Assembly: GCA_022340185.1 (NCBI GenBank)
Contig: JAJDOK010000073.1
Span: 45,049 to 109,048, forward strand
Direction of reading: 5' to 3'
Length of the DNA: 64,000 nucleotides
DNA from: Salaquimonas sp.
Lineage (GTDB): Bacteria; Pseudomonadota; Alphaproteobacteria; Rhizobiales; Rhizobiaceae
Positions 1 to 64,000 of the stretch are shown here, piece by piece (positions within the stretch are counted from its first letter, which is position 1; each line of letters starts with the position of its first letter). Below the pieces are notes generated by a model. It was not told where the DNA came from. It saw nothing but the letters and a program-made list of their open reading frames with translations, and made no database searches. The translations under genes and the position numbers were made by a program.

Positions 1-543
1 GGTTCCGCCGCGCTCGTACTCGAAACACTGGAACACGCCAGGGCGCGAGGTGCCGAAATCCTCGGGGTCATCCGTGGTGTCGGCGAAAAGGCTGATTCCT
101 TCCACCGCACCCGCTCCAGCCCCGACGGCATACCGGCGATTACCGCGATCAAGCTCAGCCTGGAGGATGCCGGTGTCGAAACGGACGAGATCGACTACAT
201 CAACGCACATGGCACTTCGACGCCGGAAAACGACCGCATGGAATACGGCGCACTCAAGAACGTATTCGGCGAAGCCATCCATGATGTGCCCATTTCGTCG
301 AACAAGTCGATGATCGGCCACACGCTTACCGCCGGCGGCGCTGTCGAGGCGGTGTTCTCGCTGATGACCATTCGCGAGGGCGTCATCCCGCCGACGATCA
401 ACTACAACAATCCCGACCCGGATATTCCGCTCGACGTCGTTCCCAACGTCAAACGCGAGGCCACGGTCAAGACGGTCCTGTCGAATTCCTTCGGTTTCGG
501 CGGCCAGAACGCCTGTCTGGTGCTGGGCGCAGAGCCGGCGTGA
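1..543 (+). CDS. beta-ketoacyl-ACP synthase II family, 3' part (5' end lies outside the window); its position matches fabF1XL of the rhizobial VLCFA lipid A cluster
   Basis: Frame 1 is open from nt 1. The translation contains INAHGTSTPENDR and the C-terminal SNSFGFGGQNACLVLG, both KAS I/II hallmarks. ADH and LpxXL-like genes follow. Confidence 0.9.
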   Translation, partial: GSAALVLETLEHARARGAEILGVIRGVGEKADSFHRTRSSPDGIPAITAIKLSLEDAGVETDEIDYINAHGTSTPENDRMEYGALKNVFGEAIHDVPISSNKSMIGHTLTAGGAVEAVFSLMTIREGVIPPTINYNNPDPDIPLDVVPNVKREATVKTVLSNSFGFGGQNACLVLGAEPA

Positions 544-647
544 TCCGGAGCAGGTTTTGCTCGCCTTGTCCTGAGCGGCTGCCTCGTGTAACCACGGCCC
601 GCCGCCAGTTTGGCCTTTTCTAATTCCATCATGGAGCAAGTGTCCGC

Positions 648-1679
648 GTGCGCGCCCTGCAGCTAGTTTCCGACCGCGAGGTCAAGGTCACCGATGTCGA
701 AGCACCGCCGCCCCCCGGCCAAGGCGAAGTGCAGCTCAAGATCAAGGTGGTGGCGCTCAACCATATCGATGTCTGGGGCTGGCGCGGTATGGCTTTCGCC
801 AAGCGCAAGCTGCCGATGACGGTCGGCGCGGAAGCTTCCGCCGAGATCGCGGCCATCGGTCCCGGCGTCACTGGCCTGAAGACCGGCGATCTGGTGGCGA
901 TATACGGCGCTCCGACCTGTGGACGCTGCCGGGCCTGTCGTGACGGCCGCGACAATCTTTGCGAACACCCCAGGGGCGTGCATGGCTTCCATCTCGACGG
1001 CTATGCCCGCGAATACGCCAACATGCCGGCGCGCAATGTCATTCCGGCACCCGAAGGCATCGACGACGTCGCCGCCGCGCTCGCGCCCGTAACCTTCGGC
1101 ACATCGGAGCACATGTTGTTCGACAACGCCCAGCTTCTGCCCGGCGAGACCGTGCTGATCCATGCCGGCGGCTCGGGCATCGGCACGGCCGCCATCCAGC
1201 TTGCCAAGAAGGTCGGCGCCACCGTCATCACCACGGTCGGCTCCGACGACAAGATCGACAAATGCGTCGAACTCGGCGCCGATCACGTCATCAACTACCG
1301 TTCCGACCGCTTCGAGGGTGCGGTGCGCAAGCTGACGAAAAAGGTCGGCGTCGATGTCGTCTTCGAACATGTCGGCAAGGACACCTGGGCGGGATCGATG
1401 CTGTCGATGCGACCCGGTGGGCGCCTCGTCACCTGCGGCTCGACCTCCGGTATATCGGCAGACACCAATCTGATGATGCTGTTCCAGCGCCAGTTGCGCC
1501 TGATCGGCTCTTTCGGCTGCCGCATGTCGAACCTCGTCACCGTGATGGAGAAGATGTCCAAGGGCGTCGTCAGACCCGTCGTCGATACCGAGATCGAATT
1601 CGGCGATCTGGAACCGGCGCTCGCGCGCATGGAAAACCGCAAGGTGTTCGGCAAGATCATCATGCGCGTCAATACGTGA
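648..1679 (+). CDS. zinc-type medium-chain alcohol dehydrogenase/reductase family (adhA2XL-like position)
   Basis: 343-aa ORF with a GTG start. It has the structural-zinc Cys cluster CGRCRACRDGRDNLC and the Rossmann motif HAGGSGIGTAAIQLAK. The antisense ORF 663..1688 is rejected. Confidence 0.85.
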   Translation: MRALQLVSDREVKVTDVEAPPPPGQGEVQLKIKVVALNHIDVWGWRGMAFAKRKLPMTVGAEASAEIAAIGPGVTGLKTGDLVAIYGAPTCGRCRACRDGRDNLCEHPRGVHGFHLDGYAREYANMPARNVIPAPEGIDDVAAALAPVTFGTSEHMLFDNAQLLPGETVLIHAGGSGIGTAAIQLAKKVGATVITTVGSDDKIDKCVELGADHVINYRSDRFEGAVRKLTKKVGVDVVFEHVGKDTWAGSMLSMRPGGRLVTCGSTSGISADTNLMMLFQRQLRLIGSFGCRMSNLVTVMEKMSKGVVRPVVDTEIEFGDLEPALARMENRKVFGKIIMRVNT

Positions 1680-1709
1680 CAGGGGCACGCCCCCACCCCG
1701 CTCACAACG

Positions 1710-2642
1710 ATGTCAACGCTTCACAAGAAACCGACCAAATATCCGCGCTGGTACGTGCTGGCGAGGAACACCGGCCACTGGATCTCGGCCCAGTTCTTCT
1801 TCGGCCTGATCGCATTCCTTAAATTGTTTCCAGCCGACGCGGCGATCGATTTCATCGAACGCATGGGCCGCTTTTTCGGCATGCGTTATCCGCGCACTGA
1901 GGTCGCGCGCAGGAACTTGAAGCTCGCCTTCCCCGAAAAGGGTGACGATGAAATAGAGCAGATCCTGTCCGACATGTGGGGCAGCCTGTCGCGCACGGCT
2001 GCCGAATACGCCTATCTCGACGAGATTTTCGACTTTGATGACCAGACCGACGAGGTCGGTCGCTTCGAGATCACCGGCATCCCGAACTTCGCCGAACTGA
2101 AATACATGGACGGCCCGGCGATCTGTTTCACGGCGCACACCGCCAACTGGGAGGTGCTGCCGGTTTCCTCAGCCGCATACGGTGTCAATGTTACCGCACT
2201 GTTCCGCCCGCCCAACAATCCCTATATCGCCAAGCGGGTACTGGCCGCGCGGCGCACCGCCATGGGCCATCTGGTGCCCTCTAAGGCGGGGGCATCCTGG
2301 GCGTTGGCCGACATCTTGCGCGAGGGCGGCAAGGTCGGCCTGCTGGTCGACCAGTACTACAAGAAGGGCGTACCGATCACCTTCTTCGGCCGCCCGACCA
2401 AGGGCAACCAGTTGCTCGCCAAGCTGGTCCGCCAGTTCGATTGCCCCGTCTATCCGGTGCGCTCCGTACGCCTGCCGAACGGACGCTTCCGCATCGAGAT
2501 GCAGGAAAAGATCGACATCCCGCGCGACGAAAAGGGCAAGGTCGACATCAACGCACTGACCCAGAAGGTCAACGAAATCGTCGAAGGCTGGGTGCGCGAA
2601 TATCCCGGCCAGTGGCTCTGGCTGCATAAACGCTGGCGTTAG
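1710..2642 (+). CDS. lpxXL: lipid A biosynthesis late acyltransferase (HtrB/MsbB/LpxXL family)
   Basis: 310 aa with an N-terminal TM segment and the HTANWE (HX4E) acyltransferase motif. Its synteny (KAS-ADH-acyltransferase) matches the Rhizobium acpXL-lpxXL cluster. Confidence 0.8.
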   Translation: MSTLHKKPTKYPRWYVLARNTGHWISAQFFFGLIAFLKLFPADAAIDFIERMGRFFGMRYPRTEVARRNLKLAFPEKGDDEIEQILSDMWGSLSRTAAEYAYLDEIFDFDDQTDEVGRFEITGIPNFAELKYMDGPAICFTAHTANWEVLPVSSAAYGVNVTALFRPPNNPYIAKRVLAARRTAMGHLVPSKAGASWALADILREGGKVGLLVDQYYKKGVPITFFGRPTKGNQLLAKLVRQFDCPVYPVRSVRLPNGRFRIEMQEKIDIPRDEKGKVDINALTQKVNEIVEGWVREYPGQWLWLHKRWR

Positions 2643-2664
2643 AACGCAAGGTTCTGCCTGTCAA

Positions 2665-2702
2665 AAAAGAAAAAGGCCCGCCAGAACCAGCGGGCCTTTT
2701 CC
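2665..2702. terminator. bidirectional rho-independent terminator between convergent genes
   Basis: An A-run, then the GGCCCGC stem (2675-2681), an 8-nt loop, the GCGGGCC stem (2690-2696), and a T-run. Confidence 0.6.
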
Positions 2703-2720
2703 TGCATACGTAGGAGCACA

Positions 2721-3146
2721 TCACCGCGTAATCGTGATCTTCACATTGCCGTTCCCGGCCGATTTCACCAGGCTGTAGAATGTGGCCGCGTTTGCCGGAA
2801 GCAGGCGTACGCAGCCATGCGAGGCCGGACTGCCCAGATGCTTGACGGCGTTCGTGCCGTGAATAGCGTAGCCACCGCGGAAGAATACCGAATGCGGCAT
2901 GGGCGACATGTGGTACTTGCGCGAATACCACATCTTCTCGAGACGCTGCGGCCGGTAACTGCCGACCGGTGTCACATAGCCCCGCCTTGCCGTGGAAACC
3001 GGCCAAGTGTAGCGCAGGAAACCGTACTGATAGACCCGCATGCGCTGGTCGGACAGGTCGATTCTCGCCTCGACTGCCGCTGCATGGGCAGGTCCCGCCA
3101 TCAATACGGTCATGACGACCGCCGTGGCGGCCAGCAATTGTCTCAT
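2721..3146 (-). CDS. L,D-transpeptidase (YkuD domain), secreted
   Basis: 141 aa with a signal peptide ending AHA-AAV. It has the catalytic motif HGTNAVKHLGSPASHGCVRL. Confidence 0.85.
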   Translation of the reverse strand: MRQLLAATAVVMTVLMAGPAHAAAVEARIDLSDQRMRVYQYGFLRYTWPVSTARRGYVTPVGSYRPQRLEKMWYSRKYHMSPMPHSVFFRGGYAIHGTNAVKHLGSPASHGCVRLLPANAATFYSLVKSAGNGNVKITITR

Positions 3147-3392
3147 CTGTTCCCTCCGGACGAACGAACCCTGGTCATCATTTCAAGCCCCTGACACACA
3201 ACATAGGCCGGAAAGCCTTGAAATTCCACTTTGATACCCGCCTGGCTTGAAGCTTTTCCCGCAAAGAAGATTTAGGAAGTTCAAAAAGATTCGCCATCCG
3301 GCGCCCCTTCCCTGACGCGCGTGAATGCCATTGCCAGCCGGCCCGCGCTGTGGAACCATCCTGCCGTTGCAGGAAACCGGACATGCCCGGAA

Positions 3393-4685
3393 ATGGATGA
3401 ATTCAGGCACGATTTGTGGCCCGGCCTCGACCGGCGCATCGAGGACATGCGCGGCGAACTGGTCGAACTCACCTGCGCGCTCATCCGCTTTCCGACCGTC
3501 AATCCGCCGGGTGACGCCTACACGCCCTGCGCCGAGTTCATTGCCCGGCGGCTTTTGAACGACGGTTTCGACGTCAAGCTCATTCGCGGTGAAGGCACGC
3601 CGGGTGACAGCGACCGATTTCCGCGCACCAATGTCGTTGCCCGCATCGAGGGCAAACGGTCCGGCCCCACCGTTCACTTTAATTCCCATATCGACGTGGT
3701 GGAAGCAGGCGAAGGCTGGAGCTTCGATCCCTTCGGCGCTGAAATCCGCGATGGCAGGATCTACGGACGCGGCACCTGCGACATGAAGGGAGGACTGGCC
3801 GCCTCCGTCATCGCCGTTGAAGCCTATCTGGCGGCCAATTCCGACTTTCCCGGCGCGATCGAGATTTCCGGCACGGTGGACGAGGAATCCGGCGGCTATG
3901 GCGGTGTCGCCTATCTCGCCGCGCAAGGTCTGTTTTCCAAACCGCGCGTCGATCATGTCATCATCCCCGAACCTCTCAACAAGGATCGCATCTGCCTCGG
4001 CCATCGCGGCGTGTGGTGGGCCGAAATCGAGACGAAAGGCGAGATCGCGCACGGTTCCATGCCGTTCCTGGGCGACTGCGCCGTACGCCATATGGGCGCC
4101 GTACTCGAAGCCTTCGAGCGCGACCTGTTTCCTGCACTCGCCAGGAAGCAGACATCGATGCCGGTCGTGCCCGAGGGTGCGCGGCGCTCGTCCATGAACC
4201 TCAACGCCATCCATGGCGGGCAAACTGACGATTATGCCGGCCTGCCTTCGCCCAATGTTCCCGATTCCTGCCGGCTGACCATCGACCGGCGCTTCCTGAT
4301 CGAGGAAGACCTTGCCGAGGTCAAGCGCGAGGTCGTCGCCATCCTCGAGGGACTGAAGGCGACACGGCCCAAATTTGACTACAACATCCGGGACATAATG
4401 GAAGTGCTGCCGACCATGACGCAGAGGAACGCCCTGGTGGTGGAAGCCGTTGCCGCCGGCATTTCGGAAGTGTTCGGACGTGAACCCGACTACGTCATCT
4501 CGCCCGGCACCTACGACCAGAAGCACATCGCCCGCATCGGCCACCTGCACGACTGCATCGCCTACGGTCCCGGCATCCTCGACCTCGCCCACCGCCCCAA
4601 TGAATTCATCGTCATCGACGACATGGTCGAGAGCGCCCGCGTCATGGCCCGCGCGCTGCATATGCTTTTACACGGCCCCTCCTGA
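3393..4685 (+). CDS. M20 family metallopeptidase (ArgE/DapE-like deacylase)
   Basis: Motifs HIDVVEAGEGW and GRGTCDMKGG. The track ORF starts at GTG 3321. I prefer ATG 3393, which gives about 430 aa, typical for the family. Confidence 0.8.
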   Translation: MDEFRHDLWPGLDRRIEDMRGELVELTCALIRFPTVNPPGDAYTPCAEFIARRLLNDGFDVKLIRGEGTPGDSDRFPRTNVVARIEGKRSGPTVHFNSHIDVVEAGEGWSFDPFGAEIRDGRIYGRGTCDMKGGLAASVIAVEAYLAANSDFPGAIEISGTVDEESGGYGGVAYLAAQGLFSKPRVDHVIIPEPLNKDRICLGHRGVWWAEIETKGEIAHGSMPFLGDCAVRHMGAVLEAFERDLFPALARKQTSMPVVPEGARRSSMNLNAIHGGQTDDYAGLPSPNVPDSCRLTIDRRFLIEEDLAEVKREVVAILEGLKATRPKFDYNIRDIMEVLPTMTQRNALVVEAVAAGISEVFGREPDYVISPGTYDQKHIARIGHLHDCIAYGPGILDLAHRPNEFIVIDDMVESARVMARALHMLLHGPS

Positions 4686-4818
4686 CTTGTGCCGGCCGAA
4701 AACAACCGGCAATCTGTTGCATATTGACGCCGAGTTCATCATTGTGCAGCGCGAAAACGGCATCGGATCACATGGGTGCCGAGAATTTGCCTATCGGTTC
4801 ACAGGAGGAGTCTTTTCC

Positions 4819-6306
4819 ATGAACGCATTCAGGAAGTTCACCGTCGCCACGGCTTTCGGCGCGGTTGCGACCTTCGCATTGCCAGCCCATGCCGCGCGCA
4901 CCGACCTGACCCTCGGCATGGTGCTGGAGCCGCCGCATCTGGACGCGACCGCCGGCGCACCCGCGGCGATCCGCGAAGTCACCTACGCCAACATCTACCA
5001 GGGCCTCACCCGTCTCGATATCGACGGCAAGATGCAGCCCGCGCTCGCCGAAAGCTGGACGATCTCCGACGATGGCAAGGTCTATACCTTCAAGCTGCAT
5101 TCCGGCGTGAAGTTCCACGATGGCACCGATTTCGACGCCAATGACGTCAAGTTCACGCTCGACCGCGACCGCGGCGCCGACTCGACCAATTCGCAGAAGC
5201 AGCTCTTCGCCCATATCACCGATGTCGAGGTCGTCGACCCGTTGACGGTCAGGATCACGCTCGACCAGCCGGTGGGCAATTTCCTCAACGACATGGCCCG
5301 TGGCGAGGCGGTGATCGTCGCGCCGGAATCGGCCGACACCAACAAGGAAACCCCGATCGGCACCGGACCGTTCAAGTTCGATCACTGGGCCAAGGGTTCC
5401 GAGATCACGCTGGTCAGGAACCCCGATTACTGGGGCACGCCGGCGCAGCTCGACAAAGCGGTGTTCCGCATCATTCCCGACGCCGCCGCCGCGGTGCCGG
5501 CACTCCTGTCGGGTGACGTTCAGGCTTTCGCCAACATGCCAGCCGGCGACGCGCTGCCGCAAATCGAGGCCGATCCGCGCTTCAAGGTCGTCATCGGCGC
5601 CACCGAGGGCGAGACGATTCTCGCCATCAACAATGGCAAGCCGCCCTTCGACAATCTGAAAGTGCGCCAGGCGATCTCCTACGCACTCAACCGCAAGGAC
5701 ATCATCGACGGCGCAAGCTCGGGCCTCGGCGTGCCGATCGGTTCACACTTCTCGCCCGCCGACCCCGGCTATGTCGACCTGACCGGCATGTATCCCTTCG
5801 ATCCGGAAAAGGCGAAGGAACTGTTGAAGGAGGCGGGTTACCCCGACGGCTTCAAGGCCACGCTGAAACTGCCGCCGCCGCCCTATGCCCGCCAGGGCGG
5901 TGAGATTATCGCCGCGGAACTGCGCAATATCGGCATCGATGTCGAGATCATCCCGGTCGAATGGGCCGACTGGGTCGCCAATGTCTTTAAACAGAAGGAC
6001 TACGACATGACGATCATCTCGCATGTCGAGCCCAACGACATCGGCATCTATGCCCGCGACGACTATTATTTCGACTACCACAATCCGAAGTTCAACGCGG
6101 TCATGGCCGAACTCGACAAGACGACGGATCAGGCAAAACGCCTGGAGCTTTTGGGCCAGGCGCAGAGGATTCTCGCCGACGACGCCGTCAACGGCTTCCT
6201 GTTCGAACTGCCGAAAGTCGGTGTCTGGGACGCCAAGCTTCAGGGCATGTGGCCCAATTGGCCGATCTTCGCCAACGATCTGTCGGAAGTCTATTGGGAA
6301 GACTGA
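4819..6306 (+). CDS. ABC transporter substrate-binding protein, family 5 (peptide/nickel/opine type)
   Basis: ATG 4819 is preceded by AGGAGG (4804-4809). It has the signal peptide MNAFRKFTVATAFGAVATFALPAHA. The 4450 start in the track is an upstream read-through. Confidence 0.9.
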   Translation: MNAFRKFTVATAFGAVATFALPAHAARTDLTLGMVLEPPHLDATAGAPAAIREVTYANIYQGLTRLDIDGKMQPALAESWTISDDGKVYTFKLHSGVKFHDGTDFDANDVKFTLDRDRGADSTNSQKQLFAHITDVEVVDPLTVRITLDQPVGNFLNDMARGEAVIVAPESADTNKETPIGTGPFKFDHWAKGSEITLVRNPDYWGTPAQLDKAVFRIIPDAAAAVPALLSGDVQAFANMPAGDALPQIEADPRFKVVIGATEGETILAINNGKPPFDNLKVRQAISYALNRKDIIDGASSGLGVPIGSHFSPADPGYVDLTGMYPFDPEKAKELLKEAGYPDGFKATLKLPPPPYARQGGEIIAAELRNIGIDVEIIPVEWADWVANVFKQKDYDMTIISHVEPNDIGIYARDDYYFDYHNPKFNAVMAELDKTTDQAKRLELLGQAQRILADDAVNGFLFELPKVGVWDAKLQGMWPNWPIFANDLSEVYWED

Positions 6307-6425
6307 TCGGCAAGCCTTTCTTGCCCTTTCGGATCGGGTAAAGGCATGGAAGTGACGCATTCGCCCACTTGTCCTCCTCCCCCCTTCGACAAGCTAAGGA
6401 GTGGGGAGGGTAAGGACACAGCCGC

Positions 6426-7373
6426 ATGACCCGCTATGTCCTCAGGCGTCTCGCGATCGGCATCCTCACGCTGGTCTTCGCCTCGGCGGTTGTCTTTTTC
6501 GTCATGGAAATCCTGCCGGGCGACCCTGCCCGGCTGATGCTCGGCCTGAACGCGACCGAAGACGCCATCTCCGCATTGCGCCAGCAGATGGGCCTCGATC
6601 AACCGGTATTCGTCCGCTATCTGGCCTGGATCGGCGGCCTCCTTGTCGGTGACTTCGGCCGCTCCTACACCTATTCGGTACCGGTACTGGAACTGGTGAC
6701 CGAGCGGGCCGCAGTCTCGTTGCCGCTCGCTTTTCTCTCGCTCATCCTGCTGACCGTCATCGCCATTCCGGTCGGACTCTTTGCTGCTGCCCGCCGTGGC
6801 CGCGCCGCCGACGCCATCGTCATGGGCTTGTCCCAGATGGGCGTCGCCATCCCTAATTTCTGGTTCGCTTTGCTGCTTGTCTACTTCTTTGCCGTCTGGC
6901 TGCGATGGGTACCGTCGGGCGGATTTCCGGGCTGGCAGTCCGGTCTGTGGCCGGGCGTCAAGGCGCTCATCATGCCGGCCGTCGCGCTCGCTTTGCCCCA
7001 GGCCGCGATCCTGGCGCGCGTAACCCGTGGCGCGCTGATCGACGTGCTGGGCGAGGACTATATCCGCACCGCCCGCGCCAAGGGCCTGCCGCGCAACCAG
7101 GTGCTGTGGCGCCACGCGCTGCGCAATGCACTCATACCGGTGCTCACCATTCTCGGCCTGCAATTCGCCTTCCTGATCGCCGGCACCATCATCATCGAGA
7201 ACGTGTTCTATCTGCCGGGCCTCGGACGGCTGATCTTCCAGGCGATCACCCAGCGCGACCTCATCGTCGTCGAAAGCGTCGTCATGCTGCTAGTCGCCAG
7301 CGTCATCCTTGTCAATCTCGTCGTCGACCTGTCCTACGCCATCGTTGATCCGCGCCTCAGGGGCGCCAGATGA
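6426..7373 (+). CDS. ABC transporter permease (DppB/OppB-like)
   Basis: 315 aa with multiple TM segments and a family-typical C-terminus, DLSYAIVDPRLR. Confidence 0.9.
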   Translation: MTRYVLRRLAIGILTLVFASAVVFFVMEILPGDPARLMLGLNATEDAISALRQQMGLDQPVFVRYLAWIGGLLVGDFGRSYTYSVPVLELVTERAAVSLPLAFLSLILLTVIAIPVGLFAAARRGRAADAIVMGLSQMGVAIPNFWFALLLVYFFAVWLRWVPSGGFPGWQSGLWPGVKALIMPAVALALPQAAILARVTRGALIDVLGEDYIRTARAKGLPRNQVLWRHALRNALIPVLTILGLQFAFLIAGTIIIENVFYLPGLGRLIFQAITQRDLIVVESVVMLLVASVILVNLVVDLSYAIVDPRLRGAR

Positions 7374-7383
7374 GGACAGGACG

Positions 7384-8256
7384 ATGAGCGACATGTCCGT
7401 CACCTCGGCGCCTTCCGGTACGGCGAGCTTCCTGCGCCGAGCCTTGCGCAACCGTTCTTTCATGGTTGGCCTGGTCATCACGCTTTTCGTAGCGGCCATC
7501 GCACTCCTCTCCTTCGTCTGGACGCCCTACGACATCACGCAATTGCCGGTTTCCGAGCGCATGAAACCGCCCTCGGCTACCCACTGGTTCGGTACGGACC
7601 ATTTCGGCCGCGACATTCTGTCGATGATCATGATCGGCGCGCGCAATTCGATTGCCGTCGCGCTCGTCGCCGTCGGCATCGGCATGGGCATCGGAGTGCC
7701 GCTCGGCACAATTGCCGCCGCACGCGGCGGCTGGCTCGACGAAACGGTAATGCGCTTCAACGACATCATCTTCGCCTTCCCCGCCCTGCTTTCGGCGATC
7801 ATGATCACCGCGATCTTTGGCCCCGGCGCCGTAAATGCCATCGTCGCCATCGGCATTTTCAACATCCCGGTCTTTGCCCGTGTCGCGCGTGCGGGCGCGC
7901 TCGCCCTGTGGCCACGCGAATTCGTCATGGCCGCCCGTGTCGCCGGCAAGGGCGCGGCGCGCATCACGGTCGAGCACATCCTGCCCAACATCGTCAGCCT
8001 GTTGCTCGTGCAGGGCACCATCCAGTTCGCGCTCGGCATCCTGGCGGAAGCCGGCCTCTCCTATGTCGGTCTCGGCGCCCAGCCACCCATGCCGAGTTGG
8101 GGACGCATGCTGTTCGACGCCCAGACGCGCATGATCGTCGCTCCCTATCTGGCGCTGTTTCCGGGTCTGGCCATCGTCATTACCGTGCTTGGCCTCAACC
8201 TGCTCGGCGACGGATTGCGCGATCTACTCGACCCGCGCCTCAACCGGGAGCGCTGA
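7384..8256 (+). CDS. ABC transporter permease (DppC/OppC-like)
   Basis: In-frame ATG 7384 lies just after the upstream stop. It has TM-rich sequence and the C-terminus GDGLRDLLDPRL. Confidence 0.9.
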   Translation: MSDMSVTSAPSGTASFLRRALRNRSFMVGLVITLFVAAIALLSFVWTPYDITQLPVSERMKPPSATHWFGTDHFGRDILSMIMIGARNSIAVALVAVGIGMGIGVPLGTIAAARGGWLDETVMRFNDIIFAFPALLSAIMITAIFGPGAVNAIVAIGIFNIPVFARVARAGALALWPREFVMAARVAGKGAARITVEHILPNIVSLLLVQGTIQFALGILAEAGLSYVGLGAQPPMPSWGRMLFDAQTRMIVAPYLALFPGLAIVITVLGLNLLGDGLRDLLDPRLNRER

Positions 8257-8260
8257 GCAG

Positions 8261-9901
8261 ATGGCGCTTCTTGAAATCGAAAACCTTGGCCTCACCATCG
8301 CGGGCAGGCCCATCCTGCGAGACATCGACCTGACCGTCGAACCGGGCGAGATACTGGGCGTGGTCGGCGAATCGGGTTCCGGCAAGTCGCTGACCGCGCT
8401 GTCGGTCATGCAACTCCTGCCACACCTGTCGGCAACTTCCGGCAGCGTGCGTTTCGACGGCGCCGAACTCCTCGGCGCTTCCGAGCGCGCCATGTGCCAG
8501 TTGCGGGGCGACGATATCGGCATGGTCTTCCAGGAGCCGATGACCGCACTCAATCCGGTCAAGACCATCGGCGAACAGATCGCCGAGGGAATTCGCTGGC
8601 ATGCCCGAGTTCGGGCCCGCGAGGCGCTGGCACGCACCGCCTCGATCATGCAGCGCGTCGGCCTGCCGCCTGCCGACTTCCCGCTGTCGCGGTTTCCGCA
8701 CGAATTGTCCGGCGGCCAGCGCCAGCGTGTCGGCATCGCCATTGCCTGCGCCATGCACCCGCGACTGCTGATTGCCGACGAGCCGACCACGGCGCTGGAC
8801 GTCACCATTCAGGCCCAGATTCTTGACCTTTTGCGCAGCCTGGTGCGCGAAACCGGCATGGCGCTGGTCCTGATCACGCATGACCTCGGCGTCGTTGCCG
8901 ACATGGCCGACCGGATCGCCGTCATGCGCGAAGGGATTGTCGTCGAGGAAGGTTCAACCCTTGATGTGCTGGCCCACAGCCGCCACGCCTATACGCAGCA
9001 ACTGGCGGAAGCTTCCGCTCATGTGCCCGTGCGCCATACACCGCCCGTCCTGACACGCGATGCGCAAGCCAGGAGCGCGAAGCCCCTGCTCTCGGTACGC
9101 GATCTCGTCTGCACCTATCCCCGCTCCCATCGCTATCCCTTCGACCGGCCGGAACCGTTCCAGGCTGTGCGCGGCGTCTCCTTCGATGTGTATTCCGGAC
9201 AGACCATGGCGCTGGTCGGCGAATCGGGTTGCGGGAAATCGACACTGTCGCGCGCCATTCTGGGCCTGCACAGGCCCGCCGGCGGCACGCTTTCCTTCGA
9301 TGGTGTCGATATCGCCGGCGGTGACCACGAACAAATCACCGCCGCGCGCCGCGAAATGCAGATTGTCTTCCAGGACCCTTACGGCTCGTTCAATCCGCGC
9401 CACCGCGTCGCCCGCCTTGTCGCCGAACCGCTGCACCTGCGACCGGAACTGTCAAGCGACGAAAAGCGCCGACGGGTCGAGGAGGCGCTTGACGCCGTCG
9501 GCCTGATGCGCGCCGACATGCACAAATACCCGCATGAATTTTCCGGTGGCCAGCGCCAGCGCCTGGCGATCGCACGCGCCCTCGTTATCCGCCCGAAGCT
9601 GATCATTGCAGACGAACCGGTTTCGGCCCTCGACGTGTCGATCCGAGCCCAGATCCTCGATCTGTTGAGCGAATTGCGCGACCGGCTGCACATCGCCTGC
9701 CTGTTCGTGACGCACGATCTGTCGGTGGTGCGTGCATTCGCCGATGAAGTGCTGGTCATGCGCGCCGGCCGCTTCGTCGAGCACGGTCCGGTCGAAGCGG
9801 TATTCGAACAGCCTGAAAACGCCTATACGCGGCAATTGCTAGGAGCCGCGCCGGATCTTCACCGAACGCTCGCGCGCCTCGGCGAAGACCGCGCTACTTA
9901 G
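8261..9901 (+). CDS. ABC transporter ATP-binding protein, duplicated ATPase (DppD/DppF fusion type)
   Basis: Two Walker A motifs (GESGSGKS, GESGCGKS) and two LSGGQRQR signatures. ATG 8261 lies 2 nt after the permease stop. Confidence 0.9.
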   Translation: MALLEIENLGLTIAGRPILRDIDLTVEPGEILGVVGESGSGKSLTALSVMQLLPHLSATSGSVRFDGAELLGASERAMCQLRGDDIGMVFQEPMTALNPVKTIGEQIAEGIRWHARVRAREALARTASIMQRVGLPPADFPLSRFPHELSGGQRQRVGIAIACAMHPRLLIADEPTTALDVTIQAQILDLLRSLVRETGMALVLITHDLGVVADMADRIAVMREGIVVEEGSTLDVLAHSRHAYTQQLAEASAHVPVRHTPPVLTRDAQARSAKPLLSVRDLVCTYPRSHRYPFDRPEPFQAVRGVSFDVYSGQTMALVGESGCGKSTLSRAILGLHRPAGGTLSFDGVDIAGGDHEQITAARREMQIVFQDPYGSFNPRHRVARLVAEPLHLRPELSSDEKRRRVEEALDAVGLMRADMHKYPHEFSGGQRQRLAIARALVIRPKLIIADEPVSALDVSIRAQILDLLSELRDRLHIACLFVTHDLSVVRAFADEVLVMRAGRFVEHGPVEAVFEQPENAYTRQLLGAAPDLHRTLARLGEDRAT

Positions 9902-9903
9902 CT

Positions 9904-10317
9904 CTAGTCGTCGATTTCCAGACCCAGCAATTCGGCTGTGCGCGCCACCAGGCTGATCTCGAATTCGTGCAACTCGTTGTCGGCAACCGACAGGTCGCGC
10001 ATCAGGTCGAGAATGTGGCGTTTGGTCTCCAGCGGCATTTTCGACACGATGGTGGTGAATGGAAACAGCGATTTCTCGGATTCGGCTTCCTCACGCACCA
10101 TGCGGTCGAACAGCTCAATCTCGTCGGGCCGCACCTCGAGTTCGTCCTGCAGGATTTCGCGATATCGCGTCAATTCCCTGTCGCGTATCTTGCCGTCCGC
10201 CGTCACGACGCGGAACAGCAGCACCGCCATCGCGATACGTTTGTCGCCCGTGGAATATTCAATCAGCTCGTCCCCGGATCCCAATCGCTCCAGGAACTCA
10301 CGCACCATCGCATACAT
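9904..10317 (-). CDS. TerB-like (tellurite-resistance TerB family) small cytoplasmic protein
   Basis: 137 aa with a helical, acidic TerB-type repeat pattern (DGKIRDRELTRY... and ADNELHEFEISL). Assigned by family resemblance only. Confidence 0.6.
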   Translation of the reverse strand: MYAMVREFLERLGSGDELIEYSTGDKRIAMAVLLFRVVTADGKIRDRELTRYREILQDELEVRPDEIELFDRMVREEAESEKSLFPFTTIVSKMPLETKRHILDLMRDLSVADNELHEFEISLVARTAELLGLEIDD

Positions 10318-10786
10318 TATCGGAATCCGCCTCGCGCGGTTTCACCTTGCCCCACAGCGGCATTCGGGCACAACCCCGGCCTGACGGCAAGAAGAATATT
10401 TTAAGTTGCATGTATTTCGCGCCTGTAAAACGGTAAAAACCGGATTCCAATGGGCGATTGCCGACAGGAACCCGGTTTTGAGACGCAATGAGCCCCCTTA
10501 CCCGGAGGGGCGCCCCGGTACGCAATACCTGATCCGGGGGTGGACGGTTGATCCCCGCCGCAGGTCCGTTCTAGGCAAATATCGTAAACAGCCGGTTAGA
10601 ATAGGGTTACCCGCCTGTTAACACGCAATTTTTTTTGCCATTCTCCGGCAATAACCCGTTGCAGCCGGTTCGCATTCGCTTCACACAAACGCGCCGCAAT
10701 GCCGAAACGCAGAGATTGACGCCGCTCCGCCGCTGGGATAAAGGCATATAAAGAAATGTTTATGTCGTGATTTACAGGTGAGTTTC

Positions 10787-11818
10787 ATGCCCGACACGGG
10801 GTCGAAAGCCACTGACGCATTGAGCGAACTTCTGGCACGCAAGGACGTGCTGCTCGCCGATGGCGCGACCGGCACCAATCTGTTCGACATGGGCCTTGCC
10901 TCCGGCGAGGCGCCGGAACTGTGGAACGAATCCAATCCCGACAGGATTCGCGAACTCCATCGCGGTTTCGTCGAGGCCGGCTCCGACATCATCCTGACCA
11001 ATTCCTTCGGCGGCACGCGCCAGCGCCTGAAGCTGCATGACGCGCAGGATCGTGTCTTCGAATTGAACAAGCGCGCCGTTGAACTCGCCCGCGAGATCGC
11101 CGACGAGGCCGATCGCAAGGTCCTTGTCGCAGGTTCCGTCGGCCCGACCGGCGAATTGATGGAACCGCTCGGTGCGCTGACCCATGATGTCGCCGTTGCC
11201 GCCTTCACCGAACAGATGGAGGGGCTGAAAGCAGGCGGCGCCGATCTGCTGTGGATCGAGACCATGTCGTCACCTGACGAGATCAGGGCGGCGGCCGAGG
11301 CCGCCGGCAAGACAGGCCTACCCTATGTCATCACCGCATCCTTCGACACCGCCGGCAAGACCATGATGGGCCTTGCCCCGGGAACCGTGCCGGCGCTTGC
11401 AGGCGAATTCGAGGTCAAGCCCGGTGCCATCGGCGCCAATTGCGGCGTCGGCGCCTCCGATCTGCTCGCCTCTGTCCTCGACATGACAGCGGCCGACCCC
11501 GACGCGATCGTCGTTGCCAAGGCCAATTGCGGCATGCCGGAGATCAGGGGCGACAAGGTCGTCTATAACGGTACCCCGCAAACCATGTCGGAATATGCCT
11601 GCCTTGCGATCGACGCCGGCGCGCGCATCATCGGGGGCTGCTGCGGCACGACCTGTGATCACCTGAAAGCCATGCGTGCGGCAATCGATAATCATCACAA
11701 GGGCTCGCGTCCCGACCTCGACGCGATTACGGCCCGGGTTGGCCCGATGATCAATACCACGTCGGGCCAGAACGACCTCGCGCCGAGACGCGAACGGCGG
11801 GGAAGACGGCGCGGTTAA
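10787..11818 (+). CDS. homocysteine S-methyltransferase domain protein (Bmt-like, or a stand-alone MetH Hcy-binding module)
   Basis: Contains LLADGATGTNL and ILTNSFGG, plus C-terminal GGCCGTT Zn-ligand cysteines. The track start is GTG 10778. ATG 10787 has AGGTGA 5 nt upstream. Confidence 0.85.
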   Translation: MPDTGSKATDALSELLARKDVLLADGATGTNLFDMGLASGEAPELWNESNPDRIRELHRGFVEAGSDIILTNSFGGTRQRLKLHDAQDRVFELNKRAVELAREIADEADRKVLVAGSVGPTGELMEPLGALTHDVAVAAFTEQMEGLKAGGADLLWIETMSSPDEIRAAAEAAGKTGLPYVITASFDTAGKTMMGLAPGTVPALAGEFEVKPGAIGANCGVGASDLLASVLDMTAADPDAIVVAKANCGMPEIRGDKVVYNGTPQTMSEYACLAIDAGARIIGGCCGTTCDHLKAMRAAIDNHHKGSRPDLDAITARVGPMINTTSGQNDLAPRRERRGRRRG

Positions 11819-11819
11819 A

Positions 11820-11863
11820 GCAATTCCAGACAAAGTGGGAATCGGTTTTCCGACCGGAATTGC
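11820..11863 (+). repeat. 44-nt hairpin repeat, copy A (GCAATTCCAGACAAAGTGGGAATCGGTTTTCCGACCGGAATTGC)
   Basis: Outer stem GCAATTCC/GGAATTGC. It sits 1 nt after the stop of the preceding gene. The family also includes the copies at 23565 and 25741. Confidence 0.7.
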
Positions 11864-11878
11864 GTCAAATAAAATGTA

Positions 11879-12613
11879 CTAGCCCAGCGCCTCGTCGAAA
11901 AAGGTGATCAGCCGCCTCCAGTGGCGTTCCGCGCCTGCCGGATTGTGCACGCGGTTGTCGGGCACGCACCAGCCATGCTCCATGCCGACATAGTTCTCGA
12001 TGATATGATCGACTTCGGCCTCGCGCAGCGCCTGCGCCAGCACGCCGGCCTGTTCCGGCGGGAATGAGCCGTCAACGCCGGCCGCGCCGACATAGATGCG
12101 CATATTCTTCATCGAAGCGGCGGTGCGATGCGGACTGTCAGGCGCGTCGGAGGCGAGGTTGCCGCCATGAAAGCTTGCCGCCGCCGCTATACGATCGGCG
12201 TGGCCCGCCGCCGCATTGAGCGCCCTTGGACCCCCCATGCAATAGCCGACGATTGCCGCCTTGCCGGTAACGCCATGTTCGCCAAGCGCGTCGAGAAACG
12301 CGCCCGTGTCGCGAATGGTCATATCCTGTGAAGTACCGCCGAGCCGACCGAACAGGACCTTGCGCGAAGCTTCTTCCATCATGGCCGTCTTGGGGTCGAA
12401 CTGCTCGTAATCGCCAAACCGGTAGAACAGGTCGGGCACCAGCACGCCATAGCCTTCGCTCGTCAGCCGCTCGGCCATCTGGTCGAGCGCCGGCCTTGGC
12501 CCGTGGATGTCCATGAACAGGATGACGCCGGCCCTGGGAGCACCGGAAGGCAGGAACAACCCTGCCTTTGCCACACCGTCCTGGGTCTTGATCTCGATTG
12601 CCTGTTTGGCCAT
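11879..12613 (-). CDS. dienelactone hydrolase family protein
   Basis: An alpha/beta hydrolase with the GYCMGG nucleophile elbow. ATG 12613 has GGAGG 6 nt upstream (track start 12649). Confidence 0.85.
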   Translation of the reverse strand: MAKQAIEIKTQDGVAKAGLFLPSGAPRAGVILFMDIHGPRPALDQMAERLTSEGYGVLVPDLFYRFGDYEQFDPKTAMMEEASRKVLFGRLGGTSQDMTIRDTGAFLDALGEHGVTGKAAIVGYCMGGPRALNAAAGHADRIAAAASFHGGNLASDAPDSPHRTAASMKNMRIYVGAAGVDGSFPPEQAGVLAQALREAEVDHIIENYVGMEHGWCVPDNRVHNPAGAERHWRRLITFFDEALG

Positions 12614-12702
12614 GCGCGCCTCCACTGATTTCGTATCGGGCAAAAGCAATAGCGGCTCACCGGCGAAACCGGCAAGCCGCGATTGGCGTTGTGGCGGTCA
12701 CA

Positions 12703-13299
12703 TTAGAGTTGATCGAGGTCGTCGCGCGCCTTCTTCAGGATCTCGACGGCCTTTTTCGCCTGATCGGCGTCCATCTCGCCGCTGCGCACCTTGCGGTAGA
12801 GCGCACGGCGCAGGTCGCGGATCGCATCGCCCAGCGCAACGCCCTGCATGTCGCCGGATGCCTCGTCGAGCTGCGCATTGATGCGGTCGAGTTCGGTCCG
12901 GTTTTCCTCCAGATACGCCCGGCCTTCATCCGTGATCGTGTAGAGCCGCTTGTTGCCCTGCGTTTCGGAGACGACCAGATCGGCCTCCTCCATCATCTGC
13001 AGCATCGGGTAGATGGCGCCCGGGCTGGGACTGTAGGCCCCCTGGAAACGGGTCTCCAGCGCCTTGATGATGTCATAGCCGTGCCGCGACTCTTCCGCGA
13101 TCAGCCCAAGCACGACGAGGCGCAGCGCGCCGGAATCGAACATGCGCGAACCGCGCCCGCCGAACGGCCCGCCCCTGTGCCGCCCGAACGGACCGCCACC
13201 TTTCCAGCCCCGGCTTCTTCCACCAGGACCCCTGCCGCCGCGCCCGGACATCATCCATCGCGCATGGTGCATTTCGTAGTGGTGTGAACATGAATGCAT
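12703..13299 (-). CDS. PadR family transcriptional regulator with an N-terminal Gly/Arg-rich extension
   Basis: Winged-helix core LRLVVLGLIAEESRHGYDIIKALE...GAIYPMLQMMEE. ATG 13299 has AAGGAG 6 nt upstream (track start 13326). Confidence 0.85.
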   Translation of the reverse strand: MHSCSHHYEMHHARWMMSGRGGRGPGGRSRGWKGGGPFGRHRGGPFGGRGSRMFDSGALRLVVLGLIAEESRHGYDIIKALETRFQGAYSPSPGAIYPMLQMMEEADLVVSETQGNKRLYTITDEGRAYLEENRTELDRINAQLDEASGDMQGVALGDAIRDLRRALYRKVRSGEMDADQAKKAVEILKKARDDLDQL

Positions 13300-13341
13300 T
13301 GCATTCTCCTTAATAATGTTTTTCATACATCATATTTAGCT

Positions 13342-13355
13342 AAAGATATATCTTT
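13342..13355. promoter_or_regulatory. perfect 14-bp palindrome AAAGATATATCTTT in the AT-rich padR upstream region (candidate operator)
   Basis: Read directly from the sequence. It is the only strongly AT-rich stretch for several kb and lies 43 nt upstream of the preferred padR start. Confidence 0.3.
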
Positions 13356-13453
13356 TGCAAGATGCAATTTTGATTTGCGCAGGAAGACGCAGGAAAAAGC
13401 CCCGCAGGTCTGGGAAGGTCAGTTCTGCCGGCAGTTCAAAATTTGGAAGAAAT

Positions 13454-14173
13454 TCAGGCCCGGCCGGCGCGCGCAAACGCCGCCATGTGGAACTGTACCT
13501 GCGTGTCGGGATAGCGATGGTCGCGCCCGACCGGACAGGCATCGCGCGCCCGGCAGCCCGCGTTCATGCAGTCGGGCTGCGTCACCGAACCATCACGCGA
13601 AGCAGATGAATCAAGATAGGAACGGCACCCCGCCGCATCGAAGCCATCGGGTGAAAAAGCATCAACCGGACAAGTGCTTAGGCATGGTTTCTCGACGCAT
13701 TCATCGCAGGGATGAATCGTCACGCGAGCTTGTTGAATCGCAATCTCAACATCAAAGACCAGCGCGCCACGATAAGCGTGCCACAACCCGAATTCGGGAT
13801 GGATCAGCATGCCGAGCGGCGATGGCTTCAGCCCCTCACCCCGTTTCGCCCATTGCTGGAACGGCAGATACGGCTTCTGCCACGGAAACACGGCCTTCGC
13901 GCCGAAGCGTTCCGCAATGCCGCCGATCACCTCCGCCGACCAGGCATCGAGCGGATTGGCCGGCCTTGCCGCCTGCTTCTCCAGCCAGGCTGAAAAATGC
14001 GGCCAGATCGCCCCGCCGGCATGGCCGGTCAGGATGAGGCTCACCGCAGGCCTGCCATTCGGACCTTCCGGCCGCGCTTCGTCTGGCGTGAAATGGAAGC
14101 CGCCGCGCGTGATAAGGCCATGGCGTGCCAGCGCCTGTGACAGGTCCCCGGGGGTCCCTGCCGTCATTCTCAT
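13454..14173 (-). CDS. QueG/RdhA-C-terminal-like Fe-S (ferredoxin-type) protein
   Basis: 239 aa with Cys motifs CDECVEKPCLSTCP and CMNAGCRARDACP. It lies 92 nt downstream of the MttB-family gene on the same strand. Confidence 0.6.
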   Translation of the reverse strand: MRMTAGTPGDLSQALARHGLITRGGFHFTPDEARPEGPNGRPAVSLILTGHAGGAIWPHFSAWLEKQAARPANPLDAWSAEVIGGIAERFGAKAVFPWQKPYLPFQQWAKRGEGLKPSPLGMLIHPEFGLWHAYRGALVFDVEIAIQQARVTIHPCDECVEKPCLSTCPVDAFSPDGFDAAGCRSYLDSSASRDGSVTQPDCMNAGCRARDACPVGRDHRYPDTQVQFHMAAFARAGRA

Positions 14174-14265
14174 TCTCCCTTCAGGCTGCCGGCGCGGCGT
14201 ACGTCACCGTAGAACTGCTCATCAACAATGCCACGAGCCCCGGTTTCGTCCGCCCGCCCTTCCTT

Positions 14266-15867
14266 TCAGCCGAAGGCGTCGGGCATGGAATCCTTCTTCT
14301 CGCGCATGAAGGCCTGCAGTGCCTCGTCGATGCCTTCGTCGAGCGGCGGCGCCTCATATTGCTCAAGCCAGCGCCGTGCGGTTTCGCCGGCCCGGTCCTC
14401 GGCCCGTTTCGAACCTTCCAGTTCCCATTGTTCGAAGGAATTGTTGTCGGCCACGGCTGAGACATGGAACGCCGTCTGGAAGTTTTCGCGCGTATGCGTC
14501 GCGCCGAGATAATGGCTTCCCGGACCGACTTCGCGGATGGCGTCCATCGCCTGCGCGTTCTCGCTCATGTCGACGCCGGCGGCGAATTTCTGGTGCGCGG
14601 CAAGCTGGTCGGCATCCATGACCAGCTTCTCGTAGGAGGATACCAGCCCGCCCTCCAGCCAGCCGGCGGCGTGCAGCATAAAGTTGACGCCACCGAGCAT
14701 CGCCGGCCACAGCGTGTTGGCGCTTTCATAGGCCGCCTGCGCATCCGGCACCTTCGAGCCGGTCAGCGCCCCGCCCGAACGGAACGGCAGATTGTAGCGC
14801 CGGGCGAACTGCGCCGCGCCCATCAGCACCTGCGCCGGTTCCGGCGTGCCGAAGACGGGCGCACCAGACTGCATCGAGATCGCTGTGGCGAAAGTACCCA
14901 TGACCACCGGCGCGCCGGGCCGGCAAAGCTGCGAAAAGGCGATGGCGCTGGTCGCCTCGCACAGAACTTGGCTGAGCGTGCCGGCCACCGTCACCGGGCT
15001 CATCGCACCGCCGACGATGAAGGGCGAGATCACCGTCGCCTGGTTGGCGCGGGCATAGACCTTCAGCGCCCCAAGCATGGTCGCATCCATGACCAGCGGC
15101 GAATTGCAATTGATCAGACTGATGGTGACGCAATTCTTGTCGACGAATTCCTCGCCGAAGACGATTCCCGCCATTTTCACCGTGTCCTCGGCGCGTTCCG
15201 GCGCCGTGACCGATCCCATGAACGGCTTGTCGGAATAGCGGATATGCGAATAGACCATGTCGAGATGGCGCTTGTTGACCGGGATATCGACCGGTTCGCA
15301 CACCGTGCCGCCGGAATGGTGCAGCGCCGGCGCCATATAGGCGAGCTTCACCAGATTGCGGAAATCCTCGATCGCCGCATAACGCCGCTCGCCATCGATC
15401 CCGCGCACGAAAGGCGGCCCGTAGACCGGGGCGAACACCGTGTGCGGCCCGCCGATCTCGACATTGCGCGCCGGATTGCGCGCATGCTGGGTGAAGGTCG
15501 AGGGCGCCGTCTTCATCAGTTCGCGGCATAGCCCCTTCGGGAAGCGCACTCGCTCGCCCTTCACGTCGGCACCTGCATCCTTCCACAGTTTCAGCGCTTC
15601 GGGGTCCTCGCGGTATTCGACGCCGACCTCCTCCATCAGCGTGTCGGCATTCGCCTCGATGACCTCGATCGCCTCCAACGACAATATGTCGGTCGGCGGC
15701 AGGTTGCGCGTCACGAAAGGTAGGCTGACCGGCCGCTGGCCGGTACGCGCCTGGCGCCGCGCTGCGGCACCACCACCGGCTCCCCTGCCGCGCCTTCCCG
15801 TCGATGCCGCGATCTCCATCGGCGGGCTTTCTCCATCCTGGCTTTCGGAAACGTCACTCTGGCTCAT
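14266..15867 (-). CDS. trimethylamine methyltransferase (MttB) superfamily protein, non-pyrrolysine type
   Basis: A roughly 533-aa uninterrupted ORF with family-typical length and sequence. ATG 15867 has GAGGGTGAGGAAA just upstream. The N-terminus carries an RG-rich segment. Confidence 0.9.
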   Translation of the reverse strand: MSQSDVSESQDGESPPMEIAASTGRRGRGAGGGAAARRQARTGQRPVSLPFVTRNLPPTDILSLEAIEVIEANADTLMEEVGVEYREDPEALKLWKDAGADVKGERVRFPKGLCRELMKTAPSTFTQHARNPARNVEIGGPHTVFAPVYGPPFVRGIDGERRYAAIEDFRNLVKLAYMAPALHHSGGTVCEPVDIPVNKRHLDMVYSHIRYSDKPFMGSVTAPERAEDTVKMAGIVFGEEFVDKNCVTISLINCNSPLVMDATMLGALKVYARANQATVISPFIVGGAMSPVTVAGTLSQVLCEATSAIAFSQLCRPGAPVVMGTFATAISMQSGAPVFGTPEPAQVLMGAAQFARRYNLPFRSGGALTGSKVPDAQAAYESANTLWPAMLGGVNFMLHAAGWLEGGLVSSYEKLVMDADQLAAHQKFAAGVDMSENAQAMDAIREVGPGSHYLGATHTRENFQTAFHVSAVADNNSFEQWELEGSKRAEDRAGETARRWLEQYEAPPLDEGIDEALQAFMREKKDSMPDAFG

Positions 15868-16146
15868 TTTCCTCACCCTCAAGGAACGATGCGTGCCGGG
15901 CGACATCCCTCCACCCGGCTTTCATGACTCGATAATCGCAAATGACTTGGTGCGCGGGATTTCCAAAACCGTCATGACGAGGTCGCAGCCGTCGCTTTCG
16001 TTTTCTGCAAAGTCGCTTAGAAGGCAGGCATGGTGCCGTTGGTTCTTGCACTATGCGAATCAGCGGGTAAACCTGTAGGTGTTAAGCGTTTTTGCGTTTC
16101 GGGCATCTTGAACGGCCGGGACGGCGGCAGGAAGGATTTGGGTACC

Positions 16147-16860
16147 ATGTCCGACGAAGAAGAAATCATCCTCTCCGAACTGAATGACGAGGAACTCGTG
16201 CTGCAGATGCACGACGACCTCTATGACGGGCTGAAGGAGGAAATCGAGGAAGGCACCAACATCCTGCTCGAACGCGGCTGGACGCCCTACGACGTGCTCA
16301 CCAAGGCGCTGGTCGAGGGCATGCGTATCGTCGGCATCGATTTCCGCGATGGTATCCTGTTCGTGCCCGAAGTGCTGCTGGCCGCCAATGCCATGAAGGC
16401 AGGCATGGCGATCCTGCGCCCGCTGCTCGTCGAAACAGGTGCGCCGAAACTCGGTTCCATGGTCATCGGTACGGTCAAGGGCGACATCCACGACATCGGC
16501 AAGAACCTCGTTGGCATGATGATGGAAGGCGCCGGCTTCGACGTCATCGATCTCGGCATCAACACCGATGTTGACAAGTACCTGGCCGCGCTCGAGGAGC
16601 ACAAGCCCGACATTCTCGGCATGTCGGCGCTGCTGACCACCACCATGCCCTACATGAAGGTTGTCATCGACACCCTGATCGCCCAGGGCAAGCGTGACGA
16701 CTATATCGTGCTGGTCGGCGGCGCACCGCTCAACGAGGAATTCGGCAAGGCCGTTGGCGCCGATGCCTATTGCCGCGACGCGGCCGTTGCCGTCGAGACC
16801 GCCAAGAACCTGATCGCCAGGAAGCACAACCAGCTTGGCGCCCGCGCAACGACGGCCTGA
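16147..16860 (+). CDS. cobalamin-binding corrinoid protein (MtbC/MtgC-like)
   Basis: B12-binding DxHxxG motif (GDIHDIGKN), a helical cap domain, and a very acidic N-terminus. ATG 16147 is in frame within track ORF 16030. Confidence 0.9.
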   Translation: MSDEEEIILSELNDEELVLQMHDDLYDGLKEEIEEGTNILLERGWTPYDVLTKALVEGMRIVGIDFRDGILFVPEVLLAANAMKAGMAILRPLLVETGAPKLGSMVIGTVKGDIHDIGKNLVGMMMEGAGFDVIDLGINTDVDKYLAALEEHKPDILGMSALLTTTMPYMKVVIDTLIAQGKRDDYIVLVGGAPLNEEFGKAVGADAYCRDAAVAVETAKNLIARKHNQLGARATTA

Positions 16861-16965
16861 CCGGTTCGCCTGACCGGTTCTCGCCGAACTTGACCGATAT
16901 GCGGCGCGGCACATGACAAAATGCATTCGCCGACATGTCCCGGGCGGCGGAAATGGAGGCATGGC

Positions 16966-17625
16966 ATGGCTCAGCGTCGATTGCTCGACATATCGCTCGC
17001 CGCGACGCTGACCGCGCTGGTGCTGCTTGTCGCGGCCGTCATGGCGGCGGCGACCGCCAGCCCTCCCGCCAGTCAGGAACTGTTCGAGACGATATCGGCA
17101 CCGGCTGACTATGCTGCCCGGCTGGTCGCAACCGACGCCGGATTGCGCGTCGTCCTGTTCATCGACGGCCTGTTCATGCTGGCCTATACCACGGCAATAG
17201 GCTTCGCTGCCCTCGCCTTTCGCGACAACAACCGCCCGGCGGCATGGCTCGCCGGGTGTGGCATCGTTGTAGTCATGATCCTTGATGCGCTGGAAAACAC
17301 CACCATGGCCGGCTCGCTCGACATTGCGGGCCTGACCGGCGCCTTGACGCTCGAGCGCATCGCCACACAAGCATCGATTTCCGCCATGAAATGGCAGATC
17401 GCCGCCGCAACTCTGGTGGCCACGAGCTTCGTCCTGCCTTCGGCCACGCTGCTCGAGAAGCTGCTGGTGTGGGGTGTACGGCTCGGCCTGCCCGTTGCGG
17501 TACCGCTTTTCGTCTACGATCCCTTCGGATTGCGGGCGGTTGGCGGCATCCTGCTGCTCGTCTCGATGGCCGGCGGCTTCGTCCTGCTCGCCATCGTGCT
17601 GCGCGGACGAATGAGACAAGCCTGA
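16966..17625 (+). CDS. hypothetical integral membrane protein
   Basis: Several hydrophobic helices. GGAGG lies 6 nt upstream of ATG 16966. Its stop overlaps the next start (TGATG at 17623-17627). Confidence 0.55.
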   Translation: MAQRRLLDISLAATLTALVLLVAAVMAAATASPPASQELFETISAPADYAARLVATDAGLRVVLFIDGLFMLAYTTAIGFAALAFRDNNRPAAWLAGCGIVVVMILDALENTTMAGSLDIAGLTGALTLERIATQASISAMKWQIAAATLVATSFVLPSATLLEKLLVWGVRLGLPVAVPLFVYDPFGLRAVGGILLLVSMAGGFVLLAIVLRGRMRQA

Positions 17626-18248
17626 TGCCGACTGTTGCGACCAGCGCCCCCGCCGGCAAGCCCGAGCGCACGCGCATCATCGCCTGCGGCGCCATCGCGC
17701 GCGAGACCATCGCGGTGCTGGCGCAATCCGGCATGAGCCATGTCGACCTGACCTGCCTGCCGGCCAAGCTGCATCTTTATCCCGAAAAGATACCGGGCGA
17801 GATCGAACGCGAGATCCTCGAAGCCCGCGCGGAAGGCATCGAGCGTATTTTCGTCGGCTATGCCGATTGCGGCACCGGCGGCCTGCTCGATGCCGTCTGC
17901 GAAAAGTACGGTGTCGAACGCATCGCCGGCCCGCACTGCTATTCCTTCTTCCTCGGCAATGCCGAATTCGAGGCGTTGGGCGACGCCACCATGACCTCGT
18001 TCTTCCTGACCGATTTCCTTGCCCGCCAGTTCGACGCCTTCGTCACAAGACCGCTCGGCCTCGACCGCCACCCCGAATTGCGCGACGCCTATTTCGGCAA
18101 TTACGAAAAGCTCGTCTTCCTCGCCCAGACCGACGACGACGAACTCGACGCCAGGGCCCGCGCGGCGGCTGATTTCCTCGGCCTCGCCTATGAACGCGTC
18201 AGAACAAGCTACGGCGATTTGACGGCCGCGATCGGCGCGCTCAAATAG
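17625..18248 (+). CDS. DUF1638 domain protein
   Basis: IIACGAIARE and VGYADCGTGG motifs. It is translationally coupled to the upstream membrane protein. Confidence 0.8.
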   Translation: MPTVATSAPAGKPERTRIIACGAIARETIAVLAQSGMSHVDLTCLPAKLHLYPEKIPGEIEREILEARAEGIERIFVGYADCGTGGLLDAVCEKYGVERIAGPHCYSFFLGNAEFEALGDATMTSFFLTDFLARQFDAFVTRPLGLDRHPELRDAYFGNYEKLVFLAQTDDDELDARARAAADFLGLAYERVRTSYGDLTAAIGALK

Positions 18249-18252
18249 GACC

Positions 18253-18945
18253 ATGAAAACCATCACCACCATCGGCTTCGATGCCGACGACACGCTCTGG
18301 CACAACGAGGTCCATTTCCGCCTGACCGAGGACCGCTTCGGCGAACTGCTTGCCGATTTTGCCGGGAAAGACCACCTGAACGAACGGCTGCTCGAGGCCG
18401 AGCGGCGCAATGTCGGCCACTATGGCTACGGCATAAAGGGCTTCACCCTGTCGATGATCGAGACGGCGATCGAGGTGACGGGTGGCAAGGCGCCTGCTTC
18501 CGTCTTCAGCGAAATCCTCGCCGCCGGCCGCGACCTGCTGCGCCACCCTGTCGAGACCTTTCCGGGCGTCGCCGAGACATTGCAGGCGCTCAAATCCGAC
18601 TACCGGCTGGTCATGATAACCAAGGGCGATCTGTTCGACCAGGAAAGGAAGCTCGCAGCCTCCGGCATCGATCATCTCTTCGACGCCGTCGAGATCGTCT
18701 CCGACAAGAACACCGACACCTATGCGCGGATCTTTTCGCGGTATGGCGACGGCGCGGACCACGCTATGATGGTCGGCAATTCGCTTCGATCGGATATCAT
18801 CCCCGCGCTGGAAGCCGGCGCCTGGGCGACTTACATCCCGCACGAACTGACCTGGGCGCTCGAACACGCAGAGGAACCGGTCGGACAGCAGCGGTTCTGC
18901 AAGGTCGAAAGGATTGACGAACTGACTGGCCTGCTCGGTTCGTGA
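18253..18945 (+). CDS. HAD superfamily hydrolase
   Basis: Motif I GFDADDTLW plus ITKGD and VGNSLRSD motifs. It starts 4 nt after the DUF1638 stop. Confidence 0.85.
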   Translation: MKTITTIGFDADDTLWHNEVHFRLTEDRFGELLADFAGKDHLNERLLEAERRNVGHYGYGIKGFTLSMIETAIEVTGGKAPASVFSEILAAGRDLLRHPVETFPGVAETLQALKSDYRLVMITKGDLFDQERKLAASGIDHLFDAVEIVSDKNTDTYARIFSRYGDGADHAMMVGNSLRSDIIPALEAGAWATYIPHELTWALEHAEEPVGQQRFCKVERIDELTGLLGS

Positions 18946-18989
18946 TATCGCATCACGGCGCTGCCGGCAGGGTTGGAACCGCTCGTGGC

Positions 18990-19775
18990 CTATTCCGCCT
19001 TGCCGTCTGCGCCTTCCGCGGCCATCAGCGCCTGCAGCGTGCATCCGTGCTTGGCCAGCCTGGCGACCCTGTCGAAATTGCTGCCTTCGAGCACGCCGGC
19101 AGGCAGGCGTTGAACAGCGATTTCGTGGACATCGCGTTTGGTGGCAAGTGTAAGCTTCACTTTCTCGTTCTCGCCGATGCCCAGACCGGTAAACCGCAAC
19201 GCGATCGCGCCCGGCTTCAAATCCTCCTCCAGCGTCCTTCCGCCCACTTCCACCCTGATTCGGTCGAGGAAGCGTGAATCGATGCGGCGCACGAACAGCG
19301 AATCGGAAAACAGGCAGAAGGTTCCACCCTCCGCCAGCTTCGGCAGGAATTCGATAAAGAGTGGCAGGCGCGCGCCCGGTTCGGCCTCATCGACCTGACC
19401 TCTCTTGTCATTGGGGATGGCCCGGCCCGCCGCCGTCGTCTCCGAAAGCCCGGCAACGCCGAACATGCGCGCCAGCAATCCCTCGTCATTTTCCTGGTCA
19501 GCCGGAACACGGAAGCCCGCCAGCCCGTCATGGCTGGCCTCCACGGCTGCCCGGCCCTCGACAATATAACTCGTACCGTCCTCGCCGAGCAGCGCCACCT
19601 TCACACCGGAAGGAACGAAGACGAATTCCGGAGACCCACCCTCGGAACCATAGACAGCACCCGCCACAAGGTCCGGCACGGCGGGTTCGACATGGATGAC
19701 GACGAACTCCTCGGCGTGTGCGGCCGTTAACGTCCAAAACAACGCAATTGTTGCAAGAAAACTTCGCCAAAGCAT
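18990..19775 (-). CDS. hypothetical secreted protein
   Basis: Signal peptide MLWRSFLATIALFWTLTAAHA. Codon usage looks coding-like. It lies downstream of the patatin gene on the same strand. Confidence 0.6.
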   Translation of the reverse strand: MLWRSFLATIALFWTLTAAHAEEFVVIHVEPAVPDLVAGAVYGSEGGSPEFVFVPSGVKVALLGEDGTSYIVEGRAAVEASHDGLAGFRVPADQENDEGLLARMFGVAGLSETTAAGRAIPNDKRGQVDEAEPGARLPLFIEFLPKLAEGGTFCLFSDSLFVRRIDSRFLDRIRVEVGGRTLEEDLKPGAIALRFTGLGIGENEKVKLTLATKRDVHEIAVQRLPAGVLEGSNFDRVARLAKHGCTLQALMAAEGADGKAE

Positions 19776-19836
19776 CGATATCGTCTCCTGCCGCCCCCGG
19801 AGAAAATGAAACCTGGGATCGGGCGTCGCCGCGATC

Positions 19837-20979
19837 CTATCGTGCCGCCACCTTTTCGTAGCGGTTGACGTGCGGCGGCTCCTTCAGCCAATGCTTCACG
19901 CCGTTGATCCCCGCCGCATATCCTGCCTCGAAAAGCTTGTTCATCCGCGCCGCGTCGAAATTGAGACTCTCCTGCGCCATCGGAATGGAATCGGGGATCG
20001 CGGTCAGGTGGAAGTGGGCGCCGACATTTCTCGCCAGCACGAAATCACGATAGATCGTATCGGTCTGGATCTCGCGCATCATCTCCGTGATCGACTTCTT
20101 GGCGATATCGGACAGCGTGGCCTTGACCGGCACGGCGGCATTCTCGCGCACCGTATTGCCGTTGATGATCATGTAGAGTTCTTTTTTGACCTTTTTTCCC
20201 GGCGGAAACATGAACCCTGAAACCAGCACCGGTTCCTTCACGCCGCCGTCGACATGGGCCTGGCGCAACTGGATACCGCGCTGCGGCTTGATGTAGACCG
20301 GCTCGAAATAGGCCGGCACCGCCGCCGAGGCGCGCAGCACCTTCTGGAAATGCAGGCGATCGTTGGTACGTCCGCCATTGGCGATCTCGCCCATGTCCCA
20401 GATCACCAGTTCGCCGGCGTCGAGATTGGTCGTCGCTATGTAGAGCCGGCGCCCCTTGGCGTATTCGGCCGCGATCTTCTTCAGGATGTCGTCGGTGATG
20501 AATTCCTCGATCTGGTTCTTCAGTGGGCCGTTGTCGTAGAGCGAATCGCCGAACAGTCCGTCCAGACCGCGCTTGCGGAAAATCTTGTCATTGCTTTGCG
20601 TGGTGTAGAAGCGCTGCAGTTCATCGTCGTATTCGGGACCGAGAAAGGCCAGCACCGCCATCAGCGCGCCGGTGGAAACACCCGTCACGACATCGAATTT
20701 CGGCCGCGTACCACTCTTGGTCCAGCCAACCAGCACGCCAGCGCCATAGGCGCCGTCCGCCCCGCCCGCCGACAGGGCCAGAACGGAGAAGACCCCGTCA
20801 TCGTCGCGCTTGGCGTCTGCCGTCAGAATCGGGTCGGGACGGGCATTCGGATCGACGGCCTCCATTGGCAGCAGCGTGCGCGTAGCAACCGCTTCCTGCG
20901 GACGCTCAGCGCAAGCGCTCACGATTGCCAATAGAACCATGGCCGTCAAAAGGCGGACGACCATTGCCGAGCTACCCAT
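19837..20979 (-). CDS. patatin-like phospholipase, probable lipoprotein
   Basis: GGADGAYGAG oxyanion loop, GVSTGAL (GxSxG) and HVDGGV (catalytic Asp). A lipobox-like LAIVSAC sits near the N-terminus. Confidence 0.85.
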   Translation of the reverse strand: MGSSAMVVRLLTAMVLLAIVSACAERPQEAVATRTLLPMEAVDPNARPDPILTADAKRDDDGVFSVLALSAGGADGAYGAGVLVGWTKSGTRPKFDVVTGVSTGALMAVLAFLGPEYDDELQRFYTTQSNDKIFRKRGLDGLFGDSLYDNGPLKNQIEEFITDDILKKIAAEYAKGRRLYIATTNLDAGELVIWDMGEIANGGRTNDRLHFQKVLRASAAVPAYFEPVYIKPQRGIQLRQAHVDGGVKEPVLVSGFMFPPGKKVKKELYMIINGNTVRENAAVPVKATLSDIAKKSITEMMREIQTDTIYRDFVLARNVGAHFHLTAIPDSIPMAQESLNFDAARMNKLFEAGYAAGINGVKHWLKEPPHVNRYEKVAAR

Positions 20980-21240
20980 AACCTCTCCTGCCTCGGTCTA
21001 TTCTTGTTCAGGAGACATTATCGCCGCTCCCGTTTGACAGTCACCCTACACGAAAATCATTAATAACCGAAGACTGGCGTTTGACGACTTTAACCTTTGG
21101 TTAACCATGATCGTCCGCGCGATTGCCGCAGCTTGTTTGCTCGCGACAACAGCGCGATCGTCAACGTAACGGCCAACGTAATGGATTGACTCGGGCGGCC
21201 CGATCGGCTTGCTTGCCGCCGTCCTTCCCAAGAGGTTCGC

Positions 21241-21732
21241 ATGGACCAGACAGCATCCGGTTTTCGCTATTACGAGGATTTCACCGAAGGCGAAGTCATC
21301 GACCTTGGCTCCCACCATGTTACGGCCGAGGAGATCATTGAATTCGCTGAAGAATTCGACCCTGCTCCCTTTCACTTGAGCGAGGAGGGCGGGCGCAGTT
21401 CCATGTTGGGCCGATTGTCGGCTTCCGGCTGGCACAACTGCGCCATGCTGATGCGCATGATGTGCGATTCCTTTCTGTTGAACTCCGCCGGCCAGGGCGC
21501 ACCCGGCATCGAAGAGGTGAACTGGCTGCTGCCCGTCGGCGCCGGCGAGACGCTTACCGGAAAGGGTCACGTGCTTGCCAGGCGCGAATCCGGTTCGCGC
21601 CCGCATATCGGGCTGGTGCAGTTCCGATTCGAACTCCTGCACGCTTCGGGCAAGCCGGCGATGACCATCCGCAACTGGATCATGTTCGCCAAGCGCGGCA
21701 ACGCCAGTGAACCGGCCGGAGATGCGGCATGA
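21241..21732 (+). CDS. MaoC family (hot-dog fold) dehydratase
   Basis: 163 aa with MaoC-like features (FAEEFDPAPFHL). Confidence 0.85.
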   Translation: MDQTASGFRYYEDFTEGEVIDLGSHHVTAEEIIEFAEEFDPAPFHLSEEGGRSSMLGRLSASGWHNCAMLMRMMCDSFLLNSAGQGAPGIEEVNWLLPVGAGETLTGKGHVLARRESGSRPHIGLVQFRFELLHASGKPAMTIRNWIMFAKRGNASEPAGDAA

Positions 21733-22205
21733 AGCAACCGCCCTTCTGCACCCCGGGTGAACGCAATGACCTCGGCGGCCACACCTTCACGGCCGAAGAG
21801 ATCATCCGCTTTGCGAAAAAATACGACCCGCAGCCCTTCCATATCGATGAGGCGGCGGCGCGCGCCAGCGTATTGGGCGGCTTGTGCGCGTCGGGCTGGC
21901 ACACGGCGGCGGTCTGGATGCGCAAGTTCCGCGATTTCAGCGAAGCCGCCTACGCCGAATGGCTGGCCGAGGGCAATCCGCCATACGAGATGGGCCCCTC
22001 GCCCGGCTTCAAGAACATGCGCTGGATCAGGCCGGTCTATGCCGGCGACACGATTTCCTTCGCCAACATCACGCATTCCTGGCGCGCGAGCGCTTCCAGA
22101 CCGGGCTGGTTCGTCTATACTGGCATTCAGGAAGGCGTGAACCAGAAGGGTGAGCCGGTCTTCTCCTTTGAAAGTGCCGGCTTCATGCGCTATCCCGCAG
22201 AATAG
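21729..22205 (+). CDS. MaoC family (hot-dog fold) dehydratase, second subunit
   Basis: 158 aa with FAKKYDPQPFHI. An ATGA overlap joins it to the upstream paralogue. Confidence 0.85.
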   Translation: MKQPPFCTPGERNDLGGHTFTAEEIIRFAKKYDPQPFHIDEAAARASVLGGLCASGWHTAAVWMRKFRDFSEAAYAEWLAEGNPPYEMGPSPGFKNMRWIRPVYAGDTISFANITHSWRASASRPGWFVYTGIQEGVNQKGEPVFSFESAGFMRYPAE

Positions 22206-22254
22206 CATTGAATTTGCCGCTCCCAGGCAAGCGAGGTTGATAACGAGTTCCACC

Positions 22255-23025
22255 ATGACAAGACCCGTGATCGGCGTGATCGGGAACGCCTATGTAGTGG
22301 AGAACCGCTTCACCACCCAGATGGCTGGCCAGAACAATCTGCGCGCCGTCACCGAGGTTGCCGATGCGCTGCCGCTGATCTTCGCCGGCGATCCTGAATT
22401 CACGAACATCCCGGACCTGCTTTCCGTCGTTGACGGCGTACTGCTCACCGGCGCGCGGGCCAATGTCCATCCGAGCCGCTTCGCCACCGAGCCCAACCCC
22501 AAGCACGAACCCTATGACGAGGCGCGCGACGCGCTCGCCCTGCCGCTGATCGAGGCGTGCGTGGCGCAGGGCGTACCCGTTTTCGGTGTCTGCCGCGGTT
22601 TTCAGGAGATGAATGTCGCCTTCGGCGGCTCGCTGCATCCCGAAATCCGCGAACTGCCTGGGCGTATGAACCACCGCATGCCGCGCCTGGAGAATGGCGA
22701 AATCCACCCTGACCCGCAGGTCGTCTTCGCCGACCGCCACGAGGTTCGTCTGACGCCCGGCGGCACCTTCGCCGGCATTTTCGGCCGCGACTCGATCCGG
22801 GTGAACTCGCTGCATGGCCAGGGCATTCTCGAACCGGGCCCACGGGTAGTCACCGAAGGCATCGCCGAGGACGGCACCGTCGAGGCGATCCGTATCGAGG
22901 ACGCGCCGAGCTTTGCGCTCGGTGTGCAATGGCACGCCGAATACGACCCGCAGACCAATCCGGTCAATCGCGCATTGTTCGAGGTGTTTGGCGAAGCTGT
23001 CAGGGCGCACCACGCGGCGGCATAA
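22255..23025 (+). CDS. gamma-glutamyl-gamma-aminobutyrate hydrolase family (class I GATase, peptidase C26)
   Basis: GVCRGFQEMNV Cys nucleophile and VQWHAE His. ATG 22255 is in frame within track ORF 22150. Confidence 0.85.
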   Translation: MTRPVIGVIGNAYVVENRFTTQMAGQNNLRAVTEVADALPLIFAGDPEFTNIPDLLSVVDGVLLTGARANVHPSRFATEPNPKHEPYDEARDALALPLIEACVAQGVPVFGVCRGFQEMNVAFGGSLHPEIRELPGRMNHRMPRLENGEIHPDPQVVFADRHEVRLTPGGTFAGIFGRDSIRVNSLHGQGILEPGPRVVTEGIAEDGTVEAIRIEDAPSFALGVQWHAEYDPQTNPVNRALFEVFGEAVRAHHAAA

Positions 23026-23031
23026 GGCAGG

Positions 23032-23415
23032 TCAGGCGTAACCCTTGTAGGTGAGGAAGGCGCCGATCAACGCCCAGACCACCCCGCCGACGCGGATGAC
23101 ACCGGGCTTGTCCAGCATCGCATTGCCGATGGTGACGACCGCTGTGGGCGATACCATGCGGACAACGCCGCCAATAACCATCGCCCAGCCGACAAGGGTG
23201 ATGATGACAGGCCAGTCCGCAATCCAGCGGTTATGCGTGTTGACGATGGCGAGGCCGGTGACCAATGCAATCACGCCTGTAACAAAGATCAGCGCCCTGC
23301 TCTTCAGGAATTCCTCTGCAAGGGCGTGAATCGCCTTTGGCGAAGCCAGCATCGCAACGGCAGCCACCAGCATCACCGGCCCGAGCAGCTTGGCAATCCA
23401 GATCGACATCGCCAT
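23032..23415 (-). CDS. small hypothetical membrane protein
   Basis: 127 aa, about 4 TM helices. AGGAGG lies upstream of ATG 23415. The longer track ORF (to 23637) has an implausible N-terminus. Confidence 0.55.
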   Translation of the reverse strand: MAMSIWIAKLLGPVMLVAAVAMLASPKAIHALAEEFLKSRALIFVTGVIALVTGLAIVNTHNRWIADWPVIITLVGWAMVIGGVVRMVSPTAVVTIGNAMLDKPGVIRVGGVVWALIGAFLTYKGYA

Positions 23416-23564
23416 GGTCTGATCCTCCTGGCCTCGGACAATAGCACGGATTCGCCGCCAGCGCCCTTCCCGTCGTTTTTGTTTGATGGGAAGTCGCGCG
23501 CGGTGCAGCGCTTCAGTCGCCTTTGCAACATGGTCGCTGCCGGAACAGACAGTATTCACCTGCA

Positions 23565-23608
23565 GCAATTCCAGGAAAAGTGGAGCCCGGTTTTCCGTCC
23601 GGAATTGC
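23565..23608 (+). repeat. 44-nt hairpin repeat, copy B (GCAATTCCAGGAAAAGTGGAGCCCGGTTTTCCGTCCGGAATTGC)
   Basis: Same family as the copies at 11820 and 25741. It ends 28 nt upstream of ATG 23637. Confidence 0.7.
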
Positions 23609-23636
23609 GTCAGTACAAACAGGCTTGGTGTGCGCA

Positions 23637-23954
23637 ATGGCCCAGCTAACCATCGTCTACTGGCGTGACATTCCCGCCCAGGTGATCGTCAAGTCCGGTC
23701 GCAAATCGGCCAAGCGCGAACTGCCGCAACGCTTCGCCGAAGCAATCGACATGTGCGCCATGCGCGTCGGCGCGTCCGACACCGACGCCTATCTGGCCGA
23801 ATGGCGGCGCGGCGAACCCCTCGAAGTCTCCGACGACCTGGAAGCAGAGGCCGACAAGGCCATGGCCGAACTCGACGCCCGGTTCCCCAGGGACGAACTC
23901 GTCGCGCTGGTCGAGACGCAAGGCCGCCTGAAGCCACCAAAGACCGGGGAGTGA
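23637..23954 (+). CDS. small conserved protein of unknown function (resembles the so-called virulence-factor domain family found next to MetF-like genes)
   Basis: 105 aa starting MAQLTIVYWRDIPAQVIVK. It is the first gene of a tightly packed operon. The family call is from memory, not a search. Confidence 0.55.
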   Translation: MAQLTIVYWRDIPAQVIVKSGRKSAKRELPQRFAEAIDMCAMRVGASDTDAYLAEWRRGEPLEVSDDLEAEADKAMAELDARFPRDELVALVETQGRLKPPKTGE

Positions 23955-23959
23955 CGGCG

Positions 23960-24550
23960 ATGAGCCAGGACAAGCCGGTCGTCACACAGGCCACCAGGGT
24001 TGCGCAGGCCAAGCCGAAGACGGCTTACAAGCCCTCGCATGTCTCGCCCGCGCGCCGCCAGCAGAAGAGCTACACGATCCGCCTGTGGTCGGTGCGCCAT
24101 TCGCGCTTTCTCGAATGGCTGTACGACCGCTTCGCCAATCTCTTTTTGGTTTTGCATCCATTCTGGAAGGCGGTCGGCTATCAGCGCGCCGAAGCGCCGG
24201 TCAAGTTTGTCGAGCGCCGCGTCAAGGGTCTGCTCTTCGACTGCCGCATGTGCGGCCAGTGCATCCTGTCGTCGACCGGCATGAGCTGCCCGATGAACTG
24301 CCCCAAGCAATTGCGCAACGGCCCGTGCGGCGGCGTACGTGCCAACGGCCATTGCGAGGTCGAGCCGGACATGCCCTGCGTCTGGGTGCAGGCCTGGGGC
24401 GGCGCAAACAACATGCGCCATGGCGCCAACAGCATCATGACCGTGCAGAAGCCGGTCGACCAGTCACTGCGCGAGACCTCGGCCTGGCTGCGCGTCACCG
24501 CCTTGAAAGCCGCGGAGACGGAAAAGCCGGTGCAAGGAGCGGTGTCATGA
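23960..24550 (+). CDS. methylenetetrahydrofolate reductase C-terminal (MetV-like, Cys-rich) domain protein
   Basis: Cys-rich CRMCGQCILSSTGMSCPMNCPKQLRNGPCGG. ATG 23960 lies 5 nt after the upstream stop. Confidence 0.8.
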   Translation: MSQDKPVVTQATRVAQAKPKTAYKPSHVSPARRQQKSYTIRLWSVRHSRFLEWLYDRFANLFLVLHPFWKAVGYQRAEAPVKFVERRVKGLLFDCRMCGQCILSSTGMSCPMNCPKQLRNGPCGGVRANGHCEVEPDMPCVWVQAWGGANNMRHGANSIMTVQKPVDQSLRETSAWLRVTALKAAETEKPVQGAVS

Positions 24551-25662
24551 GCCCGCCTTCCGCAGACCGTGATGACCCGCATCCGCAAGGCGTCGACCGC
24601 CCGCTTGATCCCCAACCCGGCCATTCCTCGCGCGGCCGGCTGGAGCGCGTGCTGCGGCGCGGCGAGTTCGCGGTGACCGCAGAACTCAATCCGCCCGACA
24701 GCGCCAATCCGCAGGACGTCTACGAACGCGCCGCTTTCTTCGAAGGCTGGGTCGACGGCATCAACGCGGTCGATGCTTCCGGCGCCAATTGCCACATGTC
24801 GTCCGTCGGCATCTGCGCGTTGCTGACCCGCATGGGCTATGCACCGATCATGCAGATCGCATGCCGCGACAAGAACCGCATCGCCATCCAGGGCGACGTG
24901 CTGGGTGCCGCCGCCATGGGTGTTTCCAACATCATGTGCCTGACCGGCGACGGTGTGCAGTGCGGCGACCAGCCGGGCGCCAGGCCCGTATTCGATTTCG
25001 ACTGCATGAGCTTGCTCGAAACGGTGCGCACCATGCGTGACGAATCGAAATTCCTGTCGGGCCGCAAGCTGACCAGCCCGCCGGAAGTCTTTCTCGGCGC
25101 GGCGATCAATCCCTTCGTCCCCCCGCACGATTTCCGGCCGCTCAGGCTGAAGAAGAAGATTCAAGCCGGCGCGCAATTCGTCCAGAGCCAGTATTGCTAC
25201 GACGTGCCGCTGTTCCGGAGTTACATGGAGCGCGTGCGCGACATGGGCCTCGACAAGCAGGTCTTCATCCTGTGCGGTGTCGGCCCGCTTGCCTCTGCCC
25301 GCACCGCGCGTTGGATGCGCTCCAACGTGCCGGGCGTCCACATTCCCGACGCGGTGATCGATCGCCTCGAAGGTGCCGAGAACCAGAAGGAGGAAGGCCG
25401 CAAGCTCTGCGTCGACATCATCAACGAGGTGAAAGAGATCGAAGGCGTCTCCGGCATCCACATGATGGCCTACCGCCAGGAAGAACTGGTCGCCGAGATC
25501 GTCGCCGAATCGGGCATCCTCAAGGGCCGCAAGCCCTGGCGCCGCGAACCCGCCCGCGACGAGGCGGTGGTCGCCGAGCGCATGGATGAAATGGCCCAGG
25601 CCGAATCGGCAGCATCCACACCGGAAACGCCGCACGAGATCGTTTCGGAGGCGACGGATTGA
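24547..25662 (+). CDS. methylenetetrahydrofolate reductase (MetF-like)
   Basis: A roughly 371-aa TIM-barrel MTHFR-like sequence (VTAELNPPDS...CRDKNRIAIQGD...LTGD). An ATGA overlap joins it to the MetV-like gene. The track start at 24085 is rejected. Confidence 0.85.
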   Translation: MSPPSADRDDPHPQGVDRPLDPQPGHSSRGRLERVLRRGEFAVTAELNPPDSANPQDVYERAAFFEGWVDGINAVDASGANCHMSSVGICALLTRMGYAPIMQIACRDKNRIAIQGDVLGAAAMGVSNIMCLTGDGVQCGDQPGARPVFDFDCMSLLETVRTMRDESKFLSGRKLTSPPEVFLGAAINPFVPPHDFRPLRLKKKIQAGAQFVQSQYCYDVPLFRSYMERVRDMGLDKQVFILCGVGPLASARTARWMRSNVPGVHIPDAVIDRLEGAENQKEEGRKLCVDIINEVKEIEGVSGIHMMAYRQEELVAEIVAESGILKGRKPWRREPARDEAVVAERMDEMAQAESAASTPETPHEIVSEATD

Positions 25663-25740
25663 GCCGACAGATTACCCGAAATACAGGATCGAACTTGAAG
25701 CTGCAGACATAACGATATAAAGAACTCTTTATGTCACAGA

Positions 25741-25784
25741 GCAAATCCAGGAAAAGTGGAAATCGGTTTTCCGTCCGGATTTGC
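25741..25784 (+). repeat. 44-nt hairpin repeat, copy C (GCAAATCCAGGAAAAGTGGAAATCGGTTTTCCGTCCGGATTTGC)
   Basis: The outer stem carries a compensatory double change (GCAAATCC/GGATTTGC) relative to copies A and B. Confidence 0.7.
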
Positions 25785-25876
25785 GAAAAACACGGAACGG
25801 GCGCGTTTCATTGCAACATCAAACGATGAAACGCACCTTCGAAACCAGCCTCTAACCCTTTGGAGCAACGCCCAAA

Positions 25877-26863
25877 ATGACCCACACCATCGTCGCCTCC
25901 GAAAAACGCGAAGTCGTCATCGGCTTTGACAAGCCGTTCTGCGTGATCGGCGAACGCATCAACCCGACCGGCCGCAAGAAGCTCGCCGCCGAAATGATCG
26001 GGGGCAATTTCGAGACGGTGGAGAAGGATGCGCTGGAACAGGTCGCAGCCGGCGCGGCCGTACTCGACGTCAATGCCGGCGTCACCGCCGTCAACCCGAA
26101 CGAGACCGAGCCGCCGCTGCTGGTCAAGACCATCGAGATCGTGCAGGGCCTTGTCGACGTGCCGATCTCCATCGATTCTTCCGTCACCGCCGCGATCGAG
26201 GCGGGCCTGAAGGTCGCCAAGGGCCGCCCGCTGGTCAATTCCGTCACCGGCGAACTTGAAAAGCTCGAGACGATCCTGCCGCTGATCAAGAAATACGACG
26301 TGCCCGTCGTCGCCATCTCCAACGACGAGACCGGCATCTCGATGGACCCAGACGTGCGCTTCGCCGTCGCAAAGAAGATCGTCGAACACGCCGCCGATTA
26401 CGGCATCAAGCCGCACGACATCATCGTCGACCCGCTGGTCATGCCGATCGGAGCGCTGGGTGACGCCGGCCGGCAGGTCTTCGCGCTGGTGCGCCGCCTG
26501 CGCGAGGAATTGAAGGTCAACACGACCTGCGGCCTGTCCAACATCTCCTTCGGCCTGCCGCACCGCCACGGCATCAACGCCGCCTTCATTCCGATGGTCA
26601 TCGCTTCGGGCATGACGTCGGCGATCATGAACCCCTGCCGCCCGCAGGAGATGGAAGCGGTGCACGGCGCCAATGTGCTGAACGGCACCGACGAGAATTG
26701 CGCCACCTGGATTATGAAATACCGCGACCATGTCGCACCCCAGGGCACCATGCCCTCAACGCTCGGCGGCGCATCGCACCCGAAGATCCAGCCCGGCTCC
26801 AATCCGGCCACGCGTTCCGGCCGCCGCGGCGGCAGGGCCGCCAGAGTGGGTTCGGGGGGTTAA
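25877..26863 (+). CDS. methyltetrahydrofolate:corrinoid methyltransferase (pterin-binding domain, MeTr/AcsE/MtrH-like)
   Basis: 328 aa with a pterin-binding barrel pattern (GERINPTGRKK, LDVNAG, NSV, SNISFGLP). RG-rich C-terminal tail. Confidence 0.85.
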   Translation: MTHTIVASEKREVVIGFDKPFCVIGERINPTGRKKLAAEMIGGNFETVEKDALEQVAAGAAVLDVNAGVTAVNPNETEPPLLVKTIEIVQGLVDVPISIDSSVTAAIEAGLKVAKGRPLVNSVTGELEKLETILPLIKKYDVPVVAISNDETGISMDPDVRFAVAKKIVEHAADYGIKPHDIIVDPLVMPIGALGDAGRQVFALVRRLREELKVNTTCGLSNISFGLPHRHGINAAFIPMVIASGMTSAIMNPCRPQEMEAVHGANVLNGTDENCATWIMKYRDHVAPQGTMPSTLGGASHPKIQPGSNPATRSGRRGGRAARVGSGG

Positions 26864-26873
26864 AGGAGCTAAT

Positions 26874-27377
26874 TTGCCCTTCGATCCAAGTCAGCACCAC
26901 CTGAACTCTTCCTTGAGGGAGAACATCATTGAGCATCTCTTCATTGGAGAGATGCTTAAGTTGTTGTGGCGGAGGGGGGTAACCGATTGCGAGATTCTCA
27001 AGTCAGAATTTGATGGCTACGGCTACGACCTCGTGGTTAGCGTCGGCAAACTGACGCGGCACCTCCAAATGAAGTCGGGCAACAAGAATCCGACTCGAGT
27101 TTCCGTCAATTTGTCACTTGCGGCCAAACAGAGTGGTTGCGTGCTGTTCGTGGTCGTCAACGACGATCTGGAATTCGTTCGCTTCTTTTGGCTTGGCGAT
27201 GAACCCGGAGCACCACTTCCGGACATCAAGAGTAAATCTATCGCCAAGCGTACTACTCGAAACAAGCAGGGAGATAGGCCCGAAAGGGAAAATCATCGCG
27301 AATTGAAAAGAATTGATTTCACTGAACTTTCCTCATTTGAAGAAGTCGTAGACGAACTGGTTGGCCTACATGCCTGA
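26874..27377 (+). CDS. hypothetical PD-(D/E)xK (restriction-endonuclease-like fold) protein, low-GC insertion
   Basis: The TTG at 26874 is in frame with track ORF 26730, 6 nt after AAGGAG (26862-26867). Motif string: E..IEHLF...EFDGYGYDLVV...RHLQMKS. Lower GC than its neighbours. Confidence 0.5.
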   Translation: MPFDPSQHHLNSSLRENIIEHLFIGEMLKLLWRRGVTDCEILKSEFDGYGYDLVVSVGKLTRHLQMKSGNKNPTRVSVNLSLAAKQSGCVLFVVVNDDLEFVRFFWLGDEPGAPLPDIKSKSIAKRTTRNKQGDRPERENHRELKRIDFTELSSFEEVVDELVGLHA

Positions 27378-29415
27378 CTCCAACCCCCTCGTCCTGTTCA
27401 TGCCGTCAGGCAGGCGCGGGCATTTTCCTAAGGGCACGCCGGTGCTCGACGCCGCGCGCCAGCTCGGCGTCTATGTCGAGAGCGTATGCGGCGGGCGCGG
27501 CATTTGCGGGCGCTGCCAGATCGAGGTGCAGGAAGGCCAGTTCGCCAAGCACAAGATCACCTCTTCGAACGACCACATCTCCGCGCCTGGCCCGAAGGAA
27601 TTGCGCTATGCCGAAAAGCGTGAATTGAAGCCCGGCCGGCGCTTGTCATGCTCGGCGACGATCCAGGGCGATCTCGTCATCGACGTGCCGCAGGACACCG
27701 TCGTTAACGCCCAGATCGTGCGGAAGGCCGCCACCACGCGGCTGATCGAGCGCAACGCCGCCGTGCGCCTTTGTTACGTCGAGGTCGACGAACCCGACAT
27801 GCACAAACCGCTCGGCGATCTCGACCGCATCAAGGCCGCGCTGAAGCGCGAATGGGGCTACGAGACTCTGGAGGTCGATTTCCGCCTGCTGCCACGCGTC
27901 CAGAAGATCCTGCGCGACGGCGAATGGGCCGTCACCGCCGCCATCCACCACGACCGCGAAACCGGCACGCCGCACATCATCGATCTGTGGCCCGGGCTGC
28001 ACAACGCGGCCTGGGGCATCGCCTGCGACATCGGCTCGACCACCATTGCCATGCACCTGGTCTCGCTGCTGTCGGGCCGCGTCGTCGCTTCATCGGGCAC
28101 GCCCAACCCGCAGATCCGCTTTGGCGAAGACCTGATGAGCCGCGTCTCCTACGTGATGATGAACCCGGACGGCGCGGAAAAGATGACCGCCGCCGTGCGC
28201 GAAGCGATCAACGAGCTGATCGGCAAGGTCTGCGGCGAGGTCAATGTCCACGAGAGCGACATTCTCGACCTCGTCTTTGTCGGCAATCCGGTGATGCACC
28301 ACCTCTTCCTCGGCATCGACCCGACGGAACTGGGCGGCGCGCCCTTCGCGCTGGCCGTCTCCGGCGCCGTGCATCTAAACGCCGCCGAACTGGATCTGCG
28401 GGCCAATGCTGGCGCGCGTGTCTATGTCCTGCCCTGCATCGCCGGCCATGTCGGCGCCGATTCGGCCGCCGCCACCCTGTCGGAAGGCCCCTACCGCCAG
28501 GACGAGATGATGCTGCTCGTCGATGTCGGCACCAATGCCGAGATCGTGCTGGGCAACAGGGAACGCGTCGTCGCCTGTTCCTCGCCCACCGGCCCGGCCT
28601 TCGAGGGCGCAGAGATTTCCGGCGGCCAGCGCGCCGCGCCGGGCGCCATCGAGCGCGTAAGGATCGACCCGGAAACACTCGAACCGCGCTACCGCGTGAT
28701 CGGCTCGGAACTCTGGTCGGACGGGCCGGGTTTCGACGAAGCCACAAAGGAAGTCGGCGTCACCGGTATCTGCGGTTCCGGCATCATCGAGGTGATCGCC
28801 GAGATGTTCCTGGCCGGCATCATCTCCGTCGACGGGGTCATCGACGGTTCATTGGCCGAAAAAAGCCCGCGCATCGTCGCGTCGGGCCGCACCTTCTCCT
28901 ATGTGCTGAAGCATGGCGAACCCGCCATCACCATTACCCAGAACGACGTGCGCGCCATCCAGCTTGCCAAGGCCGCGCTTTATGCCGGCGTCAAACTGCT
29001 GATGGCCAAGCAGGAGGTCGACCATGTCGACCTGATCCGCCTCGCCGGCGCCTTCGGCTCCTATATCGATCCGAAATACGCCATGGTGCTGGGCCTCATC
29101 CCCGATTGCGATTTGGATAAGGTCAAGGCCGTCGGCAACGCCGCCGGCGACGGTGCGCTCATGGCATTGCTCAACCGCGGCTATCGTCGCGAGATCGAGG
29201 AGACGGTCAGGACGATCCACAAGGTGGAAACCGCGCTGGAACCCGATTTCCAGCGCCTGTTCGTCGACGCCATGGCCTTCCCCAACAAGACCGATCCCTT
29301 CCCGAAATTGTCGGCGGCAGTCAAACTGCCTGAACCGAAAGCGCTGGTCGGCGCAGGCAACGGCGAAAACCGCGGCGCCGACAATGGCAGACGGCGCAGA
29401 AGGCGTCCGCGCTAG
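27370..29415 (+). CDS. corrinoid reductive activase (RACE/RamA-like; N-terminal 2Fe-2S ferredoxin plus ASKHA ATPase domain)
   Basis: CGGRGICGRCQ plant-type 2Fe-2S motif. The large ASKHA/DUF4445-like body begins DIGSTTIAMH. ATG 27370 (track TTG 27361) overlaps the upstream ORF by 8 nt. Confidence 0.85.
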   Translation: MPDSNPLVLFMPSGRRGHFPKGTPVLDAARQLGVYVESVCGGRGICGRCQIEVQEGQFAKHKITSSNDHISAPGPKELRYAEKRELKPGRRLSCSATIQGDLVIDVPQDTVVNAQIVRKAATTRLIERNAAVRLCYVEVDEPDMHKPLGDLDRIKAALKREWGYETLEVDFRLLPRVQKILRDGEWAVTAAIHHDRETGTPHIIDLWPGLHNAAWGIACDIGSTTIAMHLVSLLSGRVVASSGTPNPQIRFGEDLMSRVSYVMMNPDGAEKMTAAVREAINELIGKVCGEVNVHESDILDLVFVGNPVMHHLFLGIDPTELGGAPFALAVSGAVHLNAAELDLRANAGARVYVLPCIAGHVGADSAAATLSEGPYRQDEMMLLVDVGTNAEIVLGNRERVVACSSPTGPAFEGAEISGGQRAAPGAIERVRIDPETLEPRYRVIGSELWSDGPGFDEATKEVGVTGICGSGIIEVIAEMFLAGIISVDGVIDGSLAEKSPRIVASGRTFSYVLKHGEPAITITQNDVRAIQLAKAALYAGVKLLMAKQEVDHVDLIRLAGAFGSYIDPKYAMVLGLIPDCDLDKVKAVGNAAGDGALMALLNRGYRREIEETVRTIHKVETALEPDFQRLFVDAMAFPNKTDPFPKLSAAVKLPEPKALVGAGNGENRGADNGRRRRRRPR

Positions 29416-29555
29416 CTTCTTGGGGCGGCCTTTCCGCTCGCGATTTGTTCATTGATGCCGCCGCTTTGCGGGGTTTGGAGCAAGAACGATTTGATATGAT
29501 CCCAGGATCGGTAATAATCGATACGGAAATTTATCGAATTGTCCGGGAGGGAAAT

Positions 29556-30053
29556 ATGAACCGTTTCACCTTTTTCATTTGTATAACAATAACTTGTACC
29601 GCAACCCCTGCTGCGGCCGCAACAACAAGCCTCTGTACGTCGGGTGAAGCTGAAATCTTCAATGCGACACTGAAGGGAACCGGTGAAATCGTATCGGTAT
29701 GCGCCAACAGCACCGACAAGGCCAAATGGCTGCAGTTCCGGATGGGCGAGGCCGGGAAGGTGGAAATGATATTTCCCAAAAAACATTCAGGCTCGCTGAA
29801 GAAGTTCGTCCTCCGCCGCTACACGCGACCGCAGACCACCTATCTGAAGCTCGAATTCGATGACAACGGCAAGAATTACGCGATCTTCGAATCGTTCGAC
29901 GCGATGGAGAGCCCGCGTGAAGCCTCGAGCTTGCGCATCCGCTCGCTTGCCGATGGTCACGACATTTCCGAAACCGACCTTGAACGCACCAGCGAGCCGC
30001 TCAACCTCATGCGCCTAGAAGACCAGGTGAAGACCGGAGAATTCGACGAATAG
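29556..30053 (+). CDS. hypothetical secreted protein (lower GC)
   Basis: GGGAGG lies 5 nt upstream of ATG 29556. It has a signal peptide MNRFTFFICITITCTATPAAA and two Cys residues in the mature N-terminus. Confidence 0.5.
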   Translation: MNRFTFFICITITCTATPAAAATTSLCTSGEAEIFNATLKGTGEIVSVCANSTDKAKWLQFRMGEAGKVEMIFPKKHSGSLKKFVLRRYTRPQTTYLKLEFDDNGKNYAIFESFDAMESPREASSLRIRSLADGHDISETDLERTSEPLNLMRLEDQVKTGEFDE

Positions 30054-30061
30054 GGGCAGGC

Positions 30062-31030
30062 TTGCTTCCAGCCCCAGACATAGCTGCCGCACCGGACTAC
30101 CGGAGGAACCATGCCGAGTCTCAAAAGCCATTTTTCGCATTCGTGCTCAAACACATGAGCAAGAAATCCTTCGCATCGGTCGAGGGTATGCATGCCCGCC
30201 TGAAGGCCGCACGCGAAGAAGAAGACCATCGCCCGCCGGACGCGGTCAAACAGCGCCTCGATATTACCGAGCGCGAGGTCGGTGGCGCGCTGGTCTACGA
30301 GGTGGAACCGAAGGGCGGCGCGGGCGACCTCCGCATCATCTAGCTGCATGGCGGCGCTTATCTTTTCCAGCTGACGCCGCACCACTGGAAGCCGATCGCG
30401 GAAATGGCGGAGCGCCTGAAGGCGCATTTTACCGTATCCGTCTACCCGCTCGCGCCGGAGAACAAGGCACCAGAAATCCTTGAAGCCGGCATGGCGCTCT
30501 ATCGCGACGTCCTCGCCGAAACGCGGCCCGAAAGCATCATCTTCATGGATGACTCCGCCGGCGGCAACATGGCGCTCGTCGTGTCGTTGATGGCGGCCAG
30601 GGAGCGCCTGTCGCAGCCAGCAGCCCTGGTTGCCATATCGCCTTCGATCGACACCTCCTTTACCAGTGAAGCGATAGCCGAGGTGGAAAAGAGGGATTCC
30701 TGGCTCGGCGTTCCAGGCGCGCTGGAGGCCGCAAGGCTCTATGCCGACGGTATCGATCTGACCGACTGGCGCATCAGCCCGATTTACGGTGACATTTCGG
30801 CTCTGCCGCCCACCCTGGTGCTGACCGGCGCGCGCGACATCCTCAATCCCGACACCCATCTGTTCGTCGACAAGGCGCGCACAGCCGGCGTCGACATCGA
30901 ACTGTTCGAGGAAAAGGGCATGTTCCATGTCTGGTCTCTGCTCGACATGCCGGAGGCCCGGCACGCGCGCGACTGCATGGTTTCCTGGCTTGAGGACGTG
31001 GTTCCCTTCCACCGCCGTGCTTCGGCGCGA
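30062..31030 (+). pseudogene. alpha/beta-hydrolase fold-3 (HSL-type esterase) gene interrupted by an in-frame TAG
   Basis: ORFs 30062..30343 and 30404.. share one frame. The translation reads DLRII*LHGGAY, where the stop replaces the residue just before the HGG oxyanion motif. DDSAGG and the catalytic His (MFHVW) lie downstream. The 3' limit is approximate. Confidence 0.6.
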
Positions 31031-32038
31031 TCACCCGTGCGCCGGCAGATGCGCGACCCACTTGGCGACGATATCAATCGCATGCTTGTCGCTGACGATC
31101 CCCAGATGCGTCACACCGGGCAGGACATGGTAGGTGCCGGTCGGCGTGCAGGCCGAGATCACCGACTCGTATTGTTCGGCCACAAAGGATTCGTCGGCCT
31201 CGCCGACCAGCACCAGCAAGGGCTGGCGGATCGCCTTCAGATCCTTGCGATAATCGGGCCTTGGCGCGAACGAGACGTTCAGCCGGTGGCTGTAGAGCAC
31301 CGTTGCCGTCTTGCCATAGGGGCCGTCCATGACGGCACGCGGCATGGCAAAGCTGATCTCGTTCAACCCGTTGAAGAGCCTGATGCCGACGGCGTTCAGC
31401 ATCGACAGGCCGATGATCCGGCGGATCGCCGGCCGCGCCCAGCCGCCCGAATGCGGCCGTGTCGTCGGCGCGTCGTATTTCAGGAACGGCGCCATCAAGG
31501 CGAAGGCATCGGCCTTGCTTCCATAGTCGCCGCCGGCGAAGCGCACGGCAAAGCCGCCGCCCGACGAATGCCCGCCAAGCATGATTTGCGCGTCGGCATG
31601 TTCCCGCCGCAGGAAATCGATCAGGTCGGCCATGTCCTCTTCGAGCTGGCCGATATGGTCGACATCGCCGCGACGCACCGGATCAAAGCCATGGCCGCGC
31701 ATGTCTGGCAGGATCACCGTCGCCGCCCCTTCGCCAGCTATCCGGCTTGCCATTTCATGGAATTGCATGCCGTGCCAGGACGAGCCGTGCACGAGAATGA
31801 GGATGCGGTTCGACGGTTGCGCGCTTTCATACCGGCGATAGGCAAGCGCGGTTCTGTCGCGCACGGTGAAATGCGTCAGCAGCTTGAGATCGCCCGCGTC
31901 TCCTTGCAGCATCTCACCGAAGGCAAGCCCCTCGCCCTGCGCTGGCGGCGACCAGTGCGGCCGTTGCGAGATGACGAGGCCGAGCGCGATGGCAAGGTAG
32001 ATGACGACAGAGATCGCCAGGAATTCGATGACGAACAT
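31031..32038 (-). CDS. alpha/beta hydrolase (lysophospholipase-like), N-terminal membrane anchor
   Basis: HGSSWH and GGHSSGG nucleophile elbow. I prefer ATG 32038 (MFVIEFLAISVV...) over track start 32092. Confidence 0.8.
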   Translation of the reverse strand: MFVIEFLAISVVIYLAIALGLVISQRPHWSPPAQGEGLAFGEMLQGDAGDLKLLTHFTVRDRTALAYRRYESAQPSNRILILVHGSSWHGMQFHEMASRIAGEGAATVILPDMRGHGFDPVRRGDVDHIGQLEEDMADLIDFLRREHADAQIMLGGHSSGGGFAVRFAGGDYGSKADAFALMAPFLKYDAPTTRPHSGGWARPAIRRIIGLSMLNAVGIRLFNGLNEISFAMPRAVMDGPYGKTATVLYSHRLNVSFAPRPDYRKDLKAIRQPLLVLVGEADESFVAEQYESVISACTPTGTYHVLPGVTHLGIVSDKHAIDIVAKWVAHLPAHG

Positions 32039-32132
32039 AGCCCCCCGCAGGCAAATGGATCGGTCGTTGTCGGGTGCTGCTCCGGCGGCCACATAAGACC
32101 ACCGACTGCGGCGAGTCCCTAATCCCTAATCC

Positions 32133-33023
32133 CTATCCGTGCATCGCCGAAAAACAGGCTCTGAGATGATCGCCAGCCGCCTTCACGGGCGGGCTCGCAT
32201 CCTCCGCCATGATCATGCCGAGCGCATATTCCGGCAGTTCCGGCAGGCCGCATTTCGGATCGGCCTCAACGACACTGCCGTTCAGCGCGGAAACCGGCAG
32301 CGGCGCCACTGCCAGATCGGCGAGGATCGCCGCGCGCTGCCCGGAAATATGCGCGCTTTTGAAGGCGATGCGATAGGCCTTGCCCTGCTGCTCAAGCCGC
32401 GTCAGCCCTGCCTTTCGCCACACACAGCCTTCCTCCCAGACCGAAACGGGAAGCGGCTCCTGTTCTGCCGCGACACCGCATTTCGCAGCCGCCCAGACCA
32501 GCCGTTCGCGATAGAGAATCTCCGCCTCGCCGTCGCCCTTGTTGCCGGCTTCGCAGGTAATCAGCGCAAGGTCGAGCGTGCGCTGGCGGACCTGTTCGAT
32601 CAGCCTTGACGTACTGTCGACGGCGACATCGACGGTCACGCAGCAATGGCTGTCGGCGAAACGGCGCAGCATTTCCGGCAGGAAGCGCTCGGCGACGTCG
32701 TCCGGCGTGCCGAGCCGCACCACACCGGCGACATCGGGCGCGATGAAGCGCGACATCATTTCCCGGTTGAGTGCCAGCACGCGGCGTGCATGTTCGAGCA
32801 GCATCTCGCCCTCATGCGTCAGCGAAACGCCGCGCGAATCGCGTACCAGCACCGGCTTGCCCAGCACCTCTTCCAGCTTCTTGATCTGCATGGAGACGGC
32901 GGACGGCGTGCGGAACACGGTCTCTGCCGCACCGGCGAAACTGCCGCTATCGACGATCGCCGTGAAAGTACGCAGAAGATCGAGTTCAAGCAGCGGAACT
33001 GGATGATTGAGCGCGATGTTCAT
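32133..33023 (-). CDS. LysR family transcriptional regulator
   Basis: N-terminal HTH LRTFTAIVDSGSFAGAAETVFRTPSAVSMQIKKLEE, with a LysR substrate-binding domain after it. Confidence 0.9.
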   Translation of the reverse strand: MNIALNHPVPLLELDLLRTFTAIVDSGSFAGAAETVFRTPSAVSMQIKKLEEVLGKPVLVRDSRGVSLTHEGEMLLEHARRVLALNREMMSRFIAPDVAGVVRLGTPDDVAERFLPEMLRRFADSHCCVTVDVAVDSTSRLIEQVRQRTLDLALITCEAGNKGDGEAEILYRERLVWAAAKCGVAAEQEPLPVSVWEEGCVWRKAGLTRLEQQGKAYRIAFKSAHISGQRAAILADLAVAPLPVSALNGSVVEADPKCGLPELPEYALGMIMAEDASPPVKAAGDHLRACFSAMHG

Positions 33024-33263
33024 TGCCTTCTCCTTGCCGTCCCTAACGCATGGTACGGGAATTCGATACCGGTTTCGCCGTCTTCACATGAACCAGCATT
33101 TAGCCGTTCAAAAAATATGAACCGATAAATCATATCATTTCGTTTGATTGAATCAACCCAAATGGCAATATGAACGCCATGAACGCTTCGTAAGGACGTT
33201 CGCAACCTGCCCGATCCGATTCGCCAATCCGGTTCGATCGGGCCGCAACCGAGGAAAAAGACC

Positions 33264-33434
33264 ATGTTGTTCACCGACCTGTTCTTCGACGGCTGGAACC
33301 AGTATCTGGTAAATCGTCGCCACCAGCGAGTGCATCGCGAAACCGTCGAGGAGATCAGCGCCCTGCCCGCGCATATCCGCAGGGACATCGGCTGGCCCGG
33401 CGCCTATGAGCGTCAGCGCGCCCACCGCCGCTGA
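33264..33434 (+). CDS. DUF1127-type small protein (56 aa; below the track cutoff)
   Basis: ATG 33264 to TGA 33432-33434. The translation is MLFTDLFFDGWNQYLVNRRHQRVHRETVEEISALPAHIRRDIGWPGAYERQRAHRR, with the DUF1127-like L..H.RRDIG core. It is divergent from the LysR gene. Confidence 0.65.
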   Translation: MLFTDLFFDGWNQYLVNRRHQRVHRETVEEISALPAHIRRDIGWPGAYERQRAHRR

Positions 33435-33489
33435 GCGGAGCGCCAGATGCCGCAATACTGTAAGCGGCGGTTCGCGGGGCCGCCAAAAT

Positions 33490-33520
33490 GAAAAGGCCGG
33501 GTTGTTCCCCGGCCTTTTTT
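33490..33520. terminator. rho-independent terminator (A-run upstream, so possibly bidirectional)
   Basis: GGCCGGG (33494-33500), a 6-nt loop, CCCGGCC (33507-33513), then TTTTTT. Confidence 0.65.
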
Positions 33521-33578
33521 CTCCAACAAGACGGCACGCTCGAACCCGGCACCGGGCGGCTGTTTCCCGCAAGCCCGT

Positions 33579-34769
33579 TCAGGCTTCACTCCTCTGCGCG
33601 CTTGCGACGGATGGCGGCAGGTAACGAAGCAGCAAATAGCCGAGGATCGCACAGACAACCGAGCCGGCCAGTACGCCAAGACGGATCGGCGCCTCGAAAT
33701 GGGCCACTTCAAAGGCCAGCCCGCCAATGAACAGGCTCATGGTGAAGCCTATCCCGCACAGGATCGAAACCCCGTAGATCTGCAGCCAGCTCGCGCCTTC
33801 CGGTTTCTGCGCGATGCCGAATTTCACGCACAGCCAGATCGGCAGGAACACGCCGACCTGCTTGCCGACGATCAGGCCAAGCGCGATGCCGAGCGTGACG
33901 GGTTCAAGCAGGCTCGCGAGACTCATGCCCGAAAACGAGATACCGGCATTGGTGAAGGCGAACATCGGCAGGACCAGGAAGGCGACATAGGGATGCAGTT
34001 CATGTTCGAGCCGTTTGACCAGTGAACGGCCTCCCTCGACCTTGGCGTCGAGCGGAATGGCGAAGGCGGTGAACACGCCGGCAAGGGTTGCGTGGACGCC
34101 GGATTTGAGCACGCAGACCCACAATACAATGCCGAGCAGCAGATAGGGGATGAGATGGGCGATCCGCAGCCGGTTGAGCACGAACAGGCCAACCGCGGCG
34201 ACCGTCGCCAGCCCCAGTGCCGTGTAGGACAGTTCGGCGGTGTAGAAAATTGCGATGACGACAATCGCACCCAGATCGTCAATGATAGCAATCGCCGTCA
34301 GCAGCACCTTGAGCGACATCGGCGCCCGGCTGCCGAGCAGGCTCAATATGCCAAGCGCGAAGGCGATATCGGTGGCCGTCGGAATGGCCCAGCCATTCAT
34401 GTTGACCGGATTGCCCCAGTTGACGGCGACATAGACGAAGGCCGGCAGCGCCATGCCGCCGATCGCCGCCGCTGCCGGCAGCAGCAGGTCGGCACGCGTC
34501 GACAACTGCCCTTCCATGATCTCGCGCTTGATCTCCAGCCCGACGAGGAAGAAGAACACCGCCATCCACAGATCGTTGACCCACAACAGCAGCGGCTTGG
34601 CCACCACCAGCGAGCCGACCTGCACCGAACCGGGGATCTGAAGGAACTCCAGATAGTAATGCCCAAATGGCGAATTGGCGACGATGAGCGCGGCAGCAGC
34701 CGCAAGGATCAGAACGATTCCGCCGGCTGCTTCAAGCCGCGCGAATTCCCGAATCCAGACAAAAGGCAT
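33579..34769 (-). CDS. nhaA: Na+/H+ antiporter NhaA
   Basis: 396 aa, polytopic, with NhaA signatures (WVNDLWMAVFFF, IPTATDIAFALG, AIIDDLGAI). Confidence 0.95.
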   Translation of the reverse strand: MPFVWIREFARLEAAGGIVLILAAAAALIVANSPFGHYYLEFLQIPGSVQVGSLVVAKPLLLWVNDLWMAVFFFLVGLEIKREIMEGQLSTRADLLLPAAAAIGGMALPAFVYVAVNWGNPVNMNGWAIPTATDIAFALGILSLLGSRAPMSLKVLLTAIAIIDDLGAIVVIAIFYTAELSYTALGLATVAAVGLFVLNRLRIAHLIPYLLLGIVLWVCVLKSGVHATLAGVFTAFAIPLDAKVEGGRSLVKRLEHELHPYVAFLVLPMFAFTNAGISFSGMSLASLLEPVTLGIALGLIVGKQVGVFLPIWLCVKFGIAQKPEGASWLQIYGVSILCGIGFTMSLFIGGLAFEVAHFEAPIRLGVLAGSVVCAILGYLLLRYLPPSVASAQRSEA

Positions 34770-34973
34770 TTTTACCCTCGATAAGATGTTGTCGGCGGTC
34801 TCGATAACACGCCTTCAGATAGAGGTCGAACGCGCCAGTTCAAACCCCGCGCCGGCACTTTCTCGGCCGCTTTGGACCATTAATGGCGTCTGTATTCCAC
34901 CCACTTGCAACCTGTTGGCATCCGCACACGCCAGCCCATTCTTGTTGGCGACATTTCCCGCTAGTGTGTACGC

Positions 34974-35702
34974 ATGTTGAAAGCCCTGATCTTCGATGTC
35001 TTCGGCACCGTGGTCGACTGGCGTTCCGGCGTCGCCGCCGAGGCGAAGCGCTTTTTCGACGTCAAAGGCATCGGCCTCGACCCTTTCGAATTCGCCGATG
35101 CCTGGCGCGGCGAATACCAGCCAACCATGGAGCGCGTGCGTTCGGGCAATCGCGGCTACGTGCCGCTCGATGAATTGCACCGCGAAAACCTCGATATCGT
35201 GCTCGATCGGTTCGATCTGGCCGGCTATTTCGACGCAGCAGACCGGGTGGAACTCAACCATGCCTGGGAGAAACTGCCGCCCTGGCCCGATTCCGTGCCT
35301 GGTCTGACGGCGTTGAAGGAGGACTTCATCGTCGCACCCTGCTCCAATGGCTCCATTGCGCTGATGACCCGGATGGCCAAATTTGGCGGCCTGCCCTGGG
35401 ACGCCATTCTCGGTGCCGACATCGCCGGCAACTACAAGCCGCGCGAGGAAGTCTATCTGGCAAGTTGCAACGCACTGCGGCTTGAACCTTCCCAGGTGAT
35501 GATGGTCGCCGCCCATCCGGGCGACCTCGACGCCGCCAAAGCATGCGGCCTGATGACGGCTTTCATCCCCCGCCCGCTCGAATTCGGCCCGTCGCATGAA
35601 AACGACCCGCAGGCAGACCACCATGCCGGCATGCGACGCCGCGACGACTGGAATTACACGGCCGAAAGCGTCAAAATTCTTGCTGAAATCTTAATGGCTT
35701 AG
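34974..35702 (+). CDS. haloacid dehalogenase type II / HAD family hydrolase
   Basis: FDVFGTVVDW motif I plus SNGS and AAHPGDL motifs. Confidence 0.85.
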   Translation: MLKALIFDVFGTVVDWRSGVAAEAKRFFDVKGIGLDPFEFADAWRGEYQPTMERVRSGNRGYVPLDELHRENLDIVLDRFDLAGYFDAADRVELNHAWEKLPPWPDSVPGLTALKEDFIVAPCSNGSIALMTRMAKFGGLPWDAILGADIAGNYKPREEVYLASCNALRLEPSQVMMVAAHPGDLDAAKACGLMTAFIPRPLEFGPSHENDPQADHHAGMRRRDDWNYTAESVKILAEILMA

Positions 35703-35729
35703 TGCGGTTGTCGAATAGCCGTCATGTCT

Positions 35730-35767
35730 CGCTGAAAAAATGTGCATGGTGTCGCAATTTTTCAGCG
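35730..35767. other. perfect 10-bp inverted repeat CGCTGAAAAA-N18-TTTTTCAGCG
   Basis: Read directly from the sequence, 28 nt after the HAD stop. No U-tract follows, so it could be an operator or a hairpin. Confidence 0.35.
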
Positions 35768-35977
35768 CGCACGTCGTTTTTCGACTTTTATTTCGCAATG
35801 CACAAGCCTATATGCGGCGAGTGAATTGAGCCGCCCCAAATTCAACCCTCCACCGGGAATTGCGGTCAGCCGGTCAACAGCCCGATTTGGGCAAGGCCGG
35901 AAAGGACGGACCCGGGAAGCGGCAATGGTGCAAGGCGACTCCGTATGAAACTTCCAGCCTCATGTGGAGACGTTGAA

Positions 35978-36118
35978 ATGAAATCGATCACCCGCCTTTT
36001 CGCTGACCGCCGTCAGACCAATTTGTCGACCCTGTTCGCCCGTCAGCGCCTGGCCAACACCATGCCCGGTGAAACCGGCACCATGGCCGCCCTGCGCCTG
36101 ACCGGCATCGGTCTTTAG
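35978..36118 (+). CDS. candidate 46-aa small ORF (MKSITRLFADRRQTNLSTLFARQRLANTMPGETGTMAALRLTGIGL)
   Basis: GGAG lies about 8 nt upstream. Third-position GC is strongly coding-like. I recognise no homologue. Confidence 0.3.
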   Translation: MKSITRLFADRRQTNLSTLFARQRLANTMPGETGTMAALRLTGIGL

Positions 36119-36148
36119 AGCCGTTCATCTTCAAATGGAATCGTTTGA
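36115..36148 (+). repeat. left arm of a roughly 34-nt inverted repeat (TTAGAGCCGTTCATCTTCAAATGGAATCGTTTGA)
   Basis: It pairs with 36393..36427 (reverse complement TTAGAGCCGGTCATCTTCAAATGGGAGCAGTTTGA). Together they bracket about 245 bp, a MITE-like geometry. Confidence 0.6.
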
Positions 36149-36392
36149 ACGCCGGTATTTCGTGGGCTGGCAGGGAGCGTGCGGCGACGCGGTGCAAGCA
36201 CCGTAATCCTCGCGCGACGCTGTCCAGGGCGCGAAAGAGCAAGTTCACACGATTGCAATTTGACCAATCTATTCAAGAGCTACTTGTCTGATCGGCGTGG
36301 ATGCCTTTTCCGCCCCGGCATCGTCAAAACCCTTGCCCGATCGTCTGATCGAGCTGCGGTCTTTTCCTTGCCGGAACGAAAAATCCATTCCA

Positions 36393-36427
36393 TCAAACTG
36401 CTCCCATTTGAAGATGACCGGCTCTAA
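36393..36427 (-). repeat. right arm of the inverted repeat
   Basis: See the left arm at 36115..36148. Confidence 0.6.
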
Positions 36428-36449
36428 GCAGCACCGCAGACACAGTTTC

Positions 36450-36488
36450 AAAAAGGCCTGGCCGCCGATCAGGCGGCTGGGCCTTTTT
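36450..36488 (+). terminator. rho-independent terminator, better formed on the + strand
   Basis: AAAAAGGCCTGGCCGCC, loop GATCA, GGCGGCTGGGCCTTTTT. The two non-Watson-Crick positions are G-U wobbles on the + RNA but A-C mismatches on the - RNA. Confidence 0.5.
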
Positions 36489-37539
36489 CCTTGGCGGCCC
36501 CTTTATCGGCGAGCCGGGCTTCCATCTCGCTGAGCGCCGCCGCCAGCCTCTCGGGCGCAACCGCAATGTCGGCGGGATGCAGATGCGCGGATTCATCGGG
36601 CGGCTCGCCCGGCACCAGAAAATGCGTGTGGCCCAATGTCGATGCCAGCGAGATGTAGCAATTCGACGGCCCGGCAAGATGGCGCAGTTCGAAAACCACG
36701 CCGCCTTCAGCCATGAACCCCATATTGGTCAGCCCCGCCCCGTGCGGACCAGCGATGATCTGCACTTCGCCCATCAGCCTCGCCTGATCGCGCAGCGTCA
36801 TGCCGTCGAATTCGACGACCTCGAAGCCATGCGCGGCAATGATCGCCAGCAGCGCTTCTTCATTGGCGAGCCGCCGCATGCGCGCATGGCGCCGTGTCAC
36901 ATAGATGCGCCGCCCCTTCGATTTCCGCCTTGCATCGAAGAAACACGACAGCCGTTCGAACACATTTGGCGTGAAGACGGGATGATGAAAACCGTTTTGT
37001 GCGACATGCGACGCCACGATGAGATTTTCCACCCGCACCGGCTGCCTGTCCGGGTCGTAGCGTCGAATCGTGATCTGCGGATAGGCGGCAAGGCTTTCGT
37101 GCACGAAGGGCTGGTCGCAGACCAGCGCAGGCAACAGCAGTTCTCCACCCGAATGCCCGGACAGAAGGGCTTCCAGCCGTGGCAGCGTGTCGCTCATCCA
37201 GTGATAGTAATTGGCGCTCCACCAGTCGCTCACCAGTAGCTTTTCCCCGGCAAGCATGGCGGCGTCCGTCTTCCAGCGCTCGGTCGCCTTTGCAACGCGG
37301 CTCGCCTCGCGCCGGTCGGGCATTTCGCCGGGGGAGAAGGATTCGGGCAGGATGCCGGTCTCGTCGATGATCTGCGAACGTTTTCCCAGCCAGACCTTTT
37401 CGTAGTGGCGCAGATGGACCGGAGGACCCTGATAGCGTTCCGGAAAGCCGATCGCCGCACATTCGACATCGTTGAGATTGACCGGAGCGGCAAGCTCGAC
37501 CGTGTAGCCCTCACTGACAATTTCGCCGCGATTGTTCAT
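36469..37539 (-). CDS. glycosyltransferase family 61 / DUF563 protein
   Basis: WSANYYHWMSDTLPRL motif. ATG 37539 has an upstream GAAGG. The track GTG 37563 is also possible. Confidence 0.7.
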   Translation of the reverse strand: MNNRGEIVSEGYTVELAAPVNLNDVECAAIGFPERYQGPPVHLRHYEKVWLGKRSQIIDETGILPESFSPGEMPDRREASRVAKATERWKTDAAMLAGEKLLVSDWWSANYYHWMSDTLPRLEALLSGHSGGELLLPALVCDQPFVHESLAAYPQITIRRYDPDRQPVRVENLIVASHVAQNGFHHPVFTPNVFERLSCFFDARRKSKGRRIYVTRRHARMRRLANEEALLAIIAAHGFEVVEFDGMTLRDQARLMGEVQIIAGPHGAGLTNMGFMAEGGVVFELRHLAGPSNCYISLASTLGHTHFLVPGEPPDESAHLHPADIAVAPERLAAALSEMEARLADKGAAKEKGPAA

Positions 37540-37720
37540 GACACGACCTTCTGGCGCATCCACCTGTCGCAGGTTTTTTCGAAATTGCCGCTAACCCGCT
37601 GTCGGCAAAAACAATCCTTGCAAATCATGATGTTTCTGCGAATGTCGCAATCAGGACAGTTTCGGCTGCGCGGCATATTTCGCCAGATACGAGCATTACG
37701 CTGTTGAGGTGAGAACGCTC

Positions 37721-38680
37721 ATGGATCAGCGTTCGGTTGTCTTCTTCCTCGTGCCCGATTTTTCCATGATCGCGTTCACGAGCGCCATTGAACCGCTGCG
37801 GCTGGCCAACCGCATGCTGGGTCGCGAATACTACACTTGGCGTTTGGCGTCCATGGATGGCGAACCGGTGACCGCGTCGAACGGCGTCGCCGTCACGGTC
37901 ACTTCCTCGCTCGACAAAGAGCGCCACAACCTCGCCGGTTCGCAGCGCCCATCCATGATGTTCCTGTGCTCGGGCATCAATGTCGAGCGTCACGAAAACA
38001 AGTCGCTGTTCGCCTATCTGCGCGAGACGCGCAATGCCGGCGTCATCGTCGGCGGGCTGTGCACCGCCGCCTATCTGCTCGCCGCCGCCGGCCTGCTGAA
38101 CGGCAAGCGCTGCGCCATCCATTGGGAAAACCTGCCCGGATTTTCAGAGAAATTCCCGACCGCCGATGTCTATGCCGATCTTTACGAGAAGGATGGCAAT
38201 ACCTGGACCTGCGCCGGCGGCACCGCCGCGCTCGACATGATGCTGTCGCTGGTCGGCGAGGACCATGACGAGGAACTGGTCAACCGCGTGTGCGAACAGG
38301 CGCTGACCGACCGCGTCAGAAGCCCGCACGACCGCCAGCGCCTGCCGCTGCGCGCCCGCCTCGGCGTGCAGAACGCCAAGGTGCTGTCGATCATCGAATT
38401 CATGGAAGCCAACATCGCCGAGCCGCTGCCGCTGGTCGATATCGCGCGCTATGTCGGGCTGTCGCGCCGTCAGATCGAGCGCCTGTTCCAGCAGCATATG
38501 GGCCGCTCGCCGGCGCGCTATTATCTGGAAGTCCGTCTCGACCGCGCCCGCCACCTGCTCATGCAGTCGACCATTCCCGTCGTCGATGTGGCGATTGCCT
38601 GCGGCTTCGTCTCCGCCTCGCATTTTTCCAAATGTTATCGCGAGATGTACGGCAAGTCGCCGCTGCAGGAACGCGGCTGA
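37721..38680 (+). CDS. GlxA family (DJ-1/PfpI domain plus AraC HTH) transcriptional regulator, GbdR/CdhR type architecture
   Basis: N-terminal GATase1-like domain and a C-terminal AraC HTH (ARYVGLSRRQIERLF, SASHFSKCYREMYG). ATG 37721 has GAGGTGAG 7 nt upstream. Confidence 0.85.
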   Translation: MDQRSVVFFLVPDFSMIAFTSAIEPLRLANRMLGREYYTWRLASMDGEPVTASNGVAVTVTSSLDKERHNLAGSQRPSMMFLCSGINVERHENKSLFAYLRETRNAGVIVGGLCTAAYLLAAAGLLNGKRCAIHWENLPGFSEKFPTADVYADLYEKDGNTWTCAGGTAALDMMLSLVGEDHDEELVNRVCEQALTDRVRSPHDRQRLPLRARLGVQNAKVLSIIEFMEANIAEPLPLVDIARYVGLSRRQIERLFQQHMGRSPARYYLEVRLDRARHLLMQSTIPVVDVAIACGFVSASHFSKCYREMYGKSPLQERG

Positions 38681-38715
38681 CCTGACATGCGCCAGATCAC
38701 GCTGGCCAAACCGGT

Positions 38716-38946
38716 TCAGTCCTTGTTCTTTCCGTCATGGAAATGCACCGAGCCGTACTGGATACGCGTATCGCCGTTCATTTTGACGCAGGTCTTCGTA
38801 CCGGGGAGATAGTACCAGCCCGCACCATAGGTATCGCAGGGCTTCAGATTCTCCGTCGGCTCGGACTCGACAAAGACCTGATCACTGGCGCGGGCATTGT
38901 TTGCAACGGCAAGCAGAATTGCCGAGGCAAGAAACAGAGACTTCAT
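38716..38946 (-). CDS. 76-aa secreted protein resembling only the N-terminus of rhizobial Porin_2 (RopA/Omp2b-type) porins
   Basis: Signal peptide MKSLFLASAILLAVANNARA, then CDTYGAGWYYLPGTKTCVKMNGDTR, the characteristic porin N-terminal motif. A stop follows after about 55 mature residues. Confidence 0.5.
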   Translation of the reverse strand: MKSLFLASAILLAVANNARASDQVFVESEPTENLKPCDTYGAGWYYLPGTKTCVKMNGDTRIQYGSVHFHDGKNKD

Positions 38947-39076
38947 CTGCACGCCGGACCACTCCCTTGCTTGCGCTCTGCAACAGCCTGCCTTGTCACA
39001 TGGTCGCACAAGGCTGATCGTTCAATCGCGACACAACCACGCAATCGGGGCGATTTCGCGATGAAATTGGACTGGC

Positions 39077-39931
39077 TCAGCGCCATTCGAGATCCTGCAT
39101 GCGCTGCTGCCACAGTTTTTCGCCGATCAGGCAGTCGACCTTGGGCCGGTCGGCAACATTTGTTGTGCGTAGGGTCTGGCTTGCCGGGATTGCCCTCGGT
39201 GCCAGCCTGGCGATCTCCAGCACCATCTTGCGCCGCACGGCGCGCGGGAAACTCTCCCAGTCATAGACGGGAATGACGAAGGCGCCCGTCCCGCCGATCA
39301 CGCAATCGGTGTAGTATTCGTCGAGGTTTTCGATGCCGAAACCGAAGGTCGAGGTCCGTATCATCAGCGGCAGTCCGTTGATGGTAATGCCGTTATTGAC
39401 GAGTTGATCCCGCATTGCCTCGACCGGCATGCCCGAATTGTTCGGACCGTCCCCCGAAACATCGACAACGCGCCGTACCCCCTTCCATGAGGACGTCCCG
39501 AACAGACCCTGCGAATGTTCAAGCGCGTTCGAGATCGAGGTGCGGCTGAGCCGTTCCGGCTTCACTTCCTCCAGCCGCGAGGCGAAGGCATTGGCCGATT
39601 CCCTGCTGTCGATCAGGCTCCACGGAACGATCACGCGCGTGGTGCGGTCGCCGGCCCATTCCATGTAGGTGACCACGATACGCCCCAGACCCCCGCCCAG
39701 AATGGCGGCGATCACTTCGTCGGAACGAAACGCAGCGATGTAGCCGTCGCGCTGGAGAAGCTGTTCCTGGTAGTCCATGGAGCGCGACACGTCGACGGCG
39801 AGAACCAGTTCAAGGTCGACCATCTCCTGTGCTTGCGCGGCATCATTTGGAGCAAAGCCGAAGAAGGCCAGCGCCGCAGCCGCCATCAGCGCCGGCAACC
39901 GGTGGAATCCGCATGCATGCGATCCCTGCAT
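39077..39931 (-). CDS. DUF1194 (vWA-like) secreted protein
   Basis: LVLAVDVSRSMD MIDAS-like motif and VTYMEWAG. Confidence 0.75.
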   Translation of the reverse strand: MQGSHACGFHRLPALMAAAALAFFGFAPNDAAQAQEMVDLELVLAVDVSRSMDYQEQLLQRDGYIAAFRSDEVIAAILGGGLGRIVVTYMEWAGDRTTRVIVPWSLIDSRESANAFASRLEEVKPERLSRTSISNALEHSQGLFGTSSWKGVRRVVDVSGDGPNNSGMPVEAMRDQLVNNGITINGLPLMIRTSTFGFGIENLDEYYTDCVIGGTGAFVIPVYDWESFPRAVRRKMVLEIARLAPRAIPASQTLRTTNVADRPKVDCLIGEKLWQQRMQDLEWR

Positions 39932-40021
39932 GATCTGCTCCTTGATAGACCGAGGATACTACCCCCGCCGCCGGGCGCAATCGGATTCACACCGATGTGA
40001 TCGGATCATGGAACGTTCGGT

Positions 40022-40876
40022 TCACTCTGCGCCGCGCCGCTTGACGATCAGCGCATTGTGGACGGGCGTCTCACCAGCAAACGACAGATCCTCATGTCCG
40101 GCGATCCAGAGCTGCGTCGACCCTCCCCCGTCGAGCGCCAGCGCCGCATCGCAGCCGAAATAGCCGCCTGCACTCGCCTCGCGCATCAACCAGCCGGCCT
40201 CGTAAAGACTCAGTCCGGCACCCTTCACGACGAGGATCAGCGTTTCACCGCTTTTCAATGTGCACAGCAGACTGCGGGGGCGCAGATGTCCCTGATTGGT
40301 GTTCATCGCCCATTTGCCGCCCGGTTCGATCAGCATCGGCTTGGACTGCAGCACATTGCCCGTTGCTTCCGGCACGCCTGCCGAACTCGGCCTGAGCGAA
40401 AGGCGGCCATCCTTGATGACCGCCACGCCGCCCATCAGGTTCCACGCTGGCGAGAAATCCTTGCCGCCGACTCGCAGCAACCCGACGGGAAACAGGCGCT
40501 TGCTTTCCTCGTCCTCGCCGAAGAAACCACCATTGATGGCGATCAAGGCACCTTCTCGTTCGCCGAAGGCATCGACCCGCTCGCCCTTGTCTCCGGTTTG
40601 CACCGCGATGGCGAAGACGAACCGTTCCGGCGGGATACGCAAGGCAACCAGCGACGCGCCGGCCCCGGTTCTGGCCCGCATAACCTCGAAACCTTCTTCG
40701 GTTTCTTCCCATTGCGCGGCTTCGAGGGCCTGGTGAGCGGCAACACTGCGTTCCGGCGCCTCACCGGCGCCGGCTGCAAGGGCGCTGCGGTCTGGTGTGG
40801 AATCGGCTGCTTGGGCCGTTCCGGCACCGCCCATCGCCGCAACAAGGATCACGGCCATCGCCAGCCGCAGAATCAT
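40022..40876 (-). CDS. phosphodiester glycosidase family (DUF2233) secreted protein
   Basis: GGGAGGA lies upstream of ATG 40876. Signal peptide MILRLAMAVILVAAMGGAGTAQA. C-terminal LALDGGGSTQL motif. Confidence 0.7.
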   Translation of the reverse strand: MILRLAMAVILVAAMGGAGTAQAADSTPDRSALAAGAGEAPERSVAAHQALEAAQWEETEEGFEVMRARTGAGASLVALRIPPERFVFAIAVQTGDKGERVDAFGEREGALIAINGGFFGEDEESKRLFPVGLLRVGGKDFSPAWNLMGGVAVIKDGRLSLRPSSAGVPEATGNVLQSKPMLIEPGGKWAMNTNQGHLRPRSLLCTLKSGETLILVVKGAGLSLYEAGWLMREASAGGYFGCDAALALDGGGSTQLWIAGHEDLSFAGETPVHNALIVKRRGAE

Positions 40877-41106
40877 CCGGGATCCTCCCGTTTCACGGCG
40901 ACGGGTCGTCAAAACGCAACGCTGCCATATGTTTCCAACGGTGGTACCCATGCGGCAAGCCATTATAGTGACCGTAACGGTTTGCACACCCCGCCATCGT
41001 GATTCCGCCGCCAGAATCCCGGCACGATGATGCCCGACATGAAGATTGCTCTGCGAAACCTCCACTATCGATCTCTCTCCCACTGTCCAGAAGGGTCGTT
41101 CCGACG

Positions 41107-43812
<2,706 letters not shown>

Positions 43813-43830
43813 GATGGCCGACCGCGCCCA

Positions 43831-46392
43831 TTACGACCGCGGCTTCGCATTCTCCGGGTCGTAGAGCGGCTGATAGCCGATCCCGGCGATCTTCACCGGA
43901 TAGCGCTCGGCGAAATATTCGATCTCGAGCTCCTTGCCCACTTCGCACCATTCATGCGGCAGATAGGCGAGCGCGATGTTCTTGCCGATGGTCGGGCCGT
44001 AGGCGATCGACGTGGTAAAGGATCGCCGGCCTTCACTGTCGACCAGCGTCTCGCCCGTTACCGGGTCGAGCACCGGGCAGATGCCGACGGGATAGCGCGC
44101 CACGCCCGTCGAATCGATATTGTCTTCCATCGTCAGCGTGCACAGCATCGCCGGCTGGTGCGGCCGGGCGCGGTATTCCAGATGCTTCGCCTTGCCGCGG
44201 AAATCGGCTTCCTTCACCTTCGGCCGCGCCAGGTCTGCTTCGTAGAGATTGTACTCGGTCAGCAGATCGGCGTTCTGCAGGCGCAGGCTCTTTTCCATGC
44301 GGCGCGAATTGGCATAGGTCTCGACGCCAAAGGCCATGATTCCGGTCTCGCGCAGCGCGTCCCACACCGCGAGGGCGTCTTCGTAACGCATATGCAGTTC
44401 CCAGCCCTGCTCGCCGACATAGGACAGCCGGAAGGCGGTCACATTCTTGCCGGCGATCCTGACCGGCTTGATCGCCGCGAAGGGGAAATTCTCCGGGTCG
44501 AGGCCGGCCGGGTCCTCGACAACCTTTTTCAGTGTCGCGCGTGCGTTCGGCCCCCAAATGCCGATGGTGACGTATTGGTCTGTGACGTCGGTAACGGTGA
44601 CATCGTAGCCTTTGTCCTCGGCCACGCGCTTCAAGTAGTTGAAATCGCGCGGACCGGCATCGGCGCCGTCGATGACCCGGCAGCGGTCCGCCATGCGGAT
44701 CACGGTCAGATCGGCGCGCACCATGCCCTCGTCGTCGAGAAAGTGGGTATAGATGCCCTTGCCCACCATGTTGTCGCCGCCGATCCTGGCCGCGCACAGC
44801 CATTCCATCAGCGCGACATGGTCGGGGCCTTCGACGTCGTAGATGGCAAAGTGGGAGAGATTGACGATGCCGCAATCTTCGCTCATCGCCAGATGCTCGG
44901 CATTCGATACGCGCCAGAAATGGCGGTTGTCCCACTCGTTCTCGCGCACTGGAACCTTGTTGCCGTACTTTTCCAGCAGATGCTCGTTGGCGGCATAGCC
45001 ATGGGCGCGTTCCCAGCCGCCGAGTTCCATGAAATAGCCGCCCAGTTCCTTCTCGCGCTCGTAGAAGGGCGAGCGGCGGACATTGCGGCCCTTGGAGAAG
45101 GGTTCGCGCGGATGGACCGCCGGATTGTAGATTTTCATCGCCGTCTCGGTGCAGCGATCATGGATGAACTGCTCTTCCGTCTGGTGCGGATAAAAGCGCG
45201 AATAATCGATGGCATGGTGGTCGATATGGGTGCGCCCGTCGGTCATCCAGTCGGCAACGAGCTTCGCCATGCCCGGCGCGTCCTTGACCCAGATCGCCAC
45301 CGCATACCACAGCCCGCGCACCTTCTGGCTCTCGCCGATCGACGACCCGCCATCGGTCGTCACCTGCAGCAGCCCGTTGAAGGAATGACGTTCATTGAAG
45401 CCGAGTTCGCCCAGGATCGGCGTCAGTTCCATGGCCCGCTCCAGCGGCTCCATGATCTGCTCCATGTCGAGATCGCGCTGCGAGGGCGAGATGCGCGCGT
45501 CTTCCTTCTCCAGGATGTCGCGCGGATGGCAAAGACGCGGGCTGGTCTCCTCGTAATAGCCCCACTCGATCTGGCCGCCCTCGGTGGTCTTCGGATCGCC
45601 GGTGTCGCGCATATAGGCCGAATTGCCCTGGTCGCGCATCAGCGGCCAGCCGATCTCCTTGCCAGTGCCCTCAAACTCCCTGTAGGGGCCGAAAAAGGTC
45701 AGCGGATGATCGACGGGCATGACCGGCAGGTCTTCGCCCGCCATCGCCGCGACCAGCCTGCCCCACAGCCCGGTGCACACGATCACGCGGTCGGCATGGA
45801 TCGTGCCGCGCGACGTCACAACGCCCTTGATATGGCCGTCCTCGATGACGAGATCGGTGGCCGAGGTATTGGCGAAGGCCTGGAGCTTGCCGGACGCGAC
45901 CGCCTCGTCGACGAGTTCGCCCGCCACCGTTTGGCTGCGCGGCACGACGAGCCCGGCATCCGGGTCCCACATGCCGCCCTGCACCAGGCTTTCCTCGATC
46001 AGCGGGAACTTCGCCTTGATTTCTTCCGGCCCGACCAGCCGCGCCCGCGTGCCGAACGCCTTGGCCGAGGCGACCTTGCGCCGGATTTCATTCATGCGTC
46101 CGTCATCGCCGACGCGCGCGATCTCGAGCCCGCCAACCTTGGCGTAATGGCCGCGCTTTTCGAAGAAATCGATCGAATAGAGCGTCGTCCAGCAGCTCAG
46201 GAAATCGTGGCTGGTCGCGTAGCAGAAATCCGAGGCATGCGCCGTCGAGCCGATATCGGTCGGGATCGCGCTCTTGTCGATGCCGACGATGTCGTCCCAG
46301 CCGCGTTCGATCAAATGATGGGCGACCGACGCCCCGACAATGCCGCCGGCCCCGACGATGACGACGCGCGCGTGAGAGGGAAATTTCGACAT
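43831..46392 (-). CDS. FAD-dependent dimethylglycine/sarcosine dehydrogenase family protein with a C-terminal GcvT (folate-binding) domain
   Basis: VVIVGAGGIVGASVAHHL dinucleotide fold. About 853 aa, a DAO plus GcvT architecture. The antisense ORF 43954..46410 is rejected. Confidence 0.85.
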   Translation of the reverse strand: MSKFPSHARVVIVGAGGIVGASVAHHLIERGWDDIVGIDKSAIPTDIGSTAHASDFCYATSHDFLSCWTTLYSIDFFEKRGHYAKVGGLEIARVGDDGRMNEIRRKVASAKAFGTRARLVGPEEIKAKFPLIEESLVQGGMWDPDAGLVVPRSQTVAGELVDEAVASGKLQAFANTSATDLVIEDGHIKGVVTSRGTIHADRVIVCTGLWGRLVAAMAGEDLPVMPVDHPLTFFGPYREFEGTGKEIGWPLMRDQGNSAYMRDTGDPKTTEGGQIEWGYYEETSPRLCHPRDILEKEDARISPSQRDLDMEQIMEPLERAMELTPILGELGFNERHSFNGLLQVTTDGGSSIGESQKVRGLWYAVAIWVKDAPGMAKLVADWMTDGRTHIDHHAIDYSRFYPHQTEEQFIHDRCTETAMKIYNPAVHPREPFSKGRNVRRSPFYEREKELGGYFMELGGWERAHGYAANEHLLEKYGNKVPVRENEWDNRHFWRVSNAEHLAMSEDCGIVNLSHFAIYDVEGPDHVALMEWLCAARIGGDNMVGKGIYTHFLDDEGMVRADLTVIRMADRCRVIDGADAGPRDFNYLKRVAEDKGYDVTVTDVTDQYVTIGIWGPNARATLKKVVEDPAGLDPENFPFAAIKPVRIAGKNVTAFRLSYVGEQGWELHMRYEDALAVWDALRETGIMAFGVETYANSRRMEKSLRLQNADLLTEYNLYEADLARPKVKEADFRGKAKHLEYRARPHQPAMLCTLTMEDNIDSTGVARYPVGICPVLDPVTGETLVDSEGRRSFTTSIAYGPTIGKNIALAYLPHEWCEVGKELEIEYFAERYPVKIAGIGYQPLYDPENAKPRS

Positions 46393-46501
46393 GTGTGCCT
46401 CGCCCAATAGAACCCGGAATTCCGTGGCACCTTATGGCGCAAGCCTCAGCGCCGTTATTTCAAGTGCGACACCTTTCGCCGCGCGGAATGGGGATACACT
46501 C

Positions 46502-46819
46502 TCACTCCGCTCGTACCGCCGGTTCCCTGCGCGCCGGCTCGATCTTCGACCATGGGCTGATCTCCAGCCAGCGACCGAGATGGCGGGCAAGCTTTTTCGG
46601 CCCGATTACTTCCAGCCGGTCGGCGTCGATGGCGCGCTCGACCGTGATATCACCGCGCACGAGATGGATCATGTCCGGTAGGGTGCAGGTGAAGTTCGCC
46701 AATATCATCGAGGCCTGTCTGAGCCACAGAACCGAATCGGTGATCATGCTGGCCCGCAAGCCATAGGGATCATGAAGTGACCGCGGCCAACCCTCCCGGG
46801 TCGTGAAGGCTTCGACCAC
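46502..46819 (-). CDS. hypothetical protein (possibly a stand-alone or truncated SCP2-like C-terminal regulator domain)
   Basis: 105-aa ORF. The C-terminal LEVIGPKKLARHLGRWLEISPW resembles the effector domains of some wHTH regulators, but no HTH part is present. Confidence 0.35.
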   Translation of the reverse strand: MVEAFTTREGWPRSLHDPYGLRASMITDSVLWLRQASMILANFTCTLPDMIHLVRGDITVERAIDADRLEVIGPKKLARHLGRWLEISPWSKIEPARREPAVRAE

Positions 46820-46921
46820 AGAAATCCGTTGCTGCTGATGCTCTTAGCTGCCATTTAGGTTGCTCAGCCTGGCCTTTTTTGGCACGGCGTCCGGTGTTTT
46901 ATATATTGCAAGCAAGCGTTT

Positions 46922-47348
46922 ATGGATTTCCGACAAACAATTAGCCTCAGAATTTTTCTGTCCAGGCAGTTTGGCATTTTCGTCGTTGTCGGCCTAGTCG
47001 CGGCCACCGCGCACTGGTTCTATCGCTATTTCCTGAACTTCTATCTTTCCTACGAGGTTTCGCTCTTTCTCGCCTATGGCCTCAGCCTTCTCACGGGTTT
47101 CATCATGACCAAGAAGTTCGTGTTTCCGCTCAGCACGAGGCCAACACACTACCAGGCGAGCTATTTCCTGCTCCTTCCACCTTTCCATGCTTCCCATCGT
47201 TCTGGGCGTCTCCTACGGCCTTTCCGAATTCGTGCTGATATCCTTTCTGCCCGTCGCCGCCGCGCGCGGCTGCGCCCATGCATTTGCCGTGGTGACGCCG
47301 GCATTGCTTAATTTCGTGCTGCAGAAATACATCGCTTTTCAGAGCTAG
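46922..47348 (+). pseudogene. GtrA-family membrane protein gene with an apparent +1 frameshift
   Basis: Frame A (46922-about 47180) gives TM1, TM2 and KKFVF. Frame B (from about 47187 to TAG 47346-47348) gives LPIVLGVSYGLSEFVLISFLP...LLNFVLQKYIAFQS, a typical GtrA C-half. The region has lower GC. Confidence 0.5.
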
Positions 47349-47355
47349 AATCCCT

Positions 47356-48477
47356 TTACCTGCGCAGTGCTTCCTCCACATGCCCCACCGCCAACCCGAT
47401 CCTGTACCCCCCGATCCGCGCACTTAGCCAGTCATGGCCCGGCACCGGTCCCATGAAGGGTTCATGACCGATACCCTTCAGCATGTTTCTGGGCCGCACA
47501 TTGGCCCAGCGTTCGACGATCGGTGCATCGCGCAGTGCCGGCACCAGTTCCAGCGCACGATCGTAAAAGCCCATGTCGCGGGGATCGAAGGCATCGGCCT
47601 GGTCCCAGTCGTCGCGCGCGGTCGAGCCGATGGCGATACGGTTGCCTGTGTGCGGCACGATATAGCTGCCATCCGAACAGACGATCGGCAGATCGTCGCC
47701 GTGAGCAAATTCGACCAGCACCGCCTGTCCCTTGACGCCGCGCCCGATCGGTCCGCCCGGCGCTGACGCCAACTCGCCTATCCAGGGTTGCAGCAGTTCG
47801 TAGGATTGCCAGCCCGCCGCGACGACGATTTCACCGGCGTCCATCGCGCTGCCATCGGCCAGCACCGCCCCACCCTCGTCCAGCCGCACGACTTCCACAC
47901 CCTCGCACAACGTCCCGTTCGCCTCGACGAACGCCTTCAGTGCGGCCAGATAGGCGCGTGGATCGAGCCGCGCCGAAAGATCGTCGTGCTGCGCGCCTGC
48001 TGGTGCTTTGGCTTCGTTCAGCCAGTTCTCCGGAGCCCTGTCGGCAAGTGGTGGCGCGATGCGTTCCAGTCTGAACCGTTCGCCCCAGTTCTCCCGCGCA
48101 CCAACGATCCGCCGCTCGATCTCGGCAATCGAGCTTTCCGCACGGATCGGCATCAGCCGTCCGCAGCGCCGATAGTCGCAATCCATGCCGGTGTCTTCTT
48201 CGAGCGCCGCAACCGCTTCCGGCAGACTTGCCAGCGCCTCGAACTGGAACTGTATTTTGGCGTTCCAGCGGTCCGGCATATGCGGCATCAGCGCGCCGAG
48301 AAACCCGCCCGACGCGCCACCACCGACCTGCCCCCTGTCGACCACCAGCACATTTCTGCCCGCTGAAATCGCATGGCGCGCCGCCCACAGGCCGAAGACG
48401 CCCGCACCGATGATGAGGACATCCGGGGTTTTTTGCGGTTGAATGGCGGGTGCCTGAATAGTGGGCGATTGAATCAT
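47356..48477 (-). CDS. FAD-dependent oxidoreductase (DAO family; MnmC oxidoreductase-domain-like)
   Basis: DVLIIGAGVFGLWAARH dinucleotide fold. It is divergent from mnmD. Alternative start at 48498. Confidence 0.75.
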   Translation of the reverse strand: MIQSPTIQAPAIQPQKTPDVLIIGAGVFGLWAARHAISAGRNVLVVDRGQVGGGASGGFLGALMPHMPDRWNAKIQFQFEALASLPEAVAALEEDTGMDCDYRRCGRLMPIRAESSIAEIERRIVGARENWGERFRLERIAPPLADRAPENWLNEAKAPAGAQHDDLSARLDPRAYLAALKAFVEANGTLCEGVEVVRLDEGGAVLADGSAMDAGEIVVAAGWQSYELLQPWIGELASAPGGPIGRGVKGQAVLVEFAHGDDLPIVCSDGSYIVPHTGNRIAIGSTARDDWDQADAFDPRDMGFYDRALELVPALRDAPIVERWANVRPRNMLKGIGHEPFMGPVPGHDWLSARIGGYRIGLAVGHVEEALRR

Positions 48478-48498
48478 TTTGGCAGGAAATAGCGCCAT

Positions 48499-49209
48499 AT
48501 GACGGAAGACAAAAGCAAATCTATCGATTTGCCCGCGCTCGACTGGATCGATGGCACGATCCCCTTTTCGCCACGCTTCGCCGACACCTATTATTCGAAG
48601 GCCGGCGGGCTGGCCGAGGCCGAATACGTCTTCATCGCCGGCAACGGCCTGCCTGCGCGTTGGCCAGCCGTGCCCGAATGCACGATTGCAGAACTCGGTT
48701 TCGGCACCGGGCTGAATTTTCTGGCGACGATGCGCCACTGGCGCGATCTGGCCCCGCCCGGCGCAACGCTGCGCTACGTCTCATTCGAGCACCTTCCTCT
48801 GTCGCCCGCCGACATGGCAAAAGCGCTGTCGCGCTGGCCGGAACTTGCCGATGTGGCCAACCGCCTCGCCAGTCTGTGGCGGCCCGAATTCGAAATCCTG
48901 CAGGTGGCATTCGCCGACAAAGTCGAACTTATCGTGTTCATGGGCGACGCCAATATCCGCCTGCCGCAACTCGAACTGAAGGCCGATGCCTGGTACCTCG
49001 ACGGCTTCGCCCCGTCGCGCAATCCCGAACTCTGGTCGGCCACGTTGATGGCTGAAGTATTCGCCCACACCGGACCGGGCGGCACCTTCGCGACCTACAC
49101 CGCCGCCGGCCAGGTGCGCCGCGATCTCCGAGCGGCAGGCTTCGTGGTCGAACGGCGTCCGGGTTTTGCCGGAAAACGCGAAATGCTGGCGGGCAAACGT
49201 CCGGCATGA
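48499..49209 (+). CDS. mnmD: tRNA (mnm5s2U34) methyltransferase MnmD (stand-alone MnmC methyltransferase domain)
   Basis: ELGFGTGLNF SAM motif and AWYLDGFAPSRNPELWS. Confidence 0.8.
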   Translation: MTEDKSKSIDLPALDWIDGTIPFSPRFADTYYSKAGGLAEAEYVFIAGNGLPARWPAVPECTIAELGFGTGLNFLATMRHWRDLAPPGATLRYVSFEHLPLSPADMAKALSRWPELADVANRLASLWRPEFEILQVAFADKVELIVFMGDANIRLPQLELKADAWYLDGFAPSRNPELWSATLMAEVFAHTGPGGTFATYTAAGQVRRDLRAAGFVVERRPGFAGKREMLAGKRPA

Positions 49210-49318
49210 CACCGCCGGATGCCAGCCGGCAGTGTCATTTCGTCGCCCAACCTGCCGCATTGACGGGAGAACTGCTTCGAAACCAAGCCTACCATCAAAT
49301 CATTGCAGGTTGACCGTC

Positions 49319-50650
49319 ATGGCCATGCCCTTTTCGAAATTCGTGCTCGAGACCCGGCCGGGCGATTTGCCCGACGAGGTCTTGCACCAGGCGTGCCGCT
49401 GCCTGCTCGACCTTGCCGGTGTCGCCGCCGCCGGCCGGCGCACCAGGCTCACCGGCATCATCGCCGACCACGCCGCCGAATACTTTGCAGCGGGCAGTAA
49501 ATCAGCGCCGATTCTGTTCGATGGACGCCCGGTCAGTCCGGCCGGTGCCGCGCTCGCCGGCGGCATGATGATCGATTCGCTTGACGCCCATGACGGCCAC
49601 CGCCTGACCAAGGGCCATGCCGGCTGCGGCCTGCTGCCCTCGATCCTTGGCATCGCTTGCGCCGAAGGCCTGCCCGATGGTGCCGAACTGTTGACGCGCC
49701 TGGCGCTCGGCTACGAGATCGCCACCCGCGCCGGCATCGCGCTGCATGCGAGCGCGCCGGACTATCATACTTCCGGCGCCTGGGTGGCGGTCGGCTGCGC
49801 CGCGCTCGGCGCGCGTGCACTGCGTCTTGACACGGCGGGCCTCGCCCACGCTGTCGGCATCGCCGAATATCATGGGCCACGCAGCCAGATGATGCGCGTC
49901 ATCGACCATCCCACCATGCTGAAGGACGGCTCCGGCTGGGGTGCGATGGCCGGCACCTCGGCGGCCTATCTCGCCAAATCCGGGTTCACCGGCGCACCGG
50001 CGCTGACCATCGAGGACGAAGCGGTGCATGACATCTGGGCCGATCTGGGCGAGCGCTGGCGCATCACGGAGCAATATTTCAAGCCGTGGCCGGTCTGTCG
50101 CTGGACGCAACCCGCCGTGGAAGCGACACTCGCCGTTGCCGGTGAACACAGGATCGCTCCCGGTTCGATCGCGCGCATCGAGGTCGCGACCTTTCATGAA
50201 GCCTGCCGCCTCGCGGTGCGCGCGCCGGCCGACACCGAGCAGGCGCAATATTCCCTGCCCTTCCCTGTCGCTGCCGCCGCCGCGCGCGGGCGCCTCACCC
50301 CCGACGAGGTGATGGGCGAGAGCCTGCGCGATCCGGAAATCCTGGCGCTCGCCTCTGCCGTAGAGCTGATCGAGGACGATGCGATGAACGCCGAATTCCC
50401 GGCGCGGCGTTTCGCGGAAGTGGCGATTGTCACAGGTGACGGCGAACGCTTCGCTTCCACCCGCAACGAAGCGCGCGGCGATCCGGAAAACCCGCTCCCC
50501 GACGCCGAGATCGAAGCGAAATTCCGCGCCTATTGCCTGCCCTCGCTTGGTGAGCAACGCACCGAAGCATTGCTGGCCGCCATCACGGCACTGGGCGAAG
50601 ACGGCGATACCGCCCACCTCATGCGATTGCTGCACAAGCCGCTGGCGTAA
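49319..50650 (+). CDS. MmgE/PrpD family protein
   Basis: About 443 aa with the family-typical N-terminus (FVLETRPGDLPDEVLHQACRCLLD). ATG 49319 is in frame within track ORF 49166. Confidence 0.85.
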   Translation: MAMPFSKFVLETRPGDLPDEVLHQACRCLLDLAGVAAAGRRTRLTGIIADHAAEYFAAGSKSAPILFDGRPVSPAGAALAGGMMIDSLDAHDGHRLTKGHAGCGLLPSILGIACAEGLPDGAELLTRLALGYEIATRAGIALHASAPDYHTSGAWVAVGCAALGARALRLDTAGLAHAVGIAEYHGPRSQMMRVIDHPTMLKDGSGWGAMAGTSAAYLAKSGFTGAPALTIEDEAVHDIWADLGERWRITEQYFKPWPVCRWTQPAVEATLAVAGEHRIAPGSIARIEVATFHEACRLAVRAPADTEQAQYSLPFPVAAAAARGRLTPDEVMGESLRDPEILALASAVELIEDDAMNAEFPARRFAEVAIVTGDGERFASTRNEARGDPENPLPDAEIEAKFRAYCLPSLGEQRTEALLAAITALGEDGDTAHLMRLLHKPLA

Positions 50651-50669
50651 ATCGGCAAACGCTTTGGTC

Positions 50670-50696
50670 GTCATGCTCGGGCCTGTCCCGAGCATC
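50670..50696 (+). repeat. REP-like palindromic unit GTCATGCTCGGGCCTGTCCCGAGCATC
   Basis: 9-bp stem ATGCTCGGG/CCCGAGCAT with a 5-nt loop. Confidence 0.6.
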
Positions 50697-50718
50697 TAAC
50701 GAACCACGGTGATTCATT

Positions 50719-50746
50719 GGATCCTCGGCACAGGGCCGAGGATGAC
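50719..50746 (-). repeat. second REP-like palindromic unit in inverted orientation (reverse complement GTCATCCTCGGCCCTGTGCCGAGGATCC)
   Basis: 9-bp stem ATCCTCGGC/GCCGAGGAT. It differs from unit 1 by paired (compensatory) changes. Confidence 0.6.
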
Positions 50747-50806
50747 GTGGTGCGAATGGGGAACCACCAAGAAATTCGTAAACAGTCTGCTCGAATTCGC
50801 GCGCCA

Positions 50807-51433
50807 CTATAATTGCAGCATCGCCGGAATGCAGATTTCCTCTTCGTCACCGATATGGCGGATGAACAGCGCATCGAGGCGTTCGGCTGCCGACAGCAGC
50901 CGTTCGGCGCCCTTCAGCCATGCCTCGCGCATCGCCCTGTCTGACTGGGCCTTGTCGGTTCCTTCTGGTGCAACCGGGAACTCCCGCACCGCAGCCTCCA
51001 GATCGTCGAGCACCTCGGCCAGCACCTTGTGGTCGCCGTCGAGCATTTCCAGCGCGTGGTCCAGTTGCGGAAACAGCCGCAGGAAGGCCGGAAAAAAGTG
51101 ATGGTCCTCGATATGGTGATGACCATGTGCGTGGTGGACGAGATCGCTGCCGAGCCGCGCGATACGCGGTGATAGCGCCCGCATCGTGCCCATGTCGTCC
51201 ATTTCCTGGAATTGCTTCAGCCATGCAGGCAGCGTTGCCGAAGCTTTCAGCAGCCCCTCGTGGATCTGCATCCAGAATTCCGCCTCGCCGCGAAATCTCG
51301 GTGAGGCGCGCCATTCGGCACGCGGAATCTCGAACAGGCTGGCGCGCAATTGCGAACTTATCTGCTCACGCTGTTCGACGTGGTTGTCTGGATGATCGTA
51401 GGTGAAGGCTTCGGTCGGGGTTTCTTCTTCCAT
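50807..51433 (-). CDS. hemerythrin domain protein
   Basis: HAHGHHHIEDHHFFP and further His/Glu ligand motifs. Confidence 0.8.
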   Translation of the reverse strand: MEEETPTEAFTYDHPDNHVEQREQISSQLRASLFEIPRAEWRASPRFRGEAEFWMQIHEGLLKASATLPAWLKQFQEMDDMGTMRALSPRIARLGSDLVHHAHGHHHIEDHHFFPAFLRLFPQLDHALEMLDGDHKVLAEVLDDLEAAVREFPVAPEGTDKAQSDRAMREAWLKGAERLLSAAERLDALFIRHIGDEEEICIPAMLQL

Positions 51434-51532
51434 GCCCGAGAACTAGGGCGATTGTCGCGAGGATGCAATCGCGCGACACCCTTTCGTCATCCCTCACCTC
51501 AATGGGGAAGGAACGCCCTACCTGGCTTTCGC

Positions 51533-53974
<2,442 letters not shown>

Positions 53975-53983
53975 CGTTCGTCC

Positions 53984-55141
53984 TCAATCTTTCATGGATT
54001 CTTCACGCAGCGCGTCGGCGAGCATGTTGAGCCCGAGCACGAATGACATCAGCGCCACGGCCGGTGTCAGGCCGCCCCACACAAAAAGCCTGAGCTGCGC
54101 CACCTGGCTGCCATCCTTGATCGCGGTGCCCCAGTCGGGACTTTCCGGCCCCATGCCGAGGCCGAAGAAGCCCAGCGTTCCGAGCAGGATCGTGGTGTAG
54201 CCGATCCTCAGACTCGCATCGACGATCAGCGGTCCACGCGCATTGGGCAGGATCTCCCACAGCATGGTGTACCATGGCGACTCGCCGCGGGTCTGGGCGG
54301 CGGCGATATAGTCGCGCGTCTCGATATCCATGACGAGACCGCGCACGATGCGGAAGACGCCCGGGCTCGACGCGAAGACGACGGCAACGAAGATGTTGAG
54401 TTCGTTCGGCTGGATACTGACGATCCCGAGCGGATCGGCGTTGAAGACCAGACCGAAATAAAGCCACGCACCGAGGATGATGGTGATGGCAAGCAACGGA
54501 TAGAGTCGCTCCGGCCGCCCGTTGTAGCGCGTATAGAACAGCACGGCGAAGAAGATGATCGGGAACAGGAACAGCACGCCCGCCATGGCATAGGGTATGG
54601 GCGTATCCATGATCCCCGGCGTTACCAGCAGATAGAACAGCAGGATCACCGGAAAGGCGAGCACGAGATTGGCCAGGAAAGACAGGACCTGGTCGATCTT
54701 GCCGCCGAAATAGCCCGCCGGCAGCCCCAGCGTGATGCCGACCAGCAGGGCGATCATCGTGGCAGCCGGTGCGATCGTCAGCACGATGCGCGCGCCATAG
54801 ACCGCGCGGCTGAAAACGTCGCGCGCAAGCTGGTCGCCACCGAGCAGGAATGTGATGCCGCTTGCCGGATCGATCGATCCCGGCACCGCGTTCTTCATCA
54901 CCGCGACCTGGACCCGGGGATCGAGCGGTGCGACGATATTGGCGAAGACCGCCGTGAACAGCCAGAAGAGACAGATCGCCAGACCGACAACGCCAATGCC
55001 GTTGTCGAAAATCCGGCCCGCCAGCCCCAGACTCTTCCTGTAGCGGTAACTGACGACAAGAACGATGATGAGGCTTGCCCAGACGGGCCACAGCCGCCCG
55101 ATTAGGCCGATCACAACACCGAAGAAACCCACATTTTCCAT
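53984..55141 (-). CDS. ABC transporter permease (DppC/OppC-like, long N-terminus)
   Basis: 385 aa, TM-rich. Confidence 0.9.
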   Translation of the reverse strand: MENVGFFGVVIGLIGRLWPVWASLIIVLVVSYRYRKSLGLAGRIFDNGIGVVGLAICLFWLFTAVFANIVAPLDPRVQVAVMKNAVPGSIDPASGITFLLGGDQLARDVFSRAVYGARIVLTIAPAATMIALLVGITLGLPAGYFGGKIDQVLSFLANLVLAFPVILLFYLLVTPGIMDTPIPYAMAGVLFLFPIIFFAVLFYTRYNGRPERLYPLLAITIILGAWLYFGLVFNADPLGIVSIQPNELNIFVAVVFASSPGVFRIVRGLVMDIETRDYIAAAQTRGESPWYTMLWEILPNARGPLIVDASLRIGYTTILLGTLGFFGLGMGPESPDWGTAIKDGSQVAQLRLFVWGGLTPAVALMSFVLGLNMLADALREESMKD

Positions 55142-55150
55142 CGTCAGCTC

Positions 55151-56188
55151 CTATCCAACGCGGATGCGCGGGTTGAGGAAGGCGTAGCCGATATCGGAAA
55201 TGAGCTGCGTGAGCAGCACGATCAGCACCGAAATCAGTCCGCAAGAAAGCAGCAGGTCGATATCGTTATTGGATGCCGCCTGCACCAGTAGCCAGCCGAA
55301 TCCCTTGTAGTTGAAGATGGATTCGGTCACGACGACACCGGTCAGAAGCCACGGGAACTGCAGCATGATGACGGTAAACGGCGCGATCAGGGCGTTGCGC
55401 AGCGCGTGCTTCATGACGACGGCGCCGAAACTGAGCCCCTTCAACCGCGCGGTTCGGATATATTGCTGCGTCATCACCTCGACCATGGAGGCGCGCGTCA
55501 TGCGCGCAATATAGCCCGTGCCGTAGATCGCCATGGTCAGGACCGGCAGGGTGAAATTGTAGAGACTGATGCCCCTTCTGGCCGCAGTCGCCGCCGAACC
55601 GTTGAGCCAGCCGAGCCACGAAGCGAAGATAATGGTGAGGATGATGCCCGAAACATATTCAGGCGTTGCCGTCGAACCTATCGAGGTGACCGACAGGGTC
55701 CGGTCGGTACGGCTGCCCTCCCGCATGCCGGCGAGCACACCGATCGTCAGCGACACCGGCACCATGACCAGCATCACCCAGAACATTAATAGCCCGGTTG
55801 CCTTGAGAGCCTGTGGCAGGCGTTGCGAAACCGGGGTCCTGAATGCGGTCGAACAGCCGAAGTCGCCTTCCAGGATTCCCGAATAGGTAGGCACAACCGG
55901 TTCATCGCAGAAGCGGAACCGCGGCACCGGTTCTCCCGTCTTCGGGTCGATCACCGGTACTTTGGGCCACACGCCCATCCAGCGGCCGAACTGCACGAGG
56001 TAGTTGTCGCGATAGCCGTTGCGTTGAAGCCAGTTTTCCTTGTCCTGGTCGCTGGCGCGCATCTCCGTCTGGAACGTGGCCAGCTTCCTCAGGTTTGGTT
56101 CCAGATTGACGAAAAAGAACACCACGAAGCTGAGACACAGCATCGTGAGCAGCATCACGCCAAGCCGCCGAAGAAAGAATGTGAACAT
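55151..56188 (-). CDS. ABC transporter permease (DppB/OppB-like)
   Basis: 345 aa with the C-terminus DIGYAFLNPRIR. Confidence 0.9.
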   Translation of the reverse strand: MFTFFLRRLGVMLLTMLCLSFVVFFFVNLEPNLRKLATFQTEMRASDQDKENWLQRNGYRDNYLVQFGRWMGVWPKVPVIDPKTGEPVPRFRFCDEPVVPTYSGILEGDFGCSTAFRTPVSQRLPQALKATGLLMFWVMLVMVPVSLTIGVLAGMREGSRTDRTLSVTSIGSTATPEYVSGIILTIIFASWLGWLNGSAATAARRGISLYNFTLPVLTMAIYGTGYIARMTRASMVEVMTQQYIRTARLKGLSFGAVVMKHALRNALIAPFTVIMLQFPWLLTGVVVTESIFNYKGFGWLLVQAASNNDIDLLLSCGLISVLIVLLTQLISDIGYAFLNPRIRVG

Positions 56189-56283
56189 CCCCTGTCCCCC
56201 TGAGCCGATGACGGCCGGCGCCTATTGTTGTTGTGCGCCTGCCAGGTCGGGAGAGGCCAGCCGGCCTCCCCCGGATTACGGGA

Positions 56284-57942
56284 CTAGGTGTCGAGCCAGA
56301 CTTCTTCCATCTGCAGCTCGAAGGTCTGGTGCATGAACAGACCCCTGACGTAGTCGGCGTGGTGCCGGTAAAGGGCGCGCCAGAATGGCTGGATGATGAC
56401 GCCCGAAGACTGCAGGATGAACTCGATATCCTTCATCATCCCCTTGCGCTTTTCGGCGTCTGCGACTGCGAGCGCCGCGCTGAGCTTCTCGTCGAATTCC
56501 GGGTTGGAATAGGCGGTCTCGTTCCAGGCTTCGCCGGTCCGGTAGGCAAGCGCCAGGACCTGAACGCCAAGCGGACGCATGTTCCACTCCGTCGTCGACC
56601 AGGGATATTTGGTCCAGTCGTTCCAGAAGCTCGAACCCGGAATGACCGTCCGCTTGATCTTGAAGCCGGCTTCACGGCACTGGGCGGCGATCACGTCGCC
56701 CGGCTGCTTCACATATTCGGAATCATACGAGATGAGTTCGAACTCGGTGTCCATCTGGCCGGCTTCCGTCATCAGCGCCTTGGCCTTGTCCAGATCGCGC
56801 GAGATCGTCGGAAGCTCGTAATATTCCGGATGAATCGGGCACACATGATGGTTCTCGCCCGTCGAACCGGCATCGTTGTAGCCGAGCTTGAGCACGGTTG
56901 CGTTGTCGACGGCAAGTTGCAGTGCGTTGCGCACCTTCTGGTCGTCATAGGGCTTGTTGTTGATATTGGTACGCAGCACGATCGTGGCGGCTGTCGTCAC
57001 CTCTTCCTTCATCAGGCCCATGGAGTCGAGCAATTCGACGGTCTCGCCGACGGTCTGGTAGTTGGAGTCGATCTCCCCGGATTCCAGCGCGGAAATGATC
57101 GCGTTCGAACTGGAATCAGCACCGTAATCGATGAAGTCGATCCCGTCGAGCAGGTACTCGCCCTTCCACCATGTGAAGTCCTTGCGCTTGCGCACCGAGG
57201 CGTTCTTGCCGACCTCGTAGGCGGTCACCTCCAAGGGGCCGGTGCCCGGTGTCTTCAGCATGTCGCCGCCCATCTTTTCGAAATCGCGATGAACGACGAT
57301 CGTCGGGTAGTCGGCAATGCCGGGGATGATGGTGATGTCGGAGGAATTGGTCTTCAGCTTGATCGTGTAGTCATCGACCCTGATGATCGCGCCTTCGGCG
57401 GCCTTCTTGGTATTGTCGTCGATCAGCGAGGACAGGCGCGAGGCGACCGAATTGCCTTCGACCGACTTGTCGCACCAGCGATTGAGATTGAAGATAACGT
57501 CGTCGGCATTGAAATCGTCGCCGTTCGACCATTTGACGCCCTGGCGCACATGCAGCGTGTATTCGGTGGCGTCCTCGTTGATTTCCCAGCTTTCCAGCAG
57601 GTGCCCCTCAAAGGTGAAGGACTTGGTGTAACGCACCAGATAGTCGTTGCACTGACGCATCACATTGGCCATTTCCGACCAGTCCCAGGTGCGCGGGTCC
57701 TTCATCTCCTTGACGATCATCTGCATCTTGAGGATGCCGCCCGGCTTGCCTTCCATGGCAGCACGCGCGGGAGTGGGAAGTCCGATCAGGCCGTAAGCCG
57801 TCGCCGTCGATGCGCCGAATGCCGAGGAAAGAGCGAGGAATTCGCGACGGTCCATGACACCCTTCTTGGTGTCTTCAGCCCAGCGGATCACTTGTTCGGA
57901 GAGTGCTTCGCCTCTCGTATTCGTCCATTTTTTCGTCATCAA
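56284..57942 (-). CDS. ABC transporter substrate-binding protein family 5, Tat-type signal
   Basis: [30 protein letters not shown]. The antisense ORF 56233..58323 is rejected. Confidence 0.9.
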
Positions 57943-58368
57943 TACCTCCCGATGACTTTGCTCGATTCAAGCAGGTCCGGCTTCACGAGCCGCCCCGCGC
58001 CAAAACAGAACTGCGATTTGTTGAAGATGAAGTTGTACCCCTCAATTCTGGGCAAGTGGTTGATTGCCTATTATTGCATCATCTCGCAGGGCCTCAATCG
58101 CAACATATGCGCATGGCAAGGTCAACACCCATGGCCCGGGTTTGCCGCTAAGGGGACATGTTTTGCCGTTTTACGTTCGTTCAATGCTGCAATTGCCGCG
58201 GCATCGTGGATTTTCCCGACCCGGCCTGCAATGGACCGACTCCCGCATCGCGACATCGGCGTCGTTCTCAGGCATTCCAGCCGCTTCCTTTCTCTGACAA
58301 GCTCTTCCTTCACATGCTCGTGACCGGGACGGAAACACCGCAATGGCGGACAGGAAGGGATTGCACCG

Positions 58369-59553
58369 ATGAATGTGAACATCGCTCAGGGTGCACACGC
58401 AAGCGCGATCGATGGCGAATTCGCCGCCGCCGCTGCCCCGATCGGACAGGCGAGCGGATTGCCGAACTGGCTCTATGCCGGCGAGGATTCGCTCGCCACC
58501 GAGAAGAAGGCGGTCTTCGCGCCAGGCTGGACAGGTGTCGGCTTCGCCAAGGATGTGCCGGCAAAAGGCGACGTCAAGCCGGTCACCTTCCTTGGCGAGC
58601 CGCTGTTATTGGCGCGTGATCGCGACGGTGTCGTCCGCGTCTTCCAGAACACCTGCCGCCATCGCGGCGTCGTTCTGGTCGACGAAGCCAGATCGACGAC
58701 TGGTCTGATCCGCTGCCCCTATCACGCCTGGTGCTACGACCTGACGGGCGCACTCAAGCAGACGCCGCATGTCGGCGGTCCCGGCATCCACGAGCACGCG
58801 CAAATTGACAAGTCGAAACTCGGCCTTGTCGAGATTCGCTCCCATGTCTTCATGGACGTTGTCTTCGTCAACCTGTCGGGCGATGCCGCTCCCTTTGAGG
58901 AGGTTTTCGCGACCATGCTCGAACGCTGGCGCGACTTCGGCCAGCCGATCCATCATGGCGGGCAGGAATCCTCCTTCAAGCTGGAAGTTGCGACCAACTG
59001 GAAGCTGGCGGTCGAGAATTATTGCGAAAGCTACCACCTGCCCTTCGTTCATCCCGGACTGAACAGCTATTCGCGGCTTGAGGATCACGCCAACATTCTG
59101 GGCGACGGACCGTGGTCGGGCCAGTTGACCCGCGTCTACAACCCGCAACTCGACGAAACCGGCCGGCGCTTCGCCGATTTCGAAAAGCTGGACCCGCGCT
59201 GGTCGTCCAATGCCGAATATTTGTCGCTCTATCCAAACGTGCTGATGGGGGTCCACCGCGACCACACCTTCGCGATCGTGCTGGAGCCGGTCGCCCACGA
59301 CCGCACGATCGAACACGTCGAAATCTATTTCGCCGCCGAGACGTCGACCGGTGAGGACTGGCGTGACATGCGCGAAAGGAACGCCAGACTTTGGAAGGGT
59401 GTCTTCGTCGAGGATATCGGGGTTGTCGAGGCCATGCAGCGCGGGCGTCTGGCGAGTGCCTTCGACGGTGGCCATTTCTCGCCGGTCATGGATGAATCCA
59501 CCCATCATTTCCATCGCTGGATCGCCAAGCGATTCCTGGAAGCGGGGAACTGA
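58369..59553 (+). CDS. Rieske (2Fe-2S) non-haem iron oxygenase alpha subunit (GbcA/Stc2/CntA-like class)
   Basis: CRHRG...CPYHAWCYD Rieske motif and an SRPBCC-type catalytic domain with EN..E.YH..F.H. Confidence 0.85.
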   Translation: MNVNIAQGAHASAIDGEFAAAAAPIGQASGLPNWLYAGEDSLATEKKAVFAPGWTGVGFAKDVPAKGDVKPVTFLGEPLLLARDRDGVVRVFQNTCRHRGVVLVDEARSTTGLIRCPYHAWCYDLTGALKQTPHVGGPGIHEHAQIDKSKLGLVEIRSHVFMDVVFVNLSGDAAPFEEVFATMLERWRDFGQPIHHGGQESSFKLEVATNWKLAVENYCESYHLPFVHPGLNSYSRLEDHANILGDGPWSGQLTRVYNPQLDETGRRFADFEKLDPRWSSNAEYLSLYPNVLMGVHRDHTFAIVLEPVAHDRTIEHVEIYFAAETSTGEDWRDMRERNARLWKGVFVEDIGVVEAMQRGRLASAFDGGHFSPVMDESTHHFHRWIAKRFLEAGN

Positions 59554-59651
59554 TCTGGTTCCGTTTCGCCCGCCGGCACCGCTTTTTCACTTGCCAATGC
59601 AGGCTATTGTGATACTGGCCCAGCCGTTTACCCCTTCAGGGGCGAGGAAGC

Positions 59652-60611
59652 ATGCCTGACGCCGCGGGCACCATCCACATGACATTTCTGCTGGTCGAGG
59701 ATTTCTCGGCCATGTGCCTGATATCCGCCATCGAAGGATTGAGATCGGCCAATTACCTGCTTGGCCACAAGGCCTACAGCTGGCACATGATCAGCCATGA
59801 CGGTGGCCCGGTGCCCGCCTCCAACGGCATTGCCATGCAGGTCGAGGGTGATATCGGCCAGGATTTCAGAACCGATTTCCTGTTTGTCGTCTCGAGCCTG
59901 AAGAACGACCCGCCCTACCGCTCCAAGCTGCATTCACGGCTGAGGCATTTCGATCGGCAGGGCGTGCGGATGGGCGCGCTTTCCTGCGGCTCGCTCATCC
60001 TGGCGCGTGCTGGCCTGCTCGATCGCGCCAGATGCACCGTGCACTGGGAATTCCTGCCCGCCTTCCAGGACGAGTTCCCCGATGTCGACGTCGTCAGCGA
60101 TCTCTATGTCATCGACCGCGACCGATACACCTCGTCGGGCGGCATTTCCGGTATGGAGCTGATCCTTCAGGTCGTCACCGAGAAATATGGCGAAAACCTC
60201 GCCCAGCGCATCGCCAACAATTTCCAGCTCGACCGCATCCGCAATGCCGGCGACATGCAGCGTTCCGGCTCCGTGGCGCGCATGGACACCATGCCGCCGG
60301 CGGTCCAGGAATCGGTTCGTCTGATGCTGGCCAACATCGAACTGCCGCTATCGAATGTCGAGATCGCGCGCGCCATCAATACCTCGGTGCGCAATCTGGA
60401 GCGCATGTTCAAGCGCAATCTGCGCGCCTCGCCCGCCAAGTACTATCTGTCGCTGCGGCTGGAAAAGGCGCGCGAACTGCTGATGCACACCAACATCTCG
60501 ACGCTCGGGGTCGCGCTGCAATGCGGCTTTTCCTCAAGCTCCTATTTCGCCCGCTGCTTCCAGCGCGAGTTCTCCAAGCGCCCTTCCGACGTTCGCCGCA
60601 AGCGGAGTTGA
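59652..60611 (+). CDS. GlxA family (DJ-1/PfpI plus AraC HTH) transcriptional regulator
   Basis: Paralogous architecture to 37721..38680, with the C-terminal HTH SSSYFARCFQREF. Confidence 0.85.
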   Translation: MPDAAGTIHMTFLLVEDFSAMCLISAIEGLRSANYLLGHKAYSWHMISHDGGPVPASNGIAMQVEGDIGQDFRTDFLFVVSSLKNDPPYRSKLHSRLRHFDRQGVRMGALSCGSLILARAGLLDRARCTVHWEFLPAFQDEFPDVDVVSDLYVIDRDRYTSSGGISGMELILQVVTEKYGENLAQRIANNFQLDRIRNAGDMQRSGSVARMDTMPPAVQESVRLMLANIELPLSNVEIARAINTSVRNLERMFKRNLRASPAKYYLSLRLEKARELLMHTNISTLGVALQCGFSSSSYFARCFQREFSKRPSDVRRKRS

Positions 60612-60617
60612 GCATCG

Positions 60618-60986
60618 TCAACCTATTCCCGCAGCGATTTCCAATCGCGCAGCCGCCTGCCTGAGTCGCCTGTCGCGCGTCCATAACATCGCGCCAGATG
60701 TCAGTTTTGTGCCGGCAAGCAGATGCGCATCGACATAGCCAACACCGAGACCATATAGGCCCTGCAATTCGATAAAGATCATGACCTCGTCATGGTCGGC
60801 GGTCTTCACCTGATCGAGTCCCTTCAAAGCGTCGAGCACTGCTTCGCGATTACGCAGCTGACCAAGCGCCAATTCCCCAATGATGAAAGGATGAATCAGA
60901 ACTTCGTTCGCACGCAGTCGCTTGGCTAGTTCTTCGTCGCCGTTTCGCAGGTGATCGACCCAAACCGAGGTGTCGGCAAGCAGCAC
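60618..60986 (-). CDS. vapC: type II toxin VapC (PIN domain)
   Basis: GTG start, LLADTSVWVDHL with the first acidic PIN residue, 122 aa. It starts 6 nt after the vapB stop. Confidence 0.85.
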   Translation of the reverse strand: MLLADTSVWVDHLRNGDEELAKRLRANEVLIHPFIIGELALGQLRNREAVLDALKGLDQVKTADHDEVMIFIELQGLYGLGVGYVDAHLLAGTKLTSGAMLWTRDRRLRQAAARLEIAAGIG

Positions 60987-60992
60987 ACCAAT

Positions 60993-61190
60993 TCACGCAG
61001 CGTCGGGCCGACGTCTGGGGATTGGAGCAAGATCGGGTTCGCTTGCGCCAAGATCTGCAAGACGACGCGCACTTTCGCGCGCAATCAAGGCCTTGAGCGC
61101 TTCGCGCAGTAATGCCGAGCGCTCCTTCAGGCCGGTATAGGCCCGTGCCTTTTCCAGCAAGTCATCGTCGAGTGCAACGGTAGTCCTCAT
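60993..61190 (-). CDS. vapB: type II antitoxin VapB
   Basis: MRTTVALDDDLLEKA N-terminus, typical of VapB antitoxins. 65 aa. Confidence 0.8.
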   Translation of the reverse strand: MRTTVALDDDLLEKARAYTGLKERSALLREALKALIARESARRLADLGASEPDLAPIPRRRPDAA

Positions 61191-61285
61191 GGTTCGGACC
61201 TCCCATGAAATAGGCCAGCCGCGCCAGCGAGTTCGGCATCAAAAATAGCATCATATGGTGCTAAATTCAATGCCTAACACTCTAT

Positions 61286-61894
61286 TTACGGCTTGGTCGC
61301 GACCATCGACGGCCTTTCGGCGAATGCCGCATACCAGCCGGCGAGTTTCGGCCTGCTTTCGCGCCAGCCGGAATCGGGGAAACGATAATCGAGATAGCCG
61401 AGCGCGCACGCGACCGAGATCGAGCCCACCGACAGTGGTCCTTCCAGCAGATCCATCCATCTGGCTTCCAGATCGTCGAGCGAGGTGTTGACCTTGGCGA
61501 GCTGGCCCGCCTCCCATTTGTCCCATCGATATTCGGCTGGCCTCAGCGCCTGTTCGTAGCGGGTCAGCACCGCTGCATCCATGGTCGCATCACCCAGCGC
61601 CTCGAGCACCATCGCCCGAAAACCCGCCGCAATAGCGCTGCCCGTCAGTTTCGGTCCGGAGTGAAGACTGTCGAGATAGGCGCAGATCACGCGTGAATCG
61701 AACAGCACCGTCCCGTCGTCGAGCACCAGCGCCGGTATCTTGCCGCAAGGATTGTCTTTTGCCAGTTCCTCATTGCGGTTGACCGCGTTGGTATTGGCCT
61801 CCACCGTCGTGAGTTTGCCGGTTTGGCCGGTTTCATGCGCCAGCACCATCACCTTGCGCACAAAAGGTGATGCCGGCGAATGCCATAATTTCAT
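61286..61894 (-). CDS. glutathione S-transferase
   Basis: 202 aa with an N-terminal thioredoxin-like SPFVRKV motif and GKIPALV. Confidence 0.85.
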   Translation of the reverse strand: MKLWHSPASPFVRKVMVLAHETGQTGKLTTVEANTNAVNRNEELAKDNPCGKIPALVLDDGTVLFDSRVICAYLDSLHSGPKLTGSAIAAGFRAMVLEALGDATMDAAVLTRYEQALRPAEYRWDKWEAGQLAKVNTSLDDLEARWMDLLEGPLSVGSISVACALGYLDYRFPDSGWRESRPKLAGWYAAFAERPSMVATKP

Positions 61895-62020
61895 GTTGAC
61901 TGCCCTATCCCTGGTCCATCATCCCGCACCCGCCATGTTGATATTATGCAGTACGAGCCGATGACAAGGAGGAACGCGGTCTAATTCGTCGCATGACCGC
62001 ACTTTTCGTTGTGCGACGGA

Positions 62021-62857
62021 TCAGCCGGCCGCCAGCATTTCGCCGTCCAGCCGGCGGGAAAGGAAACCGCGAATGGCGGCATTGACCTGACGCGGTTTCT
62101 CCGTCGGCAGGGTATGGCCGGAATCGGCGACCACCACCACCTCGTTGTCCGGTAGCATTTCGGCGAGCGTGCGTCCGTTCCTGAGCGGCGTCATCCTGTC
62201 CGTCCCGGCCAGAATGCACAGGCTCGGGCAACGAAGTCCCCTCGCCGCATCCGGACCGCCTTGATAGGCCGCGCATGTCTTCAAATCCGTGGCCAGCACC
62301 CCTTTCGGATTCCTGCGCATCATGTCGAGATTGAAAAAGATATGGCTCGCGCCGGGCCAGGTATTTTCGTGAAGCTGTGCACCCGGTCCGTAAGACCACG
62401 AGGTCATGGAGGCGAACGCCTCTTCCTCCAGGTTTTCCGCCATCTCGATCAGTGCCGGGTTGACCGGAATCGCCGCCGCCGTTCCGATCAGGATGACCGC
62501 CCGGACCCGCTTCGGCGCGATCCTGGCTATTTCGAGCGCGACCAGACCGCCCATGGAGTGCCCCGCGACAACAGCCTGTTCCGCCCCGACGGCGTCCATC
62601 AGCGCAATCACCCAGCGCGCATGCGCCTCGATCCCTTCGAGCGCGCTGCCGCCAGTGCTGCCGACGCTCAGGAAATGCCCTGGGAAATCCGGCGCCATGA
62701 CATTCCATCCGTCATAGGCGAATGCGCGCGTCTGCAACGCCCAGGAAAGATGGCTGGAACCGGCGCCGTGCAGGAACAGGATCCACGGTTTGCCCTCGCC
62801 ATGTTTGCGCCCGCCCGTGGCGACATGAGCTTCCACACCCTCGACCGTTACACGCAT
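62021..62857 (-). CDS. alpha/beta hydrolase
   Basis: LHGAGSSH and GHSMGG nucleophile elbow. Its start overlaps the stop of the upstream PLP enzyme gene by 1 nt. Confidence 0.8.
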   Translation of the reverse strand: MRVTVEGVEAHVATGGRKHGEGKPWILFLHGAGSSHLSWALQTRAFAYDGWNVMAPDFPGHFLSVGSTGGSALEGIEAHARWVIALMDAVGAEQAVVAGHSMGGLVALEIARIAPKRVRAVILIGTAAAIPVNPALIEMAENLEEEAFASMTSWSYGPGAQLHENTWPGASHIFFNLDMMRRNPKGVLATDLKTCAAYQGGPDAARGLRCPSLCILAGTDRMTPLRNGRTLAEMLPDNEVVVVADSGHTLPTEKPRQVNAAIRGFLSRRLDGEMLAAG

Positions 62858-64000
62858 CAGCCCGCTCCCGACGCCTTGAGGGCCGCTTTGAATGCCCGGT
62901 CGAAATCGGTCTTCAGATCGTCGATCGATTCAAGCCCGACCGACAGGCGGATCATGTCCTCGCTTAACCCCCCCGCAATCATGTCCTCTGGTGAGATGTG
63001 CGAATGCGTCGTGGACGCGGGATGGATCACCAGCGTCTTGGTGTCGCCGACATTGGCCAGATGCGAGGCGATCTGAACATTTTCGATGAAGGCCTGGCCA
63101 GCGGCGCGACCGCCCTTCACCCCGAAGGCGATGATCGAGCCGGCCCCCTTCGGCAACAGCCTTTTTGCGACTTCATGGTCGGGATGGTCGGGCAGCGAGG
63201 GATGGCGCACCCAGGCGACCGCCTCGTGATGGGTGAGATAGTCGAGCATCGCCGCGGTATTCTTCATGTGGCGTTCCATGCGTATGGGAAGCGTCTCGAC
63301 GCCCTGCAGGATCAGGAAGGCCGACATCGGCGCCATCACCGGCCCGAAATTGTACATCGCTTCGGCGCGGATACGCGCGGTCAGCGCGATCGGCCCGTAC
63401 TCTTCCCAGAAGACGATGCCGTCGAGCGCATAGAACGGCGCGGTCAGCGTCGGCCATCTCGTTGACTGGCCCCAGTCGAACCGGCCGGATTCGATGATCG
63501 CACCGCCGAGCGCCACGCCATGGCCGCCGAGCCATTTGGTCGCCGAATGAATGACGATGTCGACACCATGTTCGAACGGCTTGAACAGCCAAGGCGTGCA
63601 GAAGGTCGCATCCATGACGATCGGAATGCCGGCTTCCCTGGCGATTGCCGACACCGCGTCGACATCGAGCACGTCGAGACCCGGATTGCCGATCATCTCG
63701 CAGAACAGGAATTTGGTGTTCGGCCGGATCGCGGCTTTTAGTCCGTCGAGATCGCGGCCATGCACGAAGGTGGTCTCCACGCCGAAGCGCGGCATCGTGT
63801 TCTTCAACAGGTTGATATTGGCGCCGTAGAGCTGCGCCGTGGAGACGATATGGTCGCCCGCCGAAACCAGCATTGCAGTAACACAGTGAAGCGCGGCCAT
63901 GCCGGAGGCTGTCGCAACGCAGGCCGCGCCGCCCTCCATCGCCGCCAGCCTCTGTTCGAGCACGGCGACCGTCGGGTTCGAGATGCGCGAGTAGAGATGG
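62857..64000 (-). CDS. O-acetylhomoserine/O-succinylhomoserine sulfhydrylase family PLP enzyme (Cys/Met metabolism), N-terminus outside the window
   Basis: HSATKWLGGHG PLP-lysine motif. The frame stays open to the window edge. Confidence 0.85.
   Translation of the reverse strand, partial: HLYSRISNPTVAVLEQRLAAMEGGAACVATASGMAALHCVTAMLVSAGDHIVSTAQLYGANINLLKNTMPRFGVETTFVHGRDLDGLKAAIRPNTKFLFCEMIGNPGLDVLDVDAVSAIAREAGIPIVMDATFCTPWLFKPFEHGVDIVIHSATKWLGGHGVALGGAIIESGRFDWGQSTRWPTLTAPFYALDGIVFWEEYGPIALTARIRAEAMYNFGPVMAPMSAFLILQGVETLPIRMERHMKNTAAMLDYLTHHEAVAWVRHPSLPDHPDHEVAKRLLPKGAGSIIAFGVKGGRAAGQAFIENVQIASHLANVGDTKTLVIHPASTTHSHISPEDMIAGGLSEDMIRLSVGLESIDDLKTDFDRAFKAALKASGAG

Follow-up and report, generated by a model that had tools for sequence, protein, structure and literature searches.

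Gene content of the locus

The window, that is, the whole 64,000-nt stretch of Salaquimonas sp. DNA analysed here, was scanned with Pfam and NCBIfam, and the following features were located (window coordinates, strand, description, basis).

1710–2642, lipid A acyltransferase (Pfam/NCBIfam scan)
10778–11818, +, mtgE/'bmt', homocysteine-binding methyltransferase module (Pfam S-methyl_trans, 227 bits)
13454–14173, −, CblC/QueG-like protein of 239 aa, predicted 2x[4Fe-4S], downstream of mtgB (Foldseek, Cys motifs)
14266–15867, −, mtgB, non-pyrrolysine MttB-superfamily substrate:corrinoid methyltransferase (Pfam MTTB, 740 bits)
15868–16146, no strand, divergent mtgB/mtgC intergenic region with presumed promoters and operators (between the start codons)
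16147–16860, +, mtgC, corrinoid (cobalamin-binding) protein (Pfam B12-binding_2 and B12-binding)
16921–17625, +, hydrophobic (membrane) ORF of 234 aa, lineage-specific, between mtgC and the DUF1638 gene (GC3)
17625–18248, +, DUF1638 protein, factor needed genetically with RamA for the split methionine synthase (Pfam, 102 bits)
18253–18945, +, HAD hydrolase, lineage-specific passenger (Pfam Hydrolase/HAD_2)
18990–23415, no strand, about 4.5 kb of unrelated genes splitting the cluster: patatin, two MaoC-like dehydratases, peptidase C26 and a small membrane ORF (Pfam)
23637–23954, +, small 'Virulence_fact' (PF13769) protein, first gene of block 2 (Pfam, 91.6 bits)
23951–24550, +, MetV-like Cys-rich protein, MTHFR C-terminal domain, PF12225 (Pfam DUF5981/MTHFR_C, 90.5 bits)
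24547–25662, +, MetF2-type methylene-THF reductase, predicted methyl-THF oxidation (Pfam MTHFR, 117 bits)
25877–26863, +, mtgD, methyl-THF:corrinoid methyltransferase (pterin-binding), bidirectional (Pfam Pterin_bind)
26874–27377, +, low-GC ORF of 167 aa between mtgD and ramA (GC, start context)
27361–29415, +, ramA, ATP-dependent reductive activase of corrinoid proteins, RACo/RamA/AcsV type (Pfam)
37709–38680, +, GbdR-like GlxA/AraC regulator, candidate betaine-catabolism regulator, context (NCBIfam)
43831–46407, −, dimethylglycine/sarcosine-dehydrogenase-like (DMGDH-like) enzyme, next demethylation step, context outside the cluster (Pfam DAO, FAO_M, GCV_T and GCV_T_C)
58369–59553, Rieske oxygenase (Pfam/NCBIfam scan)

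Every gene listed in an earlier note on this DNA was recovered at, or a few bases from, the position given there, and its gene-by-gene reading and aerobic Hyphomicrobiales setting were correct; the low-GC ORF between mtgD and ramA had been absent from its list. The context genes that it named (Bmt-type, DMGDH-like, Rieske oxygenase, two GbdR-like regulators and lipid A acyltransferase) were likewise confirmed by Pfam/NCBIfam. The DMGDH-like gene and the GbdR-like regulators form a betaine context within the window; GbdR was the best NCBIfam match of the regulator at 37709–38680 (358 bits, short of the cut-off of 480), and Paracoccus and Azoarcus have GlxA-type regulators next to the cluster.

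The mtgB gene is a single uninterrupted ORF of 533 codons, with no in-frame TAG, as the earlier note had observed. Its start codon lies 279 nt from that of mtgC (true start, ATG at 16147), and the interval holds a short palindrome, TCATGACG, along with a pair of imperfect inverted repeats; a riboswitch search of this intergenic region found none. MtgC, which carries the DxHxxG motif as DIHDIG at residues 113–118, is 85% and 80% identical to its counterparts in S. meliloti and Paracoccus, respectively, and fell short of the NCBIfam thresholds for MtgC of anaerobes (199 versus 370), in line with the separate clade described in the available text of Mausz et al. (PNAS 2025, PMC12478193). The DUF1638 protein displays eight invariant residues (C21, C44, C82, C92, C105, H39, H50 and H104), and its AF2 model (pLDDT 89) gave no informative PDB match.

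Block 2 had been described as tightly overlapping, which holds for the Virulence_fact, MetV and MetF2 genes and fails for mtgD, preceded by a gap of 214 nt. The MetV-like protein starts at GTG 23951, overlapping the upstream stop, or at ATG 23960, has eight Cys and shares 71% identity with its S. meliloti counterpart; the MetF2 ATG in turn overlaps the MetV stop, and MetF2 is 80% identical to that of S. meliloti. Where the context was examined (the window, S. meliloti L001 and L020), the Virulence_fact gene lies directly upstream of an MTHFR-type gene, a placement covering both the MetV–MetF and the stand-alone MTHFR variants. MtgD (89% identical to S. meliloti) matched NCBIfam PRK07535 at 392 bits (cut-off 259). 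RamA (76% identical to S. meliloti) combines Fer2, RACo_linker, Raco_middle and RACo_C_ter domains with [2Fe-2S]-type Cys at 43, 49, 52 and 97, and reached 409 bits against NCBIfam AcsV, under its cut-off.

The Bmt-like gene lies some 2.4 kb past the Fe-S gene and starts at GTG 10778 or at the previously noted 10787. Its product scored 535 bits against NCBIfam betaine--homocysteine S-methyltransferase (cut-off 338) and is 68% identical to S. meliloti bmt. The earlier note had set this gene apart as aerobe-style context; it is better read as the system component MtgE, the reinterpretation of 'Bmt' put forward in PMC12478193.

Conservation and lineage-specific inserts

The gene set recurs in approximately 80 Hyphomicrobiales genomes. 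Among the 82 loci retrieved by a genome scan, MtgC was found in 71, the Fe-S protein in 67, DUF1638 in 64, Virulence_fact in 62, MtgD in 61, RamA in 54, Bmt (within 10 kb of mttB) in 53, MetF2 in 45 and MetV in 44, many of the absences stemming from the limit of 10 kb on the flanks or from short contigs. The mttB and mtgC genes are divergently paired in about 70 of the 82 genomes. Because the arrangement is conserved across these loci, the co-occurrence of the genes exceeds chance. In S. meliloti, nine proteins (49–89% identity) follow the same order: bmt, then ferredoxin–MttB, the diverging B12 protein–DUF1638, and Virulence_fact–MTHFR_C–MTHFR–MtgD–RamA; in Paracoccus aminovorans, eight of the genes lie side by side in a single cluster, and an Azoarcus operon runs MtgC–MtgD–RamA–Fe-S followed by SHMT, serine dehydratase and soxBDAG. 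Dataset S2 of PMC12478193 gives homologues in Hyphomicrobiales at approximately 80% for MtgC, 61% for MtgB1 and 66% for MetF2. The gene content, domains and conservation of the cluster are established by the present analysis.

Several genes within the region are not core. The earlier note had counted a membrane protein and a HAD hydrolase as parts; the membrane ORF (coding-type GC3 of 0.77, without a Pfam, NCBIfam or PADLOC match) has a homologue in only one of the 82 loci, and the HAD gene occurs in only two, both of nearest relatives. The genes between the two blocks (~4.5–5 kb) are also lineage-specific: those at 18990–23415 are not at this position in S. meliloti or Paracoccus, where the blocks are closer or contiguous, and the patatin gene is confined to the six nearest loci. 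The low-GC ORF, which has a TTG start preceded by AAAGGAG and no Pfam or PADLOC match, is a foreign, lineage-specific passenger with a homologue in L031 only; the 497-nt stretch between mtgD and ramA has 49% GC, compared with 64–65% in the flanks. The unrelated genes that separate the blocks in the window and the foreign ORF that splits mtgD from ramA speak against a single system, and any co-regulation of the blocks is putative.

A conserved CblC-resembling iron-sulfur protein

The gene at 13454–14173 adjoins mttB in 67 of the 82 loci; a homologue adjoins ramA in Azoarcus and another closes a cob operon in Methylibium. Homologues elsewhere carry the annotations 'ferredoxin' or 'hypothetical'. 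A Pfam scan gave no match, and the sole family match was a weak one to QueG (TIGR00276, E = 1.6e-5; 24 bits versus a cut-off of 200). The protein has eight invariant Cys (C156/159/164/168 and C183/202/207/213). When its AF2 model (pLDDT 85, pTM 0.83) was compared with the PDB by Foldseek, the top 32 matches were all cobalamin-binding folds of MMACHC, QueG or RdhA (E = 1e-4 to 5e-2, TM 0.34–0.52), backing at fold level the 'QueG-like' label of the earlier note.

These comparators, human MMACHC (CblC), QueG and the reductive dehalogenases, are class-III cobalamin proteins. With MMACHC the protein shares an HPxFGxWxAxRG motif (GMLIHPEFGLWHAYRG aligned to GVCIHPRFGGWFAIRG), although the likeness is one of predicted fold and motif, the Pfam MMACHC match being absent. 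As in QueG and RdhA, two [4Fe-4S]-type Cys motifs follow this domain on its C-terminal side, but the protein is far shorter and lacks the HEAT or substrate domain. It may serve the cobalamin cofactor too, in processing, reducing or loading it. This conserved protein, resembling the human B12-processing enzyme CblC, looks like the piece of the system left unexplored.

Proposed mechanism, substrate and known systems

Taken together, the region very probably encodes a cobalamin-dependent methyl-transfer system of the MtgBCDE type known from aerobic Alphaproteobacteria, together with its repair factors; the host is a member of the Hyphomicrobiales close to Nitratireductor. The general mechanism outlined in the earlier note is supported: a non-pyrrolysine MttB, a corrinoid protein and a pterin methyltransferase relay a methyl group to form methyl-THF, alongside an enzyme of the MetF type and an activase of the RamA type. 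In the proposed scheme, MtgB would demethylate a carboxylated quaternary amine, of which glycine betaine is the likeliest, and hand the methyl group to Co(I) on MtgC; MtgD would pass it from methyl-Co(III)-MtgC to tetrahydrofolate; and MetF2, paired with the MetV-like Cys-rich protein, would oxidise methyl-THF, and the methylene-THF produced would enter C1 oxidation or assimilation. In reverse, MtgD may charge MtgC from methyl-THF, after which MtgE would methylate homocysteine, and the same core would therefore also be a split methionine synthase. Inactive Co(II) would be re-reduced to Co(I) by RamA with DUF1638 at the expense of ATP. The direction of flux, held earlier not to be readable from sequence, has been answered in PMC12478193 as both directions.

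In aerobic R. pomeroyi, where proteomics and knock-outs defined MtgBCDE/RamA/DUF1638/MetF2, the available text of PMC12478193 reports that the system doubles as a glycine-betaine demethylase: betaine, choline and carnitine induce MtgB1/2, MtgC, MtgD, MetF2, RamA and DUF1638, MetF2 is the protein most strongly induced on N-osmolytes, and knocking out mtgC or mtgD abolishes methionine prototrophy as well as betaine use. The dual function, and the need for MtgC, MtgD, MtgE, RamA and DUF1638, have been shown in Ruegeria and Phaeobacter, and we infer that the Salaquimonas orthologues behave likewise. According to the same text, MtgB was neither knocked out nor assayed; the orthology of the window MtgB to MtgB1 or MtgB2 (SPO2108, SPO2134) is indirect.

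The substrate is most likely a carboxylated quaternary amine, with glycine betaine favoured. MtgB scored 818 bits against PDB 4YYC and 386 against D. hafniense MtgB (2QNE/9YCE), to which it is 42% identical; of the four residues in contact with glycine betaine in the latter, it retains three (equivalents of Y97, R312 and H348). The fourth, F356, whose replacement in D. hafniense (F356L) raises the Km approximately 800-fold from 0.88 to 734 mM (PMC13080624), is Gly in the window as in each of the 82 orthologues compared, and a Trp stands four residues ahead of it; all five positions are invariant across the orthologues, the pair Trp416/Gly420 replacing the F356 arrangement in this group. Since F356 is Gly here, glycine-betaine specificity is not readable from the sequence. 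The same machinery may act on proline betaine, carnitine, gamma-butyrobetaine or trigonelline, glycine betaine being handled by another paralogue or route, a possibility we regard as unlikely. The loss of F356 and the modest identity to D. hafniense MtgB favour it, as does variation of the aromatic pair among MtcB, MtpB, MthB and MtyB, R312 (and less so H348) being common to all; several MttB paralogues of unassigned substrate are common in bacteria with this system (PMC12478193), and an unassigned Rieske oxygenase and a GbdR-like regulator also lie in the window. Against it, this MttB copy is fixed beside mtgC in most of the genomes, near bmt, DMGDH-like or sox genes; Y97 and H348 are kept; the Trp, which precedes the F356 position by one helical turn, could act as the second cation-pi partner; and a second, Bmt-independent glycine-betaine demethylation route of S. 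meliloti has been assigned to this cluster (PMC12478193).

It is improbable that the core (MtgC, MtgD, MtgE, RamA and DUF1638) is a split methionine synthase only, next to MttB and MetV/MetF2 without shared flux. Fitness data directly support the synthase function (Price et al. 2018, PMC5764234), and MetH is usual in Hyphomicrobiales, so that the role of the cluster is less constrained there; a second methionine synthase alone, however, would be needless in a MetH-containing organism, mttB and mtgC are divergently paired, and MetF2 and MetV are linked to mtgD. [quoted passage not shown] A genuine trimethylamine methyltransferase (MttB proper) feeding THF, suggested only by the Pfam family name, is effectively refuted by the lack of an in-frame UAG, the low scores against the Pyl-type equivalog model (TIGR02369, NCBIfam; 270 bits, cut-off 525) and M. 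barkeri MttB (133 bits), and the absence of pyl genes within the window.

The cluster is thus a further example of a system known from work of 2018 and 2025, and the pathway is not new, contrary to the novelty implied in the earlier note: the same MtgB/MtgC/MtgD/MtgE, RamA, DUF1638 and MetF2 system appears in PMC12478193, its MtgC/MtgD/MtgE/RamA/DUF1638 set had been shown to be a split methionine synthase in PMC5764234, and the former already describes a rhizobial orthologous cluster with a defined substrate and pathway in S. meliloti, where MtgBCDE and both reactivation modules are co-localised. The R. pomeroyi DSS-3 system has the same components, domain architectures, aerobic alphaproteobacterial setting and proposed dual role; its genes are scattered, whereas they form two blocks in the window and one in Paracoccus, and the window adds lineage-specific inserts (the membrane ORF, HAD, patatin/MaoC/C26 and the low-GC ORF). 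The MetV-like partner of MetF2, Virulence_fact and the CblC/QueG-like gene, conserved here, are absent from the discussion in the available text of PMC12478193 ('ferredoxin' occurs 0 times). The three-part synthase of Phaeobacter inhibens (PMC5764234) likewise places the homocysteine methyltransferase, pterin-binding and B12-binding modules on separate proteins and replaces the MetH reactivation domain by a RamA-like activase and DUF1638; that study concerned methionine synthesis only and proposed neither an MttB partner nor a methyl-THF oxidation branch. The D. hafniense MtgB/MtgC/MtgA glycine betaine:THF system (PMC13080624) shares the chemistry and the TIM-barrel MttB-family fold, but belongs to an anaerobe, retains F356 and has no link to a homocysteine methyltransferase module. 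Finally, the CmuA/CmuB/MetF2 chloromethane pathway of Methylobacterium extorquens CM4 (PMC4197683) is also a corrinoid relay of an aerobic alphaproteobacterium that places a methyl group on THF and oxidises methyl-THF with a dedicated MetF paralogue; it differs in its methyl donor and in using a CmuA fusion in place of an MttB-family protein and MtgC, and the described cmu set is without RamA, DUF1638 and MtgE.

Gene content of the cluster

Because the window is 60-65% GC throughout, open reading frames were chosen by codon-position GC together with domain content. All of the genes that the earlier note had listed for positions 13454-29415 are present, and the context genes it cited (Bmt-type, DMGDH-like, Rieske, GbdR-like and lipid A acyltransferase) are likewise real.

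Features of the two blocks and their context, in window positions

10778-11818, mtgE, Bmt-type homocysteine methyltransferase; context gene
13454-14173 (-), Fe-S protein of 239 aa, downstream of mtgB; weak QueG match, no Pfam match
14266-15867 (-), mtgB, MttB family; Pfam MTTB 740 bits, uninterrupted 533 codons
from true start ATG 16147 (+), mtgC, corrinoid protein; B12-binding_2 and B12-binding domains
16921-17625 (+), hydrophobic membrane ORF of 234 aa; no family match
17625-18248 (+), DUF1638 gene
18253-18945 (+), HAD hydrolase
23637-23954, Virulence_fact (PF13769); block 2
23951/23960-24550, MetV-like, Cys-rich MTHFR_C protein; block 2
24547-25662, MetF2, MTHFR, its ATG overlapping the preceding stop; block 2
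25877-26863, mtgD, pterin-binding methyltransferase; NCBIfam methyl-THF:corrinoid methyltransferase, 392 bits against a cut-off of 259; block 2
26874-27377, low-GC ORF of 167 aa, between mtgD and ramA
27361-29415, ramA, activase with Fer2 and RACo domains; block 2
43831-46407, DMGDH-like gene; context gene
58369-59553, Rieske oxygenase; context gene
62857-63963 (-), O-acetylhomoserine sulfhydrylase-type gene at the window edge; context gene

By domain content, all seven parts of the published MtgBCDE system (MtgB, MtgC, MtgD, MtgE, RamA, DUF1638 and MetF2) are present. The mtgC product combines PF02607 and PF02310 and carries the DxHxxG motif of a corrinoid protein as DIHDIG (residues 113-118), and RamA contains all four expected Pfam domains, with an N-terminal [2Fe-2S] ferredoxin domain (Cys43, 49, 52 and 97) followed by the RACo linker, middle and C-terminal ASKHA domains. 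The PF02219 and PF12225 genes overlap translationally, which is the MetVF-type arrangement. The interval between the blocks is occupied by genes for patatin, two MaoC-like dehydratases and a peptidase C26, along with small ORFs, and the wider context includes two GbdR-like regulators and the lipid A acyltransferase. A gene for homocysteine synthesis, of the O-acetylhomoserine sulfhydrylase type, shares the 64 kb with the MtgE/Bmt homocysteine methyltransferase.

Two ORFs are inserted into the cluster. A 497-nt stretch between mtgD and ramA (within 26864-27377), missed on first reading, has 49% GC against 64-65% in its flanks; its ORF has a TTG start at 26874 with a good ribosome-binding site (AAAGGAG) and overlaps the start of ramA. 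The membrane ORF, which separates mtgC from the DUF1638 gene, has coding-type GC3 and a stop codon overlapping the DUF1638 start. PADLOC and Pfam scans returned nothing for these two ORFs or for the Fe-S protein.

A scan of the whole window at Rfam gathering scores detected no cobalamin or SAM riboswitch; the match above the gathering score was the Ruegeria Cis52 sRNA (55396-55579 (+), 60.7 bits, E 6e-9), antisense to an ABC-transporter permease gene (55151-56188 (-)). No tRNAs were found in the window, and a promoter and terminator consensus scan gave sites no commoner than in shuffled sequence. The stretch 58369-60611 encodes an oxygenase of the Rieske ring-hydroxylating type and, after it, a GbdR-like regulator. 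Assignment of the oxygenase to GbcA is rejected (109 bits, cut-off 670), and its substrate could be another N-methylated compound.

Core and passenger genes across related loci

When one genome per GTDB species was scanned, the MttB protein proved to have at least 588 relatives, the closest (85% identity) in a Nitratireductor MAG. The best 80 of these loci, together with two from a plasmid collection, were searched by tblastn with the window proteins. Among the 82 loci, recovery was high for MtgC (71), the Fe-S protein (67), DUF1638 (64), Virulence_fact (62), MtgD (61), RamA (54), Bmt (53), MetF2 (45) and MetV (44), many of the absences of core genes being due to the 10-kb flank limit or to short contigs. 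The remaining genes were rare: patatin occurred in 6 loci, the HAD hydrolase in 2, and the membrane ORF, peptidase C26 and the low-GC ORF in 1 each. The co-occurrence of the cluster genes is thus more than chance neighbourhood, and the core set is clear: MtgB, MtgC, MtgD, MtgE, RamA, DUF1638, an MTHFR, Virulence_fact and the CblC/QueG-like Fe-S protein. The membrane ORF, HAD, patatin and the low-GC ORF are passengers; the membrane protein and HAD hydrolase, which the earlier note had counted as parts of the system, are ruled out as such by their lack of conservation (1/82 and 2/82 loci). The one homologue of the membrane ORF among the 82 loci is in locus L010 and that of the low-GC ORF, at the same position, in locus L031. 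In Sinorhizobium meliloti the latter position is taken by another hypothetical gene, of 112 aa.

In S. meliloti (CP090106.1, a mislabelled chromosomal entry of PLSDB), nine window proteins were matched at 49-89% identity in the same gene order: bmt, then ferredoxin-MttB (the 'ferredoxin', LZK74_26790 in strain Ak57, being the Fe-S protein), then diverging B12 protein-DUF1638, followed by 'virulence factor'-MTHFR_C-MTHFR-methyl-THF:cobalamin methyltransferase-hypothetical-ASKHA protein. Plasmid IV of Paracoccus aminovorans carries eight contiguous genes, hypothetical-MttB and then B12-DUF1638-MTHFR_C-MTHFR-MtgD-RamA, with a GlxA regulator upstream.

The Virulence_fact gene is part of the conserved cluster and, in the loci inspected, stands directly upstream of an MTHFR-type gene. 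Locus L020, which lacks MetV and MetF2, encodes between Virulence_fact and mtgD a stand-alone protein of 298 aa (6887-7783 (-)) that is distantly MTHFR-like, its sole similarity being 27% identity to the window MetF2 (E 0.055). Judged from this one locus, the pathway may accommodate its MTHFR step in two ways. For DUF1638, which is genetically required in Phaeobacter with no mechanism proposed (PMC5764234), five Cys and three His are among the positions that do not vary; its AF2 model is confident (pLDDT 89), and a Foldseek comparison with the PDB returned generic alpha/beta matches only (TM at most 0.33) and no functional lead.

Predicted substrate of the MttB protein

The match of the mtgB product to the MTTB profile (PF06253) is full-length, covering positions 3-500 of 500. 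As the earlier note had observed, the ORF is uninterrupted, with no in-frame TAG; a pyrrolysine-type trimethylamine MttB is ruled out by this lack of an internal stop and by a score of 270 bits against the TIGR02369 cut-off of 525. In comparisons with the PDB, the protein scored 818 bits with 4YYC (from S. meliloti, annotated as a 'putative trimethylamine methyltransferase'), 386 bits with Desulfitobacterium hafniense MtgB (2QNE, 9YCE; 42% identity) and 133 bits with Methanosarcina barkeri MttB.

The glycine-betaine contacts of D. hafniense MtgB (Y97, R312, H348 and F356) have been established by mutagenesis and a ligand-bound structure (PMC13080624). In the window protein the Tyr, Arg and His are kept; Gly stands in place of F356, and the residue four positions ahead of this Gly is a Trp (HAAGWLEGG). 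All five positions (Tyr, Arg, His, Gly and Trp) are invariant in the 82 orthologues, and HAAGWLEGG is identical in 4YYC. Characterised paralogues with other substrates retain R312, and H348 less so, and do not share the aromatic pair. The site is thus betaine-like yet not identical, since the Tyr/Arg/His pattern is kept while F356 has become Gly. The surroundings agree with such a substrate: the window has a DMGDH-like gene and GbdR-like regulators, and in Azoarcus the operon is followed by genes for sarcosine oxidase, SHMT and serine dehydratase. From the site residues and the genomic context, and provided that the system has been assigned correctly, glycine betaine is therefore predicted to be the most likely substrate, which we consider probable. 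The clade marked by Trp416/Gly420 may instead use a substrate other than glycine betaine.

A candidate cobalamin-handling Fe-S protein

The product of the gene downstream of mtgB had been described in the earlier note as QueG-like, a description that holds for its fold (QueG E 3e-4) and for a weak match to TIGR00276 and fails for family membership. The TIGR00276 match (E 1.6e-5) is confined to residues 121-188 and reaches 24 bits against a cut-off of 200, and the chain is 239 aa long compared with about 370-440 aa in QueG; QueG proper is therefore rejected. The protein belongs to a large family, with at least 2508 homologues in a database clustered at 90% identity and, in a 50%-identity library, 1940 representative clusters at E <=1e-3 and 378 at E <=1e-30. 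Eight of its Cys are invariant and make up two motifs of the ferredoxin type. Family members lie at 13454-14173 in the window, 10001-10681 in locus L083 and 7890-8510 in locus L087; some members have an N-terminal HTH_3 domain and one a C-terminal GNAT domain. The one context examined for an HTH-fused homologue was a housekeeping region (dapF-mtaB-ftsY) with no B12 link.

The structural model is confident (pLDDT 85, pTM 0.83), and its top 32 PDB matches, at modest TM scores of 0.34-0.52, consist only of cobalamin-binding members of the nitroreductase-like fold, namely human MMACHC/CblC (3SBY and 3SOM, E 1e-4, TM 0.42-0.47), QueG and reductive dehalogenases. The most conserved stretch, GMLIHPEFGLWHAYRG, was aligned with GVCIHPRFGGWFAIRG of MMACHC. 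When the 59-aa segment containing this stretch was searched by itself, the only PDB matches were MMACHC proteins, weak when taken alone (E about 0.45). One family member (P0143) matched the MMACHC profile PF16690 weakly (E 0.0027); the window protein has no Pfam match. Furthermore, genomic context provides three independent links to cobalamin: the gene is downstream of mtgB in 67 of the 82 loci; it directly follows ramA in Azoarcus sp. DN11; and in Methylibium petroleiphilum (PM1) a cobO-cbiB-cobQ-cobT-cobS operon of the megaplasmid ends with a homologue of 34% identity.

From the modelled fold and this context we infer a cobalamin-handling, redox role. More tentatively, the protein could be a factor, so far undescribed, that processes or reduces cobalamin for the corrinoid methyltransferase systems of aerobes, a proposal we regard as rather doubtful at present. 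A literature search returned no described bacterial CblC-like Fe-S family, and the protein has no mention in Price et al. (PMC5764234) or in Mausz et al. (PMC12478193). Under this proposal the family would comprise 'minimal class-III cobalamin proteins' joining a CblC-like B12-binding domain to two [4Fe-4S] clusters, and the protein would serve as a bacterial chaperone that decyanates, dealkylates or reduces incoming or damaged cobalamin and hands it to the corrinoid protein MtgC. If so, its function would parallel that of human CblC in supplying methionine synthase, making it a bacterial counterpart of that B12-trafficking step, and it may help to explain how an oxygen-sensitive Co(I) relay runs in air.

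A precedent for an aerobic relay from a corrinoid to THF, served by a MetF2 of its own, is the chloromethane (cmu) pathway of Methylobacterium (PMC4197683). In Phaeobacter inhibens, mutant fitness revealed methionine synthesis by a three-part B12-dependent synthase, composed of a homocysteine methyltransferase, a pterin-binding protein and a B12-binding protein, which also depends on DUF1638 and on a RamA-like activase; in S. meliloti, RamA-like and DUF1638 proteins are present despite a complete MetH (Price et al. 2018, PMC5764234). According to Mausz et al. (2025, PMC12478193), aerobic Ruegeria pomeroyi growing on glycine betaine, choline or carnitine induces the two MttB-family proteins MtgB1 and MtgB2 along with MtgC, MtgD and MetF2, the last most strongly, as well as RamA, DUF1638 and cobalamin synthesis. 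In the same source, mtgC and mtgD knock-outs are methionine auxotrophs that do not use betaine even with methionine; the proposed relay runs from MtgB through MtgC and MtgD to methyl-THF and MetF2, with MtgD in reverse feeding MtgE for methionine, and the S. meliloti Bmt is argued to be MtgE, not a stand-alone betaine-homocysteine methyltransferase. Its Dataset S2 records homologues in marine Hyphomicrobiales of MetH, MtgE, MetF2 (about 66%), MtgC (about 80%) and MtgB1 (about 61%); the MtgC and MtgB1 values lend indirect support to a putative orthology of the window MtgC with R. pomeroyi SPO2160 and of its MtgB with SPO2108/SPO2134. A literature search with the S. meliloti locus tags around the cluster returned nothing relevant.

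The mechanistic reading of the earlier note, corrinoid methyl transfer into a methyl-THF branch, is thus largely right and matches the published MtgBCDE relay; its claim to novelty falls under the proviso it had itself attached, that a cluster with an already defined pathway would be real but not new, as the system was published in 2018 (PMC5764234) and 2025 (PMC12478193). As a pathway, the cluster adds little, being one more Hyphomicrobiales case of the known link between betaine demethylation, methionine synthesis and B12 demand in aerobes. Its value is comparative: the gene set over about 80 genomes tells core parts from passengers, and the published model leaves two of the conserved cluster proteins undiscussed. 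Taken together with the literature, which settles the assignment, the window cluster is a further instance of the MtgBCDE system of Mausz et al. (2025), syntenic with the S. meliloti cluster referred to there.

Follow-up and report, generated by a model that had tools for sequence, protein, structure and literature searches.

[quoted passage not shown] The SPARDA nuclease DREN (DUF4365) has been described as a minimal PD-(D/E)xK core that requires oligomerisation for activity and forms a tetramer like that of I-Ssp6803I (bioRxiv 10.1101/2025.04.08.647717). The seg/mob homing genes of T-even phages are single co-oriented ORFs located between conserved genes and patchily distributed among relatives (PMC2988022, PMC2790892). 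Analysis of a 64-kb stretch of DNA (the whole stretch is called the window here) revealed an ORF that shares properties with each of these systems. It lies between the genes of a corrinoid methyltransferase (MeTr) and a RACo-type corrinoid activase. Like I-Ssp6803I, it encodes a small (about 150 to 170 aa) stand-alone protein with a predicted PD-(D/E)xK fold, but the window gene is free-standing between protein-coding genes and its product has an additional conserved basic C-terminal part. At the genome level, the gene behaves like seg/mob genes, with cleavage of the empty site as a hypothetical parallel. The seg/mob proteins belong to the GIY-YIG and HNH types and occur in phages; the window protein is of the PD-(D/E)xK type and is encoded on a bacterial chromosome. 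The features of the locus are as follows.

25877 to 26863, + strand: MeTr, methyl-THF:corrinoid methyltransferase (Pterin_bind; Pfam PF00809, E 3e-28), the upstream flank
26862 to 26867, + strand: Shine-Dalgarno sequence AAGGAG, 6 nt 5' of the TTG and overlapping the MeTr stop codon (read from the sequence)
26874 to 27377, + strand: nuclease gene, 167 aa, predicted PD-(D/E)xK fold, representing the entire inserted cassette (ORF and translation, homologs, model, Foldseek, GC content)
26931 to 27074, + strand: codons of the catalytic core, E20 (26931 to 26933), D52 (27027 to 27029), Q65 (27066 to 27068) and K67 (27072 to 27074)
27174 to 27374, + strand: variable, basic C-terminal part, approximately residues 101 to 167 (alignment, lower conservation)
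27370 to 29415, + strand: RACo-type corrinoid activase (Pfam RACo_C_ter, Raco_middle, RACo_linker, Fer2), the downstream flank
27385 to 27411, + strand: conserved RACo 5' block (..PLVLFMPSG..), which begins just past the right edge of the insert (junction alignments)

The MeTr stop codon TAA occupies positions 26861 to 26863, and the ORF comprises 167 codons followed by the stop codon TGA (27375 to 27377). The ATG of RACo at 27370 overlaps the end of the ORF by 8 nt. The first-pass annotation had given the same start, the same AAGGAG over the TAA and the same overlap, and the sequence agrees with it on all of these points. The TTG at 26874 is backed as the start codon by the N termini of homologs (M-FDxxQH) over an in-frame upstream ATG at 26730. 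Since the protein has 20 homologs with E values from 1e-24 to 3e-48, and an exhaustive search yielded 1,493 representatives of 50%-identity clusters, the stretch from TTG 26874 to TGA 27377 is a genuine gene rather than an open frame that arose by chance. The upstream MeTr is 77 to 94% identical to 80 orthologs.

Junction alignments revealed that the insert consists of the ORF and at most 12 nt, so there is no space for further genes. Neither direct or inverted repeats flanking the ORF nor a transposase or integrase gene was found in the 64-kb window, in agreement with the earlier reading, and the window holds no second copy of the nuclease gene. The insert therefore shows none of the marks of an insertion sequence or transposon (transposase, terminal inverted repeats, target-site duplication). 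A 31-nt palindrome at 26929 to 26959 was considered as a regulatory or recognition element and was rejected because it is not conserved in the homologs.

The AlphaFold model of the 167-aa protein (pLDDT 90.6) revealed a PD-(D/E)xK fold. It contains a helix (residues 6 to 33), three strands (39 to 43, 53 to 57 and 60 to 69), a second helix (80 to 84) and a further strand (88 to 95), which corresponds to the alpha-beta-beta-beta-alpha-beta core of the superfamily. The best 50 PDB matches obtained with Foldseek were all PD-(D/E)xK nucleases, with SPARDA DREN, Hjc, I-Ssp6803I, EcoRV, HincII and DpnI at the top (probability 0.97 to 1.0; 0.91 to 0.99 for I-Ssp6803I). The restriction-endonuclease-like fold and the resemblance to DUF4365/Hjc-type nucleases, both proposed in the first-pass annotation, were thus borne out by the model and the structural matches. 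Alignment of 21 homologs revealed four invariant residues, E20, D52, Q65 and K67. In the model, E20 is located on helix 1, D52 at the start of strand 2 and Q65 and K67 on strand 3, the canonical positions of the catalytic residues. They correspond to the helix Glu, the YDLV Asp and the Q-x-K that had been assigned previously; the peptides ENIIEHLF, EFDGYGYDLVV and RHLQMKS, from which that assignment was made, are present, and the C-terminal third is basic, as had been stated. Within the otherwise variable C-terminal part (approximately residues 101 to 167), G133, R138 and R142 are conserved, and this part is presumed to be the substrate-recognition region. The model and the alignment together reveal a nuclease fold with a complete E...D...QxK site, and metal-dependent DNA cleavage is predicted.

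Scans of the window protein against Pfam, NCBIfam, PADLOC and PHROGs gave no match even at lenient E values (for the PADLOC-DB v2 defence models, nothing at E ≤ 10), and a single-sequence search of the PDB with the window protein gave no match either. The window protein of a widespread family of 1,493 clusters therefore matches no model in these four collections. The closest relative of known function at the sequence level is I-Ssp6803I. The family profile aligned the YDLV Asp and the unusual QxK motif with those of I-Ssp6803I (VQVKSS), although the profile match to 2ost was weak (E 0.065), and the structures matched at 16 to 22% identity. PF11645 matched 10 of the 21 homologs (best E value, 1.1e-6). 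The window protein gave no match to PF11645 at E ≤ 1 and did not reach the gathering cut-off (26.1 bits), and the larger relatives tested scored 18 to 22 bits, below the same cut-off. DREN provided the top structural match (9qcc, 9jsz); Pfam DUF4365 matched neither the window protein nor any of the 21 homologs, and this resemblance is structural only. Unlike DREN, the window protein stands alone, without a fused APAZ domain or an Argonaute partner. Archaeal Hjc has the same core fold and size (target-normalised TM-score, 0.5 to 0.55) but differs in its low identity (10 to 15%), the lack of a Pfam Hjc match for the window protein and the bacterial host of the latter. DpnI, EcoRV and HincII share the PD-(D/E)xK core (Foldseek E values, 0.02 to 0.05), whereas the window protein has no identifiable reader or recognition domain, no adjacent methyltransferase and no PADLOC or NCBIfam match. 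Type IV restriction enzymes likewise work from a single gene, with no methyltransferase.

The base composition of the ORF differs from that of its surroundings. Over its full length, the GC content is 0.496, compared to a window mean of 0.619 (standard deviation, 0.031; z = -3.9), which confirms the low GC content claimed earlier from counts in a few blocks. The lowest-GC 504-nt stretch of the 64-kb window is the nuclease ORF itself; 0.06% of all 504-nt windows are equally low, and every one of them overlaps it. In 200-nt windows, the GC content was 0.48 to 0.52 within the ORF and 0.62 to 0.69 in the flanks. The GC3 value is 0.58 for the ORF, 0.87 for MeTr and 0.84 for RACo, and it ranges from 0.53 to 0.60 in every copy at this junction, compared to 0.76 to 0.92. 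The ORF is compositionally foreign and sharply bounded, but its low GC content could stem in part from weak selection on a fast-evolving gene and not from recent import.

To place the insert among related operons, the junction between MeTr and RACo was surveyed in 78 related genomes. The junction was empty (≤43 nt) in 17 of the 78 and occupied by a native small protein in 35; six carried BrnT/BrnA, one of them together with DUF4160/DUF2442, and a single genome, that of Neorhizobium lilium, carried the nuclease. About 10 other Neorhizobium genomes have an empty junction. More nuclease copies at this position were found in Kumtagia, Mesorhizobium and metagenomes, and membrane-protein and glycosyltransferase genes are further occupants. 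A profile HMM run on six-frame translations of the 78 gaps detected no decayed nuclease remnants beyond the known copies. The MeTr-RACo junction is a general hypervariable slot, a point that the first-pass annotation had not made. Its suggestion of a foreign gene that does not belong to the conserved operon agrees with the 17 empty junctions, the single occurrence among the 78 and the copies at non-homologous loci that emerged from the proposed comparison of orthologous operons. Because the gap is empty or holds toxin-antitoxin genes in relatives, the ORF is regarded as a mobile accessory cassette and not as part of the pathway; a role in the corrinoid operon is unlikely, and in annotation the gene should not be counted in corrinoid methyl transfer. 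The setting is unusually clean: a lone ORF with sharp edges lies in a slot for which empty and alternative states are documented, and mobility genes are absent. It bears on the question of how selfish cassettes of one or two genes enter the tight junctions of conserved operons without disrupting them.

The results are best explained by a horizontally acquired single-gene conflict cassette, carried as cargo of the slot and encoding a predicted metal-dependent PD-(D/E)xK DNA endonuclease of an uncharacterised family whose members reside mostly on mobile elements; we assign this reading a probability of roughly 45%. The ORF would be transcribed by read-through of the operon and translated from its own AAGGAG/TTG, and ribosomes would be passed on to RACo via the overlapping stop and start codons. 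The protein may oligomerise as its closest structural relatives (I-Ssp6803I, DREN and Hjc) do and cut DNA, with the fast-evolving C-terminal half setting the choice of substrate. It could be a solitary effector, restriction-like or abortive, directed at phage or plasmid DNA that enters the cell, or it could serve for addiction in the manner of the BrnTA modules found in the same slot. A solitary defence nuclease would be a very small single-gene addition to the known defence repertoire. Several observations argue against a conflict function: the 167-aa protein has no recognisable sensor or reader domain that would spare host DNA, the window protein has no PADLOC match and family members have housekeeping neighbours. 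Spread among Rhizobiales probably proceeded by recombination in the conserved flanks. Such recombination would be expected to leave imported flank sequence beside the ORF, but none is visible; in N. lilium, no imported flanks were found, and the flanks are closest to those of other Neorhizobium genomes.

The occupation of the same slot by BrnT/BrnA, a bona fide type II toxin-antitoxin module, raises the possibility that the nuclease serves as the toxin of a toxin-antitoxin-like module that stabilises the cassette after its acquisition, with an RNA, a host factor or tight repression as the antidote. BrnT/BrnA cassettes are likewise short, lower in GC content than the flanks and devoid of mobility genes, and small size, foreign composition and patchy distribution are shared with toxin-antitoxin cassettes in general. 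One nuclease copy (L009) is fused to a brnA leftover. On the other hand, BrnT/BrnA comprises two genes, an RNase toxin and an RHH antitoxin, whereas the nuclease ORF spans the entire interval from MeTr to RACo and leaves no partner ORF or adjacent cognate antitoxin gene. A conserved antisense promoter or structured RNA was not found, the internal palindrome is not conserved, and solitary copies persist under purifying selection without a conserved neighbour. We consider such an addiction module improbable.

The copies at the MeTr-RACo slot form one deep, locus-specific clade, which the first-pass annotation did not contain. Among these copies, amino acid identity is 48 to 69% for the ORF, 82 to 96% for MeTr and 74 to 87% for RACo. 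Differences at four-fold sites reach 0.64 to 0.82 (saturated) in the ORF compared to 0.24 to 0.50 in the flanks; in the control pair, the values were equal (0.44 vs. 0.33 to 0.43). Nucleotide identity between slot copies is 0.71 to 0.76 in the 5' half and 0.40 to 0.59 in the 3' half, and it leaps to 0.82 to 0.92 at the RACo 5' block. A tree of six slot copies was partly congruent with the host tree and too star-like to decide the matter, and ORF and host distances were uncorrelated without the window copy (r = 0.07). The identities and the differences at four-fold sites indicate that the history of the ORF is decoupled from that of its flanks, given that the slot copies are far more diverged than the flanks.

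Alleles that are far older than their flanks, with sharp edges, would also be expected of a free-standing homing-like endonuclease. According to this explanation, the enzyme cuts a nuclease-free MeTr-RACo junction or the adjacent RACo 5' block, and repair copies the ORF in; the alleles would meet after conjugation, transduction or delivery by alphaproteobacterial gene transfer agents. I-Ssp6803I, the nearest relative of known function in sequence, belongs to the same size class and shares the unusual QxK variant. The insert is exactly one ORF, which reads in the same direction as the conserved genes on either side and whose stop codon overlaps the next start codon. In the window, N. lilium, Kumtagia, Mesorhizobium and metagenomes, the ORF occupies the same site, and it is present in some members of one genus (Neorhizobium) and absent from others. 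Clades are bound to loci, with sister clades at the ArgJ-NUDIX and Lactamase_B-GatC junctions. The frameshift in one copy (L187) is predicted by the homing cycle, and in slot copies with a known downstream gene, the right edge directly abuts RACo and its conserved 5' block, with L009 as the one exception.

Other observations do not fit homing. No gradient of co-conversion was detected in the flanks, where identity changes sharply on both sides, although the divergence of the hosts leaves room for short tracts; in this respect, the slot also differs from the seg/mob loci. Other occupants of the slot (BrnTA, DUF4160/DUF2442, membrane-protein and glycosyltransferase genes) do not depend on a DNA nuclease encoded by the cassette. 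The RACo 5' block shows no consistent difference between carriers and non-carriers in the junction alignments, and the spacer sequence of empty alleles is not shared from one genus to the next; neither offers a candidate cleavage site. No edge motif common to wedge copies at different loci was found. The ORF may also follow another occupant (L184) or stand apart from RACo (L009), no family member was detected in 50,697 phage records, and many relatives adjoin integrase or defence genes instead of sitting in wedges. We therefore regard homing as rather unlikely, though less so than addiction. Should it apply, the proteins would represent the first PD-(D/E)xK family of free-standing homing endonucleases colonising intergenic junctions of bacterial chromosomal operons, a tentative and somewhat doubtful proposal, with locus-specific lineages at MeTr-RACo, ArgJ-NUDIX and Lactamase_B-GatC and after uvrB or ftsK. 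The locus thus bears on whether bacterial chromosomes harbour active homing-type endonucleases that are not part of introns or inteins.

A further explanation is a domesticated host gene, either an Hjc-like structure-specific repair or recombination nuclease or a nucleic-acid-binding regulator of the corrinoid operon. The Hjc-like fold, the position in register with the operon, translationally coupled to RACo in several genera, and purifying selection would agree with domestication. A housekeeping resolvase, however, is a poor fit for a gene of foreign composition with a patchy, locus-hopping distribution. The nuclease was present in one of the 78 sampled genomes having the operon, codon usage is foreign in every copy, sister clades occupy unrelated junctions and family members occur on plasmids and beside integrases. 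We judge domestication highly improbable, and the operon regulator put forward in the first-pass annotation is disfavoured by the patchy distribution.

The conflict-cassette reading draws in part on the genomic company of the family, whose members are found in chromosomes, in prophage-like contigs and on plasmids, with copies on 45 of the latter. The 114 genes that neighbour family members include some with defence functions (UzuA, PD-T4-3, TIR, methyltransferases, reverse transcriptase) and many ordinary housekeeping genes (FtsK, UvrB, ArgJ, HSP70), so that the defence-island signal is mixed. Six tyrosine recombinases, a TIR protein, a KAP NTPase, a reverse transcriptase, methyltransferases, DndB, UzuA and PD-T4-3 are immediate neighbours, but across the family loci the only conserved neighbour is an integrase, in a single subfamily. 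On plasmids, the surroundings of the gene include HNH, ImmA/IrrE and a multiubiquitin/E2/ThiF set, and fusions to ADP-ribosylglycohydrolase, REase-ARP and DUF6508 were found. Because synonymous sites are saturated within the slot clade, a sister-clade pair (L005/L186) was used to determine dN/dS in place of slot-clade copies. The value was 0.07, which shows that the sister clade of the slot copies is under purifying selection.

Analysis of the junction between the genes for the methyl-THF:corrinoid methyltransferase (MeTr) and the corrinoid activase (RACo) revealed the features listed below, in agreement with the first-pass annotation on the start codon, the ribosome-binding site and both overlaps.

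25877-26863, + strand: MeTr, Pfam Pterin_bind, TAA stop at 26861-26863
26862-26867, + strand: Shine-Dalgarno sequence AAGGAG, overlapping the MeTr stop
26874-27377, + strand: nuclease ORF, TTG start at 26874, TGA stop at 27375-27377, 167 codons
27370 onward, + strand: RACo, ATG start at 27370, Pfam RACo_linker/Raco_middle/RACo_C_ter and Fer2, 8-nt overlap with the nuclease ORF

The low GC content first estimated by hand was borne out. The whole ORF is foreign in composition: its GC content is 0.496, whereas the window averages 0.619 (z = -3.9), and no other 504-nt stretch of the 64 kb is as low. In 200-nt windows, its GC content was 0.48 to 0.52 versus 0.62 to 0.69 in the flanks, and its GC3 was 0.58 versus 0.87 (MeTr) and 0.84 (RACo). 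A scan of the window found no flanking repeats, transposase, or integrase, as had been noted by eye. The sole other window stretch with a GC content of ≤0.52 (29380-29995) lies directly 3' of RACo, which is therefore flanked on both sides by low-GC inserts. Its ORF (29445-30053, + strand; 202 amino acids [aa]) probably encodes a signal peptide that starts at an internal Met. It had no Pfam match, and none of the fetched loci contained a homolog. An Rfam match to Cis52 sRNA (RF02647; 60.7 bits versus a gathering score of 56) was found at 55396-55579 (+ strand).

The first-pass annotation had proposed a restriction-endonuclease-like fold. An AlphaFold model generated from a 21-sequence alignment (mean pLDDT, 90.6; pTM, 0.83) was searched with Foldseek, and the leading PDB matches were all PD-(D/E)xK nucleases, namely, the SPARDA DREN domain, archaeal Hjc, I-Ssp6803I, EcoRV, HincII, and DpnI. 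The E values, from 2e-3 to 5e-2, are modest; the best matches reached probabilities of 0.97 to 1.0. The motif assignment was also right: E20 on helix 1, D52 where strand 2 begins, and Q65-x-K67 on strand 3 make up a complete active site that does not vary among the 21 sequences; H21, E40, D47, R62, C89, and R138 are likewise invariant. The family profile aligns its YDLV...QlKS with YDLV...VQVKSS of I-Ssp6803I (E = 0.065), which matches the model structurally at 16 to 22% identity. This kinship speaks for a homing-like endonuclease, a reading that we consider rather unlikely. PF11645 (PDDEXK_5) was matched by 10 of the 21 homologs (best E = 1.1e-6), but the window protein itself falls short of that model; the family is thus best regarded as a distinct relative of PDDEXK_5 and not a member. 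The C-terminal third (approximately residues 101 to 167) is basic and far more variable than the catalytic half, and it probably sets substrate choice.

A word-indexed search revealed 20 homologs (39 to 55% identity; E = 1e-24 to 3e-48), and an exhaustive profile search revealed 1,493 representatives of 50%-identity clusters at E ≤ 0.001, 345 of them at E ≤ 1e-30. The window protein had no match in Pfam, NCBIfam, PADLOC, or PHROGs. Where relatives are named, they are "hypothetical protein," apart from one UniRef entry, "PD(D/E)XK endonuclease." In L005 and L186, a sister-clade pair sharing one locus, the nuclease gene has a dN/dS of 0.07, with a dN four to eight times that of its neighbors at equal four-fold-site divergence, which indicates that the family encodes a functional, fast-evolving protein. 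Judged from sequence, the ORF is a real gene of a large unnamed family.

To compare orthologous operons, 80 loci from species-representative genomes were fetched with the MeTr protein. In the 78 loci holding both genes, the gap separating them (MeTr stop to RACo start) was measured and its content classed. The slot was empty (18 to 43 nt) in 17 of the 78 genomes and held a 77- to 320-nt spacer without a recognizable gene in 15. A native-GC small protein of 110 to 156 aa, here called c1, occupied it in 35 genomes, 5 of which also carried a membrane protein there. A BrnT/BrnA toxin-antitoxin pair was present in six (in one together with DUF4160 and DUF2442), single cases (glycosyltransferase, membrane proteins, and an unclassified insert) accounted for four, and the nuclease was found in one, Neorhizobium lilium (L060). 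Elsewhere in Neorhizobium, it is empty in some ten genomes and occupied by BrnT/BrnA in N. vignae. The junction can therefore be described as a hypervariable slot. The c1 protein (L018, L020, L033, and 32 other loci; e.g., L048 5991-6461) had no Pfam match.

Because the slot takes cassettes encoding no DNA nuclease, the location is explained by the site and not by the cargo, and the same finding counts against homing. Looking up the contigs of homologs located further slot copies beyond the census in Kumtagia ephedrae, a Mesorhizobium MAG, and loci L009, L182, L184, L187, and L116. The nuclease/RACo overlap is ATGA in Kumtagia, Mesorhizobium, and L116. Junction alignments revealed that the insert is little more than the ORF: it begins 4 to 12 nt past the upstream stop, and its right edge falls inside or slightly ahead of the initial RACo codons, directly 5' of a conserved CCCCTCGTCCTsTTCATGCC block. 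An insert of exactly one ORF with a constant right edge at RACo favors homing, but the gene order in L184 is MeTr, c1, nuclease, RACo, and in L009 the nuclease lies apart from RACo. There (8001-8981), the nuclease ORF is fused in frame to a truncated brnA (N-terminal half), with an orphan DUF2442 gene next in line. The brnA half and the DUF2442 gene are relics of earlier occupants and directly attest to successive replacement events in the slot. The L187 copy (4001-4603) is frameshifted near codon 105, with the remainder readable in another frame, reflecting either decay to a pseudogene, which would suit homing, or a draft-genome assembly error.

Protein identity among slot copies was 48 to 69% for the nuclease versus 82 to 96% for MeTr and 74 to 87% for RACo. 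At four-fold sites, nuclease differences were saturated (0.64 to 0.82) versus 0.24 to 0.50 in the flanks; in the control pair L005/L186, the values were similar (0.44 versus 0.33 to 0.43). Even if silent changes accumulated twice as fast in the ORF, only approximately 0.43 would be expected between the hosts that have diverged least. These results indicate that the ORF alleles predate the divergence of the surrounding genes. A single ancestral insertion followed by vertical descent only does not fit such alleles. Their age would be compatible with lateral exchange or with a polymorphism long maintained at this single site, and old alleles within young flanks are likewise a point for homing. 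The identity profiles, which may speak against homing, show an abrupt fall and recovery at both borders of the ORF and no gradient. The N. lilium flanks are closest to those of other Neorhizobium, and the ORF and host trees, for six slot copies only, are partly congruent and star-like.

As the first-pass annotation had suggested checking, the ORF also occurs at non-homologous loci: relatives with approximately 47 to 54% identity occupy the ArgJ/NUDIX junction in Asticcacaulis (ATGA overlap into the NUDIX gene), the Lactamase_B/GatC junction in Rhizobium sp. Leaf68 and a relative, and positions directly 3' of uvrB or ftsK on metagenomic contigs. In a neighbor-joining tree of 101 distinct sequences, every MeTr/RACo copy falls in one clade, and the ArgJ and GatC copies form a separate low-GC clade. 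Lineages are therefore tied to loci and locus switches are rare, and such locus-specific clades again favor homing. Other subfamilies have native GC. In one of them (L109, L134, L136, and L150), an ATGA overlap joins the nuclease gene to that of a tyrosine recombinase of approximately 318 aa, and a conserved palindrome, TGATAA-N6-TTATCA, lies approximately 40 to 60 nt upstream of the nuclease start; the two genes may form a mobile module in which this palindrome serves as operator or as recombination site.

A mixed census of 114 immediate neighbors of family members included six integrases, a TIR protein, a KAP NTPase, a reverse transcriptase, DNA methyltransferases, DndB, UzuA, PD-T4-3, and housekeeping genes. 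Copies are carried by 45 plasmids (22 conjugative), where they lie in accessory regions, and by nine IMG/VR contigs on which phage structural genes are also present. A search of 50,697 deposited phage genomes gave no match, which also weighs against homing. The reading we favor, with a probability of somewhat under one half (about 0.45), is a conflict role, in which a general hot spot carries a solitary defense or addiction nuclease as its cargo. The company of mobile elements and conflict systems kept by the wider family backs this role at the same tentative level. Self-protection might presumably be provided in trans by a housekeeping methyltransferase such as CcrM, a speculative variant of the defense reading. 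A partner-less toxin appears improbable, and a domesticated host function slightly more so.

No consensus promoter of the sigma-70 type was detected at the slot by simple scans. The sole terminator-like site inside the ORF was a near-perfect palindrome (26929-26959; 15-nt arms; 1-nt loop; RNA fold, -18.6 kcal/mol), which is probably incidental because other copies lack it. Transcription of the nuclease would occur by read-through of the operon, translation would start from its own strong Shine-Dalgarno sequence, and the stop/start overlap would couple RACo translation to it. By analogy with I-Ssp6803I and DREN, which have oligomeric, metal-dependent activity (PMC3384342; bioRxiv 10.1101/2025.04.08.647717), the nuclease would act in the same manner.

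Within a well-known superfamily, this protein represents a new and as yet unnamed branch, and small selfish cassettes between core genes are an already known phenomenon. The unusual part is the combination of a solitary 167-aa PD-(D/E)xK gene, an operon-compatible insertion with no mobility gene or repeat, a locus-specific deep clade, and a slot for which both empty and otherwise occupied states are documented. The nuclease gene would gain considerably in interest if it were shown to home within a bacterial chromosome.

Several family members have other architectures. Among the subfamilies with native GC, a C-terminal extension of approximately 150 aa without a Pfam match defines a recurrent long variant (ORFs of 317 to 320 aa; L120, L126, L133, L140, L147, L157, L160, and L179). 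In P0081, P0047, and P0102, the nuclease domain is fused to ADP-ribosylglycohydrolase, REase-ARP, and DUF6508, which are domains typical of conflict systems. In L158 (1142-1726) and L164, a different PD-(D/E)xK-like gene (motif ..SVSIQVKS..) lies directly 3' of the family member with a 20-nt overlap.
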